Shown here: positions 1-48,696 of the stretch, piece by piece | How the letters are laid out: each line of letters starts with the position of its first letter | Position numbering within the stretch: position 1 is the first letter of the stretch | Assembly (NCBI GenBank): GCA_036170435.1 | Contig: JAVHPF010000029.1 | Span: 1-48,696, forward strand | Direction: 5' to 3' | Origin: Patescibacteria group bacterium | GTDB taxonomy: Bacteria; Patescibacteriota; Gracilibacteria; BD1-5; UBA6164 | DNA: 48,696 bases | Notes under the pieces: model-generated | The model's database searches: none | Told to the model about the DNA's origin: nothing | What the model saw: only the letters and a program-made list of their open reading frames with translations | Made by a program: the position numbers and the translations under genes

Positions 1-161
1 ATAAAAAAACTTATAAAAATACAAATTTAAAATTTAGTAATTCAATATAAAATCTTTTAATTCTTCAGTTTTTGGCATTTTACTTAAATTAATTCTTTAA
101 TGGTTTGTATTTCAATATCAAGTAAGCTATCATAATTATATGCTTTTTCTGCCATATCTTC

Positions 162-1538
162 TAAAAATTTTTTATTTTCCAAAATATTTTCTTTTAGAGA
201 TGAAAAATATAAAAACATTCCTAATGCATCTCCAGAATCATAGATTGATTCTTCAAGGGATTCGTTTATTGAAATTAAGTAAGCCTCGAGTAAAGAGTTT
301 AATGCTTTCCTATTATTTTTTCATTCATAAAAATCTGCTTGTAATAAAAGATATTTATTATCTATTCATATAAGTTCTGAAAATATTTTATCCATCATTT
401 CAATATTGTTTTCATATAATTTCTTAATCAACAATAAAATTTTTTCTTTTAAATCTAAAAAATTATTTCAATTTCGGAATTGATACAAAATATTATAATA
501 ATCTGTAGCTTTATTAATATTTCTTTTTTCTACATATATTTCTAATAATTTATTTAATCAATAAATATAATTATCTACATCTCTATTTAAAAATGCTTTT
601 TCATATAGATTTTCGTAAGACTCTATTTTAGATTTATCTGTAAATTCTTTTTTAAATAAAAGCAAATTTCAAGAAGAATATAAATCTCCTAAATTTTTAT
701 AATAAGTATAATCTTTATTTACTTTTATATGTAATTGATATTTTTCCAAAGCATTAGAATAAAATGCTATTTCTTCGTAAAAAGCTCCTAATTCTCAAAT
801 AAGTTTAGTTTCTCATAAATCTATTGCATACTTATAAAGTTTTTCTATCTTTTCTTTATTTAATTCTATAAATTCTATTTTCTTATCTTTATTTTCTATA
901 TTTCCTAAATCAAGCAAAAATATATCTCTATGCAATTCAATATATTTAATCAAAGAAGTTTTTGATCATTTATTTATCCCTTCATTTAATATTTTTTCTG
1001 CTGTTTCTAAGTCTTGTTTATATAAATATGTATAATAACCATATTCTGCATAAGCATCCATATTATATTCACAAGCATTTTTACACTCTCAAAGTAAAAA
1101 GTCTACATTATTTTCATATGAAAATTCTCATCATTCATCAATAAGTAATCAAGATGTATATAAATTTAATATTTTTTCATAAATTAATCTATTTCAATAT
1201 TTTTTTGATTCATTAAAATATTCTAGAGTTTTATAATAATCTCCTAATTGCATAGTAAAATCACCTAATCTCTCATACAAGAAAGATTTATGAAAAGCTT
1301 TTAAATTATTTCAATAATCTATAGCTTCTTTTGCGATTTTATATCATCCATAATAATCCCCATTTTCTTCCATAATAGATAGAGATTGAGCTATTTCTTG
1401 TATTTTTATATCTGAATCGAGAATTTCATTAAAGTCTTCTGAAAAACAATTTTTTACATTGTCTATATCGTTTTGTCAGTTATTTTCTTCATTAAGCTGA
1501 TTTAATTCATCATGTCATAAAATTATTTCTTTATTCAT
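162..1538 (-). CDS. TPR/Sel1-like helical-repeat protein (458 aa, table 25)
   Basis: ATG at 1538, TAG at 162-164; every codon checked by position, with no in-frame TAA/TAG and many in-frame TGA. Repeated amphipathic motifs (GDYYGGYKIAKEAIDYGNNL, LGDFTMQLGDYYKTLEYFNES). No signal peptide. Confidence 0.6.
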
Positions 1539-1724
1539 AATTTTTTATTATAAATAATATAAGAGTTTTGTTTTAATTAATTTTGGGAATAAGTCAAGTT
1601 TTTAAAATTTAAAATAAGCTTTTTATGGCTTAGAAATTTAAATAATATTTGATTTTTTATTTTTTTTTCTTATAAATTAAATATAAATTATATTTTTTAT
1701 TTTAATTATTTTTATCGTTAGTTT

Positions 1725-2915
1725 ATGAAAAAAATTATCATTTTGCTTTTAAGCTTATTATCTCTATCTTTTTTCAGTTCTGCTTTAGCTTGAAGTCTAT
1801 GAATTTCACCTCTTAAATATGAGTATACAATTAATGCTTGAGATTCAAAATCTGGAGTAGTAAAAGTTACAAACAATAGTGATGTACCAATGACCTTATA
1901 TACTTCAAAAGAAGATTTTATAGCCTGAGATGATACCGGTACTCCAAAATTCGTAAAACCTGAAGACCAAGTTTCTCCAGAATTAAGTTTAGCTAATTGG
2001 CTTAAATTAGAAGAAGAAAATCTAACTTTAGCGCCAAAAGAAACAAGAGAAGTTAAATTTAAAATAACTGTTCCAAAAGATTGAGAACCTGGATGACATT
2101 ATGGTGCTGTATTTTTTTCTCCTTGAGTATCTGGACAATCACAAGTTTCAATAGTTCAAAGACTTTGAGTTTTATTACTTATAAATGTTCCTTGAAATGT
2201 TAAGGTAAGTTGATTTGTTGATAAATTTACAATCTGAGAAAAGAAAAATAACAAATTTGAAGAAAAAAATTCTTTTGCTAATTTTCCTATAAATTTTGAT
2301 TTATTATTCAAAAATGATTGAAATGTTCATTTGAAACCAACTTGAAAAATAGAAATTTTAGATGAAAGTAATATTCCTCTAAAAAATATATGAAAAGCTA
2401 CTTTAACTTCACCAGCTTGAGCTTATATTTGAGAAAAAATGGTAGATTACATACCACTTAATGATACACTTTGAAATGTTTTACCAAAATCTGAAAGAAA
2501 ATTTGAATCTTCTTGGGAATGATTTTGATATACTATTTTAAACGAAGACTGAACTAAGTCAGTTAAATTTAAAAGTCTTAGTGATTATTATGCTGATATA
2601 GCATCGGAAAAACAAGCTTATTTAAATTTTTGGGAACAAGTACATACAAGAACAGTTTCAAAAAATATGAAAGTTCTTATGACTCTTAGTTATGAAGGAA
2701 AAGATAAAGAAATTAAAGATTTTAAAGATGAGAAAACTATAAAAGTTTCATATAATGAAAAATATGTTTGAATAAATTATTATTTGATTTTTATAATAAT
2801 TTTATTAATATGAGCTCTTTTCTATTATTTCACTTCTATAGCTCCAAAAAATCGAGCTAAAAAAGAAGAAGAATTAAAGAAAAAAATAATGGAAGAATTA
2901 AAAAATCATAAATAA
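1725..2915 (+). CDS. DUF916/DUF3324-like (CscA-like) cell-surface protein with C-terminal membrane anchor (396 aa)
   Basis: Signal peptide MKKIIILLLSLLSLSFFSSALA. ISPLKYEYTINAGDSKSGVVKVTNNS...LAPKETREVKFKITVPKDGEPGGHYGAVFF matches the DUF916 logic. Second beta domain (RLGVLLLINVPGNVKVSG), then TM helix YYLIFIIILLIGALFYYF and a KKEEELKKK tail. TAA at 2913-2915. Confidence 0.6.
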
Positions 2916-2942
2916 ATTATCTAAATAATTTAAAATTAGAAA

Positions 2943-3368
2943 ATGAAAAAAATAATTTCAATTTTATCTCTTACAGCAATTTTCTTTTACTACTCAAATT
3001 TAACATTAGCTTTAAATTCGGTAGTTGTTTCTGCTGTAGTTTGAAATTTAAATCATTCTCCTGTTGTAATAAATATTGTTCCTAGTAATAATCCTAAACT
3101 ACTGAAAACAAATTCTCTTCAAAACTTTTCTCTTTATTTTAGGGATGATGAAAAAGATATAATTTATTACACAATTACTCCTAAAGATTGATATACAAAT
3201 CCTATAAATTGAATAATATATTCTTCCGATTATGATTCAACTTCTTGAGCTTATATAAATTTTGCATATTTAGCTCCTTCTATAAAAGCTTGAAATTCAA
3301 ATGTAAATATCATTTTAAATGATTGACCAAATATTGTATCTAAGGATATAAATTTATACATTTATTAA
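2943..3368 (+). CDS. small secreted protein, unknown function (141 aa)
   Basis: ATG 2943, TAA 3366-3368, six in-frame TGA. Signal peptide MKKIISILSLTAIFFYYSNLTLA. Same strand as and closely spaced with flanking surface genes. Confidence 0.55.
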
Positions 3369-3380
3369 AATCTAATAAGT

Positions 3381-4385
3381 ATGTCTAAATTTGCTAAAAT
3401 TTCTATTCTATTAATATCACTATTTTTCTTAGTTTTTACATCATTTTATGAACTAAGAAAAATAGATTTTTTTGATAGCGAAAATTTGTTTGATTTTGTA
3501 TGAAAAAATGATTCATTAAGTTGAACTACAACGAAAGATTTATTTTATAAAAAATGAGATTTATTAGAATATAATTTTTTTCTTCAAAAAGATTTTGAAT
3601 GAACAATTTCTATAAATACCGATAAATTAGATAAAATTATAAAAGATTATGATATTTACCTAAACGATGAAAAAATAAATAAAAATAGACTGAAAAATCT
3701 AAAAATAGATAGTTCGAAAATCCTCACATTTAAATGAAAAGCTATAAATAATAAAACAATTAATACAAAAGATAAGACAATAAGTGATTTAATTGATGTA
3801 GTTGTAGTAGATCAAAATGAAATATCTGATAAAAAAACAACAATAACTTGATCTTTAAATAACGTGAAATTATCTAGTTTAAATTTCAATTCAAATATAA
3901 ATAATTTACTTGTTATATCTTGAGATAATCTGGAAAATATACAATACGTAAATATTTGATGAAATTCATTTAATCCAAATTTCAATGATAAAAAAATTTA
4001 TATATGAATAGATAAAAATTCTTTTGCAGCATTAGATTATTTTGTATTTTTTCAACTTAAAAATAAGCAAATATTATCCTATCCTCAAAAAATAAGTTTT
4101 ACTTATGATTCAAATACATTAAATATTTCAGCTATAAGTCCTGCTTTAATTAAAAATGATATTGATAGATATATAGTAATTCAATGAAATAATTTATCAA
4201 AAGTTATAAGAGTTCAATTAAGTAATAATATAGTATTAAAAGAAACTGCTTTTAAAATAATTAATGATAATGTTATGACTATAAAAATTCCATCATGACT
4301 TAATCCTTGAAATTATTTTATAAATTTCATGTGAACTAAATGAATATTTGAATTAAAAAACTCTAAATTTACAATTACAAATTAA
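3381..4385 (+). CDS. secreted/anchored protein, possible Ig-like (IPT/TIG-type) repeats (334 aa)
   Basis: ATG 3381, TAA 4383-4385, frame checked. N-terminal hydrophobic helix ISILLISLFFLVFTSF. ISPALIKNDIDRYIVIQGNNLSKV resembles an IPT/TIG strand pattern (weak). Confidence 0.5.
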
Positions 4386-4408
4386 AATTATTTCTTAAAT
4401 TTAAAAAT

Positions 4409-7400
4409 ATGAAGAAAGTCACTAGTTTAATTTTGCTTATATCAATGCTTTTATCTAATGCTTTGTTTACTTACACAAATGCTACAGTTTTAGCATGACC
4501 TGATTTCAATGTAAAAATTTCATCAAATACTGATGCGACATATACAACAAATTTAAGTAATATTTGAATTTGAACCTCTTTAAGTTTCAAAAACGTTTCA
4601 GTTTTAGATAATTCTTCTTTAAATTGAACTTACAATATACACTTCCCTACTGGATTCACCTATAATTCTTATGATGCAAGTCAAAATACTTGTGGTTTTT
4701 CTCTAATATCTGCAACAAATTCAAATTTTAAATATTCTTTTTCAAATACATCAAATACTTGTGAATCAACAATTATTTTAAATTATACAACTAATTCAAA
4801 TGCTTCAATTTGAGTAAATAATATAAACATACTTGATGAAAATAATTCAATAGTACGAGATTTAAATGTAAATATAACTAGTCATAATTCTATTACAAAA
4901 GCTCAAACTTTAGACTTAAATTCTGATTGATATATTGATGGTTATAAATTAAATCTAGCAAATTCTAGTAATATTTGAAGTTTATCTTGATTACAAGTGG
5001 ACTGAGTTTCTGTTTGAAATATCTATTCCTCAGGAAGTCAATATATACTTCCTTTTACAGATAATATTTGGAATACTTGAGATTTACCACAAATCACATG
5101 ACTTTTTGATACTTTAAGTATTTGAAATAATGATATAAATGAAGAAGATTCAGCTAGACCTCAAATAATGAAAATAAATTCTACTGTACTTTCCACTCTA
5201 TGAGCTCAATCTTTAAATATTTGAACTTGAAATTTATTATTTGATATTTCTGAAAATTTAACTCCTAGTAGTAATCAATATTTTACTTTATTAAAAGGAA
5301 CTTGAACTATTGCTTGAACTTTTTCTTTTTTAAATAATAATTTAACGAAAGTTTATTTTGTACCATCAGTAAGTCTTTCAGCTTGAACTTATACATTAAG
5401 TGCAACTTCTGGAGCAAAAGACTGGTCATCTAATTGAAATATTATTGATGTAACTATTCCTAGTTTAATAGTAACTGATTCTATTTCACCAAACTGAATT
5501 GTGATTTGAACGAGTACTTGAATAAGTATAAATGATTGAGTAAGCTTAACTAACAATAATTATACTCAATTAACAATAGCAGCTACAGATGATGTTTGAG
5601 TTAGTCAAATGATGATTTCAAATGATTCTGGTTTTTCTAGTACTTCTTGGGAAACATATAATACAAGTAAATTAAACTGGTATTTATGAGCCGGAACTGG
5701 AATAAAAACAGTTTATGTAAAATTCAAAGATGAGGCATGAAATACAAGCGCAACTTATAGTGATAGTATAGAATATTGACCAACAAATAACTACATCAGT
5801 TTTAATAATATTGATTCAGTTTATACAAATAATTCAACTATAAGTCTTTCTTGAGGATGTAATTATATAAGTAATACTTGAGCAATTTTATCTAGCACTT
5901 TAGTTTGATATGTTAATTGAATTTCTATATGAAATATTACTTGTAATTCTCAAAAATGGTCTCATACTTTTAATCTAGCTGATAATACAACTAATTTAAT
6001 TAGATTAGAATATGATATAAATTCGTCTCTTAATAATGCTATAAATATAACTAGACCTATTCCGACTTGTTCAAGTCCAGCAAATGCGACTTTAGTTCCT
6101 GGAACAACTTATCCAACTTGTGACTTCACTTGTAATACCGGTTATACAAAACAATGATGAGCTTGTGTTGTAAAATCAGCTACAGTTACAACCGCTATTT
6201 CTAATTCTCGTACTTTTAGCTTTACTCCATTTACTCTATACTATTTAAATCCTATACAAAAAACATCTCTAGCTTTAGCTATAAGTAATTGAACTTCGAC
6301 TCTTACAAGTACTTTCACTTTAGATTCAGATTGAACAAGTGTTTCATTATCTAATTCGTCAGAAGCTATTTCTTGTAATTCTTGATATCAAGTTAGTTGA
6401 ACTTCTTGTATAGCAAAATCAATGAATATTACTAGTGCAACATATAATGCTCATAACTATAGTTTTACTCCATTTACTTTATATTATTATAGTCCTATAC
6501 AAAAAACTTCATTAGGATTAAATTTATCAAATGGTATTTATACTCTTACAACTACTTTTACTCTAGCTAGTAATTGAACAAGTGTTTCACTATCTAATTC
6601 TACTGAAAATCTGGTTTCTTGTAATTCTGGATATCATGTTAGTTGAAATTCTTGTATACAAGATTCTTCATGATGATGAGGAGGAGGTGGTGGTGGTTGA
6701 TGAGGTGGTGGATGAGCGATTACTCCGACTTGTACAAGTTCACAATTACAATGTAGTTCTTACAATAATTCTTATATTTGGACAAGGAAATCTGGAGTAA
6801 GTTGTACTTGATGAAATCTATGATTAGCTTGTATTCCAGCAACTACAAGTCAAACTGGAACAACTAATAATGGAACAATAAATTCTAACACATGAACTAC
6901 AAATAGTTCTACAGGAACAAATAACAATACTGATAATACTAATATTTGATGAAATCAATGATGAAATAGTTCAACTTGAACAAATACTCAAATTCCTGAA
7001 ATAATTGAAATAATAAAAACTGACTGAACTAAAATATATTTCACAGATATTGCGAATAATTTTGCAAAAAATTATATAGTTCAATTAGCATCAAGTGGAA
7101 TAGTAAATGGGTATTCTGATAATACTTTTAGACCAGGAAATAATACATCTAGAATAGAATTTCTAAAAATGCTTATGAAATGACTTGGAAAAGATTATTC
7201 AAGTTATATTTGAAAGAAAAATCCATTTTGGGACGTTCCGGATAATTCTTGGCAATCACCAATAGTAGCAAAAGCTATAGCTCTTGGAATAATTAGTCAA
7301 AATAGATATTTCTATCCAGATAAAACTATCTCTAGAGAAGAAGCTACAAAAATGTTAATAAAAGCATCTAAATTAAATTTATTAAATGTAAGTAAATCAT

Positions 7401-7570
7401 CTTTTACTGATGTAAATTGATGGTCTATGAATTATATAGAGACAGCCTATAAATCATGAATAACTAGCTGACAAAATATATGATGAAAACTTATATTCAG
7501 ACCTGGTGATAATATAACAAGAGCTGAAGTAACGAAGATAATAGTAAAAATTATAAGTATAGTTAAATAA
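4409..7570 (+). CDS. large cell-surface protein with Cys-rich modules, poly-Gly linker and three C-terminal SLH domains (1053 aa)
   Basis: Signal peptide MKKVTSLILLISMLLSNALFTYTNA. Duplicated ~80-aa modules ending CNSGYQVSGTSC / CNSGYHVSGNSC (about 6060-6660). 15-Gly linker at 6671-6715. SLH repeats from 7040: FTDIANNFAKNYIVQLASSGIVNGYSDNTFRPGNNTSRIEF, FWDVPDNSWQSPIVAKAIALGII, FTDVNGWSMNYIETAYKSGI...FRPGDNITRAEV. TAA 7568-7570. Confidence 0.8.
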
Positions 7571-7577
7571 AATAAAT

Positions 7578-7604
7578 AAAGCTTTCGAAATATACGAAAG
7601 CTTT
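7578..7604 (+). terminator. rho-independent terminator hairpin after the SLH gene
   Basis: Perfect 10-bp stem aaagctttcg / cgaaagcttt, 7-nt loop, followed by atttatt. Confidence 0.6.
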
Positions 7605-7631
7605 ATTTATTAAGTAAAATTTTTAGACAAT

Positions 7632-7666
7632 AAAAAACTCCAAAGAAAAATCTTTAGGAGTTTTTT
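7632..7666. terminator. bidirectional terminator hairpin between convergent genes
   Basis: aaaaaactcc...ggagtttttt with an inner aaaga/tcttt extension. A-run upstream and T-run downstream, so it can work on both strands. Confidence 0.6.
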
Positions 7667-7695
7667 ATTTATAAGAAATGCTATAAAAGCACAAA

Positions 7696-8358
7696 TTAGA
7701 ATGTACCTACAACTGTGAAAGTAAGAGTATCAGAGTAATCTGAAGCAGCAGCTGTTTCGTCAGCTGAAGTAGCAGCAACTGTAAAAGTTACATCATCATT
7801 TACAGCATCAGTTTTTTCTGGTCTAGTAGAAGAATAAATAGTAACAGCTTGGTTAACAGCATTAACTTCATGAGCCCCTGCACTATCAGTAGCAGAAAAA
7901 TCTGCAACACTAGAATCTGTTGGATTTGCAGTAGAAGCAAAAGTATATGATTCAGCTACACCGTCTTTATTAGCTATGTTAGCGTCATTATTAATAACAC
8001 CACTAGCTGTAATACTTCTTAAACCACCATTAGCAGAAGAAGCAGTAACGACTACACCATTAGTAGCATTAGTTCCTAATTCAATACCAAGATTTGCTGA
8101 TTTACCAGCAGTAGTCAAAGTACCTAATTCTAAACCAGTTCCTGAAATAGTCATATTTAAAACTGGAGAAACTGAAGCATTAACGATAACTGGAGTTAGA
8201 ACTCAAGTTGCAGTTCCTGGAAAATTACCATCCCAAGTTACACCTGTAGAAGTTCCACCAGTTATAGTACCAGTACCAATTTGTGCTGCCATAGCAACAT
8301 TCATAGCTAACATAGAAACTAGTCCTACAGAAGCCAAAGTTTTCTTAAATGTTTTCAT
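7696..8358 (-). CDS. abundant-type secreted Thr/Ala/Gly/Asn-rich surface subunit (220 aa)
   Basis: The two track ORFs (7696-8154, 8203-8445) are in one frame, joined by a single TGA (8203-8205). Start chosen at MKTFKKTLASVGLVSMLAMNVAMA (signal peptide). C-terminus DYSDTLTFTVVGTF resembles the terminal strand of SCPU/Csu- or WxL-type surface subunits (hypothesis). GC visibly higher than the flanks. Confidence 0.75.
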
Positions 8359-8587
8359 AAACAAAAACTTAAAAAATAAAAATACACGCGTGTCTTTATA
8401 TTGAAAAAGACATTTTACATTATCGCTGTTTTTTTTGAAAGTCAAATCAATCTTTACACTTTTTTATTTTAATGTGTAAAAAACATATTTAATATAAATT
8501 TAATAATAATTAAATAATGCTTTTACTTGATTTTTTTTATTTTTTAAGTATAGAAATATATGTAATAAAATATAATCATATAAAATC

Positions 8588-11500
8588 ATGAGAAAAATAT
8601 TTTCTTTTTTAACGCTTTTCTTTTTGATATCAAACATAGTTTGTTCAAATATTGTATACTGAAGTTCAGATATTAGTGTTACATCATTTACAACAAAAGT
8701 AAATTCTGGTAATGCTATCAGTTGAGATATAAAAGCTAATCCTTGAGATCAGCTTTCTATGCTTGTTTCATGAAATAATAATTCATCGACTATCCAAAAT
8801 AATGTGAAGCTAGAATTTATATTTTCAAATACTGTTGATTTTACAAATGATAATCCTGGTCAAACTAGTTCTTATGTAATGTGGTCACCAGTTAATTCAA
8901 ATATATCTCAAACTATTTTTGCCCCACCTTCACTTAATATAGCCCCAATTACTGCTTCATCTGTAAATTGAGATGCTTTAGATTTATATTATACAAAAAT
9001 AAGGGCAAATACTAATGCTAAAACTTATCTAACTACTATATGAGCTAGATTTTTAGCTGATTCTTATGTTTGAAATAGCCTTACTCGTAATATATATCTA
9101 AATGTAAGACCTCATATAACTAACTATTTTTTTTCTAAATCAGCTTTAGTTTGAAATTGAGTTGATTCAGTAGATTTAACATTGAAAGTAAAAGATTATA
9201 ATTGATGTGCAAATATTGCAGGATGAACTGTAACAGCTAATTTATCTAGTCTATGATTATCTAGTGCTGAACCTCTTTCTTATATTTCTTGTGATGCTGA
9301 TTGAAAAACTTGATTATTCAAAAAAACATGAATAGTAAGTCTTGCTTCTATTTGAGACAAAACTTTAACTTATTCTGATTTTTCAGCAAAAGATGCAGAT
9401 GGAAATTATAACACTCCAATAGATCCTAATACTACATTTGGTAATGAGGATAAAAAAACTAATTTAACTATTAGTATTGTAGCTCCAAATGCTCCTGTAC
9501 TTACTATATCTTCTATAAATCCAAGTATAGTTTCTAGCCAAGATTCAATACTTAATTTTTCAGCTACTCAAACTTGATCTTATAAAGTGGTATTAAACTG
9601 AGATTGAACTTGTTCTGCTTGAACGATTATTTCTGATTGGACTTCTTATAATTTGGAAAATTTAAATATAAATATAGTTAATTCCAATTTACAAAATTGA
9701 ACAAATACAATATATGCTTGTGTAAAAAATGCAACTTGAGATATATGAGCCGCAAATATATCTATAACAAAAGATACTTTAGCTCCTACTATATCTAATA
9801 TATCTATTTCGCCTTGAACTGTTACTACATCAAATGCTAATCTAAGTTTTGCTTGTAATGAAGATTGACAATATAAAGTAAATTATGCTTCTTTTGTTGG
9901 ATCTTATCAAACAGCTCTAACTAATCAAACAAATAATGTAAGTATATCTAATTCGTCATTATCTTTAGGAGCTAATAACATAACTATTTACTGTAAGGAT
10001 ACCGCTTGAAATGAAACTACATGAAATGCTAATATAAATAAAATTCAGCCAACTCCTGCTATGAGTTCTAGTTGAATGAGTATTAGTGATAATGATATTT
10101 GATGGGATTGAGTAGATTGAAGAGATTTAAAAGTAAATTGGGATACTTCAATTGGCTCTTCTTTTGCATGATTTGAATCTTATAGAATTTACGTATTACC
10201 TGAAAATACAGCTTTTTCTACTTGATATACTCAATTATGAATAGTTCCAAATTCTCGAATAAATACTTGGACTTGATCTAAAACTATAACAAATGATAGT
10301 GCTTGAAATCCTTTGGCTTGATGAAATTATAAAGCTTATGTTGCTATAATGTGAACTAGTTGAGAATTGTGAACTGTTGCAGCTAGTGCAACATGAACTC
10401 TTATATCTGATGTAGTTCCACATCCTTCAGTATTATCAGCGAGTTTTACATCTACAGGAAATTTACGAGTAAAATTTGATACAGCTCTAAAAACTGATTT
10501 ATCATCACATAATGCTTCTTTATTTGTTTTTCAAGCTTGATGAACGACATATACATGAACTAGCGTATCATCAATATCAAATGATACAATAAATATAAAT
10601 ATTCCTAATTTAACAAATACTGCTTCGACTTGAACACTTAGTGTTTTTACTTGAGCTGCCTGGTGAGTTCCAGTTGATGGTTCTTTTAACAATGCTAGTT
10701 CGTGAGTTTTAATAAGTGATGCTATATCTCCAAATATTATTAATTTTTCTACTTGAAGTACATCTTATTATTCAAATTTTTATTCTTGAACATTAGCTTT
10801 TAATTATAATATTTCTGAAAATCTAAAAGCTGGATGATTTACAAATATACAATTTACTAGAATTTGATGAAATACTGACATCTTAAAAACTTATTCTATT
10901 ACAAATACTTCTAATCTAACAACTTGATCTCATACTGAAAATATAGATTTAAATGCATTGTGACTTGTTTCGTGAGCTTATTATGAAGCTAGACTTATTG
11001 CTCAAGATTTAAATGGAAATACTAATACGAGTAATCCTATAAGTATAAAATTTGATAATGTTGGTCCTAGTATCGTTTCAATAAGTCCATTTTGAGCTCA
11101 AAAAGTATTAGGAATACTAAATCCTACTTTCACTTGGTTTTCTACTACTGATGATTCTTGAAATTGATCTGGAATAAAATGATATAAATTAAGAGTTTAT
11201 ACTTGAAATACAACTTATACTTCTTGGAAAACATGTACTTGAACTTATAGTGAATATAATATTACAAATTTATCAAATTTATCATACCAAACAACTTTAG
11301 CTAATTTATACAATTATGCTTGGGCTGTAACAGCTTATGATAATATGGAAAATATCTGAACAAGCTCTAGTTGTGATAATTTTTATACAAACAACTTAGT
11401 TCCTAGTTTTTCAAATTCTAGTATAACAGATACTGTTTTAAATAGTATAACTTATGCTAAATGATGAAATAATCTAGTTATTAAATCAACTATAACAAAT

Positions 11501-14500
11501 TCTAATTCTGCAAATATATACTTAAAAGCTGATAGTATAAAAGATTCTTCTTATTCAAATATATCTTGTGCTAGTCCAGTTTCTTGAGTAACTTGTTCTT
11601 ATAGTGCCAATATTGCTACATATACTTTTTCAGCTTGAGCTTTAGCTAGTTTATGAAGTTGAGTAAAACAAGTACAATTTACAGCAGCAAATACTTCAGG
11701 AATAAATACTTGAACAACTTTAGCTTCGATTACCCTTGATAATACATCTCCTAGTGTTGCTAGTGATACTCTAACTGCTCCTATTTCTTGAACTATAGGT
11801 TGAACTAGCACAAATATTACTTGGACTCCTAGTAAAATAAGTGACAATATGTGAGTTTCTTATATAAAATTAGAATATTCTTCTGATTGAGGTTCTAACT
11901 GGAATCTTATTTCAACGTGAGCAAATTCTTGAACTTATCCATGGAATATTACAAGTTTAACTTCTTGATCTAATTACGAAGTAAAAATAAGTGCTTACGA
12001 TGTTGTTTGACAATCAAATTCTGCTATTTGAGGAATATTTGCAATAGACAAAGTTCCACCAACTGTTCCATCAAATACCATAACTTATCCAAGTAATACT
12101 TGAATAAAATTAAAATGATGAGCAAGTGTAAATATAACTTGGAATACATGATGAATTACAGATAATATAGGGCTTGCTACAAACCCAATAACTTTATACT
12201 ATTCAATTGATTGATGAACTAATTATATTCAAATTGCTACAAATCTAGCAAATAATTGAACATATACTTGGACTGTTCCAAGTTTAGATAATACTACAAT
12301 GAAAATAAAATTAGAAGCAAGCGATAATGTTGCTAATAAATCTTTTGATATATCTGATAATAATTTTGAAATTGATTCTACTGTTCCAGTATTAACAGTA
12401 ACTGAAGCTTGAAATGGATGAAATACTCCTCAAACAAATAAATATGTAAATAATTCTTGAATAGACTTAACTGCTACTATTACAGATAAAAATTTATCAG
12501 GATGAAATGCTACTTATTCTTTTTATAATGCAACAACTAGTACTTATTGGAATTGAACTAGCTATGTGTGATCAGAAGTTTATAATGCATTAACAAATAT
12601 TAATGCTGCATCTTATAATTTATCAAATACTATAAATCCTAGTATAACAAATTGAAATACATATAAATTAAAACTTAGAGCAAGTGATATTGTTTGAAAT
12701 AATTATACAATACCTGAAATAACTTATCAATGAGATACTGTTAATCCTATTGTTTGATTTACAAATTGAGCTACTATTTATTCTAGTTGAACTGTTCTTA
12801 TTGCTTGAACATCTAGTGATGCGAGCTCTTGAGTAGGTGCTGTAAAATTAGAAATAACAAATTGATCTAATTATTTTGATTGAAGTTCATTTCAATGATC
12901 TTTAACACAACTTGCAACTACTACAAGTAATTCTTATGCTAATTGGAATTATAATTTCACTATTCCTGGAATAGTGGCAGATTGAACTAGTATAAATGTA
13001 AAATCTATTGCTTATGATAAAGCTTATAAAACTCCAAATTTTTGATCTGGTAATATAAGTGTAATAAAAGATACTACTTGACCTGTAATTTCAACTTGAG
13101 TTATAACATATCCTGCTGGATGAGAATCTTTTAGATGAGGACAAAACATAAATATAACTTGGAATACTTGAGCAATAAGTGATGCTGTTTCTTGAATAGC
13201 TGCAAATTCTATATCTTTAGAATATTATAACTGAACTGCTTGGCTTCCTTTAGCTAGTGGTCTTCCAAACTCTTGATCTTATAACTGGAATATTGCAACT
13301 ATTGATTATAATAATGCAAAAATAAGAATTACAGCTACTGATAATGTATGAATTTCCACTTCTCAATTAAGTGCATGATTTTTAGTTGATAGTCTACCTC
13401 CTCATGTAAGTAATGTGGAAACTATGGATAATGATGCAAATGGGCAAGTTGATTGATTACTTGTTAGTTTCAGTGAACCTATAAAAGATAATTCAATAAA
13501 TACATCTAAATTTTCTATCTCAAATTGAATAAATATAACTTGAACTGGTACAGCTTGAATTACAGATGATAACCAATTGACTTTATATTTTACAAACACT
13601 TGATCTAGTAATTTTACTCCGACTTTGACTTATACATCATGAGCTGTAACCGATTTTGTTGGAAATAATCTTATTGCCTGAAATATGATATCAGTAGATA
13701 AAGTTGTTCCTAGAGCACAAAGTGTTCAAATTTTTGATACTAACTCAAATTGAAAACTAGATAAAATAGAAGTGACTATGAGCGAACCTCTTACGGCAAG
13801 TTCTGTAAATAATTGATGGACTATTAATAATGCTTATAATTGAATGAGTGTATCTTCAGTAAATACTTCATCAAATAAAATAAATTTAATACTAAATGAA
13901 TCTAGTGCATTTAATACAGCAACTGGCAATCTAGCACTTAGTTTAAATAATACAATTTATACTGATTTAGCTTGAAATTTAGCTTGAAATATAACATCTA
14001 CTCCTATAGAAGATAAAGCTAGTCCAGTTTTACTTAGTTCTAGTACAAGTGATAATAATTCAAATTATAAAGTTGATAAAGTAAATTTATTATTTAGTGA
14101 AAATATAGCAAATATAAATCCTAGTAATTTAAGTTTATCTTATTTATCTACTTGATCTAGTATATCTAGTTTAACTTGAACTGGAACTTCTACATTAAGT
14201 TTAAATTTAGCTGAAACTAGTAGTGATAATGATTCATCTTATAAACCAAATGTTATTTATAGTTGAACTTCATTAAAAGATTCATCAAATAATACTACGG
14301 CTAATTTCAACCTAGCAGTAACAGATTGAGTAAGCCCTAAAATAATTTCTAGAGAAACTCTTGATTCAAATAATAATGGGAAAGCTGATGCAGTTAAAAT
14401 AAATTTTAGTGAAAATATAAACTGAAATATTTCATCTACTCTTATTTGAGTGAATTCATATAACATAGCATCTTATGCTACTTGATCTAATTATATAATT

Positions 14501-16159
14501 GCAAATGTTGATGAAAAAGATGTAATTGATACATCAGTATTACTTGACTCAAAAATTATTTCAAATACTTCACTAAAAGATTCTGATTGAAATTTAGTAT
14601 TAGCTGAAGCTTGATATTCAACTTCGAGTGATAAAATGTGACCAGTTATATCATTTGCTAGATTTGATTCTATAGATAAATTATATCTTAGTTTTAGTGA
14701 AAATATTACAAATGCTAGCTTACTTGCTTCTGATTTTGTATTAACTTGAACTACAGCTAGTATAATATGAGTAAATTTCACTTCATGAACAAACTCAGCA
14801 ATATTAACTTTGAGTTCTTCTAATATAACATATTGAACATCAACTATAAGTTTTAAAACAAATACAGCTAGTGATTCTGCTTGAAATAAACAAACTAATC
14901 AAGTATTTGCTCGTATTAGTCCTAGTGTAGTAATAAATGAAGTTATGTACTCTAATACTAAAGCAAATCAATATATAGAACTTAGAAATATGTGAAATAC
15001 TTCTGTTTCTATGTCTGGATGGATTTTACAAAATGCTAGCAATTCTGGAACTACAAATTTAAGTCTTCCAGCTTGAGCTACGATTTGAGCTAATTGATAT
15101 TATCTGATAGTAAATTCTAATACTTCCCTATCAATATTATCTTGATCTATAAGTCCTAATTATATAACAAGTTCTTTGAGTTTAAATAGTTCAAGTCAAT
15201 CAAACATAGTTATTACTGATAATTTATGAGCTATCTATGATTCAGTTGTTTCATTTCCTTGGGCAGCATGAAATTCAGTTTCAAATATTTCTATGGAAAG
15301 AAAAAATGTTCCTTGAAATTGAACAGTTTGAACAAATTGGTATTCTGCAGTAGCTTCTGTTTGATTTGATGACTTAATACCTAAATGAACTCCTGGAACT
15401 GATAATAAAATAGATGTAACTCCTCCTGTTATTTGATCATTTACTCCTACAGAAAATACACTATTTCCTATTTGAGATAATGTAAATTTAACTTATAATT
15501 ATTCTGATGATATAGCTTGAGTTTCTACTGGAACATCAAATATAGTAATACAAAAATATAATTGAGTTAGTTTTGATACTTTAGTTTCTCAAATAGCTTC
15601 TAGTAATATAGGTACTACAAGTGCTAATTATACGCTTAATCATCTTAACTTTGGTAAATATAAAGCTGTTTTTACTATAGATGATAAAGCTGGAAATACC
15701 GTAACTCAAGTTATAAATTTCTATGTTGATAAAGTAGAATTTGTTGTATCAACTTGAAGTGTAGATATTTGAAGCGTAAAGGCTAATATCTGAAAATATG
15801 CTGTAGTTGAAGAATCTATAACAGTAAAAACTCTTTGAGCTGGATTTAATCTTTATAACTGAAAAGCTGGAGCATTAAGTAAATGATTAACAGATATTCC
15901 TGATTATTCTTGAGCTACAAATTATTGATTTGGTTTTGATTTATATAAAAATGAAAATTGAACAATAAGAGATTATAACTCAATAATAAATCCAGTAAAT
16001 AATACTATTGTTTGAAATATAACAAAAGATGTATCAAGTTCTGACTGAACTCAAAAAACATATTTTTATAAAATTAAATATTATGTAAGAGTTGATGATT
16101 TACAAGCTGCTTGAAATTATTCTACAAATGCAAATTTCAACTTAGTTCTGAATTATTAA
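8588..16159 (+). CDS. giant cell-surface protein with Ig-like repeat arrays and a lamin-tail domain (2523 aa)
   Basis: ATG 8588, TAA 16157-16159; continuous frame with no TAA/TAG, and roughly one codon in ten is TGA. Signal peptide MRKIFSFLTLFFLISNIVCS. ~100-aa repeats (ITWNTGGITDN...TYTWTVPSL...ASDNVAN; DNDANGQVDGLLVSFSEPI, DTNSNGKLDKIEVTMSEPL, etc.). LTD motif VVINEVMYSNTKANQYIELRNMGNTSVSMSGWIL at about 14927-15400. Confidence 0.85.
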
Positions 16160-16165
16160 AATTAC

Positions 16166-16198
16166 AAAAAAGAGAGATTTCTAAAATCTCTCTTTTTT
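16166..16198 (+). terminator. rho-independent terminator after the giant gene
   Basis: Perfect 14-bp stem aaaaaagagagatt / aatctctctttttt, loop tctaa, ending in a T-run. Confidence 0.75.
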
Positions 16199-16300
16199 GT
16201 TTAGAAATAAACAATAATATTCTAAATTGTCAATCATTTTATTTTAAAAATTAGTAAATATATGTTAGAATATATGTAAATAAATTTAAATAAAATAATT

Positions 16301-17059
16301 ATGGAAAATTACTCTTTTAAAATACTTGGTAAAAAATACTATTTCAGAAATGAAAACGAATTATCTCAAATTATGTGAATACTTGGTTGAGATGATTCTA
16401 TTGCTGAGTTAATCCACTGGAATATAATAATGCAACTTGATGAAGACCTTTTGAAAATAATCAAAACATACAAAGGACTTTTGAAATTTCTGAAAACATT
16501 AAGTAAGAAAAATTATATGCTACTTTTACTTAAAATATGAGATAATCTGCATAATATAGTTTGAAGTTCAAAATATTTATGAGAAATTTTAGCGAGAATC
16601 CCTGAAGAAGAAAATAAAATAATTTTAATAAAAAGACTTAGATTAAAATGATTAAAATTATTTATCAGAGATGCTCACGATTTAAAAAATATATTTGAAT
16701 TTGTTTATGATAAATCAGAAACTGAATTACTTGAAACTCTATGAGAAGACTTTATAAAAGAAACTTTTACTAGGACTAATGAGATAATAATGACTCTTCA
16801 TTATCTAAGTAATACAAACAAAGAAAAACTTATAAATATGCTTTGACTTGAAAATGTTTATAAAAAAATAAAAACCTATAAAGATTTACTTGTTATGTTT
16901 AAATGACTGACACTTAAACAATCAAAAGAATTGCTAACATTTTATAAAAAAGAAGAACTAGTTAAATTTTTCTTAAATGATGAAGAATTTCACTATTTTC
17001 TACTTAGACTTCCCCATGAAAAAGAAAAAATATTTTTAAATTATTTATGAATTAAATAA
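16301..17059 (+). CDS. hypothetical alpha-helical protein (252 aa)
   Basis: ATG 16301, TAA 17057-17059; every line checked in frame, 13 in-frame TGA, no TAA/TAG. No recognisable motif or signal peptide. Confidence 0.5.
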
Positions 17060-17061
17060 AT

Positions 17062-18213
17062 ATGACAACAATAAAAACATCACTCAAAAAAACTAATAAA
17101 AAAGTAAAATGAGCAATAAATCCTGAATTCATAGCAAAAAAGATAAAAGAAGAGATTAGAAAAAATAAAAATAAAACTCTTTTTTTGGAAAAATTGGATA
17201 ATTTAGAAAAAAGTATCTGACCTAAATATCCTATTGTTGATGCGCATGTTCATGTAGTTGATTTTTTATGAGAAACTGAATGACTTAAAAATCTGCTTTA
17301 TTATATGAATAAATCAAATATAGAAAAAGCTGTGATTTTTGGTACTCCTACAAAAAAAATATGGTCAGAAAATGAAAGAGAAAGACCTGAATATTATCTA
17401 GATGATGATAATGAATGTTATTATGATTCTTCAACTGATACAATAGTAGCTAACGAGTATAATAGTTTATCAAAGAGTGAAAAAGAAAAATTTTTCCCAC
17501 TAATGTGTTGATTTAATCCTATGGATATAGATGCAGTAAATTATATTGAGAGAACTTTTAAATATAATCCTTGAGTATTTTGCGGAATTTGAGAAATTCT
17601 TTATAGACATGATGATTTAACATTTCAAACTCAATGAGAAGCTCCAAGAATGAATACAAAAGCGACTTCAAAAATACTTGAATTTGCTTCAAAATATGAT
17701 TTACCTGTAATGATTCACAATAATATCACCTCTCCTGGAGTTTCTGATTATCCAAAATATTTACATGAAATGGAATCTATGCTAATGGAATATCCAAAAG
17801 CTAAAGTAGTATTTACTCATTGTTGAGCATCAAGAAGATTAAATGCTCCATATTACGCTAAAATGATTGATAGATTATTATCTGAATATCCTAGACTTTA
17901 TGTGGATTATTCTTGGGTTGTTTTCGATGATATAATTTCTATAAGTAGTGTAACAATTGAGGAATGGATAGCTTTGACTGAAAAATTTTCTGATAGAGTT
18001 ATGATAGGTTCAGATATTCTTGGAAACTGATTTTATAAAATATGAGTTACAAACTCTAGATTTAATCATTTTCTTGATTCATTAAGTGAAAAAACTAGAG
18101 AAAAAGTTTGTAGAACAAATGCTATAAATTTATATAAAAATTCTAAAAATAGAGTAGAAAAATGACTACAAATCAAATACCCTAGTTTAAGTGAAATTAA
18201 ATTACACAAATAA
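17062..18213 (+). CDS. amidohydrolase-2 type metal-dependent TIM-barrel hydrolase (383 aa)
   Basis: Motifs PIVDAHVHVVDF, LPVMIHNN, VVFTHCG(TGA)ASR, MIGSDILG. In frame with track ORF 17305-17511. TAA 18211-18213. Confidence 0.7.
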
Positions 18214-18242
18214 ATATAAAATAGTAAATAGAACAAAACTTG

Positions 18243-18282
18243 AATAAGAGTATGTATTAAGTAATATATGCTCTTATTTTTT
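18243..18282 (+). terminator. terminator hairpin after the amidohydrolase gene
   Basis: aataagag(tatgtatt)...(aatatatg)ctcttatt, about a 16-bp stem including two G-U pairs, followed by tttt. Confidence 0.55.
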
Positions 18283-18294
18283 ATGTAATTAAAA

Positions 18295-19374
18295 ATGGAA
18301 ATTAAAGATAAATGAAATTCATCTATTTTAGAAGACAAAACAGGATGAAATGAAAATATAAAAATAGCCTCTAATGTAGATCAGATTCTAGAAAAACACT
18401 GAATAAGTGAAGGAAAAAGATTCGATATTAATCAAGATATTCGAATGCTTGAAACTGATATAAAATCACAAATAGATAATATCATAAATTTAGATACTGA
18501 TATTTTAAGTGAGTTAATTGAAAAATTACCTTTCCCTTCTGTTAGGTATTCTGCATCTTGAGAAATATTAAATTGGAATAATAAAATGGAATATTTAACA
18601 TGATATTCAAAAGAAGAAATATTAGACTATACAAAAAATTGAGGAAATCCAATGGAATTATTTTATTGATATGATAAAAAAGAATTTGAAAGAGTTAAAT
18701 TTTTCTTATCAATGTTAAAAGAATGAGATTGATATGAAGATCGAGAATTTGATATGATAACAAAATATGATGTTATAAAATATACTTTTTGGAATAGTTA
18801 CCCTACAAAAGATTGATGAAATATTAGATTAATGATTAGACAAGAATATCCAGAACAAAAAAAAGATCAAGAAAATGCTTTAGTTTTAAAAGATCAAGAA
18901 ATAAACAGATTAACTGAATTAGTAAAAAGACTTGAAAGAGAGATAAATAATAAGGATAAACAAAAACAAGATGAAATCAATGACGTAAAAACAAGTTTAT
19001 TATCAGCATCATTATGAAAAGATAAACTAATAGATGTATTAATAGAAAAATTATCTTACCCAACAGCAAGATATAATTCTACTGGAAGAGTTATAAACTG
19101 GAATTCTAAAATGGAAGAAGCAACATGATATTCATTTGATTTTATACAAGAATGGCAAGATGAATGAAAAACACTTGCGGAATTATTTTATTCTTATGAT
19201 GAAAAAGAATTTAGATGAGCTAGTAATTTTATTTGATCATTAGAAGAATGACAATCATATGAAGCTTCATTTAAAGCAAAAATAGCAAACTGAGAAATAA
19301 GAAACTTTTTTTGGCAAAGTACTGGAATAAAGGATTGATGAAGTATTAGAATGATAATAGATTTATTAGATTAA
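18295..19374 (+). CDS. tandem PAS-domain protein with central coiled coil, no output domain (359 aa)
   Basis: Two PAS-like cores: FPSVRYSASGEILNWNNKMEYLTGYSKEEIL and YPTARYNSTGRVINWNSKMEEATGYSFDFI, each followed by ...F(W/F)...KDGGxIR. Linker KDQEINRLTELVKRLEREINNKDKQ. In frame with track ORF 18832-19017. TAA 19372-19374. Confidence 0.65.
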
Positions 19375-19377
19375 AAA

Positions 19378-19415
19378 ATAAAGACATTGAAAATAATCAA
19401 TGTCTTTATTTTTTA
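19378..19415. terminator. bidirectional terminator between the PAS gene and the rhs locus
   Basis: Perfect 13-bp stem ataaagacattga / tcaatgtctttat, loop aaataa, then tttttt. Confidence 0.7.
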
Positions 19416-19441
19416 TATAAACTTTAATTTTTAAAAGAACC

Positions 19442-20082
19442 TTACTTGAAATCTGCTAAGCAAATATCTTTTCAATCTATTATTAGTTTTTTACCATCAT
19501 ATTCTCAATTTTTTAATGGGTCTATGAAATCAGCTAAATTTCTAATTTATGAATTTAATTTTATATTTCATAAATTAGGGTCTATGGTTATATCTCAGAA
19601 AATGTTATGAGTATTAAAACTATAAAGATTCTCAAAATAAGTTCATAAATAATTAAATCTATCAATTACCATAGCTAATTCTTTCTCCTTCCCCATTGAA
19701 TCTACAAACATCACACTATTATTCCCAACATAACTATATAAATTTATATCATCAACTTGCCCAATTGGATCTCTTGATATAAATCTTCCAAGTTCTGCAG
19801 AATAATATCTTACTCTGTAATAATATAATCCTATTTCTTTATCAAATTCTCTTCCAGTAAATAATCTAGAATTATTTATTTTTGACTCTTTAAATTCTCT
19901 CCAATTATAACTTTTTCAATCTCTTATATAAGCTTTTCCAAAAACATAATATTTATCCCCCAAGAGGACGTCCTATGGGCGTACTCTTCTACTACTTTTC
20001 CTTTTTCATCTGTAATTGTAGTAATACTTCATAATTGGTTTTTAGTATAGTAATAAACTTTAAAATATTTTAATTTTACTTG
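19442..20082 (-). pseudogene. rhs: orphan Rhs core + C-terminal tip cassette 1, disrupted
   Basis: 19692-20062 is homologous to the main rhs core (22893-23237): NQLGSITTITDEKGKVVEEY ... GRFISRDPIGQVDDINLYSYVGNNSVMFVDSMG. A 26-nt GC-rich insert (19957-19982) shifts the frame, giving TAA at 19924-19926 in the upstream frame. The short tip ends at TAA 19547-19549; the same frame reopens until TAA 19442-19444. Confidence 0.75.
19957..19982. repeat. 26-nt GC-rich palindromic insertion (cccccaagaggacgtcctatgggcgt)
   Basis: Absent from both other rhs core copies, which read atttat|actcttc. Contains the perfect 10-nt palindrome aggacgtcct. Its length is not a multiple of 3. Confidence 0.8.
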
Positions 20083-20089
20083 TTATAAT

Positions 20090-20764
20090 TTAATTATCTA
20101 TATACCAAATCTTTTTCATAAATCAAAATCTAGATATTAATAAAAGAACTGATTGTTTTTTAGGAATTTCAGTTATAGCTTCTCAATAAATATCTGTAAG
20201 ACGGGTATCTTGTAATGAAATCCTTATTTGTTGCTGATTTTCTAATGTATTATAAGTTCATAAAATTAATGATTCATTTCATATTTTCCAATAATAGAAA
20301 GTAGTTCAAAACTTATTAAATGTATCAGGATTACCAAAAATTCAAGATAATTTTAATAATAATCATGAAAAAATAGAATAATTCCACTCTCAATTATTAT
20401 ATATACTTATTTTATCAACCGATAATAGAATTTTACCATTATCAAATTTCTTATTAGGTGGTATAGTTACAAAATTAAAGTATTTATTTGGAGTAATTTT
20501 AAATAATGGCTGGTAAATAAAATTTTCAAAAAAATCTAATTTAATATCTTTTTTAAAAGTTATAGATTTTTCTGGAGAATATAAATAAATATTATTATTT
20601 TCTGTGGGTATAAATAATACTGGTTCATCAATTGTATTATCTCAATAATATCAAAGAATTTTATTATTATAATAAATATATTCTCAAAATCAAATAGAAA
20701 ATATACTGTAAAACATCAAGATTAATGATAGTATAATAAGTCATTGTTTAATTATTTTTTTCAT
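20090..20764 (-). CDS. membrane-anchored protein in the rhs locus, possible accessory or orphan immunity (224 aa)
   Basis: ATG 20764, TAA 20090-20092, ends checked. N-terminal TM helix GLIILSLILMFYSIFSIGF. No recognisable domain. Confidence 0.5.
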
Positions 20765-20807
20765 AATTTTAAATAATTATCATAATTAAGAAAAAGACTA
20801 AAATATA

Positions 20808-21173
20808 CTATTTATATTCTATCTCTTTTATAAAATCAGTACTTCAATCTGAATTTTTATAATATATTTTATATATTCATTTTTTATCTAAATCAATAGA
20901 AATTTCATTTTTAGGATTAAGTAAAAATTTAAAAAACTTTGTATAAAATGATATATATATTTTTTCATCCTCAATTGAATATTCTATATCTGAAACTCAT
21001 ATAGATGAGTCTCAGATATATCAATTTATATATAAAATATTCTTAGTAGTACTAATCTCTAAAAATTTTCATCAATTGTTAACAAATGTTCATTTTGAAA
21101 TAGACATATTATATATTATTGATAATAATATCAGTAATATAATTATAATTATTATTGAAAAAAAAGTTTTCAT
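20808..21173 (-). CDS. putative Rhs immunity protein 2, N-terminal TM anchor (121 aa)
   Basis: ATG 21173, TAG 20808-20810, all codons checked. TM helix FFSIIIIIILLILLSIIY. Lies directly downstream of orphan toxin cassette 2. Confidence 0.6.
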
Positions 21174-21227
21174 TATTAATTAAGTTAATAATATAAATTT
21201 TAGCTGTTATAAATTAAATATATAGAT

Positions 21228-21983
21228 TTATAAATTATTTATTGAATCTGCAAGCGTATTAGGATTACTTATTCAAAAAGAATTCCTATCTTCTAACTTA
21301 TATTCAGATACAGTATTCCAAGCATCTGATGCCCAAGCACTACATGGATAAGCATATCCCCATTTAATATTATAAATACTATAATATATATAATCATTTA
21401 ATATTTCCATTTTATTTTTATCTAATTCAAGTTTTGCATATTCAAAATTATCATAATTTAAATATGTTTCTGGTCAATTTACTTGAATTCAATCACTTAC
21501 AGGATATTTTAAACTATCTCTATCTGGCCATAATCAATATGTAATTGTATGTCAATTTTTTGTTATTTCTATCCAGCTATGTCCTTCAATAAACGATTCA
21601 TTTCAACTACTTCATCTATCAGAGTATATCGTCAATATAGCTTTTTCTAAACCCATCGGATCAACAAACATCACACTATTATTCCCAACATAACTATATA
21701 AATTTATATCATCAACTTGTCCAATTGGATCTCTTGATATAAATCTTCATAAATCTGCTGAATAATATCTTGCTCTATAATAATATAATCCTGTTTCCTT
21801 ATCAAACTCTCTTCCAGTAAAAAGTCTTGTATTATCAATTTTACTTTCTTTAAACTCTCTCCAATTATCAGATTTTCAATCTCTTATGTAAGCTTTTCCA
21901 AAAACATCGTATTTATACTCTTCTACTACTTTTCCTTTTTCATCTGTAATTGCAGTAATACTTCATAATTGGTTTATTCTATT
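21228..21983 (-). CDS. rhs: orphan Rhs core + toxin-tip cassette 2 (251 codons open, no start codon at its 5' end)
   Basis: Open from the TAA at 21984-21986 down to TAA 21228-21230. 21652-21975 matches main rhs 22893-23216, including a 120-bp identical block. Carries ...RFISRDPIGQVDDINLYSYVGNNSVMFVDPMG then a divergent tip with GHSWIEITKNG...YPCSAWASDAWN. The first ATG/GTG lies just before DPMG. Confidence 0.75.
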
Positions 21984-22350
21984 TTACTTTTCAAAAACAA
22001 TATTCTCAATAATTATTTAAATAACACATCTCATATCAAATAAACTTTTTTGCCTCAAATAAATAATTATTTTCTAACTTATCTGTTGTATTTAAATATC
22101 TAAAATATAATTTCTTCTTATTTTCATCTTTTTCTAAATTTACTATACCATTATAGATATTTCCAGAATCACCCCAAAATGAAATATATGTTCAAGTTTG
22201 ATAAATACTTAAAAATTCAAAAGGTTTCATACTTTTATGATAACTATTAATTCGAAATATATAATATATCAATACTAATGCAAAAATTAATGTTATAGAT
22301 AAAAATATTATCATTATATATTTTATTATTTTATAAGTTTTATTTTTCAT
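21979..22350 (-). CDS. putative Rhs immunity protein 1, N-terminal TM anchor (123 aa)
   Basis: ATG 22350 lies 11 nt after the rhs stop. TAG 21979-21981, all codons checked. TM helix IIKYIMIIFLSITLIFALVLIYYIF. Confidence 0.65.
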
Positions 22351-22360
22351 TACAATTAAA

Positions 22361-25300
22361 TTAATAAATTAAATCTTTATATAAATCTGGTAATGAATAA
22401 GTTCATTGTCAATAACTAAGATTATTTATATTTGAATAATAATCTTTTGCATTATTTCTAAGAGATTCTATAGAGGTAGCTAATGAATCAGGATTACTTA
22501 CAAGACCATCATTTAAATAATTATCAGATACAGTATTCCATATATCAGTAGCAAAGTCACTACAAGGTGCAAATTCAGACCATTTAAGTCAATTACTAAT
22601 ATCTGAATTTATAGTATTAATTATAGTATCATACTGATATCAATTTATATATTCTCATATTGAAACTACATTATCATAATTAGCATAATTTCTATCTTTT
22701 TCTCTATTTTTTACTATATCTGAATTTTGGTTTATAGCATAAGTTGAATTTGACCAATTATTTCAAATTCAATATGAAGTAGTTTCTCAATTTATCGTTA
22801 ATTCTATCCAAGAATGTCAATCTATAAAAATATATGGATTTTCATACCAAGAATAAATTGTAATTTTTCATACTATCAAACTCTTTTCCTTCCCCATCGG
22901 ATCAACAAACATCACACTATTATTCCCAACATAACTATATAAGTTTATATCATCAACTTGTCCAATTGGATCTCTTGATATAAATCTTCAAAGTTCAGCA
23001 GAATAATATCTTGCTCTGTAATAATATAATCATATTTCCTTATCAAATTCTCTTCCAGTAAACAATCTATCATTATTTATTTTTGAGTCTTTAAAATCTC
23101 TCCAATTATCAGATTTTCAATCTCTTATGTAAGCTTTTCCAAAAACATCGTATTTATACTCTTCTACTACTTTTCCTTTTTCATCTGTAATTGCAGTAAT
23201 ACTTCATAATTGGTTTTTAGTATAGTAATAAACTTTAGATTTTCAATCTTTTGTTATAATACTTGCTAAAATATCATCAATAGTGTTTGAATAAATATTT
23301 TCTTTTGTTTCTTCTAGTTTCAATTTATCTTTTTCTTGTTCAAAAATTTCTTCAACTATTGCATTATTTCAAGCATAAGTATATTTTACCACTTTGTTTT
23401 CATTTTTATCTTTATCATCTTCATAAACTATTTTTTCTAGTCTTCTTCATAAAGTATCATAAGAATATTTTGCAATAATTTCACTATTTTTATATTTTTG
23501 ATTTTTTCCTTTTATTCCCTCGCCTATAAGGAGAGGGTTAGGGTGAGGTATTTCTAATTCTTCTACTTTTACTAATCTATTTCTATAATCATAGAAATAT
23601 TTTTGTTTATTATCTTGTATAAGATTTCAGTTATTATCATAAACGAAATTTTCATTTTTCTTTTCAATATTTGTTTGAGTATATTGATTCAGTTCATTGG
23701 TAATATAATCAACATTTGTAATATCTTTTTTTCAAGATTTTCAAACTGTTTTTTCTTCTGTTAATTGAGAACTTGTTCTATTTCAAATATTATCATAAAC
23801 AAACTCTTCTTTTCTCCCTTTTTCAAAGGGAGAACCCGAAGGGGGAGGGATTATTTGACTTGATATTAATCTTGAAATTTCATCATAATTATAGTTTTCA
23901 AGTCAATTTGATTTAATATTTCAAATATTATCGTATGAAAAAGTTAAACTATTTATAATATTTTCTTGTGTTGAAGTATTTTTTCATTTTTTAAGTTCTT
24001 CAATAGAAATATTTTTTAATTCTTGTAATCTTCATAGATTATCATAAGAATAGTTTGTTTTGGTAGTATTTCCATTGATTTGATTTACTAATTCTAATCA
24101 AGAATAATTATAGTCTATATTTATTCCTTTTGTTCCCTCGCCTGCAAGCATAACTGAGACAGGAGTGCTTGCACGACTATCTTCGAAGTTAGAGCGAAGC
24201 AGAGGGTTAGGGTGAGGTGTATTTATATTTTTAAGTCTATTTATCTCATCATAAGATTTTGTTACTACTTTTCAACTTGGATAGATTAGTTTTACTTGAT
24301 TTCAATTAAAATCGTATTCGTAGTTAATTGTTTTTCAATTATTTGTTTCACTTGTAAGTTGGTTAAGCGAATTATATACGAAACTTGTTTCAATAGTTTT
24401 TCATTCATTATCTATACTTTTTGAGTTTATTAATCTTCATAAATCATCATAAATATAGTTTTCTTTTATAGTTCAGATTATTCAAGTAGAATTTGAAATA
24501 TTTCTTTCTACTAATCTATTTAGAAAATCAAAAGTATTTGAGATAATATTCCCGTTTGGATCAGTTTTTTTAACTACATTACCTAGTGAATCATATTCAT
24601 AATTTATTTGTTTTGTATCACTATAGATTTCTTTTTTAAGTCTATTAAATAAGTCATAAACATAAGTAGTTTTATTTCAATTTCAATCAATAATTGCTAT
24701 TAAGTTTCAGTTTATATCATATTCAAATTTTGTTTCAATATTTTTTCAATTTATATATTGAATCTTTTTTGTAACTTTTCAAAGATAATTATATTCTAAA
24801 TCTGTTTTATTTCAGTTTTTGTCTAGAACTCTTGTGATTTGATTTAAAGAATTGTAAATATATCATTTCAGAACATCATTATCTGATTTTTCTCAAATAA
24901 GTCTATTATCTTTGTCATAAAAATAATATGTATTTAGAATTTTTCAAATATTACTTATAATTGATTTTTTAGTAATATTATCATTTTTATCATATTCAAA
25001 AGTTTGTTTATTTCATAGAGAATCTATTATAGAAAGACTTCTTCAAAATATATCATAATTAAGACTTGTTTTATTTCCTGAATTTTCTATTTTTTCAACT
25101 AAAAGTCATTTATTATAAATATAATTTGTAGTAATTTGAGTATTTGATTCTATATTATAGATAATTTCTTTTGTAGTATTTCCAAGTAAATCATAAATTT
25201 TTTCTTGTTTTGATAAAAGTTTATTTTCTTTGTTAAATACTTCAATTTTTATAACATTTCAAGAAACATCATAAGTTAAATTTGTAATGTTTCCTAATTC

Positions 25301-28108
25301 ATCTGTTATTTTAGTAACTTGATTAAATAAATCATATTTTAGAGTTTTTGAATTTCATTTAGCATCAATAATTTTTGTAATATTTCAAGCATTATCGTAT
25401 TCATATTTCGTTTCAATTCATTCAAAAATAGTTTTTATTACTTTATCAAATTCATTATAGAAAAATTCTTTTACAGCTCAATTTGGATAAGTAATTTTTT
25501 TGATATTTTCATTATTATCGTATTCAAATTTTGTTTTAGAATTTAAATCTTTTGAAATAGGATTATTTATTTCAGAAATTTTATCTAAAATATCATAAGT
25601 TTTTGAGACATTTACATCATTATTATCAACTTTTTCAGATTGTTTTATATTATTTCCATTCAAATCATATTCAAAAGAATTTATAACTCACTCCGGACTA
25701 ATAGTTTTTATTATCTGATTAAATTTATTATAATTTATACTTTTTGTATTTCAATTTGCATCTGTTACAGATAAAATATTTCAAGCATTATCATAAGTAA
25801 AACTTGTATCAATAGTATCTGAAAATATAGCAAGTAATGATGAATCTTTTTTTGATATTTTTACTAAATTTCCATTTTGATATTCTAAACTAGTTTTTAA
25901 TCAATTTGGATTTATAGTTTTTACAAGTTGTCATAAATTATCATATTCATAGCTTGTTTCTAGAATTTCATCTCAATTAAAAATTTTTTTATTTATTACA
26001 TTTCATTTTTCATTAAGATTATTTTCTATAATAAGTCCGTTTGATTTTGTTATTTTTATTGGAGTTTCAAAATTTCATTCGTATTCGTATCTTGAGATTT
26101 TCTCATATTCTCAGATTTCTTTTTGTATAAGGAGTCTTCATAAAGAATCATAAGAATATTCTATAATTTTTCAGTTTGGATTAATATCTTTTGTAAGTCT
26201 TCCATTTTCATCATATTCATATTTGAATTCTACAATTCAATTATTTGTTTCTACTTTTCTTGAAATAGTATTTCAATTTATATCAAAAGAATACTCTGTT
26301 TTTACTCAATTTCTATTTATTACATTATTTTTTATTACTTTTCAATTTTCATTGCTAGTATATGTATAATTTACTGTTCAATTTCAATATTTTTGACTAA
26401 TTACTCTGTCCGATTCATCATATGTATTTTCTACATAAGTTTGTAATTTTGAATCAATTAGTTTTGATATATTATGATTTAATTTTTCATTTGCATTTCA
26501 AGAAATATATTCAAATTTGATTTCTTTTAAACTTCAATTTTTTCAAGTTTTTATACTTACTAAATCATTATTAGAGTCATAAATAAAATCTATTTCATCA
26601 TTATTTGAAGTAGTAATTTTTACAAGTCTAGAATCAGCATTATAAATATAGTTTATTTCTTTTCATAAAGTATCTATAGTTTTAATTAGTTTTTTATCTG
26701 CATCATAGTAGTAAGATAAGGCATTTCCATTTTTATCTTCTATTTTTGATATTTTATTTATATCATTAAAATAATATTTTTTTCAGTTATCAAATACTAT
26801 TTTATATAATTCATTTTCTTTTGATAAAGTTGCTCTTGAAGATAAATTATAGCTATTTTCTCAATTAAATTTTGAAATAGAAAATAATCAATTATGTAAA
26901 TCGATTATATTATCATCATTTTTTGAAATATATATATTTTGATTATGATCAAAATTAAATCAAAGTGGTCAATTATAATATACTTGATTTGAGTATTTTA
27001 TATCCAAATCATAATTTAAATTTAATCATTTTAAAGATAATAATTTATTCAAATAATCAAATTCTCAATTAGAAATATTTACTGGATCCACAGTATCTTG
27101 TGAATTATTAGATAGATTAGATGAGTTATTTATGAAATCATTATTTAATCCTATTATTCAATTATTATAATATGTATAATCTCAATTATCTGGTAGTTGA
27201 GGTAGATCTATTGGAGGTATATCATTTGTAAAAATAAGACAATTTTTATCCACTCAATGCATCCAATGTCAAGATACTATTCATTTATCAATTATTAAAT
27301 TATTAATATTTCATTTTTTTTCTTTAACTTTTAATCCTTCCCATCAACAAAAAACAGAATTTCATAAATCTGTATCAAATGACAAATGTCATTCTATTTT
27401 ATCAAAAGATTCATATATATTTTTTTCTTTAGTTTTAAGATTATATATTCACCATCATTGTAAATATGAAGAATCTTCATTATAATCAAATGTTTTATAG
27501 TATAATGTATCTAAATTTTCATCCACCCAAAAAAATCAATTCCATGTAACTTCCCGACTTTTTCAAAAAAGATGTTCAGAAATTCAATTTTTGTAAATAT
27601 CAAATCAACTATTAGAAAGTTTAATAGTACTTCATTTATAAGGCTGGATAGATTGTCAATACATTCATCAAATAGTTTTCCGATAATTATCAATTGAAAT
27701 ATCATTTGATCACCAATAGGATGTTCATGGTATGTTGTGAAATTCTAAAGCTGTTATAGAAATTGCAGGAGTATTATAATTATCATTAATATTTTTTTTA
27801 AAATAATACATATCAGTTGGAACTATTTTAAAATAACTCCAATAAACATAATCTCATTGTTTTTTAAATGCAACAGGTTGATTTAAAGATGTTATAGAAG
27901 ATTCAAAAACTTCTTTTTCCCCATCCTTATTTATTTTCATTATTTTTCATGTTGTCCGGTCATTATCATTATCAATTGTAGAATCAACATAAATAACAAC
28001 ATAATCACTATTATTTATATTTGTTGCTAAAGCACTATTATAAAATAATGGAGAAAATAATATCCCTAAAAATAGTATTTTCTTAAATATCACATTTTTT
28101 ATTTTCAT
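22361..28108 (-). CDS. rhs: Rhs/YD-repeat polymorphic toxin (1915 aa)
   Basis: ATG 28108, TAA 22361-22363. Signal-like N-terminus MKIKNVIFKKILFLGILFSPLFYNSALA. Dozens of YD repeats (YEYDENGRLT, YEYDNLGQLV, YTYDNAGNIL, YEYDSLGNVV; Gly mostly TGA). Core end YYYRARYYSAELGRFISRDPIGQVDDINLYSYVGNNSVMFVDPMG. About 178-aa C-terminal tip. In frame with track ORF 25478-25663. Confidence 0.9.
22893..23237. repeat. rhs core repeat, master copy (other copies at 21652-21975 and 19692-20062)
   Basis: Three direct copies of the last ~110 core codons. 23097-23216 is base-for-base identical to 21856-21975. Confidence 0.9.
23517..23549 (-). repeat. GC-rich palindromic element A, in frame inside rhs
   Basis: ccctcgcc-tataagg-agagggttagggtgaggt in an otherwise AT-rich ORF. 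Stem CCCTC.CC/GG.GAGGG. Translated as PHPNPLLIGEG. Confidence 0.75.
23814..23850 (-). repeat. GC-rich palindromic element B, in frame inside rhs
   Basis: Sense strand tccctcccccttcgggttctccctttgaaaaagggag. Hairpins ccc-ttcg-ggg and tcccttt-gaa-aaaggga. Translated IPPPSGSPFEKGRKEE. Related copies at 29392-29438 and 29865-29910. Confidence 0.75.
24135..24219 (-). repeat. GC-rich element A carrying a nested 57-nt palindromic insert, in frame inside rhs
   Basis: Same ends as 23517-23549 (ccctcgcc ... agagggttagggtgaggt), but the loop is replaced by tgcaagca...tgcttgca and cttcg...cgaag inverted repeats. Translated PHPNPLLRSNFEDSRASTPVSVMLAGEG. Confidence 0.75.
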
Positions 28109-28210
28109 AAAACAAAACATTAAAGAATTAAAAATGATAAGAATATCTTATCATTTTTATATTTTACATATCAAATATTAATTTTTTATTAACAAATAAA
28201 AGATTTTTAA

Positions 28211-28242
28211 AAAAGTATTACTTATTTCTAAGTAATACTTTT
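28211..28242. terminator. hairpin between tRNA-Gln and the rhs start
   Basis: Perfect 14-bp stem aaaagtattactta / taagtaatactttt, loop tttc, 16 nt downstream of the tRNA 3' end. Confidence 0.5.
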
Positions 28243-28257
28243 ATTATTTATTTTTAA

Positions 28258-28332
28258 TGGCTGGGATGGTAGGATTCGAACCTACGAATGGCGGAGTCAA
28301 AGTCCGCTGCCTTACCACTTGGCGACATCCCA
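28258..28332 (-). tRNA. tRNA-Gln (anticodon UUG), CCA encoded
   Basis: Sense strand TGGGATG-TC-GCCAAGTGGTAAGGC-A-GCGGA-CTTTGAC-TCCGC-CATTC-GTAGG-TTCGAAT-CCTAC-CATCCCA-G-CCA. 7-bp acceptor with U1-A72 and discriminator G73 (bacterial tRNA-Gln identity elements). Anticodon loop CU-UUG-AC, T-loop TTCGAAT. Confidence 0.9.
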
Positions 28333-28452
28333 ATATTTAGTGCTGGCTTATTATATAAAAAAATAGAGAAAGTCAAAGTTTTTTTAGTAAATTAATTGAA
28401 AAGTTTGCTTTTTTGGATATAAGTATAGTAATTAAAAATAAGTAATAAAAAA

Positions 28453-29859
28453 ATGAAAATAAGTATTTTTGGTACTGGATATGTATGACTAGTTAGTTGA
28501 GCCTGTTTATCAGAATTATGACACGAAGTAATGTGTATTGATATTGATGAAAAAAAGATAGAAAATCTGAAAAAATGAATAATTCCCATTTATGAGCCAG
28601 AACTTGATGAACTTGTTAAAAGGAATTATAAACAAGGTAGGTTATCATTTTCTACTAATATTCCTGAGTGAATAAAATTTGGGAAAGCTATTTTTTCAGC
28701 TGTCGGAACTCCTCCAGATAAAGAAAATAATAATAAGGCTGACTTAAAATATGTTGAAGAAGTAGCTAAAACTTTTGGTGAGAATATAAGTGAATATAAA
28801 CTTTTCATAAACAAATCAACTGTTCCAGTAGGAACTGGAAAAAGATGTAGAGATATAATCAAAAAAGAAATTCAAAAAAGAGGAAAAGATATAGAATTTG
28901 ATGTTGCATCAAATCCAGAATTTCTTAGAGAATGAAGTGCTATATATGATTTTTTAAATCCTGATAGAGTAGTTTGCTGAGTACAAAACGAAAAAGCTAA
29001 ACAAATAATGGAAGAGATTTACAAACCTCTAGCAAACAAAACTGAAATCATAATAACTGATATTGCTTCAGCAGAAATAATCAAATATGCAGCAAACGCA
29101 TTCCTCGCTACAAAAATCAGTTTCATCAATGAAATAGCAAATTTTGCGGAAAAAGTAGGATGAAATATTTGAGATATAAGCAAGTGAATATGAGCGGATA
29201 ATAGAATCGGAAATAAATTCCTAGAATCTGGAATCGGTTATGGTTGATCTTGTTTTCCGAAAGATATAAAAGCTTTTATAGAAACTTGAAAAGACTTCGA
29301 TCACGAATTCAAAATAATCAGAGAGACTGAAAATGTAAATGAAAGACAAAAAACTATAGTTATTGATAAATTGATAGAATCGATGGAATCCATCCCTTCT
29401 CCATTACATTCCGAAGGACTTCCTTTGGAAAAGGAAGAAATTAATGAATCACAACTATTAAAATGAAAAACTATTTCTATCTGGTGACTCGCTTTTAAAC
29501 CGAATACTGATGATATTAGAGAAGCTCCAAGTATTTCAGTAATAAATAGATTACTTGAACTTTGAGTAGAACAAATTAAGACTTTTGATCCGGCTTGTAT
29601 GACTCATATGGAAGGAGTATTTAGAGAAAATAGTGAAGTAGTATTTTGTGAAACTAATTACCTGGCTTTAGAAGATAGTGATGCTCTAATAGTTCTAACT
29701 GAATGGAATGAATTCAAAATTCCAGATATAAAAAGAATTAGAAAATCTATGAAATGAAATATTATAATAGATGGTAGAAATATTTGGGCAGATGAAAATC
29801 TAATTGATGAATGATTTATATACAAATCTATATGAAAAGTCTCTAAGAAACATTTATAG
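28453..29859 (+). CDS. ugd: UDP-glucose 6-dehydrogenase (468 aa)
   Basis: [32 protein letters not shown] (Rossmann motif, three of its Gly are TGA). Catalytic-site GIGYGGSCFPKD at 29230-29265 (TGA 29245-29247). [18 protein letters not shown] 29857-29859. About 20 extra residues at 29392-29438. Confidence 0.9.
29392..29438 (+). repeat. probable element-B copy inserted in frame in ugd
   Basis: atcccttctccattacattccgaaggacttcctttggaaaaggaaga, GC-richer than its surroundings. Hairpin ttccttt-gga-aaaggaa. Translated [16 protein letters not shown], in the same phase as the rhs copy (IPPPSGSPFEKG). Confidence 0.5.
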
Positions 29860-29864
29860 GAAAA

Positions 29865-29910
29865 TCCCTCCCCCCCCTTCGGGTACTTCGCCTTTCTAAA
29901 AAGGGAGAAA
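29865..29910 (+). repeat. element-B copy, intergenic
   Basis: tccctccccccccttcgggtacttcgcctttctaaaaagggagaaa begins 6 nt after the ugd stop and aligns with the rhs copy (reverse complement of 23814-23850). Confidence 0.7.
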
Positions 29911-29911
29911 T

Positions 29912-30024
29912 AGAACAAATCCCCCGGTCTACGACCACCCCCTTAATAAGGGGGACAAGAGTAAAATAAAAAAGTCCCCCTTATTAAGGGGGTGGCTGAG
30001 GAATGAAGCCGGGGGATTTGTTCT
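29912..30024. repeat. 113-nt nested GC-rich palindrome (MITE-like or structured RNA/terminator)
   Basis: Outer perfect 16-bp inverted repeat agaacaaatcccccgg (29912-29927) / ccgggggatttgttct (30009-30024). Inner perfect 22-bp inverted repeat ccacccccttaataagggggac (29935-29956) / gtcccccttattaagggggtgg (29974-29995). Each inner arm is itself a CCCCC-TTAATAA-GGGGG hairpin. Confidence 0.85.
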
Positions 30025-30052
30025 CTAAAATTTATAATTTTAACAAAAACTT

Positions 30053-31009
30053 ATGAAATTAATAATACAAATTCCTTGTTTTAATGAAGAAAAAACTCTG
30101 CTTTCAGTTCTAGAAGAATTACCTACTCAAATAGATGGAGTAGATGAAATTGAAACTATGATTATTGATGATGGGTCTAGTGATAAAACTATAGAAGTGG
30201 CTACTAAATTTGGAGTTGATTATATAGTTAAACATATTGGAAATAAAGGGCTTGGGAATTCATTTAAATCTTGAGTTCATAAAGCACTTTTAGAATGAGC
30301 TGATATTTTGGTAAATACTGATTGAGATAATCAATATCCAAGTAAATTTATTCCAGACTTAATAAAACCTATTTTGGAAGGAAAAGCTGATTTTGTTATG
30401 TGAAATAGACAAACTAAAAAAATCTCTCATTTTTCATTTTTGAAGAAATTTTTTCAATGGCTTGGATCTGCTATGGTAAGATATTTATCAGGAACAAATA
30501 TTCCGGATAGTGTTAGCTGATTTAGAGCTTATTCTAAGGAAGCATTATTAAAACTAAATGTAACTTCTGATTTTTCTTATGCTGTTGATACACTTATTCA
30601 AGCTGGTAGAAAAAGAATCAAAATAGTTGATGTTGATATTACTACAAACAGACCAACAAGACCTTCAAGATTATTCAAAAATATGTGGCATCACATGTAT
30701 AAAACTACTCAAATTATGATTAGAGTTTATGCAATGTATAATCCAATGAGAATATTTTTTGCTCTTGGAACTCCATTTTTGGTTTTAGGATTAATAGGAC
30801 TTTCTAGATTTATGTATTTTTATATGATGAATCCTGTTGATACTGGCAAAATCCAATCGCTTGTTATTTCTGGAGTTTTCTTAATGATTGCTATACAATT
30901 TTATGCTCTTGGAATAATCTGAGATTTGATAGCTAAAAATAGAAGACTTATAGAAGATGATTTGTATCTAACAAAAAAACAATATTACGAAAAAAATAAA
31001 TGATATTAA
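30053..31009 (+). CDS. GT2-family polyprenyl-phosphate glycosyltransferase (DPM1/GtrB-like) with two C-terminal TM helices (318 aa)
   Basis: MKLIIQIPCFNEEKTL...IIDDGSSDKT...NTDGDNQYP. Track ORFs 30053-30274 and 30683-30922 are in one frame, joined through TGA codons. TAA 31007-31009. Confidence 0.8.
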
Positions 31010-31010
31010 G

Positions 31011-31044
31011 AAAAAAGACTGGGAAAAAATTCCTAGTCTTTTTT
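31011..31044 (+). terminator. rho-independent terminator after the GT2 gene
   Basis: aaaaaagact-gggaa-aaaa-ttcct-agtctttttt, about a 15-bp stem ending in a T-run. Confidence 0.7.
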
Positions 31045-31110
31045 GAAATAAAGTTTGATTTTAGTTAATCTTAAATATAATTAATTTAATTAAATTTAAA
31101 ATATATAAAT

Positions 31111-31329
31111 ATGGCTACAATATTATCAAAAAAAGACTTCAAAATTATTTGATTTAATGCTAAAAATTCAGAAAAAATTATTATTGAGCTTGATCAAAAA
31201 ACTTTGGATTGATTAATTTGAACAAAAAAAAGAATAATTAAAAAACCTGAAGATATGAGTCTAAGAGAATATATAAAATCATGAGAAATCTATAATCCTA
31301 ATAATATAGTTTGAACTTATAATAATATA
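31111..31329 (+). CDS. putative antitoxin of the RelE/YafQ-like pair (72 aa)
   Basis: Small ORF (ATG 31111, TAA 31327-31329) 27 nt upstream of a RelE-family toxin. The family itself is not recognisable. Confidence 0.45.
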
Positions 31330-31356
31330 AATGATTTAATCTTAAGTTTAAATTAA

Positions 31357-31627
31357 TATGATTTTTAAAAAACACAAAACTTTTGAAAAAAATTATAAAA
31401 AATTAAATGCTAAATTAAAAAGCAAAGTAAATGAAACATTAATTTTATTTTCAAAAGATCATTTCAATAAAAAATTAAACAATCATTGATTAATCTGAGA
31501 TTTTAAATGACTTAGAAGTATAAATGCTACTTGAGATTATAGAATAATTTTTAGAGAACTTTCAAATAATACATACGAAATAATAGAATTACTAAAAGTA
31601 TGAACTCATTCTGAATTATATAAATAA
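31357..31627 (+). pseudogene. RelE/YafQ-family mRNA-interferase toxin, split by a +1 frameshift
   Basis: Frame 1 (31357-31569): MIFKKHKTFEKNYKKL...NNHGLIGDFKGLRSINATGDYRIIFRELFK*. The conserved C-terminus SNNTYEIIELLKVGTHSELYK* is in the +1 frame (31562-31627). The switch point is the tttt run at 31559-31562. Confidence 0.75.
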
Positions 31628-31630
31628 ATA

Positions 31631-31679
31631 TAACTATTAAAAAAGACTAAATTTAAAATTTAGTCTTTTTTAATAGTTA
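31631..31679. terminator. bidirectional terminator, 23-bp perfect hairpin
   Basis: taactattaaaaaagactaaatt / aatttagtcttttttaatagtta with a 3-nt loop, between convergent genes. It contains the epimerase stop codon. Confidence 0.8.
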
Positions 31680-32469
31680 TTTCAAAATTACTCTCTTCCC
31701 CACTTTTCAAAATCATAGGATTATCAAGCAAGGCTTGTTCATCTCAATAAACTGGTTCGATACAGATAAAATCTTTCCCTATTTCTGACCGGATCCAAAG
31801 CTTCTTATATGAAGAATCATAGTTTAATTCCATAGTTTTTCAGTCTGGAAAAACTATTTTTATATTTCCTGGATTATCTAGATAAACAGTTTCTCAGTTT
31901 ACAAAACTATAGTCATCTAGAATTTTTTCTCATAAATATATTTTTAAATTCTCTTTATCTTCATTTTTCACGAAATAATATGGATGTAATCCTATTCGCG
32001 ATGGTAAATCTTGATTTCAAGTATTTATAATTTTTTGAATAATTTTAACTACTTTTGAAGCGATATCTTTTTGAGGAACGATATCCTTTTTAGGAACGAT
32101 GCAATCGTTCCCTACGGAGATTTCTCGTATCATTTCAATTCTGAAATCAAAAGGAAAAATTTCTTTTGACTCTCTATCTGATTCTAAATACATTTTTAAA
32201 CTAGTACCCGTTATTTTCTCATATTGCCAAGGCTTATTTCTAGCAAATCAATGTTGAGATAGATTATAAAGAGAGTTTTCTCTAAGTGGTCAAGCATTTG
32301 GAAACATAACAGGAATCCCTCCTCTTACGTTTTTTTCCAAATTATGAAGTGTTTCCTCATTTAGGAAAAGTATCTCTTCAGAAGCTAATTTAATAGATGT
32401 AATTAATCATCATCTTTCTGGGATACAAGATATAGAAGTAGTGTTTTGTGAGATTGTATGTATTTGCAT
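31660..32469 (-). CDS. aldose 1-epimerase (galactose-mutarotase-like) family protein (269 aa)
   Basis: VRGGIPVMFPNAGPL...QHGFARNKPW...GLHPYF...CIEPV. ATG 32469, TAA 31660-31662, ends checked. Contains an in-frame 18-nt tandem repeat at 32057-32119. Confidence 0.7.
32057..32119. repeat. in-frame 18-nt tandem repeat (~3 units) plus 19-nt palindrome inside the epimerase gene
   Basis: gaagcgatatctttttgag / gaacgatatcctttttag / gaacgatgcaatcgttcc. The last unit is the perfect hairpin ggaacgat-gca-atcgttcc. Translated NDCIVPKK-DIVPQK-DIASKV. Confidence 0.8.
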
Positions 32470-32472
32470 AAA
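32432..32472. repeat. 41-bp direct repeat A (second copy 33779-33819)
   Basis: atagaagtagtgttttgtgagattgtatgtatttgcataaa versus atagaagtagtattttgtgagattgtgttgatttgcataaa, 37/41 identical. Copy A holds the real epimerase start; copy A' encodes a 13-codon remnant MQINTISQNTTSI*. Confidence 0.85.
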
Positions 32473-32524
32473 AAAGTTTAGTTAATTAATACTATTATAG
32501 TTTTAATAATAAGTTTGATTTTAT

Positions 32525-32542
32525 CAAGTTTTTTGCTATAAA
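32525..32542. repeat. 18-bp direct repeat B (second copy 33756-33773)
   Basis: caagttttttgctataaa is identical at both sites. The second copy overlaps the 3' arm and T-run of the fic terminator. Confidence 0.8.
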
Positions 32543-32563
32543 TAGGAGAGTTATAAATAAAAA

Positions 32564-33637
32564 ATGACAATTAATAAAAGTATGAAAAAATTACCTCTAA
32601 ATCATAATTTTTTGAAGCCTGAAATAATTAAGAAATTAATACGAGCACATAAAGCCCTTGCCGAACTTAATTGATTATCTCATAAAATTCCAAATCAAAA
32701 TATTTTGATAAATTCTCTTTCTTTACAAGAAGCAAAAGACAGTAGTGAAATAGAGAATATAATAACAACTCATGATGAACTTTATAAGTCCCAAATTGAT
32801 AAAAGTTTTCTATCAACTCAAACAAAAGAAGTTGCAAATTATAAAGAAGCTTTACTTTTGGGTTTTGATATAGTCAAAAAAAATAAACTGCTTTTAAATA
32901 GAGATATTTTAGAAATTCAAGAAATTTTAGAAAAAAATGATGCAGGATTTAGAACTCAAATTTGAACAAAACTAAAAAATGATCAAACTGGAGAAACTAT
33001 ATATACTCCGCCTCAAAATATAGAAGAAATAAAAGATTTAATGACTAATTTAGAAAAATATATAAATGAAGATTTAGAAGATATTGATCCACTTATTAAA
33101 ATGGCAATAATTCACCATCAATTTGAATCAATTCACCCATTTTATGACTGAAATTGAAGAACTTGAAGAATTATAAATATTTTATATTTAGTGAAAAATG
33201 ATTTACTTAATATGCCGATTTTATATCTTAGTAATTATATTATTAAACATAAATCAGATTATTATAGATTATTACAAGAAGTAAGAGAAAAATGAAATTG
33301 GGATGAATGGATTTTGTATATGCTTGATGCAATAGAAAAAACTTCACTTGATACTATGGAGATGATAAAATCTATTTGGGATTTGATGTGAAAAACAAAA
33401 AAATCCATGAAAGAAAAGATTCCAAAAACATATTCTAAAGATTTACTTGAAATAATTTTTTCCCATCCATATACAAAAATAGATTTTTTAGTTGCTGGAA
33501 TGTGAATTACTAGGAAGACTTCAGCAAAATATTTACAAGAAATGGTAGATAATTGATATATGATAGTAATTCAAATATGAAAACATAAATATTTTGTAAA
33601 TATAGAATTATTTGAAAGATTAAAAAAATGATTATAA
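32564..33637 (+). CDS. fic: class II Fic-family AMP-transferase with Fic_N region and C-terminal wHTH-like tail (357 aa)
   Basis: Fic motif HPFYDGNGRTGR at 33134-33169, with all three Gly encoded by TGA. N-terminal inhibitory motif SSEIEN, i.e. (S/T)xxxE(G/N). In frame with track ORF 32705-32965. TAA 33635-33637. Confidence 0.9.
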
Positions 33638-33713
33638 AAAATTCCCATGAAAAATAGTTCATGAGTAAAAAAATCTAAAAATTACCCATGAAAAATAACT
33701 CATGAGTAAAAAA
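33636..33713. repeat. two tandem ~41-nt units with internal palindromes downstream of fic
   Basis: aaaaattcccatgaaaaatagttcatgagtaaaaaaa / aaaaattacccatgaaaaataactcatgagtaaaaaa. The second unit contains the 10-nt palindrome actcatgagt. Confidence 0.75.
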
Positions 33714-33765
33714 CTTGAAAAATATAACATTACCCAATAGTAATGTTATATTTTTCAAGTTTTTT
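33714..33765 (+). terminator. fic terminator, 20-bp perfect hairpin plus T-run
   Basis: cttgaaaaatataacattac / gtaatgttatatttttcaag, loop ccaata, then tttttt. Confidence 0.8.
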
Positions 33766-33821
33766 GCTATAAAATTATATAGAAGTAGTATTTTGTGAGA
33801 TTGTGTTGATTTGCATAAATA

Positions 33822-34547
33822 TTATTTAAAAAGTCTCCGTTTGAATAAAGTTAAAATTGCTTTAACTCAGTCTTTCCAATTTATTTTCTTACCTTCTTTG
33901 AAATTACGAGCAGTATAATTTATAGGTTCTTCTCAATATTTAAATCATTTTTTTAAAAGTAAAACTGTTATTGCAGGTTCCCATTCAAATCAATTTTCTT
34001 TTGGTAAAATAAGTAAATCTCTTAATTCTTTTTTATATAATTTATAGCAAGTTGGTTCATCTGTAACTTTCGTAAAAGTCAAAATTGAAGTCAAAATTGA
34101 AACAACAAGTCATCAAAATAAAAAAGTTTTTGTTGAATATGTGTTTTTAAATTCATCTAATCCTAATATTCTAGAACCATATAAAAAATCTAATTGTCTA
34201 GATTCTATTTTTTCTAGTAAATTTTTATAATCTGATGGAGTATATTCATTATCTGCATCCTGAATAATAAAATAATCTCAAGTTGCTTTTTTAAATCATT
34301 CTTTACAAGCATATCATTTTCAATAATTTCTTCAGTATTCGATATAATTAAACTCTGCCTTTTCTGAATTATTTTTGATATAATCAAGTATAATTTTCTC
34401 ACTATTATCAGAGCTTCAATCATTTACTAAAATAATTTCTTTAGTAAAATTTAAAGACAATAAATCAACAGAAAGAACTTTATCCAAAGTTCCTTCTATT
34501 GTTTTTTCTTCATTCAAAAATGGTATTATTATTGATAGTTTTTTCAT
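33822..34547 (-). CDS. GT2-family glycosyltransferase (241 aa), last gene of the glycan operon
   Basis: MKKLSIIIPFLNEEKTI...ILVNDGSSDNS...YFIIQDADNEY. ATG 34547, TAA 33822-33824, ends checked. Confidence 0.8.
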
Positions 34548-34550
34548 TTT

Positions 34551-34922
34551 TTATTTAAAGTTAAATTTATGATTCATAAAGAAATTCCAAGCAAAAATAA
34601 TGATTTTATTAAAAATTGCAACTCGCATATAATTAAATCAAAATTTATCTACCAAAATCCAAAGAAGTAGTAAATTAACTACAAGTCATACAAGTTGGAA
34701 AATAAGAAATAGAAATCATTGGACAATATGTTTTCTTTTTTTGCATCAAAATGTTATATATTTCTGAAAGAAAAATCACACAAAAAAGGCTATACAAAAA
34801 GATAATATAGCCGAATAGATATAATAAATTCAAGCTATATCTGTAAAAATCCAAAGGAAGAATAAATCTGTAACTGCTCATATTCACCCTCAAATTCAAT
34901 ATTTTAATATTTTTTTAATCAT
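34551..34922 (-). CDS. GtrA-family membrane protein (123 aa)
   Basis: MIKKILKYGIGGGIGAVTDLFFLWIFTD...SAILSFCIAFFVGFFFQKYITF...IIFAWNFFMNHKFNF. All codons checked. The track ORF 34675-34899 is in a different frame. Confidence 0.8.
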
Positions 34923-35526
34923 TTTTTTTAGCTATTACTATATTATTCATAAATAATTGAAAATATTTATGTTTTATATTTTCCTTTTTAAATCATGTTT
35001 TTGTTAAGATATCTATAAGTAAATCTTTATTATAATATTTTTTATGATCTAGTATTTCTTCTTTACTTATTATTCATAAATTTAGGGCCATAAATTCTAA
35101 AACTGGTTTTGAGTATACAGATGGAACTGTCATAAGTAAAACTCAATCTTTTTTTAGTATTCTAAATATATTAGCTAAATATTTTTCTGGTTCCTCTAAA
35201 TGTTCTAAAATAGCCATAGAAATAACAATATCTGCCGATGTATCATCTAAATTTATTTCTTTATTTAAATTAGATTCTATAGTTTCTATTCAATATTTTG
35301 CTAACTCTGGATTTAGTTTCAAATCAACAGCTATTAATTTTTTAGCTGAAAAATGTTTTGAAATCATGTTTAAAAAAACTGCATTAAATCAGCATCAAGT
35401 ATCAACAACAACTTTATTATCAAAATCTAAAATTTTCTTAATTTTATTTATTCTCATATTTTGAATAAAAAAATCTAGAAAACTTATTTTATTTTTTCAA
35501 AAAGAATTATCTCTTGTCTCAGTCAT
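34915..35526 (-). CDS. class I SAM-dependent methyltransferase (203 aa)
   Basis: VVDTGCGFNAVFLN (motif I, Gly as TGA), ADIVISMAILEHLEEPEKYLANIFRILKKDGVLLMTVP. Overlaps the GtrA start by 8 nt (ATGATTAA). Confidence 0.75.
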
Positions 35527-36940
35527 AATTAAAAAATATAGAAAAATAAGATACTAAAATAATAAATCACATAGTAAAAACTCTATTTACGGTAGTTTGA
35601 TCCATAACAAATTGAAAATTTGCAGTAAGAAGAAAAACTAAAAGAAGAATAATAAATATAAATATTCCTGATAATAAGATAAATAAATTATTTTTATTCT
35701 TAGTATTTATAGAAAAAAATAACAAAATAACAAATAATAATATCAAATTGTAATTATCTTGATTTATAAATATATTTTTTATGACTGGTAATATTTCAGT
35801 ATGTATTTTTGAAATTCCTAATTCTCCATCTTTTGTTGCTGGGTTCAATCAAAGTCAATGATATATTCTAATAAATAAAAATGGTACGAAAGTATAAAAT
35901 ATTAAGAATAAAATTCTATAAATATTTTCTTTTTTAATTAAATTTTTAAATATTAACCCAAATTCTTTTTTCAAAAATAAAACGAGAATAAATGCAAAAA
36001 ATATTCATGGCAAATAAACTGTAAGTCAATCATTTTTTATATTTGCTAATGTAAATCAAAATAAAGTTCCTAAAAGTAAGAAATCAAAATCTTTTTCTTC
36101 AAGAAATCTATAAATTGCATAAATAGTTATCACAGTATAAGTAGCTGAAGTTAATTCTAAATAGCCCTCTAAAGTATGAAAATATACAAGCGGTAATCAA
36201 GTTATAAGTACAGCGGGAATAATTGCATAAAAAATATTTTTCGTCTGCTTAAATGAGATAAAAATAGTAAATAATATCAAAAACAAAAATACTAAATATT
36301 GAAAAATATTTGAATAAATATCATTCCAATATCAAACAAAATCAGTAATTACAGCTTTATAAATTGGTACATAAATAGGATAACCTAATCTTCCATGTCA
36401 TAAAATCTCTGTTTTATCTCAAAATAATTTAAATCATCAATCATAAAATATATTTTGAGATGGGGTGTTCCAGTTACCAAAACTATCGTCAAAATAATTT
36501 GGAAATGATAATGTATGAGCTCGTGATAGAGATACAAAAAATACTAAAAATGTTGTTCAAATACTAAAAAATATCTTTTCTACTCTTGAAAGTTTTAGGA
36601 ATTTTTCTTTCACAAATCAAAATGAAAAACTTAATTTCAAAGAATTTATATAATCTTTAAAATTTTCTCATTTCATTTTCAATCTGATAAAAAATCAAAT
36701 AAGCAAAAGTAAAAGTAAGAAGAAATATTCTAGTTTTCAAACTCAAAAATGCAAAAATTGAAAATTAAATATAGAGAAAAAAATTACTCAAATTCATGAA
36801 AACCAAGAAAAAACATATAATAAAAATCAATTAAATTTATTTCAAAAGAATATCCACAAAAATAGTATTCAAGCCAAAAATGGAAGAACTAAATTCAAAA
36901 ATATATGGTATAGTGCAAGTCAAAATGATATTTCAAACAT
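35507..36940 (-). CDS. polytopic membrane protein, putative GT-C (ArnT/PMT-like) glycosyltransferase (477 aa)
   Basis: More than 10 hydrophobic segments. First-loop motif YFDDSFGNWN. Reads through the TGA that ends track ORF 35567-35848. TAA 35507-35509 overlaps the next gene start by 20 nt. Confidence 0.5.
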
Positions 36941-36943
36941 ATT

Positions 36944-37942
36944 TTATTTTTTTAGGAGATAATTTTGATTTTGTTCATATAGAACTTTTTTGTTCTTCAA
37001 TTCTACTGGAATATCTTGTTTAAATAACAATATGAAATTTGCATCTTTAATATCATCAGTTTTTTTACAAGGTGACATAAAATCAGCTCTCCAATAATAA
37101 CAATAAGGCCAATCTGAAACACATTTAGCATAATATTTACAAGAATTTTGGTCTCTAGATTTATCTATTCCCATTATTTTTCTAGACTTATCTGTAAACT
37201 CATAATAATCATACATATTATAGAAATTTTTAGATCAATCTTTTGCTTCATAATAATCCTTTACTCATCCAAAATATATATTTGAATAATCATATAGATT
37301 TTTGAATGATATTACTAGGAAAAATGAAAGAGCTATATACAAACTAGTTTTTTTGTTCAATCTTCATAATACAAGAAAAATAAGTATCGTTAGTATAAAC
37401 AAAATATAAAATATTTTTACAACTGAAGTTCAAAGAATCATTGTCCCATATCTCAAATTTATACTATATGGTTTTATTCATTCAACAGTCATAAAATCAG
37501 TTCAAATTTGTTTGATTTTTTCTCAGAAAGTCTTTTTTGATAAAGTTAAATTATCTAAACTTCCTTGTATTTGTCATTCAAAAATCAAGACAACTTTAGC
37601 ATCTGATGGTAATTGAGATAAAAAAGTTAATTTATTGAAGTCAAATACTGTACTAATATCAGTTTGTGTTAATTGCATTCATTCTCATTGAGCAAATTGT
37701 TGTCAAAACAAAAATCAATATCAAAATCATCATTTTCAATTTAATTTTCAAGATAGATTGATTTTATCATTTGAAGATAAATCTCCTAGCAAAACTATAC
37801 AAGCTTTTTCACAAGAAAAAACAATTTTTCAATTTGCTTCTTTAAATGATGTAAATCATTGAGTTTCAAAATTAGCACTTGAAAAACTAGGATAAAATCC
37901 CAAAAAGATTAGAAGTGTTAAAAGTAGTTTTTTGTATGACAT
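36944..37942 (-). CDS. secreted/membrane protein with Cys-rich C-terminal domain, unknown function (332 aa)
   Basis: Signal peptide MSYKKLLLTLLIFLGFYPSFSSA, mid-protein TM helix, C-terminal CKYYAKCVSDWPYCYYWRADFMSPC. All codons checked. Extends track ORF 36944-37216 through TGA codons. Confidence 0.6.
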
Positions 37943-37988
37943 AAAAAAATAGTTTAATTATATATTTTATTTGATAAAATAATCAAAT

Positions 37989-38657
37989 TTAGATAAAGTT
38001 TTTAGCATTTTCTCATTCATTTAAGAGTAAATCAATAATACTCATATAAGCTATAAACTCTCACCATAATTGAGTATAAACTGGATGGTGATAATCTTGA
38101 TAATGTAATTTTATTAAAGCATTGCTAAATTTATTTTCTTCTATATAACTTTTTCATCCAGCTCATGAAATATATTCATCAGCTCAAACTAAATTGCAAA
38201 TATCAACTAAAGCATCTGTACTTTTTGAATAAATTTTTTCTATAATATCTGATAAAACTACAAATCTTGTTTTAATTCATAGTATTTCTGATATTTTTTT
38301 TATTGTATTTATATTAAATTCAGAAATATTATCTCAATCATAACTATAAATTTCTCTTATTTTATCAATATATTCATTATAATATTTAGCTTTTTTATAA
38401 TTTCGTTCAATACTTCGTAAATGTTTTTTTAAAATTTTATTATCAAATTTAACATCTTTAATTTCTTGTCAAAGACTAACTGAAACAGGTAAACTAAGTA
38501 AAATTTCTCAATTTGATCATTTTATCTTATTTCTATTATGATAATCTCATTTTGTATATTGTGCAATATCGTAAAAAACAAATATATCTGATTCTTTTAT
38601 TTTATTAAATAATCATAAATAAGGTATATAGTTTGGTTGGTGTATAGAACAAATCAT
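37989..38657 (-). CDS. WbqC-family protein (222 aa)
   Basis: MICSIHQPNYIPYLGLFNKIKESDIFVFYDIAQYTKGDYHNRNKIK is the family N-terminal signature. TAA 37989-37991. Confidence 0.75.
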
Positions 38658-38661
38658 AGTT

Positions 38662-39267
38662 TTATTTTATAGATCTAAAAAGTTCAAAAGCTTCAAAAAA
38701 TTTATCATTTTTAAGTACATCAAAAGCTCTATATTCTGCTAATCATTTAACTGCTCTATCAGCCATATATACTTTTTCTCATTGAGAAGTATGAATTCTA
38801 ACTGCTTCTAATTTAGTTTTTATAAAATCACTTATATCAACATACACATTTGGTTTAAAATCTATAGTAGTACTTGGAGCTTGATAAATATAAATTTCAT
38901 CAACCATTCTACAAGCCACAATAGAAGCTAGATGAACTGCTCTATGATCTTGATGAGTATCCTGTTTAGAAGGAATAAATACAATATCAGGTTTAATTTG
39001 ATTTATATATTTTTCTATAATTTTTATTGTGTCAACTCATTCTGAAATATATCTATCTTTTAGATTTTCAATAAATAGATTACATTTTAATAGTGCTGCA
39101 CTTTCATTAGCTTCACTAATTCTATTTCATAATTCTGTTCATCATTCTCATTGAGTTAGAACAAGAAAATTAACATTATTTCATTCAGAAGCATATCTAC
39201 ACATAGAACCAAAACATCCAAGTTCTATATCATCAGGATGTGGTCAAATCGCTAGTATTGTTTTCAT
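38662..39267 (-). CDS. PIG-L/LmbE-family deacetylase (201 aa)
   Basis: ILAIGPHPDDIELGCFGSM ... PSKQDTHQDHRAV. TAA 38662-38664. Confidence 0.8.
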
Positions 39268-39269
39268 AA

Positions 39270-40844
39270 TTAAATATTTTTATAAAAAATAAGCATTTCC
39301 TTGTTATCTAATATATATTCATTTAAAGATTCTATTTTATTTTTTCTATTAAGAAAATCTTTAATATATTCTTCATCTTTAACTTCAGTATATCAATTTT
39401 TTAAATAATATCAATCTACTCATAAATTACTATGGGTAACTAATTCTAAAACTTCAACTCCTGAATTATACTTTAAGTTATCAGAAAAATAATTTATTAA
39501 TTTATTTCATAATCAAATTCATTGATAATCTTTAGATATAGCAAACCTATTTATATATCAATATTTTCAATCCGAATATCCTATAATAAATCAGATTACT
39601 TTATCTTCTTTTAATAATAAATAGCTACAAGAAAACTTATTTTTAAATTTATATAAAAATTCTTTTTCTCACCGCATTCATACATCTAAAAAATTTTCTT
39701 TTTCAATTATTTCTAAATCATCTAATTGTTTCTTTGTTATTTTTTTGGAAAAACAAACAATTTTTATATCATTTTTGATTATACTAATATCATTTTTTAA
39801 TTGTTTAGCAATATTTTCAGGACTGTGATTTTTAAGAACAATTTCCATATTTTTTGAAACAAAATCATTATATTTATTTTTATCACTTAATATAGAAAAA
39901 GTTATACTTTCTAAATTTTTTAAATCTGTTTTTATTTCATATTTATCATAAGAAATAATAGCAGTTCAACAAGCTGTTGCTTCTAATTCAACCAAACTCA
40001 TCATTCAAAGAGTTTCATGAAAATGTCAAAGTACTATATCTGATCATCTATACATTTCTGAAAGTTCTTGAGCTGTTTTAAAATTATGCCAAATATATGT
40101 TTCTGAATCAGTTAATTTTTTTTCATAATATGAAGCTAATGGATCTCATCAATTTGGATATTTTATAAGATGTAGAGTTGCTTCCGGATATTTAGATTTT
40201 ATTTTTTTAAATAAATCTATTCAAAATTTTGGATTTTTAAAACTATGTAATCTAGTTGGATAAAATATAACAGGATCTCATTTTAAATCAGTACTTTTTC
40301 AAATAGGATTAAATAGTTGTATATTTATAGCATTTGGTAACCATTTGGCATCTAATCTGATTTTTTTAGCAAATTCCAACATATTAGGAGTTGAAACATA
40401 ATAAATATCAAATTTTTTTATATTATATCTAATCAATCTTCATAATAAAAATTCTACAATACTTGCTATTACTTTTTTTATGCCTGCAAAATGTTTTAAT
40501 GTATCTTGAAAATTTAATCAAAAATGAAATCAATGACTTTCTCATATCAATACTTGGTTTTTATATTTTTTTGCATTCAAAAAATTTTCCCATGTATTTA
40601 TTTGAATAATTTTATATTTTCTTAAATCTCATTTATTTTTTTTAATAAGAAAAAATAAAAAATTAGTTACTATATCTAATCTATGAGAACAAGGGAAAAA
40701 ATAAATCATTTTATAATTTAGTAAATTCTCAATATTTTTTAAAATAGAAACAAATCAATTAACTAAAAATAAATTATTTCACTTATTTTCATCATTTATT
40801 ACATTATTCCTAAAATAATTATAATTCTCTTTTAATATTTTCAT
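39270..40844 (-). CDS. GT4 glycosyltransferase fused to a C-terminal GNAT acetyltransferase domain (524 aa)
   Basis: GT-B C-terminal signature HETLGMMSLVELEATACGTAIISYD. After about residue 380, a GNAT motif A (NRFAISKDYQGIGLGNKLINYF). TAA 39270-39272. Confidence 0.7.
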
Positions 40845-40886
40845 TTATTATTTTTAAGTTAAATATTTTATAAAAAATCACACATT

Positions 40887-41948
40887 TTAAATAACAAAAT
40901 TTTCTTGCATTTTTTTAATAAGAAAATCATAATTTAATTTTTCATCAATATATTTTCTTCACTCTCTGATGTATTCTTCTTTTTCTTCTGGATGTTCTAT
41001 ATACCAAATAATATTCTCTGCTAATTTTTTATAATTACCTACTTCATGTAATAAAGTCTTACCATTTAATACCTCTCACCTAAATGATGAAATATCTGGT
41101 AAACATACAGCATTTCAAAGTAAAATTGCATCATAAACAGCTAAACATTGTCATTCTTGCAAAGAACTATTTATATAAATTGAAGTTGGTAATTTTAAGG
41201 TTTTTAAATTATTTCTAGGTCAATACATTATAAAATTATCATAAATTCATAAATCTTTTAATTCTTCTTCAAAAGTCATTCATCTACTACTAATAAATTC
41301 ATCAATTTTTCATACTTGATGAATTTTTATATTTGGATATTTTTTAATTGTAATTTTCAAAGCATTCAACATTATCTCTGGTCATTTTTTAGGCAAAACA
41401 TGTCAAAGCATTAAAATATCATTTCATTTTGGAATATTTTCTACAAAATTTTTCTTTGAAACAACTAATGGAACAACAATTCATTTATTCTTAAAACCTT
41501 CTTTTTCAAGCCAATTTTTATCATGTTCATTTATAACACGAATTTTTGTAAAAAATGGATAAAATAATTTAACTATAAATCTTTTTATTTTATAATGAGA
41601 TGAATACTCTGTAGCAAATACTGATTCATGTCAAAAAAATATAGTTTTTTTTGTAATAAATCACATTAATAAAGATGGAATAATAAATGTATTAACATAA
41701 ACTATTGCATCTTTTGAGTTTTTCCACATGTATACTAAGGCTTGAAAAATTCATTCAACGTAAGTTACTTTGAATCTAGGATCAAAATTTGGATCATCCT
41801 CTATTTTTAATTCTTTTCAATAAGATACAATTTCAACTTCATACCCTAATTCTTGCATAGCCCGACAAGGCATAAAATGATAATGAGACTCCTTTTCTAA
41901 AAGAAATAATGTTGGGTGATATTGTACAAAATATATAAACTTTTTCAT
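40887..41948 (-). CDS. GT4-family glycosyltransferase (353 aa)
   Basis: ...INSSLQEGQCLAVYDAILLGNAVCLPDISSFRGEVLNGKTLL. ATG 41948, TAA 40887-40889. Confidence 0.7.
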
Positions 41949-41957
41949 AAAAAATAA

Positions 41958-42743
41958 TTAGAAACTAAAATCAATATTTTTTCTTACTAGCAAATAGTTA
42001 GTGAAAATAAATATTTCACAATCTATATGAGAATAATTTTTAATTTCATAAATTCAATTATTAAGTATTCTATAAAATTTATATTTTCAACTTAATAATA
42101 ACCAAAAATCATAAAAAAATACTTTATTAAATACATTTGTCTTATAAAATTCAAATTGAATTACATCAATTTTATTTGAATTTAATAAAGTCTCAGCTCA
42201 TTTTAGAACATTATATTCATATCATTCAACATCAATTTTTAAAAAATTTATATTATCAATTTTATTTTCTATACAATATTTATCAAGAGTTGAAATTTTA
42301 ATTTCTTCAACATTAGAATGATCATTTTCATCATTACTAAGAACTATACTAGCTGTTCAATCTAAATCATTATCAAAGAAAATTTTTTCAATAGATTCTT
42401 TATTTCCTAATCAGAAATTATTTAGTTTTATATTTGGTAAATTTCCAGTATTTTTTAATCAGTATTCATAAGTTTTTTTAACTGGTTCAAATCAATGTAT
42501 ATTTACTCTAGATCAAAAAAAATCAAATACAGTTTTTGAATAGTCTCAAGTATTAAATCAAACATCAAAAAATAAAAAATTTCATTTATAATATTTTGAT
42601 AGTTTATTAATAACATTTTTTTCTCAATTATTTCGATATCAAAATCACATCAAAGCCAAAGATAATTTATGCATAAATAACCATATTGGATAAAGAGATT
42701 TATTAGATAGAAAAGATAAGATTTTTAAAGTGATTTGGTACAT
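41958..42743 (-). CDS. FkbM-family methyltransferase (261 aa)
   Basis: FFDVGFNTGDYS...HGFEPVKKTYE...ISTLDKYCIENKIDNINFLKIDVEGYEYNVLKGAE...IDVIQFEF. Confidence 0.75.
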
Positions 42744-42802
42744 AAATTGTGTTTATTAATAATTAAATTATAGTCTATGTTTTAATCTTTAAATATTTTT
42801 TA

Positions 42803-43705
42803 TTAAAGTTCAAACTTACTTTTATTAAATAGCATACTAAATGAATCTCCTAAATTTTTCCTTATTAATAAATAACTTATAGATGAATATTCAATAGCTA
42901 AATTTTTATTCATAATATTATCAAATGCTATTTTTTCATATGTATAAGGAGTAAAAAATATTTTATTTAAAAAGAGTCAAAATATATAAATAAAATAACC
43001 TGAATACTTACTAATAAAAATAATATTTTTATTTTCAATATACATAAATATATTATATAGATTGCTAAATAATGAGGAAATAATCTTTAAAAATCATTTT
43101 AATTCTTTTCATTTAAAAATATTTTGAAAATCATCAAATATTAAAGAAAATTCATTCATAGTTTTTTTATTTCAAAATACAAAGAAATCTCCAATTGGTA
43201 TTATCTCTTGCATTCATTTATTTATAATCAATTTTCAATTATTAATAACTTTATCTATTAAAATAAAGTCTAGTTTATTTATAAATAATAAATCAAATCT
43301 TAATTTAATAACTATATCATAATCTATATTATTTTCTAAAGCATATAAATTTTTAATTTCATTTGAAATTTTTATTTTATAAACTTGTTGTAAAAAATTT
43401 GGTATTGTAGTTTTTGTTAATCTATGAAAAAAATACTTTTTATTGAAACTCTCCTTTATAAAATCTCAATATTTTTCGTCTATTATTTTTTGAACTTCCA
43501 TACTCTTTATTTTCTCAACTTTAGTTGGATTCATAACATATATTTTTTCTAAATCTTCATCATCTTCAACTGCACAAAATATATCATATTCAAATCATTG
43601 CTCTTTTGCAGCATCAAATAAATTAACTTTAAAAAATGGATATGTAGTATCAAAAGTACGAGCTTGTCCAGAAAAACAAAATGCTATTCTTGGTTTATTT
43701 TCCAT
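42803..43705 (-). CDS. hypothetical protein in the glycan operon (300 aa)
   Basis: ATG 43705, TAA 42803-42805 followed by a second in-frame TAA. N-terminus RIAFCFSGQARTF suggests a Rossmann-like start. No confident family call. Confidence 0.5.
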
Positions 43706-43710
43706 AAATT

Positions 43711-44556
43711 TTATTTTATAAATTCTAAATAATCACTACATATAAAATCAGGATTTAAATCTATAATTTCTTTAAATCTAGATTTCAAAATATTTAAATC
43801 TTTACAATCTTCATGAGCTTCTCATCAAAGTAATCATGGAGATTTCGCATGTAATTCAGGTGTCACAAGTCACATAAACTTGTTTTCTTTTTTTATTATA
43901 TCAAAAATGTTCCTATTGTATAAAGTTTTTTCTCAATTTATATCTTTTCTATCCCATTCATCGAGCCAAACTCAATCAAATATATCCAAATTATCTAGGA
44001 AATCCTTTATAGAATATAGAGTATTTCAAGTGCAAGAATTGTATCTTTCTATATCATAATTATGTGAAATGGAAGGGAGTAACTTTATTTTATTATTCTT
44101 GGATTTTATATATTTTGCAGTTTCAATCTTGATATCAAAAATAAATATTTTATTTTCTATATTTTCGTATTTTTCTAAAATATTTAACATAATATCAATA
44201 TATTCTTTTTCTTGAAATTTTGACTTTAAGTGTAGTGCTGAATATTCTCAATTTTTTCTCCATTCAGATATATTTTTAATTAATTCTTCAAATGAAATAA
44301 AAGAATTTCAATTTAAATCATAGTTTAATATCTCATCTATATTTAATTCATGAAAATTTCTAATATCTTTTCAATTTGTTATTCTATTTAAATTTCAATC
44401 ATGAAAAACAAAAGGAATCATATCTGCAGAAAAATTTATATCAAATTCAAGTCAAAATCATCTTTGTAAATGATTTAAAAAAGCTTCTCTTGAGCTCTCT
44501 ATAAAATTAAAATCTTTATTTAAAGGTTCGAGTCATCTATGAGTTATTATTTGCAT
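43711..44556 (-). CDS. glycerophosphodiester phosphodiesterase (GDPD) family protein (281 aa)
   Basis: MQIITHRGLEP...ESSREAFLNHLQRGFGLEFDINFSADMIPFVFHDGNLNRITNG (HRG...E.D...HD signature). Confidence 0.7.
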
Positions 44557-44565
44557 AATCTATTC

Positions 44566-44886
44566 TTAATCAATATATTTATCTCATTTTACACAAGGTA
44601 TTTTTACAACTGTTGTAGTTCAATCTTCTAAACATTCAAAATCCGTTGATTCTCAAGGTGATATTTCAACTATATCTCAAGTTTCATAATAATTACCTTT
44701 CATTCTATATTTTCAACTATTAAAAATAGTGTATTCAGTTGCAATTTTATGATGATGAGAACTTTCTGATTCTCACTTTTTATATTCTTTAATTGCTACT
44801 TCAAATAAATTAGTTTTAAATAAAGTTGGTTCAAAATCACCAATAAACCATCATTTTGTAAAATCTTTTAAATTATATTTATTCAT
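44566..44886 (-). CDS. small cupin-like protein (106 aa)
   Basis: KGWFIGDFEP...KGESESSHHHKIATEYTIF...GDIVEISPGE. Ends checked. Confidence 0.5.
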
Positions 44887-44907
44887 AATATCTTATTTAT
44901 AAAAATA

Positions 44908-44929
44908 AAGAGTTTTATTAAAAACTCTT
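44908..44929 (-). terminator. weak internal hairpin at the end of the nucleotidyltransferase gene
   Basis: 9-bp stem aagagtttt / aaaactctt, loop atta. Contains stop codon 44928-44930. T-rich tract follows on the minus strand. Confidence 0.35.
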
Positions 44930-45668
44930 ATATATCTTTTGCTAAATCTGTTTCTAGAAATCTATTTAAATCTTCTGGAGTTCAAATTCAATGCATTCTA
45001 TTTTGTATATCAAAGACTTTAATAACTTTATCTTTTAAAATCATTTCATTATAAACAGGACAAACATAAAATTCTCAATTTGTTGTTATATTTTTTTTAA
45101 TCATATTTTTTGCTCATTCTACAAAATTATTTCATTTTTTGAAATAATAAAGTCCTACTGTTGCAATATCACTTATTGGCTTCTTTTCAGCAACTTCTTC
45201 TACATTTCCATTTTTATCTAATTTTACAAAAGACCATTTTGGATGAGTAGCTTTAAATGTCATAATTGTTCAATCAAAATCATTATTTGATGAAAAATCT
45301 AAATAATCTTCTATTCAATTAGCAATAAATTGATCTGAATTAGCCATTAATAATTCATCATTATTATCTATATATTCACTTGCTAAAAGTACAGTACAAG
45401 CTGCTCATTGAGTTAATGTATCAATTATTACAATGTTACAATCAGGGGCAATTAAATTTAGTAAATATTTCAATGCATATTTATTATAATGTTCTTTTTG
45501 AACAATAAAAGTAAATTTATAATCAATTCTATTTTTAGGTTTCATATTATCAACAACTACTTGAATCATTGGCTTTCATTTTACTTCAATAAGTGGTTTT
45601 GGAAAAGTATATCAAGCTGTAACAAATCTGCTACCTGCTCAAGCCATTGGAATAACTATATTTAACAT
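44928..45668 (-). CDS. sugar-phosphate nucleotidyltransferase (246 aa)
   Basis: MLNIVIPMAGAGSRFVTAGYTFPKPLIEVKGKPMIQ (NTP-transferase P-loop-like signature, Gly as TGA). Confidence 0.75.
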
Positions 45669-45687
45669 GTGTTTTTTAAATTTAAAA

Positions 45688-46293
45688 TTATAATATATCT
45701 TTAAAAATTCAAGAATGAACTTCATTTGCATTATTAACAACTATTACTTTTGCACCAGATTTAGTTCATGCTTCAATACCATGAGGAGAATCTTCTATAA
45801 CAATAGTTTCATTTGGTTTTATTCAAAGTTTTTCCATTGCAAGTTCATAAATTTGTGGAGAAGGTTTAGATTCTTTTACATCCTCATTTGATAAAATTAA
45901 ATCAAAATAATCCAAAATCATAGCTTTATTTAACATCATTTCAATACTATTTTTAATAGAATTTGAACAACAAGCTATTTTTAATCATTTATCTTTAAGT
46001 TTTTTTAACATTACTTGTTTTGAAAAATCAACTGTACTATTATTATAAATAGCGTCTACAGTATATTGCTGTTTCATTTGGTTAATAAAATTATGTAAAC
46101 TTTCAGGAAGTCATTTTTCTTCAGTTAATCTTTTAAGTTTTACATGAGTTGGAAGTCAATCATAATAATTTTCATGTTCTTGACGAGTAATTGTAAATCC
46201 AAAAAGTCATAAAGCTTTATTTAAAGCTTCATAATGCCACTCTCTAGCGTCAATTAACACTCAATCCATATCAAAAAGTACTGCTTTTATCAT
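45688..46293 (-). CDS. HAD-superfamily hydrolase (beta-phosphoglucomutase-like subfamily) (201 aa)
   Basis: Motif I AVLFDMDGVLID (Gly is the TGA at 46261-46263), ...CSNS..., IVIEDSPHGIEAG. Confidence 0.8.
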
Positions 46294-46307
46294 ATTCAAA
46301 ATTATTA

Positions 46308-46853
46308 TTAAATTATTTCCTTAATAACTCTTGCTGGATTTCATATAGCAACAACTCAACTTGGAATATCTTTAGTTACTATACTTCCTGCTCATATTAC
46401 ACTATTATCTCAAATAGTTACTCATTTAAGTATTATTGTCCTAGCTCATATCCAAACATTATTTCAAATAATTATTGGTAAAGATTTTCATTCATTGGAA
46501 AACATATAAATTTCTCATTTTTTGAATGAATGGTCTCAAGATTGTAAAAAAGCTCAAGGTCAAAACATAACATTATTTCATATGCTTATTTTACTATTTT
46601 TTGGAGTTCAAGCATTTATACTACCAAATTCATTTATAAAAACATTATTTCATATTTCTATATTTCAAGTCATTCTACAATACTTTCAAATTTGGAAATT
46701 ATTTCAAATTTTTATCATTTTTGCATATCTTATTTTTGGAATATGCCAAATAATTGATTTAGAAAATAATCCAATTTTTACTCATATTAATTTCAAAAAT
46801 AATATTTTATAAAATGTTAATATTCTATAAATATTTCAAATAATTATATCCAT
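46308..46853 (-). CDS. hexapeptide-repeat (LbH) sugar O-acetyltransferase (181 aa)
   Basis: [74 protein letters not shown]. 20 of its 23 Gly codons are TGA. All codons checked. Ends in TAA TAA TAA. Confidence 0.85.
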
Positions 46854-46858
46854 AATAA

Positions 46859-47488
46859 CTAAATTTTTTTTATTATATAAACAACTGTATTTCAAAAATA
46901 TTTATTTTTAAATGGTAATTCCCATCATAAAAAAGGAACCTTCCAAACACTATAATAAGTTTTTATAAGTTCTATTTTTCAGTCATAATAAGCTAAAATT
47001 GATGGTAGGTAAAATGGATTAATATGAGCTGGAAATTCATGAAAAATTCAATCGCTCTTTAAAAAACCTATAAGATTTCAAGTAAGAAAAAATAATATTT
47101 TTCCAATTATTGTATTTATATTAGGAGTCGAAATCATTATATATCATCATTTTTTAGTACATCTAAGTATTTCATTTAATAGTAAGTATTGATTTTCTAC
47201 ATGTTCTATAACTTCTAAATTTGTTACAAAATCAAATTCTTCATCTTTATATGGTAAAGCCTTAGTAAAGTCTGATTTTATAAAATTATCGAATTCTATA
47301 TCAGGAGTCAAAAATCCATCTATTAAATGAATGTTTTTATATCCATTATCTAATAATCTTTTTCACCAAGCTCCAGAACCTGATCATACATCTAAAATTT
47401 TATCATCAATTTTTGAATATTTTTTAAATATATCAAATAAAAATGGATGCATATTTCAATATGAATACTCTTGTAAAAATTCTGCCAT
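46859..47488 (-). CDS. class I SAM-dependent methyltransferase (209 aa)
   Basis: KILDVGSGSGAWGKRLLDNGY (motif I), FDFVTNLEVIEHVENQYLLLNEILRCTKKGGYIMISTPN. TAG 46859-46861. Confidence 0.75.
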
Positions 47489-47492
47489 TTTT

Positions 47493-48584
47493 TTAAATTA
47501 AATTATAAACTTTCTTCACAACTCACTCCCATCATAATTCCCTATCACTAAACTCTCTTCATTTCTTTCACATTTCAATTGTTTTTTCCTTATTTTCAAG
47601 CATTAATATAATGTTTTCTGCTAGTTTTGCAATATTATTTTTTTCTACTATTAATCAAGTTAAATTATTTTCTACAACTGATGGAAGTGCTCAAACATTT
47701 GTTATAATAACTGGTTTAGAAAAAGCATAAGCTACGGGAATAACTCAACTTCAAGTTGCATCATGATATGGTAAAATAAGAAATCCTGATTTTTCAAAAA
47801 ATTTGTAAGCTTCTTCTGGCTCAATATTGTAGTTAAATATTTCTAAATTATCTTTTAGTTTTTCTATATATTCTCTATATTTTGATAAATCTCCAGGTCA
47901 GGCAATAATTAGCTTAAAATCTGGTATTTTTTCTTTAACTATAAACAAACTATTTAGTAATAAATCAAGTCATTTATAATCAACTATTCTACCAAAAAAT
48001 AGAAATGTATTTTTTTCTACTTTTCATCATTTAGAAAAAACATCTTTGAAAAAATTATAATTTCCGTGAACTATAGAAATAACTTTATTTTCTGAAATAT
48101 TATATTTTTCTATTAGTTCATTTCTAAGTTTTTCTCAGTGAACAAATAATTTATCAGCTAAATCTCTCAAAACTTGATTTGTTTTTTCTGCTATTTTTCA
48201 TTGCAAACTAGCTCATTCTCAAGTATGTAAAGTTGGATCGTGCTGTGTTACATATATTTTATATCCTAACATTTTAAATAATTTAGAATAAGCAATATAC
48301 CAAGGATGATTATCAAGAAAATGAATAATATCTGGCTTAAATCTAATTATCTTAAACAAAAAAATTATATGATTCCAAAAAGATAAAGTATCAAATATGA
48401 AACTTTTAGGATTTGGATTAGTTCTTATCTTTAAAAAACCTATATTTTCATTATATAGGTTTTCATTGTAATAATCAGCTATTGTGACTTTTATATTCGC
48501 AATTTTACTAAGTTCATTGCAAAATTGAGATGAATAATGTAACATTCCTCATCTAGGAGTTAGGTTAAAAACTAGTACTTTCAT
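47493..48584 (-). CDS. GT4-family glycosyltransferase (363 aa)
   Basis: FFGRIVDYKGLDLLL...PYHDATGSGVIPVAYAFSKPVIITNVGALPSVVENNLTGLIV. In frame with track ORF 48219-48545. Confidence 0.8.
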
Positions 48585-48589
48585 ATTTT

Positions 48590-48696
48590 TTATTTAATCA
48601 AATTATAAACTTCTCCAAATTCTCTAAATGTTTGTTCCCAAGCAAAAAGTGAAACTGGGATTTTTGATGAAGTCTTAGAGCTAAGTGCTGACACTG
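48590..48696 (-). CDS. 3' end of another glycosyltransferase-like gene (partial, runs off the window)
   Basis: ...KIPVSLFAWEQTFREFGEVYNLIK* is a typical GT4 C-terminal tail. TAA 48590-48592, 5 nt before the next start. Confidence 0.5.
   Translation of the reverse strand, partial: VSALSSKTSSKIPVSLFAWEQTFREFGEVYNLIK

Follow-up and report, generated by a model that had tools for sequence, protein, structure and literature searches.

Gene Content and Reading Frames of the Window

The window, i.e., the whole stretch of DNA that was analyzed (48,696 nucleotides, positions 1 to 48696), has a GC content of 23.6% and contains 39 non-overlapping genes of at least 60 residues, in addition to two Rhs end fragments and one tRNA. 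The features on which our analyses draw are listed below, with [TGA] marking a residue encoded by TGA.

6671-6715, plus strand: poly-glycine tract of 15 residues in g05, an SLH-domain surface protein (direct reading)
7696-8358, minus strand: g06, secreted protein rich in alanine, threonine and glycine (220 aa)
22361-28120, minus strand: g15, Rhs repeat protein (1,919 aa, 101 TGA, YDxx[TGA]N repeats)
28258-28332, minus strand: tRNA-Gln(UUG) (ARAGORN; Rfam RF00005, 67.3 bits)
28453-29859, plus strand: g16, UDP-glucose 6-dehydrogenase, Ugd (468 aa, 19 in-frame TGA)
31660-32469, minus strand: g20, aldose-1-epimerase-like protein (269 aa, 9 TGA, CGG at codon 227)
32564-33637, plus strand: g21, Fic adenylyltransferase of the SoFic type (357 aa, 11 TGA)
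37989-38657, minus strand: g27, WbqC-family protein (222 aa, 12 TGA, 2 CGA)
39270-40844, minus strand: g29, GT1-GNAT fusion (524 aa, 27 TGA, CGG at codon 391)
45688-46293, minus strand: g36, HAD-family phosphatase (201 aa, 8 TGA)
46308-46853, minus strand: g37, left-handed beta-helix acetyltransferase (181 aa, I[TGA]NN repeats)

With TGA as a stop codon (translation table 11), the window yielded 11 ORFs of at least 100 residues, none longer than 176 residues, and these covered 8.6% of its length. With TAA and TAG as the only stops, the longest ORF ran to 2,527 codons from stop to stop (2,523 residues from the first ATG) and 93% of the window was coding. An earlier note on this DNA, made from the sequence alone, had described a six-frame track that is nearly empty until TGA is read through and that then resolves into about 45 contiguous genes; the coverage and the contiguity were borne out, and the number was not, as we counted 39. 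All of these genes end in TAA (35) or TAG (4), as the note had stated. Within them, 775 of the 15,106 codons are in-frame TGA and none is TAA or TAG; in the two alternative frames, TAA and TAG together number 1,328 and 1,303. The complete lack of in-frame TAA and TAG alongside so many TGA codons is beyond chance. Tables 4 and 25 gave identical ORF maps.

TGA Codons at Conserved Glycine Motifs

To assign a meaning to TGA we examined well-known protein motifs in several unrelated genes. The Rossmann motif of Ugd (28471-28506) reads GGT ACT GGA TAT GTA TGA CTA GTT AGT TGA GCC TGT, i.e., GTGYV[TGA]LVS[TGA]AC, and the catalytic motif of the same protein, GIGYG[TGA]SCFPKD, has its TGA at 29245-29247. 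In g21, all three glycines of the Fic motif HPFYDGNGRTGR (33134-33169; CAC CCA TTT TAT GAC TGA AAT TGA AGA ACT TGA AGA) are encoded by TGA, and the counterpart in SoFic (PDB 9tc4), HPFIDGNGRTGR, has glycine at all three of these positions. Motif I of the HAD-family phosphatase, DMD[TGA]VLID, has its TGA at 46261-46263 on the minus strand, where glycine is present in four of four PDB homologs (3kbb, 3e58, 6h8y and 6hdi). At the TGA positions of all these motifs, the two of Ugd included, solved structures have glycine. The coordinates of the Ugd, Fic and HAD motifs in the earlier note were exact wherever we checked them, and the IGNN and YDxxGN repeats that it had listed were also present, as was LDV[TGA]SGSG, which is carried by g38.

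Beyond single motifs, the TGA columns of Ugd aligned with PDB 3gg2, 4a7p and 2y0e had glycine in 38 of 55 cases, alanine in 10 and tryptophan in none (tallied by eye). Across the solved structures, no TGA codon of Ugd or Fic corresponded to tryptophan, and in the HAD phosphatase this occurred at one variable position in one of four homologs. In g20, columns were counted over 101 homologs with normal tryptophan and glycine content: at TGA codons 20, 60 and 74 glycine was found in 96-101 of the 101, and at codon 21 in 86 of 101. MAFFT placed one TGA of this gene (codon 192) under a conserved tryptophan, and a shift of three columns brought it to the glycine of a conserved ‘NG’. At a minority of TGA codons the homologs carry alanine, serine, glutamate, arginine or leucine, which is expected for variable positions.

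Glycine codons of the GGN type are used side by side with TGA. In the poly-glycine tract of g05 (TGA TGA TGA GGA GGA GGT GGT GGT GGT TGA TGA GGT GGT GGA TGA) the two are interleaved inside one homopolymer, and in g37 TGA makes up 20 of the 23 glycine codons. TGG, as the earlier note had proposed, is retained where tryptophan is expected: it occupies conserved tryptophan columns in Ugd (W344 and W418), g20 (W81 and W225) and Fic (W246 and W249), the last two each aligning with a tryptophan in SoFic (PDB 9tc4).

Codon Composition and Profile Scores

TGA accounts for 5.13% of the codons in the window, GGN for 1.80% and TGG for 0.73%. Adding TGA to GGN gives 6.9% glycine, with TGA contributing 74% of glycine codons, and adding it to TGG would give 5.9% tryptophan. 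Proteins translated with TGA as glycine, as a neutral X, or as tryptophan were then scored against Pfam. Glycine was best, and tryptophan scored below X, in all 15 families tested, from 10 proteins. Scores in bits for the principal domains were:

Ugd, N/central/C domains: glycine 225.4/116.0/101.4; X 204.4/110.3/92.8; tryptophan 197.1/108.5/88.5
Fic (g21): glycine 71.1; X 59.3; tryptophan 56.1
HAD_2 (g36): glycine 126.8; X 113.1; tryptophan 107.5
Hexapep (g37): glycine 68.9; X 32.2; tryptophan 31.3
RHS_repeat (g15): glycine 294.3; X 144.6; tryptophan 111.4
WbqC (g27): glycine 244.6; X 216.9; tryptophan 200.7

When each of the 20 residues was substituted at 39 TGA codons, glycine gave the highest total (801.3 bits), 53 bits ahead of alanine (748.1), followed by serine (743.3), with tryptophan (689.6) ranked 18th of 20 and phenylalanine at 682.9. 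A separate profile for g20 was built from 100 homologs with normal tryptophan and glycine content that were at most 43% identical and were taken to use the standard code; on it, TGA as glycine scored 252.9 bits, as alanine 235.3 and as tryptophan 222.0.

Relatives of the Window and Alternative Readings

The best protein matches were to NCBI entries named Candidatus Gracilibacteria bacterium, at 82-90% identity, and the window proved syntenic with a Gracilibacteria MAG contig of 89 kb (GCA_028713225.1; L001 hereafter), in which the same tRNA-Gln(UUG) has the same place. These findings agree with the placement of the source among Gracilibacteria/Absconditabacteria-type lineages in the earlier note. 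TGA codons of the window correspond in L001 to TGA at 172 positions, to GGN at 28 and to TGG at none, and 32 of 33 TGG codons correspond to TGG. The central claim of that note, that TGA encodes glycine and is neither a stop nor tryptophan, is upheld by composition, Pfam scores, the residue scan, structures and these codon exchanges alike.

Tryptophan is the meaning of UGA in table 4, the code of Mycoplasmatales and some insect endosymbionts. The window is similar to such genomes in having UGA as a sense codon, a low GC content and the same ORF structure, and public pipelines translated this very contig in that manner: the public protein P0121 is g20 with TGA as tryptophan, these proteins are stored in public collections with tryptophan in place of glycine, and among the 120 best Ugd relatives about 100 have an unusually high tryptophan content. 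However, this reading would leave glycine at 1.8% of residues, and a codon at 5.1% of the total is far above any plausible tryptophan content. It is also at odds with the low rank of tryptophan in every profile comparison, with the structures, and with the lack of any TGA-TGG exchange with L001, which under table 4 would be the commonest synonymous change. These lines of evidence refute tryptophan as the meaning of TGA, and we give table 4 next to no chance of being correct. Reading TGA as a genuine stop, with the window a pseudogene graveyard, a product of sequencing errors or a series of selenocysteine sites, has in its favor that table 11 is the default assumption, and nothing more. Against it are the uninterrupted TAA/TAG-free frames described above, read-through proteins that span Pfam families from end to end (Ugd 1-187 of 187, WbqC 1-216 of 218) and the TGA positions shared with L001. 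In addition, an Rfam scan of the window identified no SECIS-like RNA and nothing besides the one tRNA. With the read-through ORFs whole and TGA positions conserved in a relative, table 11 is refuted as well, and its probability is effectively nil.

A different type of alternative is that the window comes from a mobile element, for instance a phage, whose own code reassigns a stop codon, and not from a bacterial chromosome. Recoded phages exist, phages of Gracilibacteria have been described (PMC10746230), and Rhs, Fic and toxin-antitoxin genes are present in the window. Against this stand a cellular gene content, with tRNA-Gln, Ugd, cell-surface proteins and a polysaccharide and glycosylation cluster; a uniform codon usage along the window; a gene order that follows that of L001; and four Pfam scans, covering 38 genes (all except g07), that identified no capsid, terminase or portal family. 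We regard a mobile element as very improbable. Instead, we consider it nearly certain that the window derives from the chromosome of a low-GC, UGA-recoded member of the Gracilibacteria (BD1-5, which we take to be class JAEDAM01 in GTDB usage), in which UGA is an ordinary glycine codon and termination uses only UAA and UAG.

This code corresponds to NCBI table 25, the Candidate Division SR1 and Gracilibacteria code, reportedly established by Campbell et al. and Rinke et al. in 2013. The window and table 25 are alike in UGA as glycine, UAA and UAG as the only stops, UGG as tryptophan and low GC, and the closest relatives of the window are NCBI Gracilibacteria syntenic with it. The assignment of UGA to glycine is therefore already known (since 2013), and it has been confirmed in this lineage by proteomics of BD1-5, in which 97 peptides were unique to UGA as glycine and 3 to UGA as tryptophan (Hanke et al. 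2014; PMC4032931). With respect to UGA we found no difference from table 25. The one difference that the window hints at, a CGG codon that is not arginine, is absent from that table.

CGG Codons at Tryptophan Sites

CGG is rare in the window, at seven codons (4.6 per 10,000), three of which are in g15 (27956-27958, 27680-27682 and 27554-27556). Three of the seven were testable (g20 codon 227, g29 codon 391 and g22 codon 237), and of these two favored tryptophan and one arginine. At g20 codon 227 (31789-31791), PDB 3k25 and 99 of 101 homologs have tryptophan, and on the 100-homolog profile tryptophan scored 261.4 bits and arginine 252.9, a gain of 8.5 bits. The CGG of g29 (39672-39674) sits at the tryptophan of a RimI-type ‘PWS’ motif; on the NCBIfam rimI model TIGR01575 it scored 49.2 bits as tryptophan, 3.7 above arginine (45.5; X, 44.6), and a second rimI model, NF007025, matched g29 only when the codon was read as tryptophan. 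The CGG of g22 mildly preferred arginine (39.8 versus 38.7 bits, a difference of 1.1).

Relatives provided additional sites. At the DNA level, CGG fills the g20 column in the window, in L001 and in a further relative, L085, and TGG fills it in three others (L082, L083 and L084); in L085 this is the sole CGG among 3,311 codons. In the low-GC relative L087, two of five CGG codons are on invariant tryptophans, namely Ugd W344 and the tryptophan of the RmlB motif RDWLYVEDH. By comparison, none of the 16 arginine positions of the window Ugd (two AGG and presumably 14 AGA) falls on a column where tryptophan is conserved. The two CGA codons of g27 scored best on WbqC as arginine (244.6 bits; X, 242.7; tryptophan, 239.5), and hence CGA fits arginine.

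These observations match what Codetta reported for low-GC BD1-5 genomes (Shulgina and Eddy 2021; PMC8629427), which resemble the window in low GC, AGA as the dominant arginine codon and CGG below 7 per 10,000. For some of these genomes CGG was predicted to be tryptophan and CGA arginine: UBA5194 had UGA as glycine, CGA as arginine and CGG as tryptophan, and UBA6489 the same with CGA undetermined. For low-GC BD1-5 genomes the Codetta table lists a tRNA(CCG) with tryptophan identity as present and tRNA(UCG) as absent; the window itself offers two informative CGG sites in favor of tryptophan and no such tRNA. The Absconditabacterales are different, as CGA has become tryptophan there, joined by CGG in one genome (PMC8629427), whereas CGA in the window behaves as arginine.

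Judged from codon placement, the code is probably table 25 with CGG changed to tryptophan and CGA still arginine. The earlier note was thus right about the UGA assignment of table 25, and probably wrong in taking that table as the whole code. It is possible, though we think it rather less likely, that the code is exactly table 25 and that CGG at tryptophan columns represents tolerated tryptophan-to-arginine replacements. A change from TGG to CGG takes one transition, few CGG codons could be tested, with that of g22 leaning to arginine, and Codetta left CGG undetermined in most low-GC BD1-5 genomes (PMC8629427). Such replacements would, however, have to account for the near-invariance of the g20 column, its alternation between CGG and TGG inside the recoded clade, the placement of the single CGG of L085 at that column and of two of the five of L087 at invariant tryptophans, and the absence of ordinary arginine codons of Ugd from tryptophan columns. 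The window adds evidence that CGG has departed from arginine, which would be a step past table 25.

Decoding of TGA and Codon Usage

In the window, and in the flanking sequence fetched for relatives, tRNA-Gln(UUG) is the only tRNA; neither a tRNA(UCA) nor a release-factor gene was found in any of these sequences. A pattern scan of metagenome sequence, in which the glycine identity elements G1:C72, C2:G71, G3:C70 and U73 were sought, gave three tRNAs with anticodon UCA and these elements, none of which could be linked to the organism of the window. Recoded lineages are marked by a tRNA-Gly(UCA) and by the loss of RF2 (PMC8629427; gTranslate preprint). The meaning of the codon is established by the window data, and the machinery that decodes it we infer from the literature on the lineage: a tRNA-Gly bearing a UCA anticodon would read UGA, and release factor 2, the factor that would terminate there, would have been lost. 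Strong A+T mutation pressure could then turn GGA into TGA freely, because the change would be synonymous.

One gene, g06, is the only one in the window that avoids TGA, with 15 GGT, five GGA, one GGG and one TGA among its glycine codons (Fisher exact test against the rest of the window, p = 5e-12). Its GC3 is 0.091 compared with 0.098 elsewhere, and its codon usage is therefore native.

Open reading frames and stop codons

With TGA read as a stop (translation table 11), the window (48,696 bp, G+C 23.6%) contained only 11 ORFs of at least 100 aa, which covered 8.6% of its length and the longest of which was 176 aa. When stops were limited to TAA and TAG, the longest ORF spanned 2,527 codons from stop to stop (2,523 aa if started at its first ATG), and a greedy, non-overlapping selection with a minimum of 60 aa gave 39 genes that occupied 93% of the window. 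An earlier note on this sequence had counted about 45 genes; the read-through gene set was recovered as described, the count was lower, and the gap consisted of small ORFs and two Rhs end fragments. Its statement that every gene ends in TAA or TAG held for the new set (35 TAA and 4 TAG). Within the 39 genes there were 775 in-frame TGA codons and not one in-frame TAA or TAG, versus 1,328 and 1,303 TAA and TAG codons in the other two frames, a pattern far beyond chance. The genes shatter under table 11, which bore out the view that all other readings of the window depend on the code. Each of the note's coordinates that we checked was exact. Four of the motifs with in-frame TGA are as follows:

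28471-28506, Rossmann motif of Ugd (g16), two Gly positions being TGA
29245-29247, TGA in the Ugd catalytic motif GYG[TGA]SCFPKD
33134-33169, Fic motif HPFYDGNGRTGR (g21), TGA for all three glycines
46261-46263, minus strand, TGA in HAD motif I DMD[TGA]VLID (g36)

The amino acid encoded by TGA

TGA in the window encodes glycine. Among its 15,106 codons, GGN accounted for 1.80%, TGA for 5.13% and TGG for 0.73%, such that reading TGA as Gly gives 6.9% glycine, a normal level, while reading it as Trp (table 4) gives 5.9% tryptophan and leaves 1.8% glycine, a composition we consider absurd. Pfam scans of ten proteins with TGA translated as G, X (unknown) or W ranked G above X and X above W in 15 of 15 families; representative scores are shown below.

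Pfam bit scores with TGA read as G, X or W
RHS_repeat: G 294.3, X 144.6, W 111.4
Hexapep: G 68.9, X 32.2, W 31.3
WbqC: G 244.6, X 216.9, W 200.7
UDPG_MGDP_dh_N: G 225.4, X 204.4, W 197.1

The same scan was extended to all 20 residues using concatenated g16, g27 (WbqC) and g36, which together contain 39 TGA codons, with bits summed over five non-overlapping families. Glycine scored highest (801.3 bits), followed by A (748.1), S (743.3) and N (742.1), with W 18th of 20 (689.6) and F last (682.9). A profile for the aldose-1-epimerase-like protein g20 was built locally from 100 homologs, each at most 43% identical and of normal Trp and Gly content, which we assumed to be standard-code; it reproduced the ranking of the Pfam scan (G 252.9, A 235.3, W 222.0), and W was the best-scoring residue for the two TGG codons that served as positive control.

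The best 120 Ugd homologs were rejected as an independent standard, all apparently being UGA-recoded relatives in a W translation or in NCBI's table 25 translation, and for this reason PDB chains and Pfam were used instead. In alignments of Ugd with 3gg2, 4a7p and 2y0e, a tally by eye of the printed alignments found G in 38 of 55 residues at TGA columns, A in 10 and W in none. In the SoFic structure, glycine occupies each of the three Fic-motif positions written as TGA in the window, and the TGA position of HAD motif I likewise carries Gly in four HAD phosphatases. At variable columns, some TGA codons align with A, S, E, R or L in homologs. One TGA seemingly under a conserved Trp (g20 codon 192) was dismissed as an artefact of MAFFT gap placement, as a three-column shift put it on the G of a conserved "NG".

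Codon exchanges pointed the same way. The closest genome found was the Gracilibacteria MAG GCA_028713225.1 (contig JAQTOS010000007.1, hereafter L001), which is syntenic with the window and has proteins 80-98% identical. Table 4 predicts TGA/TGG as the most frequent of all synonymous exchanges, yet across six orthologous genes the window's TGA codons were matched by TGA in 172 cases, GGN in 28 and TGG in none. Window TGG codons were matched by TGG in 32 of 33 cases and SoFic has W at both TGG positions, in agreement with the claim that TGG still encodes Trp. Furthermore, a poly-Gly tract of 15 residues in g05 (6671-6715) interleaves TGA and GGN codons. Reading frames, composition, profiles, structures and codon exchanges together confirmed the observation, and supported the interpretation, that TGA is Gly and neither stop nor Trp.

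Lineage and decoding of UGA

Many of the best 120 Ugd matches are named by NCBI as "Candidatus Gracilibacteria bacterium", with up to 90% identity, consistent with the Gracilibacteria-type source proposed previously. The recoding is not a discovery: UGA=Gly in SR1/Absconditabacteria and Gracilibacteria has been textbook knowledge since 2013 as NCBI table 25 (Campbell 2013; Rinke 2013; both cited in PMC8629427), and proteomics of a BD1-5 bacterium identified 97 peptides found solely in the Gly translation, compared with 3 found solely in the Trp translation (PMC4032931). In the accepted mechanism, a tRNA-Gly(UCA) reads UGA and RF2 has been lost (PMC8629427; gTranslate preprint), and, judging from its lineage, the window's organism would decode UGA in this way. 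Scans for tRNA genes in the window and in six loci from relatives (flanks) identified tRNA-Gln(UUG) only, and Rfam had no match in the window besides tRNA.

A metagenome pattern scan for tRNA(UCA) returned at least four such genes, at least three with a Gly-type acceptor stem, among at least 120 loci listed, and none of the matches listed was linkable to the window's organism. Three of them (L149 172-245, L153 1-74 and L128 76-146, on metagenome contigs of 32-62% GC) belong to class I and combine the anticodon UCA with an acceptor stem of the glycine type (GCG...CGC-U). Flanks were examined for L149, and the genes beside its tRNA are without in-frame TGA. Outside the recoded clade, these tRNAs may act as opal suppressors that insert glycine.

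Mistranslated public proteins

The public protein collection stores the proteins of the window and of most of its relatives as table-4 translations with Trp for Gly. The g20 entry (P0121) is an exact TGA=W translation, as is that of the Rhs protein g15 (P0239), and approximately 100 of the best 120 Ugd relatives (P0001-P0120) are abnormally Trp-rich, with W at invariant Gly columns. These Trp forms match the inability of the coding-density heuristic to distinguish tables 25 and 4 (gTranslate preprint). Under table 4, tryptophan takes the place of 5% of the residues, catalytic and nucleotide-binding glycines among them; such errors depress scores in homology searches and would lead structure prediction astray.

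CGG and CGA codons

The correct translation of proteins is also the practical reason that the reading of CGG matters. CGG occurs seven times in the window (4.6 per 10,000 codons):

31789-31791, minus strand, g20 codon 227, on a Trp position
39672-39674, minus strand, codon 391 of the GT1-GNAT fusion g29, on the Trp position of RimI "PWS"
27956-27958, 27680-27682, 27554-27556, 33837-33839 and 41862-41864, further CGG codons

Of 101 homologs, 99 have W in the column of g20 codon 227, as does PDB 3k25, and the g20 profile scored 261.4 with this codon as W versus 252.9 as R. At the DNA level, this column is CGG in the window, in L001 and in another relative, L085, whose 3,311 codons include no further CGG, and TGG in the UGA-recoded relatives L082-L084. 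For g29 codon 391, the rimI model TIGR01575 gave 49.2 bits as W, 45.5 as R and 44.6 as X; a PDB search with the GNAT domain of g29 did not align this position. Codon 237 of g22 showed a mild R preference (39.8 vs 38.7 bits), and the remaining four codons are in regions without profile coverage. A search for relatives around four more CGG codons with a concatenated query (g15 N-terminus, g29, g30 and g22) returned the window's own protein only. In another relative, L087 (22.7% GC; Ugd 69% identical to that of the window), CGG is at the invariant W344 of Ugd and at the W of the RmlB RDWLYVEDH motif, where PDB 8du1, 6bi4 and 2hun have W.

The 16 CGA codons of the window behave as Arg: WbqC gave 244.6 with CGA as R, 242.7 as X and 239.5 as W, and Fic_N gave 99.1, 97.8 and 96.4, respectively. 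One AGA/CGA exchange was found relative to L001. A reading of CGA as Trp was rejected for the window on these scores and on the lack of Trp signal at the two g20 CGA sites. In the relative L086 (7402-8727; 43% GC; Ugd 56% identical to that of the window), CGA, not CGG, is on two Ugd Trp columns, the invariant W418 and the well conserved W445, resembling the Absconditabacteria-type CGA=Trp pattern.

Codetta assigned CGA/CGG to Trp in Absconditabacteria and CGG to Trp in some Gracilibacteria (PMC8629427). For low-GC BD1-5 its source table lists UGA as Gly, CGA as Arg or undetermined, and CGG as Trp (UBA5194, UBA6489) or undetermined. The CGG sites described here give DNA-checked, site-level support for a reassignment that Codetta called in only two BD1-5 genomes. 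We consider it rather likely that CGG is tryptophan in the window's organism and lean, with slightly less assurance, toward a code of UGA=Gly and CGG=Trp with CGA kept as Arg, not table 25 as written. Table 25 plus CGG=Trp is probably the code, a modestly interesting addition. To our knowledge, no NCBI translation table describes UGA=Gly, CGG=Trp and CGA=Arg together. If this reading is true, every "correct" table-25 translation of such genomes would show Arg in place of a few conserved Trp residues, and the window and its relatives would reveal in fine detail how a sense-codon reassignment spreads among low-GC BD1-5.

Gene clusters and local sequence features

One gene departs from the glycine codon usage of the window, and is located inside a cluster of surface proteins:

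1725-16159, surface-protein cluster, including g02 (WxL-interacting peptidoglycan-binding domain), g05 (1,053 aa, three SLH domains) and g07 (2,523 aa; outside the Pfam scans)
7696-8358, minus strand, g06, a secreted, Ala/Thr/Gly-rich protein of 220 aa with no Pfam match

The glycine codons of g06 are GGT 15, GGA 5, GGG 1 and TGA 1, compared with 74% TGA in the window overall (p = 5e-12), and its GC3 equals that of the other genes. This gene, which is probably highly expressed, seems to avoid TGA. A weaker form of this bias was seen in g17 (30053-31009).

In the Rhs locus, full-length g15 is followed by two orphan cassettes, the classical arrangement of orphan toxin tips with immunity genes:

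19547-28120, minus strand, Rhs locus
22361-28120, minus strand, g15, full-length Rhs gene
21228-21983, orphan Rhs C-terminal cassette
19547-20082, orphan Rhs C-terminal cassette, frame broken
g14, g12 and g11, small ORFs lying between these elements

Short palindromic elements of more than 50% GC were observed in this 23.6% GC sequence at 23508-23556, 23806-23863, 24124-24223 and 29847-30030. Three are in frame within the Rhs gene, encoding ..PHPNPLL..GEG.KG..., and the spacer that follows Ugd contains a cluster. The window has two copies of the 17-mer AGAGGGTTAGGGTGAGG, and the relative has one in its post-Ugd spacer (L001 11345-11361).

Eight short Logan contigs (L088-L095, runs SRR25490519-SRR25490543), each with an identical g20, all end approximately 130 nt beyond the g20 stop (window about 31530), adjoining the YafQ-like toxin-antitoxin pair g18/g19 (31111-31627). 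These common ends hint at strain variation or a repeat near g18/g19.

What the first reader, a model, noticed from the sequence alone, without database searches (positions are those of the whole stretch)
1725..16159. Csc-like cell-surface gene cluster rebuilt with SLH anchoring and a giant LTD adhesin
Six consecutive exported proteins lie here: a DUF916/DUF3324-like anchored protein (the hallmark of Firmicutes WxL/Csc surface-complex clusters), two small secreted proteins, a 1053-aa protein anchored by three SLH domains, a probable major subunit (220 aa) and a 2523-aa Ig-repeat/lamin-tail-domain giant. No classical WxL motif or sortase signal is visible. The arrangement suggests a previously undescribed surface complex in which SLH-mediated wall binding replaces WxL binding. 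In CPR cells thought to live attached to, or preying on, other bacteria, this is a candidate host-attachment apparatus.
Basis: partly seen in the sequence, partly recalled or inferred. Interest (0 to 1): 0.7.

Follow-up and report, generated by a model that had tools for sequence, protein, structure and literature searches.

The report
WxLIP-like surface complex in CPR bacteria
A six-gene cluster in a tiny bacterium that reads UGA as glycine encodes a membrane-anchored protein shaped like a pilus chaperone, plus a small and a giant surface protein sharing an unnamed pilin-like end domain; this pairing recurs across the Candidate Phyla Radiation and probably displays adhesins on the cell surface.

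Summary
The observation largely holds. Under genetic code 25 (UGA=Gly) the region encodes six exported proteins. DUF916 (g1), 3xSLH (g4) and LTD (g6) all pass Pfam cut-offs. However, g5 lies on the opposite strand, DUF3324 is not detected by sequence, and there are three transcription units, not one.

The cluster is Csc/WxL-like:
- The g1 model's best PDB match is E. faecium WxLIP (E 1.8e-11). Pilus chaperones (CfaA, CsuC, Caf1M, FimC) come next.
- The gene set is syntenic across Gracilibacteria.

SLH does not replace WxL. The WxL slot is filled by an unnamed pilin-like C-terminal domain that makes up g5 and ends the giant g6 (profile-profile E 2.7e-8). This mirrors small and large WxL proteins. 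The domain shows no significant sequence similarity to WxL.

A g5-domain gene lies directly upstream of a g1-like gene in 65 of 78 loci from many CPR lineages.

SLH is a lineage-specific swap for the PG_binding_1 module found on other g4 orthologues.

Most likely function: a membrane-tethered, chaperone-like anchor (g1) holds g5-domain proteins at the surface by beta-strand complementation. The mechanism is inferred, not shown. I found no prior description of this in CPR.

The parts
1725..2915 (+). g1: WxLIP-like protein (396 aa). Signal peptide, two beta-sandwich domains, a long beta-hairpin, a C-terminal TM helix and a charged tail.
   Evidence: Pfam PF06030 33.1 bits > 27.3. hhalign against real WxLIPs Prob 95%, E 2.7e-8. 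Model of the 85%-identical orthologue has pLDDT 83. Foldseek #1 9i25_C EfmWxLIP1 E 1.8e-11, followed by pilus chaperones.
1818..2120 (+). DUF916 / WxLIP_PGBD domain of g1 (aa 32-132). It includes the conserved but low-confidence loop EDFIAGDDTGTPKFVKP (aa ~63-79), a candidate inserting strand.
   Evidence: Invariant residues E63 D64 F65 G72 P74. pLDDT 60-67 for aa 61-80.
2760..2846 (+). C-terminal transmembrane anchor of g1 (aa 346-374).
   Evidence: Hydrophobicity scan. Helix 352-395 in the model. 94 of 103 g1-like proteins in other loci keep such a segment.
2943..3368 (+). g2: small exported protein (141 aa), no known domain. Conserved accessory gene of the Gracilibacteria operon.
   Evidence: No Pfam or NCBIfam hit. 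Orthologues directly follow g1 in L001, L002 and about 20 further loci. Unrelated to the other cluster families.
3381..4385 (+). g3: 334-aa protein with an N-terminal hydrophobic anchor and a weak IPT/TIG-like C-terminal part. Conserved accessory gene.
   Evidence: Synteny. No relation to other families.
4409..7570 (+). g4: 1053-aa exported wall-bound protein. It has a conserved N-terminal ~340 aa, a variable middle, a poly-Gly linker (6671-6715) and 3 SLH repeats.
7040..7552 (+). Three SLH repeats of g4 (aa 878-1048). This is a lineage-specific replacement of the PG_binding_1 module found in other orthologues.
   Evidence: PF00395 92.7 bits, 3 stretches. Coordinates. Orthologues: PG_binding_1 in 6 of 8, no SLH. 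SLH also present in the closest relative L089.
7571..7611 (.). Palindromic terminator-like hairpin (17-bp stem) shared by the convergent genes g4 and g5.
7696..8358 (-). g5: 220-aa exported protein consisting only of the 'g5 domain' (pilin-like beta-sandwich, aa ~50-220, nt 7699-8211) plus a conserved flexible N-terminal segment. UGA(Gly) is avoided.
   Evidence: Family of 404 representatives with no Pfam family. Model pLDDT 81.7; best PDB matches are CsuA/B, CfaB, FimG, cannulae and TasA. Gly codons 21 GGN: 1 TGA.
8588..16159 (+). g6: 2523-aa giant with a signal peptide, divergent Ig/fn3/Big_5-like arrays, an LTD domain and a C-terminal g5-type domain.
   Evidence: 41% identical full-length orthologue in L002. 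Giants of 2510-2600 aa sit next to the operon in at least 12 loci.
14921..15247 (+). Lamin-tail domain of g6 (aa 2112-2220).
   Evidence: PF00932 49.8 bits > 34.3.
15731..16156 (+). C-terminal g5-type domain of g6 (aa ~2382-2523), ending ...AAGNYSTNANFNLVLNY.
   Evidence: hhalign of 19 giant C-termini against the 156-sequence g5-domain profile: Prob 95.2%, E 2.7e-8, 135 columns end to end. Controls give E 0.13-0.5. The same module ends other large proteins beside g5-g1 pairs.
16164..16200 (.). Terminator-like hairpin directly after g6.

Best explanation
The region encodes the Gracilibacteria elaboration of a CPR-wide surface-display module built like the WxL/WxLIP (Csc) clusters of Bacilli.

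g1 is a WxLIP homologue. It has two Ig-like domains on a stalk and is tethered to the cytoplasmic membrane by a C-terminal helix. Its fold also resembles PapD-type pilus chaperones.

Its clients are proteins that end in the 'g5 domain', a pilin-like beta-sandwich. They are the small, probably abundant g5 (domain only) and the giant g6 (Ig/fn3/LTD arrays plus the domain at the extreme C-terminus).

Inferred mechanism: a conserved but intrinsically unstructured loop of g1 inserts as a beta-strand into the g5 domain. AlphaFold2 predicted this kind of insertion for WxLIP-WxL, and chaperone-pilin complexes are known to work this way. The insertion would hold g5 and g6 non-covalently at the cell surface.

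g4 binds the wall through an exchangeable C-terminal module. Here it is 3xSLH; elsewhere it is PG_binding_1. g4 is co-transcribed with g1-g3 and probably positions or stabilises the complex in the envelope. g2 and g3 are lineage-specific accessory subunits of unknown role.

The giant's N-terminal arrays are the likely adhesive part.

Shown: the homologies, domain sharing, synteny and fold classes. Inferred: strand insertion, surface display and the adhesive role.
For: - g1 is a WxLIP homologue. Pfam PF06030 is above cut-off. hhalign against 4 real WxLIPs gives Prob 95%, E 2.7e-8. A real-WxLIP HMM hits many CPR g1 homologues. Foldseek best hits are 9i25_C and 9i1y (EfmWxLIP1) at E 1.8e-11 over ~330 columns, then the chaperones CfaA, CsuC, Caf1M, FimC, CupB2, FaeE and EcpB.
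- g5's fold matches the cognate pilins CsuA/B, CfaB, the PapG pilin domain and FimG, and also cannulae and TasA fibres.
- g5 and the C-terminus of g6 share one domain (E 2.7e-8; controls 0.13-0.5).
- Across the loci the domain is at the extreme C-terminus in 91 of 99 ORFs. It ends in F or Y in 92 of 99, and none of 95 has an anchor of its own.
- A g5-domain gene lies directly upstream of a g1-like gene in 65 of 78 loci across CPR.
- The usual order giant-g5-g1-g2-g3-g4 is conserved in at least 10 Gracilibacteria loci. The window's rearranged order is shared with the closest relative.
- 94 of 103 g1-like proteins keep the TM anchor.
- The g1 loop at aa 63-79 is invariant yet modelled with low confidence. 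This parallels the WxLIP hairpin that AlphaFold2 predicts to insert into WxL (PMC10599100).
- g4's wall-binding modules are interchangeable.
Against: - No sequence homology between the g5 domain and WxL could be shown. There is no PF13731 hit in 38+10 members. hhalign gives E 0.004-0.16 against a reversed-sequence control of 0.07-0.1 and unrelated-family background of 0.035-0.7.
- The solved long-WxL chain 9i25_A is not among g5's top 50 structural matches.
- g5's pilin matches are weak (best E 1.9e-3, TM 0.34/0.45).
- DUF3324 is not detectable by sequence.
- Some orthologous operons (L001, L024, L032, L033) have no g5 or g6 within 10 kb upstream, and g5 paralogues occur without g1 (L006). The partnership is therefore not obligatory in cis.
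Confidence: 0.62

Rival explanations
1. Usher-less donor-strand fibre. g5 polymerises head to tail by donating its conserved N-terminal segment to the next subunit, as in Csu/CFA-I pili, TasA or archaeal cannulae. g1 acts as a membrane-tethered chaperone or base, and g6 is the tip adhesin whose C-terminal pilin-like domain joins the fibre.
For: - The Foldseek classes pair up as pilin and chaperone.
- g5's mature N-terminus (aa 27-66) is conserved (IGTG, W42, FPGTA) yet unstructured in the monomer model.
- Adhesin domains followed by a C-terminal pilin-like domain mirror FimH, PapG and CfaE (established knowledge).
- The domain ends exactly at the C-terminus in an aromatic residue in 92 of 99 cases.
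- UGA avoidance suggests that g5 is highly expressed, as a major subunit would be.
Against: - The pilin matches are weak (TM 0.34/0.45).
- The modelled g5 domain already has a C-terminal strand (E212-218). It is therefore not obviously missing a strand.
- Most non-Gracilibacteria family members carry an extra N-terminal domain instead of a short extension.
- No oligomer prediction was possible.
Confidence: 0.22
2. One reading: a Csc-like complex in which SLH-mediated binding to secondary cell-wall polymer has replaced WxL-mediated wall binding.
For: - g4 has three bona fide SLH repeats.
- No WxL motif or PF13731 hit is present.
Against: - SLH is confined to the window lineage. Orthologous g4 proteins carry PG_binding_1 instead, and no SLH was found in 78 loci.
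- The small-plus-large client pair sharing a C-terminal domain exists and is what co-occurs with DUF916 across CPR.
- No csaB was found in the window.
Confidence: 0.07
3. g5 is an independent major envelope or S-layer-like protein. Its adjacency to g1 reflects only the clustering of envelope genes, with no physical partnership.
For: - g5 is a separate transcription unit on the other strand.
- g5 paralogues occur without g1 (L006).
- Its codon usage suggests high expression.
Against: - 65 of 78 loci show same-strand immediate adjacency across very distant CPR lineages. Clustering alone is unlikely to preserve that.
- The same domain ends the neighbouring giants.
- The homologous WxLIP is known to bind its neighbouring small and large WxL proteins (PMC9772566 citing Galloway-Pena 2015; PDB 9i25).
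Confidence: 0.07

Closest known systems
WxL / WxLIP (Csc) cell-surface clusters of Bacilli (Enterococcus, Listeria, Lactiplantibacillus, Bacillus)
   Same: - A DUF916-type two-Ig-domain protein with a C-terminal TM helix, homologous by sequence and structure.
- One small domain-only protein and one large multi-domain protein share a strictly C-terminal domain.
- The small partner gene sits directly upstream of the WxLIP-like gene, as in reference loci L007-L010.
- All proteins are Sec-exported.
   Different: - The partner domain is not WxL. It has no dual W-x-L motif, no PF13731 hit and no significant profile similarity.
- DUF3324 and the NQIDKxxxYFDLK motif are not recognisable by sequence.
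- There is no LPXTG/CscD protein.
- Extra conserved genes g2, g3 and g4 are present.
- g1 has an additional long beta-hairpin stalk.
- The host is a CPR bacterium using code 25, and the giant is 2.5 times larger than typical large WxL proteins.
Chaperone-usher pili (archaic Csu, class 5 CFA/I, type 1/P pili)
   Same: - g1's fold matches the chaperones CsuC, CfaA, Caf1M and FimC (E 1e-9 to 1e-7).
- g5's fold matches the pilins CsuA/B, CfaB and FimG.
- The adhesin carries a C-terminal pilin-like domain.
   Different: - No usher and no outer membrane.
- The chaperone-like protein is membrane-tethered.
- There is no sequence similarity (0 PDB sequence hits for the g5 profile).
- Strand exchange has not been demonstrated.
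Donor-strand fibres of organisms without an outer membrane (TasA, Pyrodictium cannulae)
   Same: g5 gives weak structural matches to TasA (8aur_A) and to cannulae (9h8b). g5 is also Sec-exported, small, and probably abundant.
   Different: Those systems need no WxLIP-like partner. The matches are weak, and there is no SipW-type signal peptidase or related gene in the cluster.
SLH-anchored surface (S-layer-type) proteins
   Same: g4 carries three C-terminal SLH repeats with TRAE-like motifs (SRIE, SREE, TRAE).
   Different: SLH is a recent module swap for PG_binding_1. No csaB is in the window, and g4's codon usage does not suggest a dominant S-layer protein.

Membership tests
WxL cluster (Hassan & Williamson: at least 1 WxLIP plus at least 2 WxL proteins within 4 genes) | WxLIP with a DUF916/PGBD domain | tested here: met
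   PF06030 33.1 bits > 27.3. hhalign Prob 95%, E 2.7e-8. Foldseek 9i25_C E 1.8e-11.
WxL cluster | Second domain DUF3324/HBD following DUF916 | tested here: inconclusive
   No PF11797 hit, and hhalign aligns only aa 31-135. However, the model has a second beta-sandwich at 163-283. The Foldseek alignment to EfmWxLIP1 spans ~330 columns of a 251-267-residue target.
WxL cluster | C-terminal transmembrane helix on WxLIP | tested here: met
   Hydrophobic segment aa 346-374. Helix 352-395. Retained in 94 of 103 relatives.
WxL cluster | Two proteins with a WxL domain (PF13731, dual W-x-L motif) | tested here: not met
   - No PF13731 hit at E<=10 in 38 family members, nor at E<=1 in 10 distant ones.
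- No dual W-x-L motif.
- hhalign against 7-, 11- and 89-sequence WxL profiles gives E 0.004-0.16. The reversed control gives 0.07-0.1 and the positive control 1e-12.
WxL cluster | Small domain-only protein and large protein sharing the same strictly C-terminal domain | tested here: met
   g5 against the g6 C-terminus: hhalign Prob 95.2%, E 2.7e-8. The domain is C-terminal in 91 of 99 ORFs. The shared domain is not WxL.
WxL cluster | Small LPXTG protein (CscD; frequent, not obligatory) | tested here: not met
   No LPXTG-type motif near any C-terminus.
SLH-anchored protein | Three SLH repeats | tested here: met
   PF00395 92.7 bits, 3 stretches, aa 878-1048.
SLH-anchored protein | CsaB pyruvyl transferase in the genome, for the pyruvylated wall-polymer ligand | not testable with these tools
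   No PS_pyruv_trans among the window's scanned genes. The rest of the genome is not available.
Chaperone-usher pilus | PapD-like two-domain chaperone fold | tested here: met
   Foldseek: CfaA 1e-9, CsuC 2e-8, and Caf1M, FimC, CupB2, FaeE, EcpB at 1e-7. This is fold level only.
Chaperone-usher pilus | Pilin subunit with an incomplete Ig fold and an N-terminal donor strand | tested here: inconclusive
   Best matches are pilins but weak (E 1.9e-3, TM 0.34/0.45). The N-terminal 40 aa are conserved yet unstructured.
Chaperone-usher pilus | Outer-membrane usher | tested here: not met
   No usher-like gene in the window or the related loci. No Pfam usher hit among the scanned genes.
Genetic code 25 (Gracilibacteria/Absconditabacteria) | UGA read as Gly | tested here: met
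   Codon budget. Poly-Gly tract encoded by mixed TGA and GGN. Closest relatives are named Candidatus Gracilibacteria.

The most novel reading that the evidence does not exclude
CPR bacteria, which have no outer membrane and no usher, assemble a chaperone-pilin-type surface fibre. A membrane-tethered PapD/WxLIP-like protein (g1) primes and anchors polymers of the g5 subunit, capped by giant adhesins that carry a C-terminal g5 domain. The Firmicutes WxL/WxLIP system and Gram-negative chaperone-usher pili would then be relatives of one ancient donor-strand machinery. This could be the long-sought non-type-IV-pilus host-attachment organelle of episymbiotic or predatory CPR cells.
Probability: 0.2. 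Interest if true: 0.9.

Novelty: new variant of a known kind. Interest (0 to 1): 0.66.

Why it matters
CPR bacteria are thought to live attached to other cells. Their known attachment repertoire is essentially type IV pili plus assorted giant proteins.

This finding defines a conserved two-gene core: an unnamed pilin-like C-terminal domain together with a DUF916/WxLIP-like membrane anchor. It was found in 65 of 78 loci from Gracilibacteria, Saccharibacteria, Uhrbacteria, Falkowbacteria and other lineages.

- It gives a name and a testable docking mechanism to hundreds of 'hypothetical' CPR surface proteins, including giants.
- It extends the WxLIP system far beyond Bacilli.
- The paired structural resemblance to pilus chaperones and pilins suggests how both systems may work and evolved.
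- It shows wall-binding modules (SLH, PG_binding_1) being swapped on one component. That is informative about CPR envelope diversity.

Tried and rejected
- Table 4 (UGA=Trp) was rejected on the codon budget and the poly-Gly tract.
- Direct Pfam or NCBIfam assignment of g5, g2 and g3 found nothing.
- The g5 profile against PDB sequences gave 0 hits.
- The g5-domain HMM and a single-sequence hhalign against the g6 C-terminus failed. The link became significant only once a 19-sequence profile of giant C-termini was built.
- WxL homology was tested five ways with real WxL proteins. These were retrieved from annotated plasmids with a bait sequence, then expanded to 85 sequences. All five tests were non-significant and no better than a reversed-sequence control. 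The collinear motif resemblance (LxMxIS..G.xDLG / TNAxNGVxI or TLGAGFNL / YxDTITFTV against LTxD..xFG / RGxGAGWxL / YxATITWTL) is therefore reported only as a lead.
- g2, g3 and the g4 N-terminus were compared with every other family and found unrelated.
- The promoter scan was uninformative in this AT-rich DNA (113 found, 114.6 expected).
- Literature searches for DUF916 in CPR found nothing.
- No csaB or sortase was found in the window.

Full report
**Genetic code and gene map.** The window is about 23% GC. Under table 11 it has only 2 ORFs longer than 150 aa, against 38 under tables 25/4.
- UGA means glycine. In ten genes TGA is 5.5% and GGN 2.1% of codons, which together make a normal Gly content, while TGG is 0.7%.
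- The poly-Gly linker of g4 (nt 6671-6715) is spelled with interleaved TGA, GGA and GGT codons.
- Closest relatives are named Candidatus Gracilibacteria.
- The six genes, each with an N-terminal signal-like hydrophobic segment, are: g1 1725-2915 (+), g2 2943-3368 (+), g3 3381-4385 (+), g4 4409-7570 (+), g5 7696-8358 (-), g6 8588-16159 (+).
- Strong palindromic hairpins at 7571-7611 and 16164-16200 imply three transcription units: g1-g4, g5 and g6.

- PF06030 (DUF916, now WxLIP_PGBD) hits g1 at 33.1 bits against a cut-off of 27.3.
- PF00395 SLH hits g4 three times (92.7 bits). PF00932 LTD hits g6 at 49.8 bits.
- PF11797 (DUF3324) is not found.
- No LPXTG, no dual W-x-L motif and no PF13731.
- No csaB among the window's polysaccharide-synthesis genes.

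**g1 is a genuine WxLIP.** I retrieved real WxL and WxLIP genes from annotated Enterococcus, Bacillus and Listeria plasmids.
- The g1 family aligns to WxLIPs with hhalign Prob 95%, E 2.7e-8, but only over the DUF916 part.
- The PDB now holds EfmWxLIP1 alone (9i1y) and bound to a long WxL (9i25).
- I modelled P0051, the correctly translated 85%-identical orthologue (pLDDT 83). It has two beta-sandwiches, a long beta-hairpin and the TM helix.
- Its best PDB matches are 9i25_C and 9i1y (E 1.8e-11 and 7e-11, about 330 columns).
- The next matches are chaperone-usher pilus chaperones: CfaA, CsuC, Caf1M, FimC, CupB2, FaeE and EcpB.

**g5 and the end of g6 share a new domain.**
- g5 has no Pfam or NCBIfam family. 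It belongs to a family with 404 representatives in which the domain is always C-terminal.
- Its model (pLDDT 81.7) best matches donor-strand fibre subunits: CsuA/B, CfaB, the PapG pilin domain, FimG, Pyrodictium cannulae and TasA. The scores are modest (best E 1.9e-3, TM 0.34/0.45).
- Its conserved N-terminal 40 residues are unstructured in the model.
- A profile of 19 giant C-termini matches the 156-sequence g5-domain profile end to end (Prob 95.2%, E 2.7e-8). Controls give E 0.13-0.5.
- In the window only g5 and g6 carry the domain.
- The cluster therefore has the WxL grammar: a TM-anchored WxLIP, a small domain-only protein, and a large protein with the same domain at its C-terminus (PMC9772566, PMC10599100).

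**Is the domain WxL? Not demonstrably.**
- No member hits PF13731.
- hhalign against WxL profiles of 7, 11 and 89 sequences gives E 0.004-0.16, aligning only the last hairpin or motif 1.
- A reversed-sequence control gives 0.07-0.1. Unrelated families in the cluster give 0.035-0.7. The positive control, small against large WxL, gives 1e-12.
- 9i25_A is not among g5's top 50 structural hits.

**Synteny and distribution.** A genome-collection scan with the g1 alignment found 186 relatives. The best 78 loci span Gracilibacteria/'Peribacteria' (code 25), Saccharibacteria, Uhr-, Falkow-, Terry- and Parcubacteria and others, as labelled in the records.
- A g5-domain gene lies on the same strand within 700 bp upstream of a g1-like gene in 65 of the 78. 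Three of the exceptions lack upstream sequence.
- 94 of 103 g1-like proteins keep a C-terminal TM segment. None of 95 g5-domain proteins has one, and 92 of 99 end in F or Y.
- In orthologous Gracilibacteria loci the usual order is giant-g5-g1-g2-g3-g4 (at least 10 loci). A few operons lack g5 and g6 nearby.
- The window's order, g1-g2-g3-g4-(g5 inverted)-g6, is a rearrangement shared with the closest relative, L089.
- g2, g3 and the g4 N-terminus occur only in the Gracilibacteria group and are unrelated to the other families.

**SLH.** None of the g4 orthologues in the 78 loci has SLH. Six of eight scanned end in PG_binding_1 above the cut-off. Only the window and L089 carry SLH. SLH therefore replaced a peptidoglycan-binding module on g4, not a WxL domain.

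**g5 expression hint.** g5 has the native GC3 (0.09) but uses GGN for 21 of 22 Gly codons, whereas its neighbours use mostly TGA. In 16 orthologous loci TGA:GGN is 28:378 in g5 genes against 118:406 in g1 genes.

**Mechanism.**
- Shown: the homologies, domain sharing, anchoring topology and conserved adjacency.
- Inferred: g1 holds g5-domain proteins by inserting a strand into their sandwich. The candidate strand is the invariant but low-confidence loop at aa 63-79.
- Precedents: AlphaFold2 predicted such an insertion for WxLIP-WxL, and chaperone-pilin pairs are known to work this way.
- Whether g5 also polymerises into a fibre with g6 as tip adhesin remains open.

**Novelty.** No paper in the searchable library links DUF916 with CPR. 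A Gracilibacteria metaproteome study discusses only type IV pili, secretion systems and VCBS proteins for adhesion. NCBI already labels g1 orthologues 'DUF916 domain-containing protein'. The partner domain and the CPR-wide module are, as far as I could find, undescribed.

Noticed in passing
window 7696-8358 (-) compared with its neighbours: g5 almost completely avoids UGA(Gly): 1 TGA against 21 GGN. In g1, g2, g3 and g6, 79-100% of Gly codons are TGA; in g4, 65%. GC3 is the same (0.09), so g5 is not foreign DNA. The bias holds in 16 orthologous loci (28:378 against 118:406). It may mean that UGA decoding is disfavoured in highly expressed genes of code-25 bacteria.
   Followed up: partly
window 6671-6715 (+): The 15-residue poly-Gly linker in g4 is encoded by interleaved TGA and GGA/GGT codons. 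This is compact direct evidence for UGA=Gly. Similar poly-Gly linkers occur in g4 orthologues (L001, L002, L021, L023).
   Followed up: yes
window 22361-28120 (-) and 21228-21671 (-): A 1919-aa RHS/YD-repeat toxin (PF05593, 302 bits) is followed downstream by an orphan 147-aa toxin-tip cassette. The cassette starts at the same MFVDPMG junction and is 37% identical to the RHS C-terminus (E 1e-22). This is a typical displaced-tip arrangement. The adjacent exported 224-aa ORF (20090-20764, -) has no known domain.
   Followed up: partly
window 28453-48584: A large envelope-polysaccharide gene cluster. It includes UDP-glucose dehydrogenase, GT2, GT1 and GT4 transferases, a GT1-GNAT fusion, WbqC, an FkbM methyltransferase, a nucleotidyl transferase and GDPD. 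No CsaB-type pyruvyl transferase was found. A Fic/SoFic-like protein (32564-33637) is embedded in it.
   Followed up: partly
P0001, P0050 and many 'lgn' database entries: Many public protein predictions for these genomes were translated with UGA=Trp. The window's own g1 appears in the database with 25 W and 6 G. These spurious tryptophans add noise to alignments and models, and I had to filter them out by W content.
   Followed up: yes
L004/L005 10759-12210; L040 9938-11389: A 483-aa paralogue of g1 (35% identity), paired with its own g5 homologue, carries a cytoplasmic zinc-ribbon-like tail (CRKC...CPYC) after the TM helix. This hints at signalling or regulated anchoring in some family members.
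   Followed up: no
L054, L065, L066, L075, L077, L082, L085 (standard-code CPR): Outside Gracilibacteria the module is often amplified. One to three tandem g5-domain genes (~350 aa, with an extra N-terminal domain) are followed by two or three tandem g1-like genes.
   Followed up: no
L089 16844-18868: The closest relative has an extra 674-aa Cadherin_5/Big_9 protein inserted between g5 and the giant. The window lacks it.
   Followed up: no
window 84-1538 (-), 16301-19374 (+), 28258-28332 (-): The flanking genes look cytoplasmic and unrelated to the cluster: a 484-aa repeat-rich protein, a 252-aa protein with no hits, an Amidohydro_2 enzyme and a double-PAS protein. A tRNA-Gln(UUG) is the only tRNA in the window.
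   Followed up: partly

Follow-up and report, generated by a model that had tools for sequence, protein, structure and literature searches.

What does a bacterium from a lineage with tiny genomes, which reads TGA as glycine, do with an Rhs locus, and how new is such a locus? The window, that is, the whole 48,696-nt stretch of DNA that was analyzed, carries on its minus strand, at 19547–28108, a set of genes that the preliminary description had taken for an Rhs polymorphic-toxin locus in a table-25 genome. This reading was borne out by HMM searches, by a homology boundary at a DPMG motif, by a tip swap on a related contig, by co-variation of tips and candidate immunity proteins, and by a relative in a Candidatus Gracilibacteria MAG, and the observed order of parts agreed with the description almost to the base. 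We consider it likely that the locus encodes a Sec-exported Rhs polymorphic toxin of the WapA type, with a TseH-like tip acting on the envelope and with anchored immunity proteins, in a Gracilibacteria-like host in which TGA encodes Gly. The locus is a fresh example of a known weapon type and not a novel kind of system.

When translated with table 11, the region between 18 and 30 kb is nearly ORF-free; long-ORF coverage rises from 4.2 to 58 kb once TGA is read as sense. Four lines of evidence demonstrate that TGA is Gly, not Trp, in this genome, in agreement with the earlier table-25 claim. In the neighboring Ugd, ~13 to 14 of 19 TGA positions lie opposite Gly in the PDB homologues 3gg2 and 4a7p and none lies opposite Trp. 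The Gly codon of the YD motif is TGA in 12 cases and GGN in 3 (Trp, 0). TGA interchanges with GGA at matching positions of the paralogous core copies, and six long ORFs contain 408 TGA versus 137 GGN codons. No tRNA-Gly(UCA) was found within the window by ARAGORN. The source-database proteins of these contigs are translated with TGA as Trp, which puts false Trp residues at Gly positions and thereby hampers homology and structure searches. The many false tryptophans standing where glycine belongs are an annotation hazard.

With TGA read as Gly, the order on the minus strand, to which all coordinates below refer, is rhs, imm1, orphan cassette 2, imm2, p224, and orphan cassette 1. The main gene, rhs (22361–28108), consists of 1915 codons, including 101 in-frame TGA codons, and a TAA stop. 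Its start lies 150 nt from an upstream tRNA-Gln(UUG) (28258–28332; ARAGORN; Rfam RF00005, 67 bits). The proposed check of the table-25 translation against Pfam and NCBIfam HMMs was run and returned matches to RHS_repeat (PF05593, 7e-90, 10 stretches), YD_repeat (TIGR01643, 5e-54), and Rhs_assc_core (TIGR03696, 7e-23). The closest full-length relative is the Rhs protein of the Candidatus Gracilibacteria MAG (48% identity over 1636 aa). The core domain (residues 1666–1739; 22892–23113; TIGR03696 7.4e-23) ends with VMFVDPMG (PIGQVDDINLYSYVGNNSVMFVDPMG; RDPIGQVDDINLYSYVGNNSVMFVDPMG), and the RDPIG...VDPMG motif is intact in both the main gene and orphan 2. We take the DPxG...DPxG region to be the place of self-cleavage in Rhs/TcC proteins. 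The YD repeats would build the usual shell enclosing the C-terminal tip, and the core, in which the motif is conserved, would free the tip by autoproteolysis at the DPMG boundary. A separate tip of ~178 aa had been described; it exists, with a measured length of 176 aa (tip 1, 22364–22891), and is composed of a His/Cys toxin domain and a 30-aa tail.

The signal peptide and YD repeats attributed earlier to the 1915-aa protein were both recovered. A predicted Sec signal peptide (28025–28108; MKIKNVIFKKILFLGILFSPLFYNSALA, followed by TN) was recognized by inspection and a hydropathy scan; it has a basic n-region, a hydrophobic core (KD15 of 1.79), and an A-L-A cleavage motif. The scan detected no further hydrophobic segments (maximal KD19 of 0.74 past residue 30). 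Residues 341–401 give a sub-threshold, plug-like match to DUF6531. No wall-binding or other Pfam/NCBIfam domain was found in residues 30–340, unlike in characterized WapA proteins, and this region is not conserved in the homologue at L004, one of the loci fetched for comparison. The same HMM libraries gave no PAAR, VgrG, or LXG matches in the rhs product. Zero secretion-system genes are present among the neighbors, which confirms that the window has no T6SS or T7SS gene. The neighbors code for SLH and WxLIP_PGBD proteins exported by Sec, both typical of a Gram-positive-type wall, and for a surface protein of 2523 aa (LTD/fn3). Vampirococcus, a cultivated bacterium with the same genetic code, has been described as having a Gram-positive wall and a Sec system (PMC8080830), and WapA proteins, whose architecture is the same as that of the rhs product, are exported by Sec (PMC12704120). 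The export route had been called open, possibly Sec. The Sec suggestion stood; as it fits the documented Gram-positive WapA class, the route is less open than had been held. By analogy, export fits the known Sec-dependent WapA pattern, in which the 1915-aa precursor would cross the membrane via its N-terminal signal peptide.

The likeness to the WapA Rhs toxins (Bacillus subtilis WapA/WapI and Streptococcus suis WapA-CT; PMC12704120) extends from the N-terminal Sec signal and the absence of T6SS/T7SS markers to the YD-repeat shell, the Rhs core ending with DPxG, the variable C-terminal toxin, the immunity gene (here a putative one) directly downstream, and the truncated “orphan” duplications bearing other (here putative) toxin/immunity pairs. 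Unlike WapA loci, the one studied here encodes an Rhs protein whose first 300 residues show no recognizable module for wall anchoring (CWB2 or LysM), and it has no linked SecF-like or sortase gene. Its tip is a probable envelope-acting hydrolase, whereas WapA tips are tRNases or nucleases; its immunity proteins are predicted to be membrane-anchored and to face outward; and its host belongs to a reduced-genome lineage with TGA as Gly. We infer that the tip is delivered to a target cell. It is conceivable, if rather unlikely, that the Rhs-delivered hydrolase serves an epibiotic or predatory Gracilibacterium as a component of its feeding apparatus rather than mainly as a weapon against competitors. 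The toxin, shown beside the giant surface proteins, would then breach the host or prey wall where the cells make contact, and the anchored immunity proteins would chiefly guard the producer’s own wall during Sec export. If so, episymbiosis would have co-opted the hardware of a polymorphic toxin, and action on host or prey walls would tie polymorphic toxins to an episymbiotic lifestyle.

The tip of orphan 2 (tip 2, 140 aa, 21231–21650) had been described as different from tip 1. The two sequences have diverged but are not unrelated (36% identity, E-value of 4e-23), and the tips are paralogues of one family. Tip 1 contains the motifs IDGHSWIE ... APCSDFATDIWN ... SNPDSLATSI and is 46% identical to the L004 tip; tips 1 and 2 both have intact His and Cys motifs. 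An exhaustive profile search yielded 83 cluster representatives of the tip family at 50% identity. Across 77 aligned sequences, the His never varies, and at least 90% conserve the Cys. No Pfam/NCBIfam match at threshold was obtained for any of these 77 members; below threshold, DUF6950 was weakly matched by 13 and Gln_amidase, also weakly, by one. Sequence-level searches of the family gave no LRAT or NlpC/P60 match, and no solved structure related in sequence to the tips was found. In standard-code bacteria, this domain likewise occurs as Rhs tips, and it makes up the N terminus of type IV secretion effectors bearing XVIPCD, the signal of bacteria-killing T4SS effectors (PMC6759196). In Xanthomonadales, some X-Tfe–type proteins (PMC6759196, PMC8740702) have this His/Cys domain N-terminally, followed by XVIPCD, and one has an adjoining lipoprotein-type partner gene; their delivery machine and domain order are wholly different from those described here, and they lack the Rhs shell. 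The tips thus belong to a widespread family of probable cell envelope–degrading enzymes that has no curated model; a toxin domain common to Rhs tips of several lineages and to T4SS effectors merits one.

A first tip model, made from a shallow alignment, was of poor quality and gave zero structural matches. An AlphaFold model of tip 2, based on the database version of the sequence in which 7 Gly positions are read as Trp, reached a pLDDT of 88 and a pTM of 0.85. Here, strand 2 begins with the His and the helix at 103–114 with the Cys, a permuted order. Matches in a viral library included YaeF/YiiX C92 permuted papain-like amidases, a cysteine peptidase, LRAT, and picornavirus polyproteins (best E-value of 2e-3, probability of 1.0). 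The permuted papain-like fold class also takes in LRAT phospholipases/acyltransferases, a point against fixing peptidoglycan as the substrate. In the PDB, the sole full-length Foldseek match was V. cholerae TseH (6v98; TM of 0.60, probability of 0.89), whose E-value of only 0.2 indicates a shared fold class and not shared family membership; all other PDB matches had a TM of ~0.2.

[quoted passage not shown] TseH contains a GHAG motif, and its homologues include Rhs tips (PMC4453574); its catalytic mutant is H64A. The tips of our locus share with TseH a GH-x-x histidine motif upstream of a Cys, the occurrence of homologues as Rhs tips, an adjacent immunity gene (a candidate in our locus; TsiH works in the periplasm), and, presumably, extracytoplasmic action. 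They differ from it in that no sequence similarity is detectable by HMMER profile search and in that TseH is a stand-alone T6SS effector encoded beside a PAAR gene, not a Sec-exported Rhs tip. The model therefore suggests that the tip is a His/Cys hydrolase with a permuted papain-like (NlpC/P60-LRAT-YiiX) fold, structurally nearest to TseH. The freed 176-aa tip would attack the target envelope from outside the cytoplasmic membrane, most likely at peptidoglycan cross-links or amide bonds.

With the same architecture and delivery, the tip could instead be a phospholipase/acyltransferase of the LRAT/H-RAS-like-suppressor type that hits membrane lipids of the target and not peptidoglycan. We regard this as unlikely. 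The permuted order of the H-box and NC motifs (GH[SA]W ... N/P-C-[SA]) is a signature of the LRAT branch; the viral-library matches include lecithin retinol acyltransferase and kobuvirus/picornavirus polyproteins, whose 2A region, we assume, holds the H-box/NC motif; and immunity proteins facing outward would suit a toxin that works at the outer leaflet equally well. However, the LRAT match is weak (TM of 0.36, E-value of 0.32) and has no counterpart at the sequence level, where NlpC/P60 is not matched either, and the only solved structure matched over its full length is that of TseH, with its wall-damage phenotypes.

The side of the membrane on which the tips act is indicated by the proteins encoded next to them. 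Downstream of rhs, a 123-aa anchored protein, imm1 (21979–22350), was found as described, except that its start lies 10 nt, not 11 nt, after the rhs stop. It has a single N-terminal anchor (hydrophobic segment, residues 6–35) and a homologue in the same position at L004 (30% identity, E-value of 5e-10), and is the candidate cognate immunity protein for tip 1. The anchored 121-aa imm2 (20808–21173) and 224-aa p224 (20090–20764) were also present as stated, each with a single N-terminal anchor. Imm2, the candidate for tip 2, is homologous to proteins encoded downstream of tip 2–like tips at L001 (E-value of 3e-8) and L002/L003 (E-value of 6.5e-6), both read after bridging a (TA)n frameshift in those assemblies. 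A role for p224 is unsupported: it has no Pfam/NCBIfam match and no relative at any of the fetched loci.

In the five loci compared, tip subtype and partner family co-vary perfectly. Tip 1 and the L004 tip are paired with imm1 and its L004 homologue, and tip 2 and the L001 and L002 tips with imm2 and its homologues there; no significant similarity was detected between the two immunity groups. Position and co-variation thus support the downstream proteins as cognate immunity proteins, which would neutralize the tips. All nine examined small proteins adjacent to tip-family genes, from code-25 and standard-code genomes alike, have a signal peptide, a lipobox, or a signal anchor, with a clear lipobox and a cleavable signal peptide among them. 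Together with the co-variation, these export signals argue for a toxin acting on the cell envelope. The producer and its kin would be shielded by the small membrane-anchored protein, whose outward domain would bind the tip. Characterized Rhs/WapA tips are mostly cytoplasmic nucleases, tRNases, or ADP-ribosyltransferases (for WapA tRNases, see PMC12704120), and a weak match to PF15644 (“Papain fold toxin 1, glutamine deamidase”; E-value of 0.003 to 0.016) was obtained for one member of the family; the tips might by this precedent act in the target cytoplasm, for instance as papain-fold deamidases or proteases, with the anchored proteins being unrelated or indirectly involved. The export signals on nine of nine adjacent proteins, their co-variation with tip subtype, and killing from the periplasm by the nearest structural relative make this quite improbable.

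For an envelope-acting toxin of the WapA type, the orphan cassettes would provide the means of changing tips. Both cassettes noted earlier are present. Orphan 2 (21228–21983; TIGR03696 2.5e-25) comprises a core fragment of 111 codons (21651–21983), tip 2, and a TAA stop (21228–21230); as claimed, its frame is open and has no start, with no ATG, GTG, or TTG in the first 103 codons. Orphan 1 (19547–20062; TIGR03696 1e-23) is indeed disrupted, by a 26-nt GC-rich insertion (19957–19982) that causes a frameshift between an upstream core piece (~19983–20062) and the core (19691–19956), but its tip part is just a 47-aa tail with a stop (19547–19690). Its core motif has decayed to DSMG, no immunity-like gene follows it, and it is a dead remnant.

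The three core copies have 275 to 330 nt in common at 90 to 92% DNA identity, which drops to ~35% exactly at the DPMG codon, so the arrangement is not due to chance. The main rhs and orphan 2 agree at 92% of the 330 nt that precede DPMG, with a 120-nt perfect run. On L006, a related metagenome contig, the same core (92 to 95% DNA identity) leads into an unrelated tip, after which comes a multi-pass membrane ORF, and L003 has an array of at least five cassettes with different tips. Orphan 2 may therefore serve as a store for a paralogous tip that has diverged and has an immunity gene of its own, and this tip could replace tip 1 by homologous recombination across the 330-nt common tract. As far as the enterobacterial Rhs loci of Salmonella and E. 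coli are described in the cited account (Koskiniemi et al. 2014, cited in PMC12704120), they likewise consist of a main rhs and, after it, core fragments that lack a start and carry alternative tips and immunity genes, with common core sequence as the substrate for tip-swapping recombination; they differ in being T6SS-delivered (PAAR/VgrG-linked) and not of the Sec type, and in that the two stored tips here are paralogues of one family. As the locus shows, tiny-genome lineages with TGA as Gly have retained a complete Rhs system that is still evolving and comes with spare tips and matching putative immunity genes. In the examined literature on these lineages, which covers both cultivated and uncultivated members, a text search found no mention of Rhs.

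That the locus is an unexpressed, unused relic, a decaying island beside a tRNA gene, is highly improbable: the frameshift in orphan 1, the missing start of orphan 2, the GC-rich mini-elements that have invaded rhs, and the tRNA-Gln directly upstream would fit decay, but the 5.7-kb frame stays intact in 22% GC DNA, the insertions in rhs keep the frame, the codon differences between core copies (11 to 17 synonymous versus 8 to 11 nonsynonymous) are at least as often synonymous as not, a pattern compatible with selective constraint, both tips retain whole His and Cys motifs, and orphans without a start are normal for Rhs systems. The three mini-elements (23500–24219; peptides IPHPNPLLIGEGIKG, IIPPPSGSPFEKGRKE, and PHPNPLLRSNFEDSRASTPVSVMLAGEGTKG) form GC islands, and all are in-frame insertions relative to the L004 Rhs. 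Their termini are common to each other or to intergenic copies.

At a GC content of ~22%, the window yielded just eight short ORFs between 18 and 30 kb when read with the standard bacterial code. Treating TGA as a sense codon raised long-ORF coverage from 4.2 to 58 kb and opened a frame of 1929 codons at 22361-28147. Of the 19 TGA positions in the neighboring Ugd gene (UDP-glucose dehydrogenase), ~13 to 14 correspond to Gly and none to Trp in the homologous PDB structures 3gg2 and 4a7p. At position five of the YD motif of Rhs, where Gly is expected, TGA occurs 12 times, GGN 3 times, and TGG never. TGA and GGA are exchanged among the three paralogous core copies, and six long ORFs together contain 408 TGA codons versus 137 GGN codons (all GGN codons pooled). 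These four lines of codon evidence indicate that TGA is decoded as glycine and not as tryptophan, in agreement with the table-25 code named in the preliminary description. To our knowledge, table 25 is known solely from Gracilibacteria and Absconditabacteria. A tRNA-Gly(UCA), which would be direct proof of the code, was sought in the window, where the sole tRNA is a tRNA-Gln(UUG) at 28258-28332, on the same strand as rhs and 150 nt upstream of its start.

In public protein collections, this contig and its relatives (P0001-P0007 and other proteins; contigs L001-L004 and L006, fetched for comparison) are translated with TGA as Trp (table 4). Conserved Gly positions consequently appear there as false Trp, e.g., DWHSWIE instead of DGHSWIE. 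Such mistranslation blurs homology searches, and the warning is a useful product of the analysis.

With TGA read as Gly, each element listed in the preliminary description was found on the minus strand by ORF calling, translation, and family HMMs. The main gene, rhs (22361-28108, minus strand), encodes a 1915-aa protein, in which the HMM search suggested there gave matches to RHS_repeat (7e-90), YD_repeat (5e-54), and the Rhs-associated core (7e-23). Its closest full-length relative, in a Candidatus Gracilibacteria MAG (contig L004), is 48% identical over 1636 aa. The N terminus, MKIKNVIFKKILFLGILFSPLFYNSALA followed by TN, resembles a Sec signal peptide (assigned by inspection), and the protein has no further hydrophobic segment. 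The core ends with ...PIGQVDDINLYSYVGNNSVMFVDPMG, after which comes a 176-aa tip (tip 1), and imm1, a gene for a 123-aa protein, begins 10 nt past the rhs TAA stop. Orphan 2, a core-plus-tip cassette (core match 2.5e-25; 140-aa tip, tip 2), is an open frame without a start codon, as had been noted: no ATG, GTG, or TTG occurs among its first 103 codons. The genes for imm2 (121 aa) and p224 (224 aa) lie on the same strand, as does the second cassette, orphan 1 (core match 1e-23). The latter is indeed disrupted, its core being interrupted at 19957-19982 by a 26-nt GC-rich insertion that shifts the frame; its boundary motif has decayed to DSMG, and the 47-aa tail that closes the cassette lacks a downstream partner gene. 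Neither p224 nor the orphan 1 tail has relatives in any fetched locus. A promoter and terminator scan was uninformative in this AT-rich DNA (106 sites versus 100 expected).

The locus is a well-formed Rhs system of established type and not a new class. Rhs is unmentioned in the text-searched literature on Gracilibacteria and Absconditabacteria, and a joint-term search gave nothing relevant; one relative has already been labeled “RHS repeat-associated protein” by JGI.

The insertion in orphan 1 is a copy of one of several small GC-rich hairpin elements, found at 19957-19982, 23500-23551, 23822-23853, 24126-24219, 29386-29460, and 29857-30018 in a genome of 22% GC. The rhs gene contains three in-frame copies, several copies are intergenic, and one apparently accounts for a ~20-aa insertion in Ugd relative to its PDB homologues. 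Common termini define at least two families, one uniting the rhs copies rhs_A and rhs_C and the other uniting rhs_B with the intergenic copy IG1. The elements resemble Rickettsia palindromic elements, which are tolerated in coding sequences.

Over a tract of 330 nt, the main gene and orphan 2 are 92% identical at the DNA level, with one perfect run of 120 nt; the tract stops exactly at the DPMG codon, and beyond it identity falls to ~35%. With orphan 1, the main gene shares 275 nt at 90% identity. The 330-nt tract would be ample for homologous recombination; an exchange through it would remove 1241 bp carrying tip 1 and imm1 and join the main gene to tip 2. Other contigs carry comparable arrangements. 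In L006, which emerged when metagenome contigs were scanned with degenerate codons for the core-end peptide, the core is 92 to 95% identical at the DNA level to the core copies of the window, and past the same DPMG boundary there are an unrelated tip of ~190 aa and a multi-pass membrane ORF. The code-25 contig L003 (32% GC) contains at least five orphan core-plus-tip cassettes with different tips at 1700-8500, with one or two small membrane proteins encoded after each, an array richer than that of the window. Core remnants are present downstream of the main genes in L001 and L004, too.

The tip of orphan 2 had been described as different from that of the main gene. The two are in fact homologous (36% identity, E 4e-23) and have in common the motifs GHSWIE, YG, PCSxxAxDxWN, and SNPxxLAxSI. 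A word-indexed search found just two outside relatives; an exhaustive profile search recovered 83 cluster representatives of the domain. In an alignment of 77 family members, a His is the sole invariant residue, and a Cys, two Trp, one Ala, one Pro, and one Ile are conserved at 90% or more. No curated Pfam or NCBIfam model was found for the tips or the 77 relatives, lax thresholds included; DUF6950 (PF22262), of which we found no mention in the literature, gave weak sub-threshold matches in 13 of the 77 (best E 0.004), in the helix-Cys region. A profile search against PDB sequences revealed no related solved structure, the output being noise (PARP4, E 0.25).

The AlphaFold model of tip 2 built with the 77-sequence alignment is confident (pLDDT 88, pTM 0.85); the sequence modeled was the Trp-mistranslated database copy, not the Gly-coded one. 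An earlier model from a 3-sequence alignment (pLDDT 60), for which the fold search was meaningless, was discarded. In the predicted structure, the invariant His lies at the start of the second strand and the conserved Cys at the start of a later helix. The single full-length match in a PDB fold search was TseH of Vibrio cholerae (6v98; TM 0.60, probability 0.89, and a Foldseek E of 0.2 that is not significant alone), all other matches having TM values of ~0.2. In a viral-library search, the named matches were consistently permuted papain-like (best E 2e-3, probability 1.0): two YaeF/YiiX C92 amidases, a cysteine peptidase (TM 0.58), LRAT, and picornavirus/kobuvirus polyproteins. TseH, of which H64A is the catalytic mutant, has a GHAG motif. 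It is toxic solely in the periplasm, lyses permeabilized cells, and is neutralized by TsiH, encoded downstream; TseH homologues also occur in Rhs tips (PMC4453574). From the two fold searches and these properties of TseH, we assign the tips to the fold class of permuted papain-like proteins, with TseH the closest; since the searches gave no link at the sequence level, we do not claim that they belong to the TseH family. The fold assignment stands on the predicted structure of the Trp-mistranslated tip, and toxin function is predicted. A further useful product of the work is the recognition of an uncatalogued, widely distributed His/Cys putative toxin domain with a TseH-like predicted fold.

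In bacteria using the standard code, the domain occurs as the C-terminal tip of Rhs proteins (P0027, P0049, P0058, and P0082). In another branch, it is found at the N terminus of proteins ending in XVIPCD (P0031, P0036, and P0037; XVIPCD E down to 3e-16). P0040 has this arrangement too, and a lipoprotein gene lies upstream of P0037 (locus L009). XVIPCD is the secretion signal for effectors of a bacteria-killing type IV secretion system (PMC6759196), and several such effectors are described in the literature as of “unknown function.” The Rhs-tip and XVIPCD contexts provide independent, sequence-based evidence for an antibacterial toxin domain. The characterized X-T4SS effector Smlt3024, considered as a family member, has been described as akin to RTX N-terminal domains (PMC6759196), and no link to it is claimed.

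Every small protein adjoining a family member carries an N-terminal export signal or anchor. This holds for imm1, imm2, and p224 and for the partners at the code-25 contigs L001, L002/L003, and L004. Elsewhere, the signal peptide of the partner in L005, a deltaproteobacterial locus, is cleavable, and the partners in L007, L008, and L009 carry a lipoprotein-like signal, an anchor, and a clear lipobox (LNAC), respectively. The imm1 protein and its positional counterpart in L004 are homologous (E 5e-10). That imm2 lacks relatives was ruled out by tblastn, its homologues being masked by a frameshift in a (TA)n tract; with the frameshift bridged, imm2 matches the L001 and L002/L003 partners with E values of 3e-8 and 6.5e-6. 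The imm1-type and imm2-type families show no significant mutual similarity. Tips 1 and L004 pair with imm1 and its L004 counterpart, and tips 2, L001, and L002 pair with imm2 and its L001 and L002 counterparts, so that tip subtype and partner family co-vary perfectly, the pattern that would be expected of cognate toxin-immunity pairs. The export signals and co-variation of the partners, together with the resemblance to TseH, argue for toxin action on the outer side of the cytoplasmic membrane. The substrate is most likely peptidoglycan; the main alternative is that lipids are attacked in an LRAT-like way. The comparative evidence that the candidate immunity proteins face outward is itself a useful product of the work.

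The (TA)n frameshift lies at the same position in the imm2-like genes of L001 (~3925-3990) and L002 (~1960-2010; also L003) and may be either an assembly or sequencing artifact or slipped-strand phase variation of the immunity gene. Downstream of the imm1 homologue in L004, at 6316-6691, a short core stub (YFYQKDQLGSLTS) is directly continued by another anchored protein that resembles imm1 (E 5e-6); this has the appearance of an orphan that lost its tip and retained its immunity gene.

Searches of the window for T6SS, T7SS, or other secretion-system genes found none, in line with the preliminary description, which had suggested Sec as a possible route. WapA Rhs toxins use Sec and consist of a signal peptide, an N-terminal region, a DUF6531 plug, an Rhs shell, and a toxin, with truncated orphan duplications (PMC12704120). 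The Rhs of the window has the same layout as the Sec-exported WapA, with a sub-threshold DUF6531 match at residues 341-401; by this analogy and its signal-like N terminus, Sec export would fit (PMC12704120). Unlike characterized WapA proteins, it has no recognizable wall-binding module, and its N-terminal 290 residues are not conserved with L004.

Upstream, 1725-16159 encodes a series of surface proteins, all of which have a signal-like sequence at the N terminus. Among them are a WxL-interacting peptidoglycan-binding protein, a protein of 1053 aa that combines three SLH domains with a poly-Gly tract, and one of 2523 aa bearing LTD and fn3 domains. The presence of SLH and WxLIP domains suggests a wall of Gram-positive type, possibly including an S-layer. 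The cultivated relative Vampirococcus is described as possessing a Sec system, peptidoglycan hydrolases that it secretes, and a Gram-positive wall (PMC8080830). A predatory reading, in which the toxin is aimed at a host or prey cell rather than at competitors, appears unlikely to us. Among the glycosylation genes downstream of the locus, a Fic/DOC-family protein is encoded at 32564-33637 (Fic_N 1e-28, Fic 1.5e-19), with a SoFic-like C-terminal domain.

Follow-up and report, generated by a model that had tools for sequence, protein, structure and literature searches.

The BoxC/PIT/TMECO repeat of Escherichia coli, a G/C-rich intrastrand triplex motif (Bachellier; Hoyne & Maher 2000; Holder et al. 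2015, PMC4666352), was recognised about 30 years ago and ranks with the most broadly conserved of all short prokaryotic repeats, yet neither its function nor its mode of spread is established. Three consecutive blocks define it: a pyrimidine block, the purine block complementary to it, and a purine-rich third block that mirrors the second through G.G:C, A.A:T or T.A:T triads. Its copies are many and dispersed, alike in their stems and different in their loops; few of them are on phages or plasmids, and inverted pairs also occur. For E. coli K-12 its position is given as 'always located intergenically', and the related motifs of archaea have likewise been described from intergenic DNA. Rickettsia palindromic elements (RPEs, families 1-10; Ogata et al. 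2000, 2002, summarised in PMC10969869) measure about 100-150 bp and, with several families per genome, lie in frame in many unrelated genes, where they contribute a conserved peptide in places that the fold of the protein can accommodate. REP/REPIN sequences, GC-rich hairpins of 20-40 nt often arranged as inverted pairs, are non-autonomous, leave no target-site duplication and are mobilised by RAYT (HUH/Y1) transposases (PMC3116915). MITEs are IS-related and usually longer than 50 bp, and carry terminal inverted repeats and a target-site duplication.

Other small repeats are known to enter genes. The SDR4-6 elements of Nostoc, reportedly the subject of work by Elhai and coworkers in 2008, are said to measure 21-27 nt, to be mobile by inference, and to lie within genes and within each other; they are not known to encode a protein. 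They resemble the elements described below in being very small and located in genes, their sequences are different, and they were described for heterocystous cyanobacteria. The GC clusters of Saccharomyces var1 are short GC-rich elements in an AT-rich yeast mitochondrial gene. The 'byp' elements of Magnusiomyces mitochondria, reportedly presented by Lang and coworkers in 2014, are said to be skipped by the ribosome, so that the frame need not be kept. Both are short GC-rich hairpins that invade genes of an AT-rich genome with a variant code, as is the case here; they are organellar, however, with unrelated sequences, and byps are free of frame, whereas frame and phase are conserved in the elements of this report.

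The window, that is, the whole stretch of 48,696 nucleotides analysed here, comes from a CPR bacterium of the Gracilibacteria/Absconditabacteria kind, with a genome of 23% GC. It is translated by genetic code 25, in which TGA stands for Gly: open reading frames of at least 150 aa make up 97% of the window when TGA is read as a sense codon (table 4/25) and 2% under table 11, and since table 11 is unusable here, ORF calling was moved to code 25. The rhs locus and the GC-rich islands within its main gene are as follows.

22361-28108, minus strand: main rhs gene, 1915 aa with TGA read as Gly, matching RHS_repeat.
21231-21983, minus strand: rhs orphan 1, the C-terminal core with an alternative tip; empty-site reference for element C.
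19550-20045, minus strand: rhs orphan 2, the C-terminal core with a third tip; bears insertion C.
23507-23549, minus strand: A1, a BoxC/PIT/TM motif with its core at 23517-23549; 14-aa gap in homologues.
24125-24218, minus strand: A2, the same motif with loop 1 widened to 58 nt and its core at 24135-24218; 29-aa gap in homologues.
24143-24200, minus strand: the 58-nt loop-1 segment of A2, with the extra hairpins CTTCG/CGAAG and TGCAAGCA/TGCTTGCA.
23809-23852, minus strand: B, with a 10-bp hairpin, reading AATCCCTCCCCC-TTCGGGT-TCTCCCTTT-GAA-AAAGGGAGA-AAAG.

The open frame around the main gene occupies 22364-28147 of the minus strand, with the ATG at 28106-28108 and the TAA at 22361-22363. Its product comprises a signal peptide, YD repeats (Pfam RHS_repeat, E = 7e-90), the core motif DPIG...VDPMG and a C-terminal tip, and TGA accounts for 101 of its 131 Gly codons, placed at the conserved G of YDxxG(R/N). 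The repeats, the C-terminal core RFISRDPIGQVDDINLYSYVGNNSVMFVDPMG and the two orphans with different tips are features of Rhs/YD-repeat toxins, and the Rhs homologues bear PF05593 and PF25023; a Pfam scan of the tip and of the putative immunity ORFs returned no match.

In composition the three islands are foreign to the rhs gene. Their GC content is 51% (GC3 36%) against 21% (GC3 8%) in the remainder of the ORF, and all six of their Gly codons are GGN, compared with 24 GGN and 101 TGA outside (Fisher p = 9.5e-5). A preliminary description of this DNA had them sitting between YD repeats without breaking the frame, and both points are borne out: one continuous code-25 ORF spans all three, and each lies 6-9 residues past the RL of a YDxxxRL repeat. 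Placed by alignment on a structure model of the homologue P0004 (pLDDT 85), the island sites fall at beta-hairpin turns or in a disordered loop; the same description had spoken of surface loops, and the sites are placed at turns by a model output that is silent on their inward or outward facing. Hairpins are also predicted in the RNA of A1, A2 and B, with free energies of -11.7, -26.1 and -15.9 kcal/mol and modest z-scores of -2.7, -2.9 and -1.6, respectively, and an Rfam search (gathering thresholds for the whole window; E <= 1 for 19-31 kb) gave tRNA-Gln and one chance match, none over the elements. The three islands probably represent GC-rich hairpin repeats of very small size (about 26-95 nt), copies of which were inserted into the rhs gene of an AT-rich, TGA-recoded genome.

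Family A is not a new family but the BoxC/PIT/"TMECO type A mm" intrastrand triplex motif of E. coli. On the plus strand A1 reads CCCTCGCC-TATAA-GGAGAGGG-TTA-GGGTGAGG, and type 'A mm' in the TMECO table of E. coli K-12 reads CCCTCGCCCC-TTT-GGGGAGAGGG-TTA-GGGTGAGGGG (PMC4666352). The two have in common the three blocks, with the same G mismatch in the stem, the TTA loop and the mirror block; GGAGAGGGTTAGGGTGAGG is shared by A and 13 entries of the K-12 table, and the hrpB-mrcB spacer of MG1655 contains CCTCACCCTAACCCTCTCC. By inspection, A1 forms 7 of 8 stem pairs, its third block set against the reversed second one gives 8 of 8 allowed triads, and its loops (5 nt the first, 3 nt the second) are within the 1-6 nt of the ITxF definition, from which A2 departs because its first loop measures 58 nt. 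ViennaRNA, applied to the single-stranded DNA, predicts the hairpin part only (-6.9 kcal/mol, z = -2.8) and not the triplex itself. The blocks are of 8 nt here and of 9-10 nt in E. coli, and the host has a 23%-GC genome with TGA as Gly; the location within ORFs does not remove A from BoxC/PIT/TM, because the intergenic location is a descriptive rather than a structural feature.

On the sense strand, A1 reads ACCTCACCC-TAA-CCCTCTCC-TTATA-GGCGAGGG, followed by the tail AATAAAAGGA, and its peptide is (I)PHPNPLLIGEGIKG; that of A2 is TPHPNPLLRSNFEDSRASTPVSVMLAGEGTKG. The shared ends of the two copies and their common PHPNPLL...GEG reading, noticed in the preliminary description, are exact: CCCTCGCC and AGAGGGTTAGGGTGAGGT occur in both, and the translations (IPHPNPLLIGEG in A1, TPHPNPLL...AGEG in A2) agree. 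A predicted junction between host and insert is exemplified by the peptide ...LKNINTPHPNPLLR..., and the 17-mer of the element occurs twice in the window, compared with no occurrence in 100 dinucleotide shuffles. The start of A2 at 24135 is as first given, and its end has moved from 24219 to 24218. Likewise, the two further inverted repeats said to replace the loop of A2 are present, with corrected sizes: 58 nt stand in place of the 7-nt CCTTATA of A1 (both lengths being 1 mod 3), not 57 in place of 5. That one element is nested in another, as was then proposed, is no more than plausible; the extra inverted repeats are real and widened first loops with an additional hairpin recur among other members of family A, and the 58-nt segment has no second copy in any fetched locus.

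In a genome scan the 18-mer and its hairpin were found unchanged in at least 119 genome stretches, from Enterobacteria, Cyanobacteria, many CPR lineages and an archaeon. Among the matches listed, the genome, metagenome and viral scans together give 207 distinct instances, from many phyla and over a GC range of 0.20-0.73; 168 of them have a recognisable 3' arm (CCCTCTCC-loop-GGAGAGGG) within 30 nt, and across the pool the stems are kept and the loops vary. A 25-mer with the CCTTAKA loop, as in the Gracilibacteria copies, is present in 84 metagenome stretches, about 17 of them from AT-rich TGA-recoded contigs, recoding being judged by table-11 coding density and GC. These scans across genomes place copies of family A in unrelated genes and in intergenic DNA, those outside this locus being mostly intergenic and in either orientation relative to their neighbours; the motif is not unique to rhs, and the family is pan-prokaryotic, not lineage-specific. 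In this respect family A, common to phyla and domains, is unlike the RPEs described from Rickettsia. On mobile elements the motif is scarce, with no match in 50,697 GenBank phages and with matches in 6 IMG/VR contigs and 22 plasmid records. Many of these plasmid records resemble large replicons or chromosome-size records.

The comparison with rhs homologues, also proposed earlier, separates A from B. Neither A1 nor A2 occurs in the ten Rhs homologues closest to this one (38-52% identity), the gap at the A2 site being clean, while B does not appear as a clean insertion because its loop varies in length among them; judged from the alignment, B need not be a simple insertion. Since the rhs alleles compared reach 52% identity at most, the boundaries of A1, A2 and B are good to a few residues only, and none of the three has an empty site among these alleles.

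At least 15 independent in-ORF copies of A, two of them in this rhs, are found in Pfam-verified genes. These encode UvrC, ApbE, an epimerase (galE-like), FemAB, an HI0933-like protein, a FAD-binding flavoprotein, Ser/Thr kinases, a helicase, XseA, DUF4915-GNAT, a MiaB-like protein and CoaBC, and belong to CPR bacteria, Cyanobacteria, Melainabacteria and Bacteroidota; two loci (L160 and L108), whose motif coincides with the probable start codon or precedes it, were left out of the count. In seven of the nine cases where the motif falls within a matched domain, the match exceeds the Pfam profile by 9-15 residues. A phase bias, for which a test had been called for, is strong: the sense strand is the C-rich strand in 15 of 15 copies, 14 of the 15 are read as PHPNPLL (p = 2e-6 against 1/3), and the frame that contains TAA is used by none. 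Whereas BoxC/PIT/TM is intergenic in K-12, A, a 40-nt unit, is in frame in rhs and at least 13 other genes, with the strand fixed and the phase nearly so. Literature searches (PHPNPLL, Gracilibacteria in-frame GC elements, intrastrand triplexes) returned no description of in-ORF copies; the motif itself was already known, and its in-frame position in genes is the new part.

The analogy with RPEs drawn in the preliminary description holds as regards behaviour: short GC-rich hairpin repeats enter unrelated ORFs in frame, encode a conserved peptide and are tolerated at structurally permissive sites, here the turns of YD repeats, and there are several families per genome. RPEs are not known to have any sequence relation to these elements, and are set apart by size (about 100-150 bp as opposed to 26-95 nt) and by host, Rickettsia on the one hand and a code-25 CPR bacterium on the other. 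For annotation, this means that PHPNPLL/GEG-type peptides recurring in CPR and cyanobacterial proteins are repeat-derived loops and not conserved protein motifs.

Outside the main rhs gene, the window contains the following elements.

29391-29441, plus strand: B-like copy, AT-decayed, in frame in ugd, in the linker between the central and C-terminal Pfam domains.
29863-29911, plus strand: intergenic B copy, immediately after the ugd stop codon.
19957-19982, minus strand: C, a 26-nt GC-rich hairpin insertion, ACGCCCATAGGACGTCCTCTTGGGGG, in rhs orphan 2 and absent from its two paralogues.
29916-30020, no strand assigned: two D-type elements, inverted, forming an intergenic palindrome of about 105 nt (CAAATCCCCC-small hairpin-CCCCCTTAATAAGGGGGA).

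Family B is a second, TM-like family, in agreement with its initial classification: the window contains it three times, short-query BLAST located relatives in two further contigs, both AT-rich and recoded, and about 7 of 10 triads fit in the block test. Delimited as above, the copy in rhs translates as IIPPPSGSPFEKGRKEE, with the peptide IIPPPSGSPFEKGRKE; a degenerate B pattern had no match in JGI metagenomes and none in 119 loci. C and D are further families in the window. The palindrome of the D pair, which resembles the inverted pairs of BoxC/PIT/TM, has a predicted fold with dG -75.8 and z = -11. C is set between TA and TA, breaks the frame and shows no target duplication, and its filled site can be compared with two empty ones (main rhs and orphan 1) with near-identical flanks; C had no match in IMG/VR and none in any fetched locus. 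The elements had been called a mobile repeat family, and hairpin repeats are indeed dispersed over genes and spacers; mobility is directly shown for C only and presumed for A and B.

Three features together point to a mechanism based on single-stranded DNA hairpins, although such an insertion route is a guess: C went in cleanly as 26 nt with no target duplication, the elements form hairpins, and they are tiny. The hairpins might be moved by a trans-acting HUH/Y1-type enzyme, as for REP/REPIN, or by template switching at the replication fork. The hairpin-specific single-strand mechanism of REP/REPIN would suit the insertion of C; however, a REP lies outside genes, is confined to its species and goes with a resident RAYT gene, whereas family A is identical across phyla, the 5' GTAG signature of REPs was not found at the element ends, and the scanned ORFs of the window (48.7 kb of the genome) gave no RAYT-like Pfam match. 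Nor was a transposase or other candidate gene acting in trans found among the window ORFs scanned, and no conserved or duplicated flanks were found around the 207 A copies. A classical MITE cut-and-paste origin does not fit the lack of a target duplication at C, and no IS element was seen in the Pfam-scanned ORFs of the window.

The best reading is that the islands are small selfish hairpin repeats, translated as loops at the turns between YD repeats. The inserts would be transcribed and translated with the gene, translation being judged from the conservation of the frame only, and would form Pro/Gly-rich loops of 11-29 aa at the beta-hairpin turns of the YD shell. They probably add nothing specific to Rhs function and may persist because the shell tolerates loop insertions, whilst frame-breaking or badly oriented copies would be purged from expressed genes. 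Inside genes the elements are kept only where the frame stays open, and the sole frame-breaking copy, C, is located in a silent orphan.

It is unlikely that the elements are instead functional DNA hot spots, whose triplexes or cruciforms would stall replication forks, stimulate recombination or instability of rhs, and aid tip exchange or shell diversification. Holder et al. 2015 (PMC4666352) tie TM motifs to local genomic instability in E. coli, the rhs locus has two orphans, and of the window's five in-ORF elements four fall in DNA homologous to rhs, about 16% of the coding total (p ~0.003). Such an enrichment could reflect something more specific than tolerance, yet it was tested post hoc and is explained equally well by a repeat protein that is non-essential and tolerant. 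Moreover, the region that main gene and orphans have in common begins 300-1000 nt downstream of A1, A2 and B, which therefore cannot guide tip exchange, C, which is within that region, would frameshift any recombinant including it, the motif is also present in housekeeping genes without need for variation, and in E. coli triplex formation in vivo was not detected.

Fainter still is the chance that the hairpins act in the mRNA, either by pausing ribosomes at YD-shell turns in favour of folding or export, or by shielding an AT-rich transcript from nucleases in the manner of REP. Against their AT-rich surroundings the hairpins are stable (-12 to -26 kcal/mol), all in-ORF copies have one strand orientation, and the three rhs inserts occupy equivalent repeat positions, and these points speak for such a role; however, the folds have modest z-scores (-1.6 to -2.9), the elements are missing from the closest Rhs homologues, copies elsewhere are mostly intergenic and in both orientations with respect to neighbouring genes, and the PIT elements of E. 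coli neither acted as promoters or terminators nor affected RNA polymerase.

Highly improbable, too, is that the inserts are not translated, being bypassed by the ribosome like the Magnusiomyces byps or removed from the RNA. The parallel is one of analogy alone, namely GC-rich hairpins in genes of an AT-rich genome with an altered code, along with the frame-breaking 26 nt of C; but skipped inserts would face no selection on length, frame or stop codons, while the copies in expressed genes are all in frame, 14 of 15 in a single frame and never in the one with TAA, and the frame-breaking copy belongs to an orphan fragment lacking its own start codon. Finally, it is hardly credible that the islands encode Pro/Gly-rich loops as any lineage-specific stretch of a gene might, or that they are an artefact of assembly: Pro and Gly do require GC-rich codons, and the loop of B is variable in all homologues, but the identical 18-mer and hairpin recur in unrelated genes and spacers of hundreds of genomes, E. 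coli K-12 included (which, together with the homologue gaps, rules out ordinary coding for A), the choice of CAC, AAC, CTC and GGN is atypical of a genome that elsewhere uses AT-ending codons and TGA, stems are kept where loops vary, and independent assemblies (L127 and L139, from two samples) show the same in-frame copies.

Starting from the reading of the islands as small selfish repeats, a broader proposal may be put forward, tentatively and with the balance somewhat against it: BoxC/TM hairpins, together with families B, C and D, might constitute active, ultra-small mobile DNA that spreads across phyla, inserts as single-strand hairpins without target duplication, and routinely colonises genes (uvrB, uvrC, ugd, rhs) of AT-rich, TGA-recoded CPR bacteria as translated 'protein-coding palindromes'. 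If this is true, the sharp contrast between GC and AT would give the first nucleotide-exact insertion boundaries for a repeat whose origin has lacked an explanation since the 1990s. Genomes of 20-25% GC, in which the elements are visible base by base, and rhs paralogues that offer filled and empty sites provide a handle on the mechanism. Within a single Gracilibacteria MAG, uvrB and uvrC are host to several element families.

The window has a GC content of 23-24%, and ORFs of at least 150 aa cover 2% of it with the standard bacterial code (table 11) versus 97% with TGA as a sense codon (table 4/25). TGA accounts for 101 of the 131 glycine codons of the minus-strand ORF 22364-28147, and these codons stand at the glycine conserved in the YDxxG(R/N) repeat, which identifies the code in use as 25 (TGA = Gly), that of Gracilibacteria and Absconditabacteria. 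The features referred to in the text are as follows.

Features of the window (coordinates, strand, description)
6674-6718 (+): run of 15 glycines, coded partly by TGA and partly by GGN, in a predicted surface protein of 1053 aa
8576-16156 (+): ORF of 2523 aa with a signal peptide and repetitive Ser/Thr/Asn-rich sequence, probably a giant surface protein
about 19550-20045 (-): rhs orphan 2, a C-terminal rhs fragment with its own tip
19957-19982 (-): element C, a 26-nt GC-rich insertion, ACGCCCATAGGACGTCCTCTTGGGGG, in orphan 2
20093-20776 and 20811-21179 (-): two ORFs with no Pfam match, in the 19550-22368 region downstream of the main rhs
21231-21983 (-): rhs orphan 1, a C-terminal rhs fragment with its own tip
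21982-22368 (-): small ORF without a Pfam match, downstream of the main rhs and possibly an immunity gene
22361-28108 (-): main rhs, 1915 aa under code 25 (ATG 28106-28108, TAA 22361-22363)
23517-23549 (-): A1, family A copy in rhs, sharing its ends with A2
23809-23852 (-): family B copy in rhs, reading IIPPPSGSPFEKGRKE, with a 10-bp stem
24135-24218 (-): A2, family A copy in rhs, first loop expanded
29391-29441 (+): AT-decayed B-like copy, in frame in ugd (UDP-glucose 6-dehydrogenase, 28432-29856)
29863-29911 (+): intergenic family B copy, in the spacer after ugd
29916-30020 (no strand assigned): inverted pair of family D, CAAATCCCCC-small hairpin-CCCCCTTAATAAGGGGGA, a palindrome of ~105 nt
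30044-48593 (-): long run of ORFs, the first four (30-34 kb) scanned against Pfam

The main Rhs protein carries a signal peptide, an RHS_repeat match (E = 7e-90) and the core RFISRDPIG...VDPMG, followed by a C-terminal tip to which no Pfam family matches; a main gene followed by a small ORF and by orphans with other tips is the usual layout of an Rhs locus. Among the first four ORFs at 30-34 kb, Pfam recognises a family-2 glycosyltransferase, an aldose epimerase-like protein and a Fic protein, and the ORFs beyond them look, by eye, like a cell-surface polysaccharide gene cluster.

The three GC-rich islands of rhs, found exactly where the preliminary description had placed them, are concluded here to be small selfish hairpin repeats, of which expressed genes keep only frame-preserving copies. 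A1 and A2 have the common ends claimed for them, both carrying CCCTCGCC and AGAGGGTTAGGGTGAGGT, and their 17-mer occurs twice in the window versus never in 100 shuffles. Their sense strand, ACCTCACCC-TAA-CCCTCT...GGCGAGGG, translates as PHPNPLL...GEG, as had been read. A2 has 58 nt in place of the 7 nt CCTTATA of A1, both lengths being 1 mod 3, and the 58-nt segment does contain two extra hairpins. Five other family A members (loci L093, L020, L089, L092 and L113) have a first loop expanded by an extra hairpin of 21-36 nt; therefore, this kind of expansion recurs in the family. The inserts differ from the rest of the rhs ORF in GC (51% vs 21%), in GC3 (36% vs 8%) and in the choice of glycine codons (6 GGN and no TGA vs 24 GGN and 101 TGA, p = 9.5e-5). 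The proposed folding predicts hairpins, with RNA energies of -11.7, -26.1 and -15.9 kcal/mol (z = -2.7, -2.9 and -1.6).

That these islands were inserted is indicated by the ten Rhs homologues nearest to the window protein (38-52% identity, none closer among 5.8 billion proteins). In the orthologue alignment proposed earlier, all ten show a clean 29-aa gap at A2 and a 14-aa gap at A1; at B the alignment does not decide, because its loop differs in length in all ten. Direct evidence of insertion comes from C, which lies beyond the coordinates first described and whose filled site in orphan 2 can be set against two empty paralogous sites, in the main rhs and in orphan 1, with flanks almost identical over >200 nt. 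C folds as a hairpin, lies between TA on either side with no target duplication, and disrupts the frame, unlike the elements in expressed genes, all of which preserve it; the disrupted fragment lacks its own start codon. Five plus three bases of C are complementary to its own 5' flank, a weak hint of fold-back synthesis that chance could also produce.

Each rhs insert lies 6-9 residues past the RL of a YDxxxRL repeat, and the inserts lie between YD repeats as first described. Mapped onto a structure model of a homologue, P0004 (pLDDT 85, pTM 0.85), rather than of the window protein itself, the A2 site is a two-residue turn (strands 213-218 / 221-228), the A1 site a turn between strands 418-426 and 432-442, and the B site a 14-residue low-confidence loop (312-325). 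On this model the inserts would fit the tolerated loops that had been envisaged, whichever way they face.

The rhs B island does belong to a second family, with three copies in the window (rhs, intergenic and ugd); two further AT-rich, recoded contigs contain relatives. When up to 2 mismatches are allowed, the window has two occurrences of CCCTCCCCCTTCGGGT vs 0 expected. The copy in ugd, in the linker between the central and C-terminal Pfam domains, is in the same phase (IPSPL...EKEE), and this linker is presumably ~20 residues longer than is typical of the enzyme (E. coli Ugd, for example). The spacer after ugd (29863-30020) is dense with GC hairpins, one B copy being followed by the D inverted pair, whose predicted RNA fold reaches -75.8 kcal/mol (z = -11); Rfam gives for this spacer only a weak chance match to a Plasmodium RNA family. 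Family D also occurs in a Gracilibacteria MAG, as in-frame copies within its uvrC and uvrB genes (NPPAFGIPLIKGD). In this same MAG (L058, JBBILU010000041.1), uvrC (55-2178, -) and uvrB (about 5650-7800, +) each bear three or four in-frame GC-rich islands, reading PHPNPLLIGEG, NP[PS]AFGIPLIKGD, SLL[AT]KEG and PIPNPFPPGEKG, which add >100 residues to uvrB. Since islands of several families occur in these two genes, it seems to be a general feature of these genomes, and not a peculiarity of rhs, that different kinds of GC hairpin colonise genes.

The search for further copies that had been suggested, run with the 18-mer ACCTCACCCTAACCCTCT on one genome per species, returned at least 119 genome stretches. 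Hosts among the matches listed, with GC from 0.23 to 0.73, include Enterobacter, Erwinia, Acinetobacter, Pseudomonas, many Cyanobacteria, Melainabacteria, Bacteroidota, Ignavibacteria, Verrucomicrobiota, a Methanomethylophilaceae archaeon and at least nine CPR lineages, Gracilibacteria among them. The same hairpin, CCCTCTCC-loop-GGAGAGGG-(A/G)A, follows the 18-mer in most cases; a recognisable 3' arm lies at most 30 nt away in 168 of 207 distinct instances (all scans pooled), with a variable loop and unconserved flanks. Judged by its sequence, family A belongs to a pan-prokaryotic motif family that was already described, first named BoxC and later PIT (potential intrastrand triplex) or TM. Among the 23 TMECO motifs tabulated in E. 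coli K-12 by Holder et al. 2015 (PMC4666352), type 'A mm' is CCCTCGCCCC-TTT-GGGGAGAGGG-TTA-GGGTGAGGGG; A1 has the same G mismatch, the E. coli blocks being one or two bases longer, and CCTCACCCTAACCCTCTCC was confirmed in the hrpB-mrcB spacer of MG1655. As single-stranded DNA the motif forms a triplex in vitro; in vivo, none was detected. It acts neither as a promoter nor as a terminator and has been linked to local genome instability. Its K-12 copies are "always located intergenically", and a paper on related archaeal motifs reports intergenic copies only.

Every 18-mer match inside a long ORF was taken and the ORF checked against Pfam; a second scan, for the loop variant characteristic of Gracilibacteria, returned 84 metagenome stretches, ~17 of them from AT-rich TGA-recoded contigs. 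The Pfam-verified hosts are UvrC, ApbE, a GalE-like epimerase, FemAB and an HI0933-like flavoprotein in recoded contigs, an FAD-binding flavoprotein (Gottesmanbacteria), one orthologous Ser/Thr kinase in five cyanobacteria (counted as one event), a helicase (Gastranaerophilales), XseA (Uhrbacteria), a DUF4915-GNAT protein (Chroococcus), a MiaB-like enzyme (MAG 'bacterium isolate USDV_maxbin.175'), CoaBC (Melainabacteria) and RimO (Bacteroidales). In 7 of the 9 genes with the motif inside a matched domain, the match exceeds the length of the profile by 9-15 residues, which is what an insert should cause. Over 15 independent events, A1 and A2 included, the C-rich strand is always the sense strand, and the phase bias for which a test had been suggested is present, the PHPNPLL frame being used in 14 and LTLTLS in one (p = 2e-6 against the three frames that the standard code leaves open; p = 5e-4 against the two open frames of the C-rich strand, whose third contains TAA). 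Peptide selection (a Pro/Gly/Asn-rich turn vs a hydrophobic or Arg-rich stretch), counter-selection of G-rich mRNA or insertion bias could each produce it. In TGA-recoded genomes the reverse frame is open too (RRGLGGG, with TGA as Gly); its use was not confirmed in the single case examined (L160, metagenome contig LGVF01441612.1), because there the motif, upstream of an endonuclease III gene, precedes the likely start codon.

As to how such repeats spread, MITE-type transposition is opposed by their size (26-45 nt) and hairpin form, by the lack of terminal duplication at C and of conserved flanks around family A copies, by the near absence of family A from phages and plasmids, and by the fact that no transposase was seen among the window ORFs scanned against Pfam (the first four of 30044-48593 included). 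These features are compatible with insertion by a REP/RAYT-like enzyme that acts in trans on single-strand hairpins, or alternatively with template switching. That the elements serve as a recombination hot spot for rhs is unlikely: four of the five in-ORF elements do lie in rhs DNA (p about 0.003, post hoc), yet A1, A2 and B fall outside the region common to the orphans, a recombinant carrying C would be frameshifted, and a tolerant repeat protein explains the enrichment equally well. A function of the hairpins in mRNA, for which there is no positive evidence, is quite improbable. Bypassing of the inserts by the ribosome, opposed by the conserved frame and phase, is hardly credible, and just as little can be said for ordinary coding sequence or an artefact, excluded for family A by its cross-phylum copies: the motif is neither unique to rhs nor kept in all Rhs homologues, A1 and A2 being absent from the ten.

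In-frame palindromic repeats were already known in Rickettsia, the analogy drawn at the outset. The preliminary description regarded the behaviour as undescribed in CPR bacteria; the family A motif itself is known, whereas a literature search of incomplete coverage found no description of BoxC/TM motifs inside genes, of their fixed strand and phase there, or of such motifs, together with several sister families, in the housekeeping and toxin genes of CPR bacteria that use code 25.

Tandem and repeated copies of family A are also seen. In two of the cyanobacterial Ser/Thr kinases (L008, 4558-4605; L043, 7583-7630) the TM 5' half occurs twice in tandem at a period of 30 nt, so that PHPNPLL is read twice, and three related kinases have a single copy at the same site. 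The ApbE gene of metagenome contig Ga0208544_10000552 (L127) carries, besides a PHPNPLLIGEG copy, a variant copy near its N-terminus (SPPTPLLTGEGS) in the same phase.

What the first reader, a model, noticed from the sequence alone, without database searches (positions are those of the whole stretch)
29392..29910. The same element family occurs in frame in ugd, in frame in rhs and in intergenic DNA, read in the same phase in both genes
The three copies are: element B in rhs (sense atc cct ccc cct tcg ggt tct ccc ttt gaa aaa ggg aga); a copy in ugd at 29392-29438 (atc cct tct cca tta cat tcc gaa gga ctt cct ttg gaa aag gaa gaa); and a non-coding copy 6 nt after the ugd stop at 29865-29910 (tc cct ccc ccc cct tcg ggt act tcg cct ttc taa aaa ggg aga). 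Both coding copies lie on the sense strand and start with I-P-(P/S)-P in the same codon phase. In ugd the copy coincides with about 20 extra residues ([21 protein letters not shown]) in the linker just before the conserved [17 protein letters not shown] segment, where characterised Ugd proteins are shorter. A housekeeping enzyme carrying the insert argues that these are insertions and not native coding sequence.
Basis: partly seen in the sequence, partly recalled or inferred. Interest (0 to 1): 0.7.

Follow-up and report, generated by a model that had tools for sequence, protein, structure and literature searches.

The report
In-frame hairpin repeats in Gracilibacteria genes
A short hairpin-forming repeat that normally sits between genes in these very AT-rich, TGA-recoded bacteria has also landed, in frame and without stop codons, inside the housekeeping enzyme Ugd and an Rhs toxin gene; it resembles the Rickettsia palindromic elements but is a new sequence family.

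Summary
The three copies exist and are more than chance. A covariance model built from copies in other genomes finds five units in the window: rhs 23812-23853(-), ugd 29386-29439(+), intergenic 29862-29909(+), and both arms of the 29913-30023 palindrome.

The Ugd segment is a true insert. It is absent from solved Ugd structures and from a syntenic orthologue whose Ugd is 94% identical outside the insert. An AlphaFold model of an orthologue places it in a low-confidence coil.

The ugd copy is a diverged, AT-richer subfamily that I call "U". U also sits in frame in LigA and UvrB of other genomes. It recurs at the same Ugd site in at least six scattered lineages. It is the most nucleotide-conserved stretch of the gene.

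The "same phase" claim fails. In the structure-based alignment the rhs and ugd copies are read one nucleotide apart. Across 18 coding copies, both orientations and all three phases occur.

The best reading is a REP/BIME-like, RPE-like non-autonomous palindromic repeat family. Its tag is AATCC(C/A)TC, not GTAG or CGTC. Coding copies are the survivors in permissive loops. The mobilising enzyme is unknown. I rate it a new variant of a known kind, of moderate interest.

The parts
29386..29439 (+). U-type repeat unit inside ugd, sense strand, translated [18 protein letters not shown]. It consists of the tag GAATCCATC, hairpin 1 (CCTT/AAGG with a 15-nt loop) and hairpin 2 (CTTCCTTT-GGA-AAAGGAAG).
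   Evidence: R1 scores 38.7 bits, E about 5e-13, full length. nhmmer gives E 7e-4. Sequence read.
29383..29457 (+). The whole extra segment of ugd relative to the empty allele: 75 nt ([25 protein letters not shown]) where L001 and L007 have 9 nt (AGD). The net gain is 66 nt, or 22 codons.
   Evidence: DNA and codon alignments with L001 and L007. PDB alignments. 120-homologue alignment.
23812..23853 (-). B-type repeat unit inside rhs, sense strand, translated IIPPPSGSPFEKGR. It lies in a turn between YD repeats.
   Evidence: Exact match. nhmmer E 2e-13 with a profile that excluded window copies. R1 67.7 bits. It differs at 1 of 42 positions from copies in other genomes.
29862..29909 (+). B-type unit 3 nt after the ugd stop codon, with a partly decayed hairpin 2. 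An element sits at the orthologous position in L002, L003 and L005.
   Evidence: R1 31 bits, E about 5e-10. Alignment of the ugd 3' flanks.
29913..30023 (.). Inverted (BIME-like) dimer of two B-like units, 29917-29956(+) and 29974-30019(-). The outer stem is GAACAAATCCCCCGG/CCGGGGGATTTGTTC, and each arm holds a CCCCCTTAATAAGGGGG hairpin.
   Evidence: R1 37.6 and 31.5 bits. Fold -73.7 kcal/mol, z = -11.2 against shuffles.
28453..29859 (+). ugd (UDP-glucose 6-dehydrogenase), 468 aa under table 25; the host gene of the U copy.
   Evidence: Table-25 ORF call. Three Pfam domains. PDB hits at E 1e-124.
22361..28120 (-). rhs/YD-repeat toxin gene, 1919 aa under table 25; the host gene of the B copy and of two A-type elements.
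   Evidence: ORF call. Homologues carry the RHS/YD Pfam domains.

Best explanation
The window carries five units of a short interspersed palindromic repeat superfamily.

Unit architecture: a 5' tag AATCC(C/A)TC; a small variable hairpin; and an 8-bp hairpin, CTCCCTTT-loop-AAAGGGAG in B and CTTCCTTT/AAAGGAAG in U. Units occur singly, in tandem, or as inverted dimers.

Proposed mechanism: this is a REP/BIME-like non-autonomous element that has spread within and among Gracilibacteria genomes. The mobilising enzyme acts in trans and is not identified; an enzyme acting on single-stranded DNA hairpins is the inference. Most copies lie between genes, often just downstream of a stop codon. Copies that land inside genes persist only when the added length is a multiple of three, the frame being read has no TAA or TAG, and the site is a tolerant surface loop. 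They are then translated as Pro/Gly/Ser/Lys/Glu-rich disordered linkers.

Shown: family membership, insertion status, loop location, spread to several genes and genomes, and nucleotide-level conservation. Inferred: transposition in trans, translation of the insert, and selective filtering.
For: Family and structure:
- 47 model matches in 238 kb of low-GC loci from at least 8 species-level MAGs. B copies are nearly identical across these genomes.
- Hairpin 1 covaries: CCCC/GGG, GGCC/GGCC and GGCT/AGCC. Three of its 4 pairs change on both sides, and 0 of 500 shuffles reach the observed covariation score.
- U differs from B in hairpin 2 by a compensated C-G to T-A change.

Insertion status:
- Empty and filled ugd alleles exist in syntenic loci whose ugd genes share 90% nucleotide identity.
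- In Ugd, LigA and UvrB the segment has no counterpart in solved structures.
- The ugd 3' spacer holds B, an A-type element or another type in different relatives.
- Three tandem copies sit in a malic enzyme. U plus an inverted B sits in LigA.

Distribution:
- 29 of the 47 copies are non-coding.

Tolerated site:
- In the AF2 model of the U-bearing orthologue P0013, residues 321-335 have pLDDT below 50. Residues 325-344 are coil, between helix 308-324 and strand 345-349.

Not just a linker peptide:
- U is the most conserved 19-codon window of ugd among 8 carriers. Third-position identity is 0.88, against 0.575 for the rest of the gene.
- U variants are shared between genes: ugd L128 with ligA L120, and ugd L126/L127 with uvrB L129.

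Precedent:
- RPEs insert in frame in Rickettsia genes (PMC10969869). Intragenic REPs occur in uvrB, DNA ligase and other genes (PMC3733652).
Against: - No transposase or other mobilising gene was identified, and no complete genome could be censused.
- No consistent target-site duplication is visible. AAT follows the unit in 7 of 18 B copies, counted by eye from the flanks printed.
- Single units do not fold significantly better than shuffles (z -0.3 to -1.5).
- The recurrence of U at one Ugd site could be a single old insertion with many precise losses, rather than repeated insertion.
- For rhs there is no close orthologue, so an empty site is not shown. The loop there is variable in length in homologues.
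- Translation of the inserts is inferred, not observed.
- The sample of loci was collected with the hairpin pattern itself, so densities and the invariance of hairpin 2 are biased.
Confidence: 0.7

Rival explanations
1. The repeats are primarily functional structured RNA or DNA motifs kept by selection, not selfish mobile DNA. Examples would be 3'-end mRNA stabilisers or a binding site for a conserved protein. The genic copies would then be incidental or regulatory.
For: - A B unit sits within 10 nt of the ugd stop in four genomes whose Ugd proteins are 68-91% identical.
- Hairpin 1 covaries, and its loops read T-N-C-G.
- U is conserved at third codon positions far above the rest of ugd.
- The tag plus hairpin recurs across many phyla.
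- REPs are thought to act as RNA elements downstream of genes (PMC3733652).
Against: - Closely related genomes lack the ugd insert, or carry a different element at the same two places.
- Both orientations occur after genes and inside genes.
- There is no intrinsic-terminator signature on the ugd strand. The genome's evident terminators are long AT-rich hairpins of a different kind.
- There is no Rfam match.
- This reading is compatible with mobility rather than an alternative to it.
Confidence: 0.17
2. The ugd segment is a separate repeat family that only resembles element B by convergence: any pyrimidine-run/purine-run hairpin looks similar. Only the rhs and intergenic copies would then be one family.
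For: - The sequence-only match is weak (nhmmer E 7e-4; for other U copies only the hairpin part aligns).
- U has a 15-nt loop that B lacks, and lower GC (0.43 against 0.50).
- The model's E-values are rough by design.
Against: - The match to the model is full length, with tag, both helices and spacing in register. It scores 38.7 bits against a noise ceiling of about 8 bits.
- All nine U copies keep AATCC(A/T)TCC.
- In LigA, U pairs with an inverted B to give the same dimer architecture as B-B dimers.
- Intermediate forms exist: AATCCATC in Peribacteria L042 and AATCCACC in L031.
Confidence: 0.08
3. The Ugd segment is native, lineage-specific coding sequence: an old linker that has been lost repeatedly.
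For: It is present at the same site in orthologues at only 59-68% identity. The similarity of U between carriers partly tracks host similarity.
Against: - The same sequence occurs in frame in LigA and UvrB.
- It matches the interspersed repeat model.
- Third-position conservation is 0.88 against 0.575 for the rest of the gene.
- The nearest relatives are empty, and the carriers are scattered over the tree.
- Other element types occupy the same site.
Confidence: 0.03
4. The inserts are not translated. Ribosomes would hop over them, as with the GC-rich 'byp' inserts in Magnusiomyces mitochondrial genes (recalled from memory, Lang et al. 2014).
For: They are GC-rich hairpin inserts inside genes of an AT-rich genome with a reassigned UGA. 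No protein-level data are available.
Against: All 18 genic copies found are in frame and free of stop codons in the host frame, and they add whole codons. A bypassed insert would not need these properties. This test is circular, because 'coding' was defined as lying inside an uninterrupted ORF. A rough look at the non-coding copies found no gene clearly split by a unit.
Confidence: 0.02

Closest known systems
REP / BIME elements (GTAG- and CGTC-tagged palindromic repeats; RAYT-associated)
   Same: Short imperfect palindromes with a conserved tag at one end. They lie mostly between genes and downstream of coding regions, and are often paired in inverted orientation. Some copies lie in frame inside genes, including uvrB and DNA ligase, and different REPs occur at about the same site of recB in two Xanthomonas species (PMC3733652).
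   Different: The tag is AATCC(C/A)TC, not GTAG or CGTC. The unit has two hairpins. No RAYT or other Y1 transposase has been linked to it. The hosts are CPR bacteria with about 22% GC and TGA read as Gly.
Rickettsia palindromic elements (RPE)
   Same: Palindromic repeats inserted in frame into unrelated housekeeping genes of a reduced, AT-rich genome. They encode a conserved peptide that appears compatible with the protein fold (PMC10969869).
   Different: RPEs are about 100-150 bp, CGTC-tagged and confined to Rickettsia. The units here are 42-54 nt and unrelated in sequence. The same unit type is mostly intergenic.
G+C clusters of yeast mitochondrial DNA (optional in-frame clusters in VAR1/rps3)
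   Same: GC-rich palindromic clusters scattered in a very AT-rich genome with a reassigned UGA. They are usually non-coding but also inserted into a protein gene, where they change the size of the product (PMC4464245 and the references cited there).
   Different: Organelle rather than bacterium. The sequence classes are different. Unidirectional conversion in crosses is known for yeast (my recollection) and is untested here.
MITEs
   Same: Small, non-coding and repeated, and sometimes fused in frame to host ORFs (PMC10969869).
   Different: No terminal inverted repeats matching an IS element were found, and no consistent target-site duplication.

Membership tests
REP/BIME (GTAG/CGTC superfamilies) | Short (about 20-40 bp) imperfect palindrome able to form a stem-loop | tested here: met
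   The 42-nt unit has an 8-bp hairpin plus a 3-4-bp covarying hairpin.
REP/BIME (GTAG/CGTC superfamilies) | Conserved GTAG or CGTC tetranucleotide at one end | tested here: not met
   The alignment of 19 units shows an invariant AATCC..C tag and no terminal GTAG or CGTC. The same holds for U copies.
REP/BIME (GTAG/CGTC superfamilies) | Units frequently paired in inverted orientation (BIME-like dimers) | tested here: met
   Window 29913-30023. Also the L120 U plus inverted B pair, and the L005, L031 and L002 pairs.
REP/BIME (GTAG/CGTC superfamilies) | Predominantly extragenic, downstream of coding regions | tested here: met
   29 of 47 copies are non-coding in genomes with little non-coding DNA. 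Several lie 3-111 nt after a stop codon. The sample is biased by how the loci were collected.
REP/BIME (GTAG/CGTC superfamilies) | Cognate RAYT (IS200/IS605-type Y1 transposase) gene in the genome, flanked by the repeats | not testable with these tools
   Only 2-21 kb fragments of the genomes were available. None of the Pfam families listed for the genes called in the loci fetched with the look-up of encoding contigs was a Y1 transposase.
Rickettsia palindromic elements | In-frame insertion into unrelated, conserved protein genes | tested here: met
   Ugd, Rhs, LigA, UvrB, malic enzyme, a glycosyltransferase and a membrane protein.
Rickettsia palindromic elements | Element of about 100-150 bp belonging to the RPE sequence families (CGTC-tagged) | tested here: not met
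   Units are 42-54 nt with a different tag. No direct comparison with RPE sequences was run.
Rickettsia palindromic elements | Insert lies at a surface or loop position compatible with the fold | tested here: met
   AF2 model of P0013: the insert is a low-pLDDT coil between two domains. PDB alignments show clean gaps.
MITE | Terminal inverted repeats plus target-site duplication | tested here: inconclusive
   Full dimers have AAATCCC.../...GGGATTT ends, but single units lack one end. The flanks show no consistent direct repeat.
Translational-bypass inserts (byps) | Insert interrupts the reading frame, so that hopping is required | tested here: not met
   All genic copies are in frame and stop-free in the host frame.

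The most novel reading that the evidence does not exclude
The AATCCCYC-tagged hairpin repeats would be a third, previously undescribed REP-like superfamily, beside the GTAG and CGTC types. It spans many bacterial phyla. In Gracilibacteria it would insert site-preferentially, repeatedly hitting the same codon-level position of ugd, and also replication and repair genes such as ligA and uvrB. Lineage-specific master copies, or intragenomic conversion, would keep the genic copies more conserved than their host genes.
Probability: 0.3. Interest if true: 0.7.

Novelty: new variant of a known kind. Interest (0 to 1): 0.5.

Why it matters
It extends protein tinkering by palindromic repeats, known from Rickettsia RPEs and a few intragenic REPs, to the Candidate Phyla Radiation and to a genome with a reassigned stop codon. 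TGA read as Gly opens one extra reading frame of the element.

There are practical consequences. These inserts create apparent lineage-specific loops in conserved enzymes, and they can mislead alignment, phylogeny and structure prediction.

The recurrent occupation of a single Ugd linker by several subfamilies, together with nucleotide-level conservation above that of the host gene, offers a tractable case. It could be used to separate target preference, selection for tolerated sites, and gene conversion. The cross-phylum tag gives a handle for finding the enzyme that moves such elements.

Tried and rejected
- Table-11 ORF calls are useless here (3 ORFs). I re-called ORFs with table 25.
- A protein search with concatenated insert peptides found almost nothing, because the word index needs longer queries.
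- The metagenome scan for U gave a single locus, but it was an informative one: uvrB.
- No B or U copies were found in IMG/VR viral contigs. One viral contig carries the cross-phylum form; I did not follow it up.
- Rfam gave no family, at gathering threshold or down to E 10. Only spurious long-hairpin hits appeared.
- An intrinsic-terminator role for the ugd 3' units is not supported on the ugd strand.
- The Rhs homologue search found no close orthologue, so an empty rhs site could not be shown.
I used the U-bearing orthologue P0013 instead.
- A suspected element-split gene in L031 did not hold up.
- Literature searches by topic and by sequence string found no description of these elements.

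Full report
**Setting.** The window has about 22-29% GC. Under table 11 it has almost no long ORFs. Under table 25 it is densely coding. Ugd homologues come from Candidatus Gracilibacteria. The genes that matter here are ugd at 28453-29859(+), 468 aa, and an rhs/YD-repeat gene at 22361-28120(-), 1919 aa. A tRNA-Gln lies at 28258-32(-).

**The observation.** The ugd and intergenic strings are where stated. GC-rich islands are rare in this window, and most of them are these elements.

I collected copies from other genomes with a degenerate hairpin pattern. From them I built a profile of 18 units, none from the window. The profile recovers the rhs copy (E 2e-13), the intergenic copy (E 5e-6) and the ugd copy (E 7e-4, nearly full length, sense strand) in about 0.5 Mb of search space.

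I then built a covariance model, R1, from 19 units (one of them the rhs copy) with an explicit two-hairpin structure. It gives 67.7, 31.0 and 38.7 bits for the rhs, intergenic and ugd copies. It also gives 37.6 and 31.5 bits for the two arms of the 29913-30023 palindrome. Apart from a 16.5-bit reverse reading of the rhs hairpin, nothing else in the window exceeds about 8 bits. The window therefore holds five units, and the similarity is not chance.

**Anatomy.** A unit has three parts:
- a tag, AATCC(C/A)TC;
- hairpin 1, which is short and variable. It covaries (CCCC/GGG, GGCC/GGCC, GGCT/AGCC). Three of its 4 pairs change on both sides, and 0 of 500 shuffles reach the observed covariation score;
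- hairpin 2, which is 8 bp.

In the ugd type (U), hairpin 1 has a 15-nt loop. Hairpin 2 is CTTCCTTT/AAAGGAAG instead of CTCCCTTT/AAAGGGAG, a compensated change.

Two units in inverted orientation form the 111-nt palindrome after ugd (-73.7 kcal/mol, z = -11). Single units do not fold better than shuffles.

**Is the Ugd segment an insert?** Yes.
- Against the solved Ugd structures 4a7p and 3gg2, the window protein has about 21 residues with no counterpart. They lie just before GKT.SIWGL.FKPNTDD.
- Of 120 homologues, most have a 3-5-residue linker there.
- The syntenic locus L001 has the same neighbouring genes. Its ugd is 90.4% identical in nucleotides and 94% in protein outside the insert. It has 9 nt (AGD) where the window has 75 nt.
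- An AlphaFold model of the U-bearing orthologue P0013 puts the segment in a low-confidence coil (pLDDT below 50 for residues 321-335). The coil lies between the last helix of the central domain and the first strand of the C-terminal domain.

**The ugd copy is its own subfamily.** The peptide SIPSPLHSE(G/V)LPL(E/K)KEEIN recurs at the same site in orthologues at 59-84% identity (P0004, P0007, P0010, P0013, P0021, P0027, P0034). Closer relatives lack it (P0002, P0003, P0006). On a neighbour-joining tree the carriers fall in at least six separate places, with empty sister sequences.

At the DNA level, U is the most conserved 19-codon window of the whole gene among eight carriers. It ranks 1 of 476 windows. 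Third-position identity is 0.88, against 0.575 for the rest of the gene.

U is not confined to ugd:
- In L120 it lies in frame in NAD-dependent DNA ligase, next to an inverted B unit. Together they form a 38-residue segment absent from S. aureus LigA.
- In L129 it lies in frame in UvrB, within a segment absent from solved UvrB structures.

Variants of U are shared between genes rather than between orthologues: ugd L128 with ligA L120, and ugd L126/L127 with uvrB L129. This fits lineage-specific source copies or intragenomic conversion. It argues for at least two or three independent arrivals in ugd.

The same Ugd site also holds other element types:
- an A-like unit in L002, whose Ugd is 91% identical overall to the window's and shares its flanks;
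- a simple tag-plus-hairpin form in L131;
- a decayed form in L130.

**Phase and strand.** The conserved tag of U is (G/A)AATCC(A/T)TCC, starting at 29386. In the model's register, the first base of hairpin 2 is codon position 2 in rhs and position 1 in ugd. Under either alignment, hairpin 2 is read SPFEKGR in rhs and LPLEKEE in ugd.

B with its usual TAATCC tag has a TAA in the frame that U uses. One further sense frame of B is open only because TGA is Gly.

Among 47 model matches in 238 kb, 18 are inside long ORFs. Their classes are: sense phase 1, 8 copies; sense phase 2, 5; sense phase 3, 1; antisense, 4. B is read as IPPP(S/A)G(S/T)PFEKGR both in rhs and in three tandem copies in a malic enzyme (L017). 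It is read in other frames or orientations in L116, L098, L120 and L014.

U is read in the same frame in all three host genes. With 5 of its 6 frames open this gives p of about 0.04, from too few cases to build on.

**Intergenic copies.** A B unit follows the ugd stop in the window, L002, L003 and L005. L001 and L007 have an A-type unit there, and L004 has another type. The units are not canonical terminators on the ugd strand. The genome's obvious terminators are long AT-rich hairpins at 7571-7611, 16164-16200 and 33708-33765. Rfam has no match.

**rhs.** B differs from copies in other genomes at 1 of 42 positions. It lies in a turn between YD repeats. No close orthologue was found, and the loop is of variable length in homologues, so an empty rhs site is not shown. 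That B is an element copy rests on its identity to the dispersed family.

**Interpretation.** The best-supported reading is a REP/BIME-like, RPE-like non-autonomous palindromic repeat. Its genic copies are survivors in tolerant loops. Shown: family membership, insertion status, loop position, multi-gene and multi-genome spread, and nucleotide-level conservation. Inferred: mobilisation in trans, translation, and selective filtering.

Precedents:
- RPEs fused in frame into many Rickettsia genes (PMC10969869).
- Intragenic REPs, notably in uvrB, DNA ligase and other replication and repair genes, with different REPs at the same recB site in two Xanthomonas species (PMC3733652).
- GC clusters inserted into VAR1 in yeast mitochondria (PMC4464245).

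The defining GTAG or CGTC tag of known REP superfamilies is absent, so I do not file this as a member of those families.

**Beyond Gracilibacteria.** In 77 of 128 pattern hits, the hairpin is flanked by AAATCCCYC or its complement GRGGGATTT. The loci span 20-67% GC and many phyla: Chloroflexi, Proteobacteria, Bacteroidetes, Omnitrophota, Nitrospirae and CPR. The search pattern imposed the hairpin, but it did not impose the tag. I found no description of this in the paper library.

**Verdict.** I rate this a new variant of a known kind, with interest 0.5.

Noticed in passing
window 24126-24219(-) and about 23507-23551(-), both inside rhs: There are two copies of a different GC-rich element, type A: ACCTCACCCTAACCCTCT...AGGCGAGGGAA, translated PHPNPLL..GEG(T/I)KG. 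The first copy carries a nested 56-nt hairpin-forming insert in its loop (RSNFEDSRASTPVSVMLA). An A-type unit also follows the ugd stop in L001 and L007, and an A-like unit fills the ugd site in L002.
   Followed up: partly
L008-L124 (genome-contig hits), e.g. L016, L063, L070, L018: The hairpin TCTCCCTTTGRAAAAGGGAGA is flanked by AAATCCCYC or GRGGGATTT in 77 of 128 hits. These come from many phyla, at 20-67% GC. Often the arrangement is an outer stem enclosing one or two hairpins. This may be a cross-phylum repeat superfamily without a GTAG or CGTC tag.
   Followed up: partly
L014:4775-6781 (46% GC contig binned as Gammaproteobacteria): A 668-aa ORF under the standard code carries a perfect Gracilibacteria-type B unit in frame (ILPFPKGVPAGGGI) and a second B-like in-frame stretch (NSPFSKGSTPQGGGI), along with other repeat-derived peptides. 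The cause could be mis-binning, horizontal transfer, or a wider host range.
   Followed up: partly
L017:3189-3326 (malic enzyme) and L098 (614-aa membrane protein): Three tandem 48-nt B units lie in frame just before the NAD-binding GxGxxG motif of a malic enzyme. An O-antigen-ligase-like membrane protein carries at least three model-detected units plus further look-alike segments.
   Followed up: partly
window 18295-28332 compared with L001:8630-10000: The rhs gene, with three repeated C-terminal cassettes (19683-19982, 21643-21942, 22884-23183) and small downstream ORFs, forms an island of about 9 kb next to tRNA-Gln. In the otherwise syntenic L001 this island is replaced by one 336-aa gene.
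   Followed up: no
Rhs homologues P0124, P0133, P0136 (alignment, at the turn after YDYRNRLVKVE): Homologues from other lineages, including an Omnitrophica protein, carry their own Pro/Gly-rich element-like segments (LTPNPSPKGE, PPLSPLLTKEG, PPNTSLRGSP). They sit at the same YD-repeat turn as the window's second A unit. This is another recurrent insertion site.
   Followed up: no
window 7571-7611, 16164-16200, 33708-33765: Long perfect AT-rich hairpins (15-26 bp stems), flanked by A and T runs, lie at gene ends. They are probably the genome's real bidirectional terminators, and they differ from the GC-rich repeats.
   Followed up: no
L132 (IMGVR_UViG_3300037264_007091): 2761-2792 and 10073-10104: One viral contig carries two copies of the cross-phylum hairpin-plus-GAGGGATT form. 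No viral contig carries the B or U patterns.
   Followed up: no
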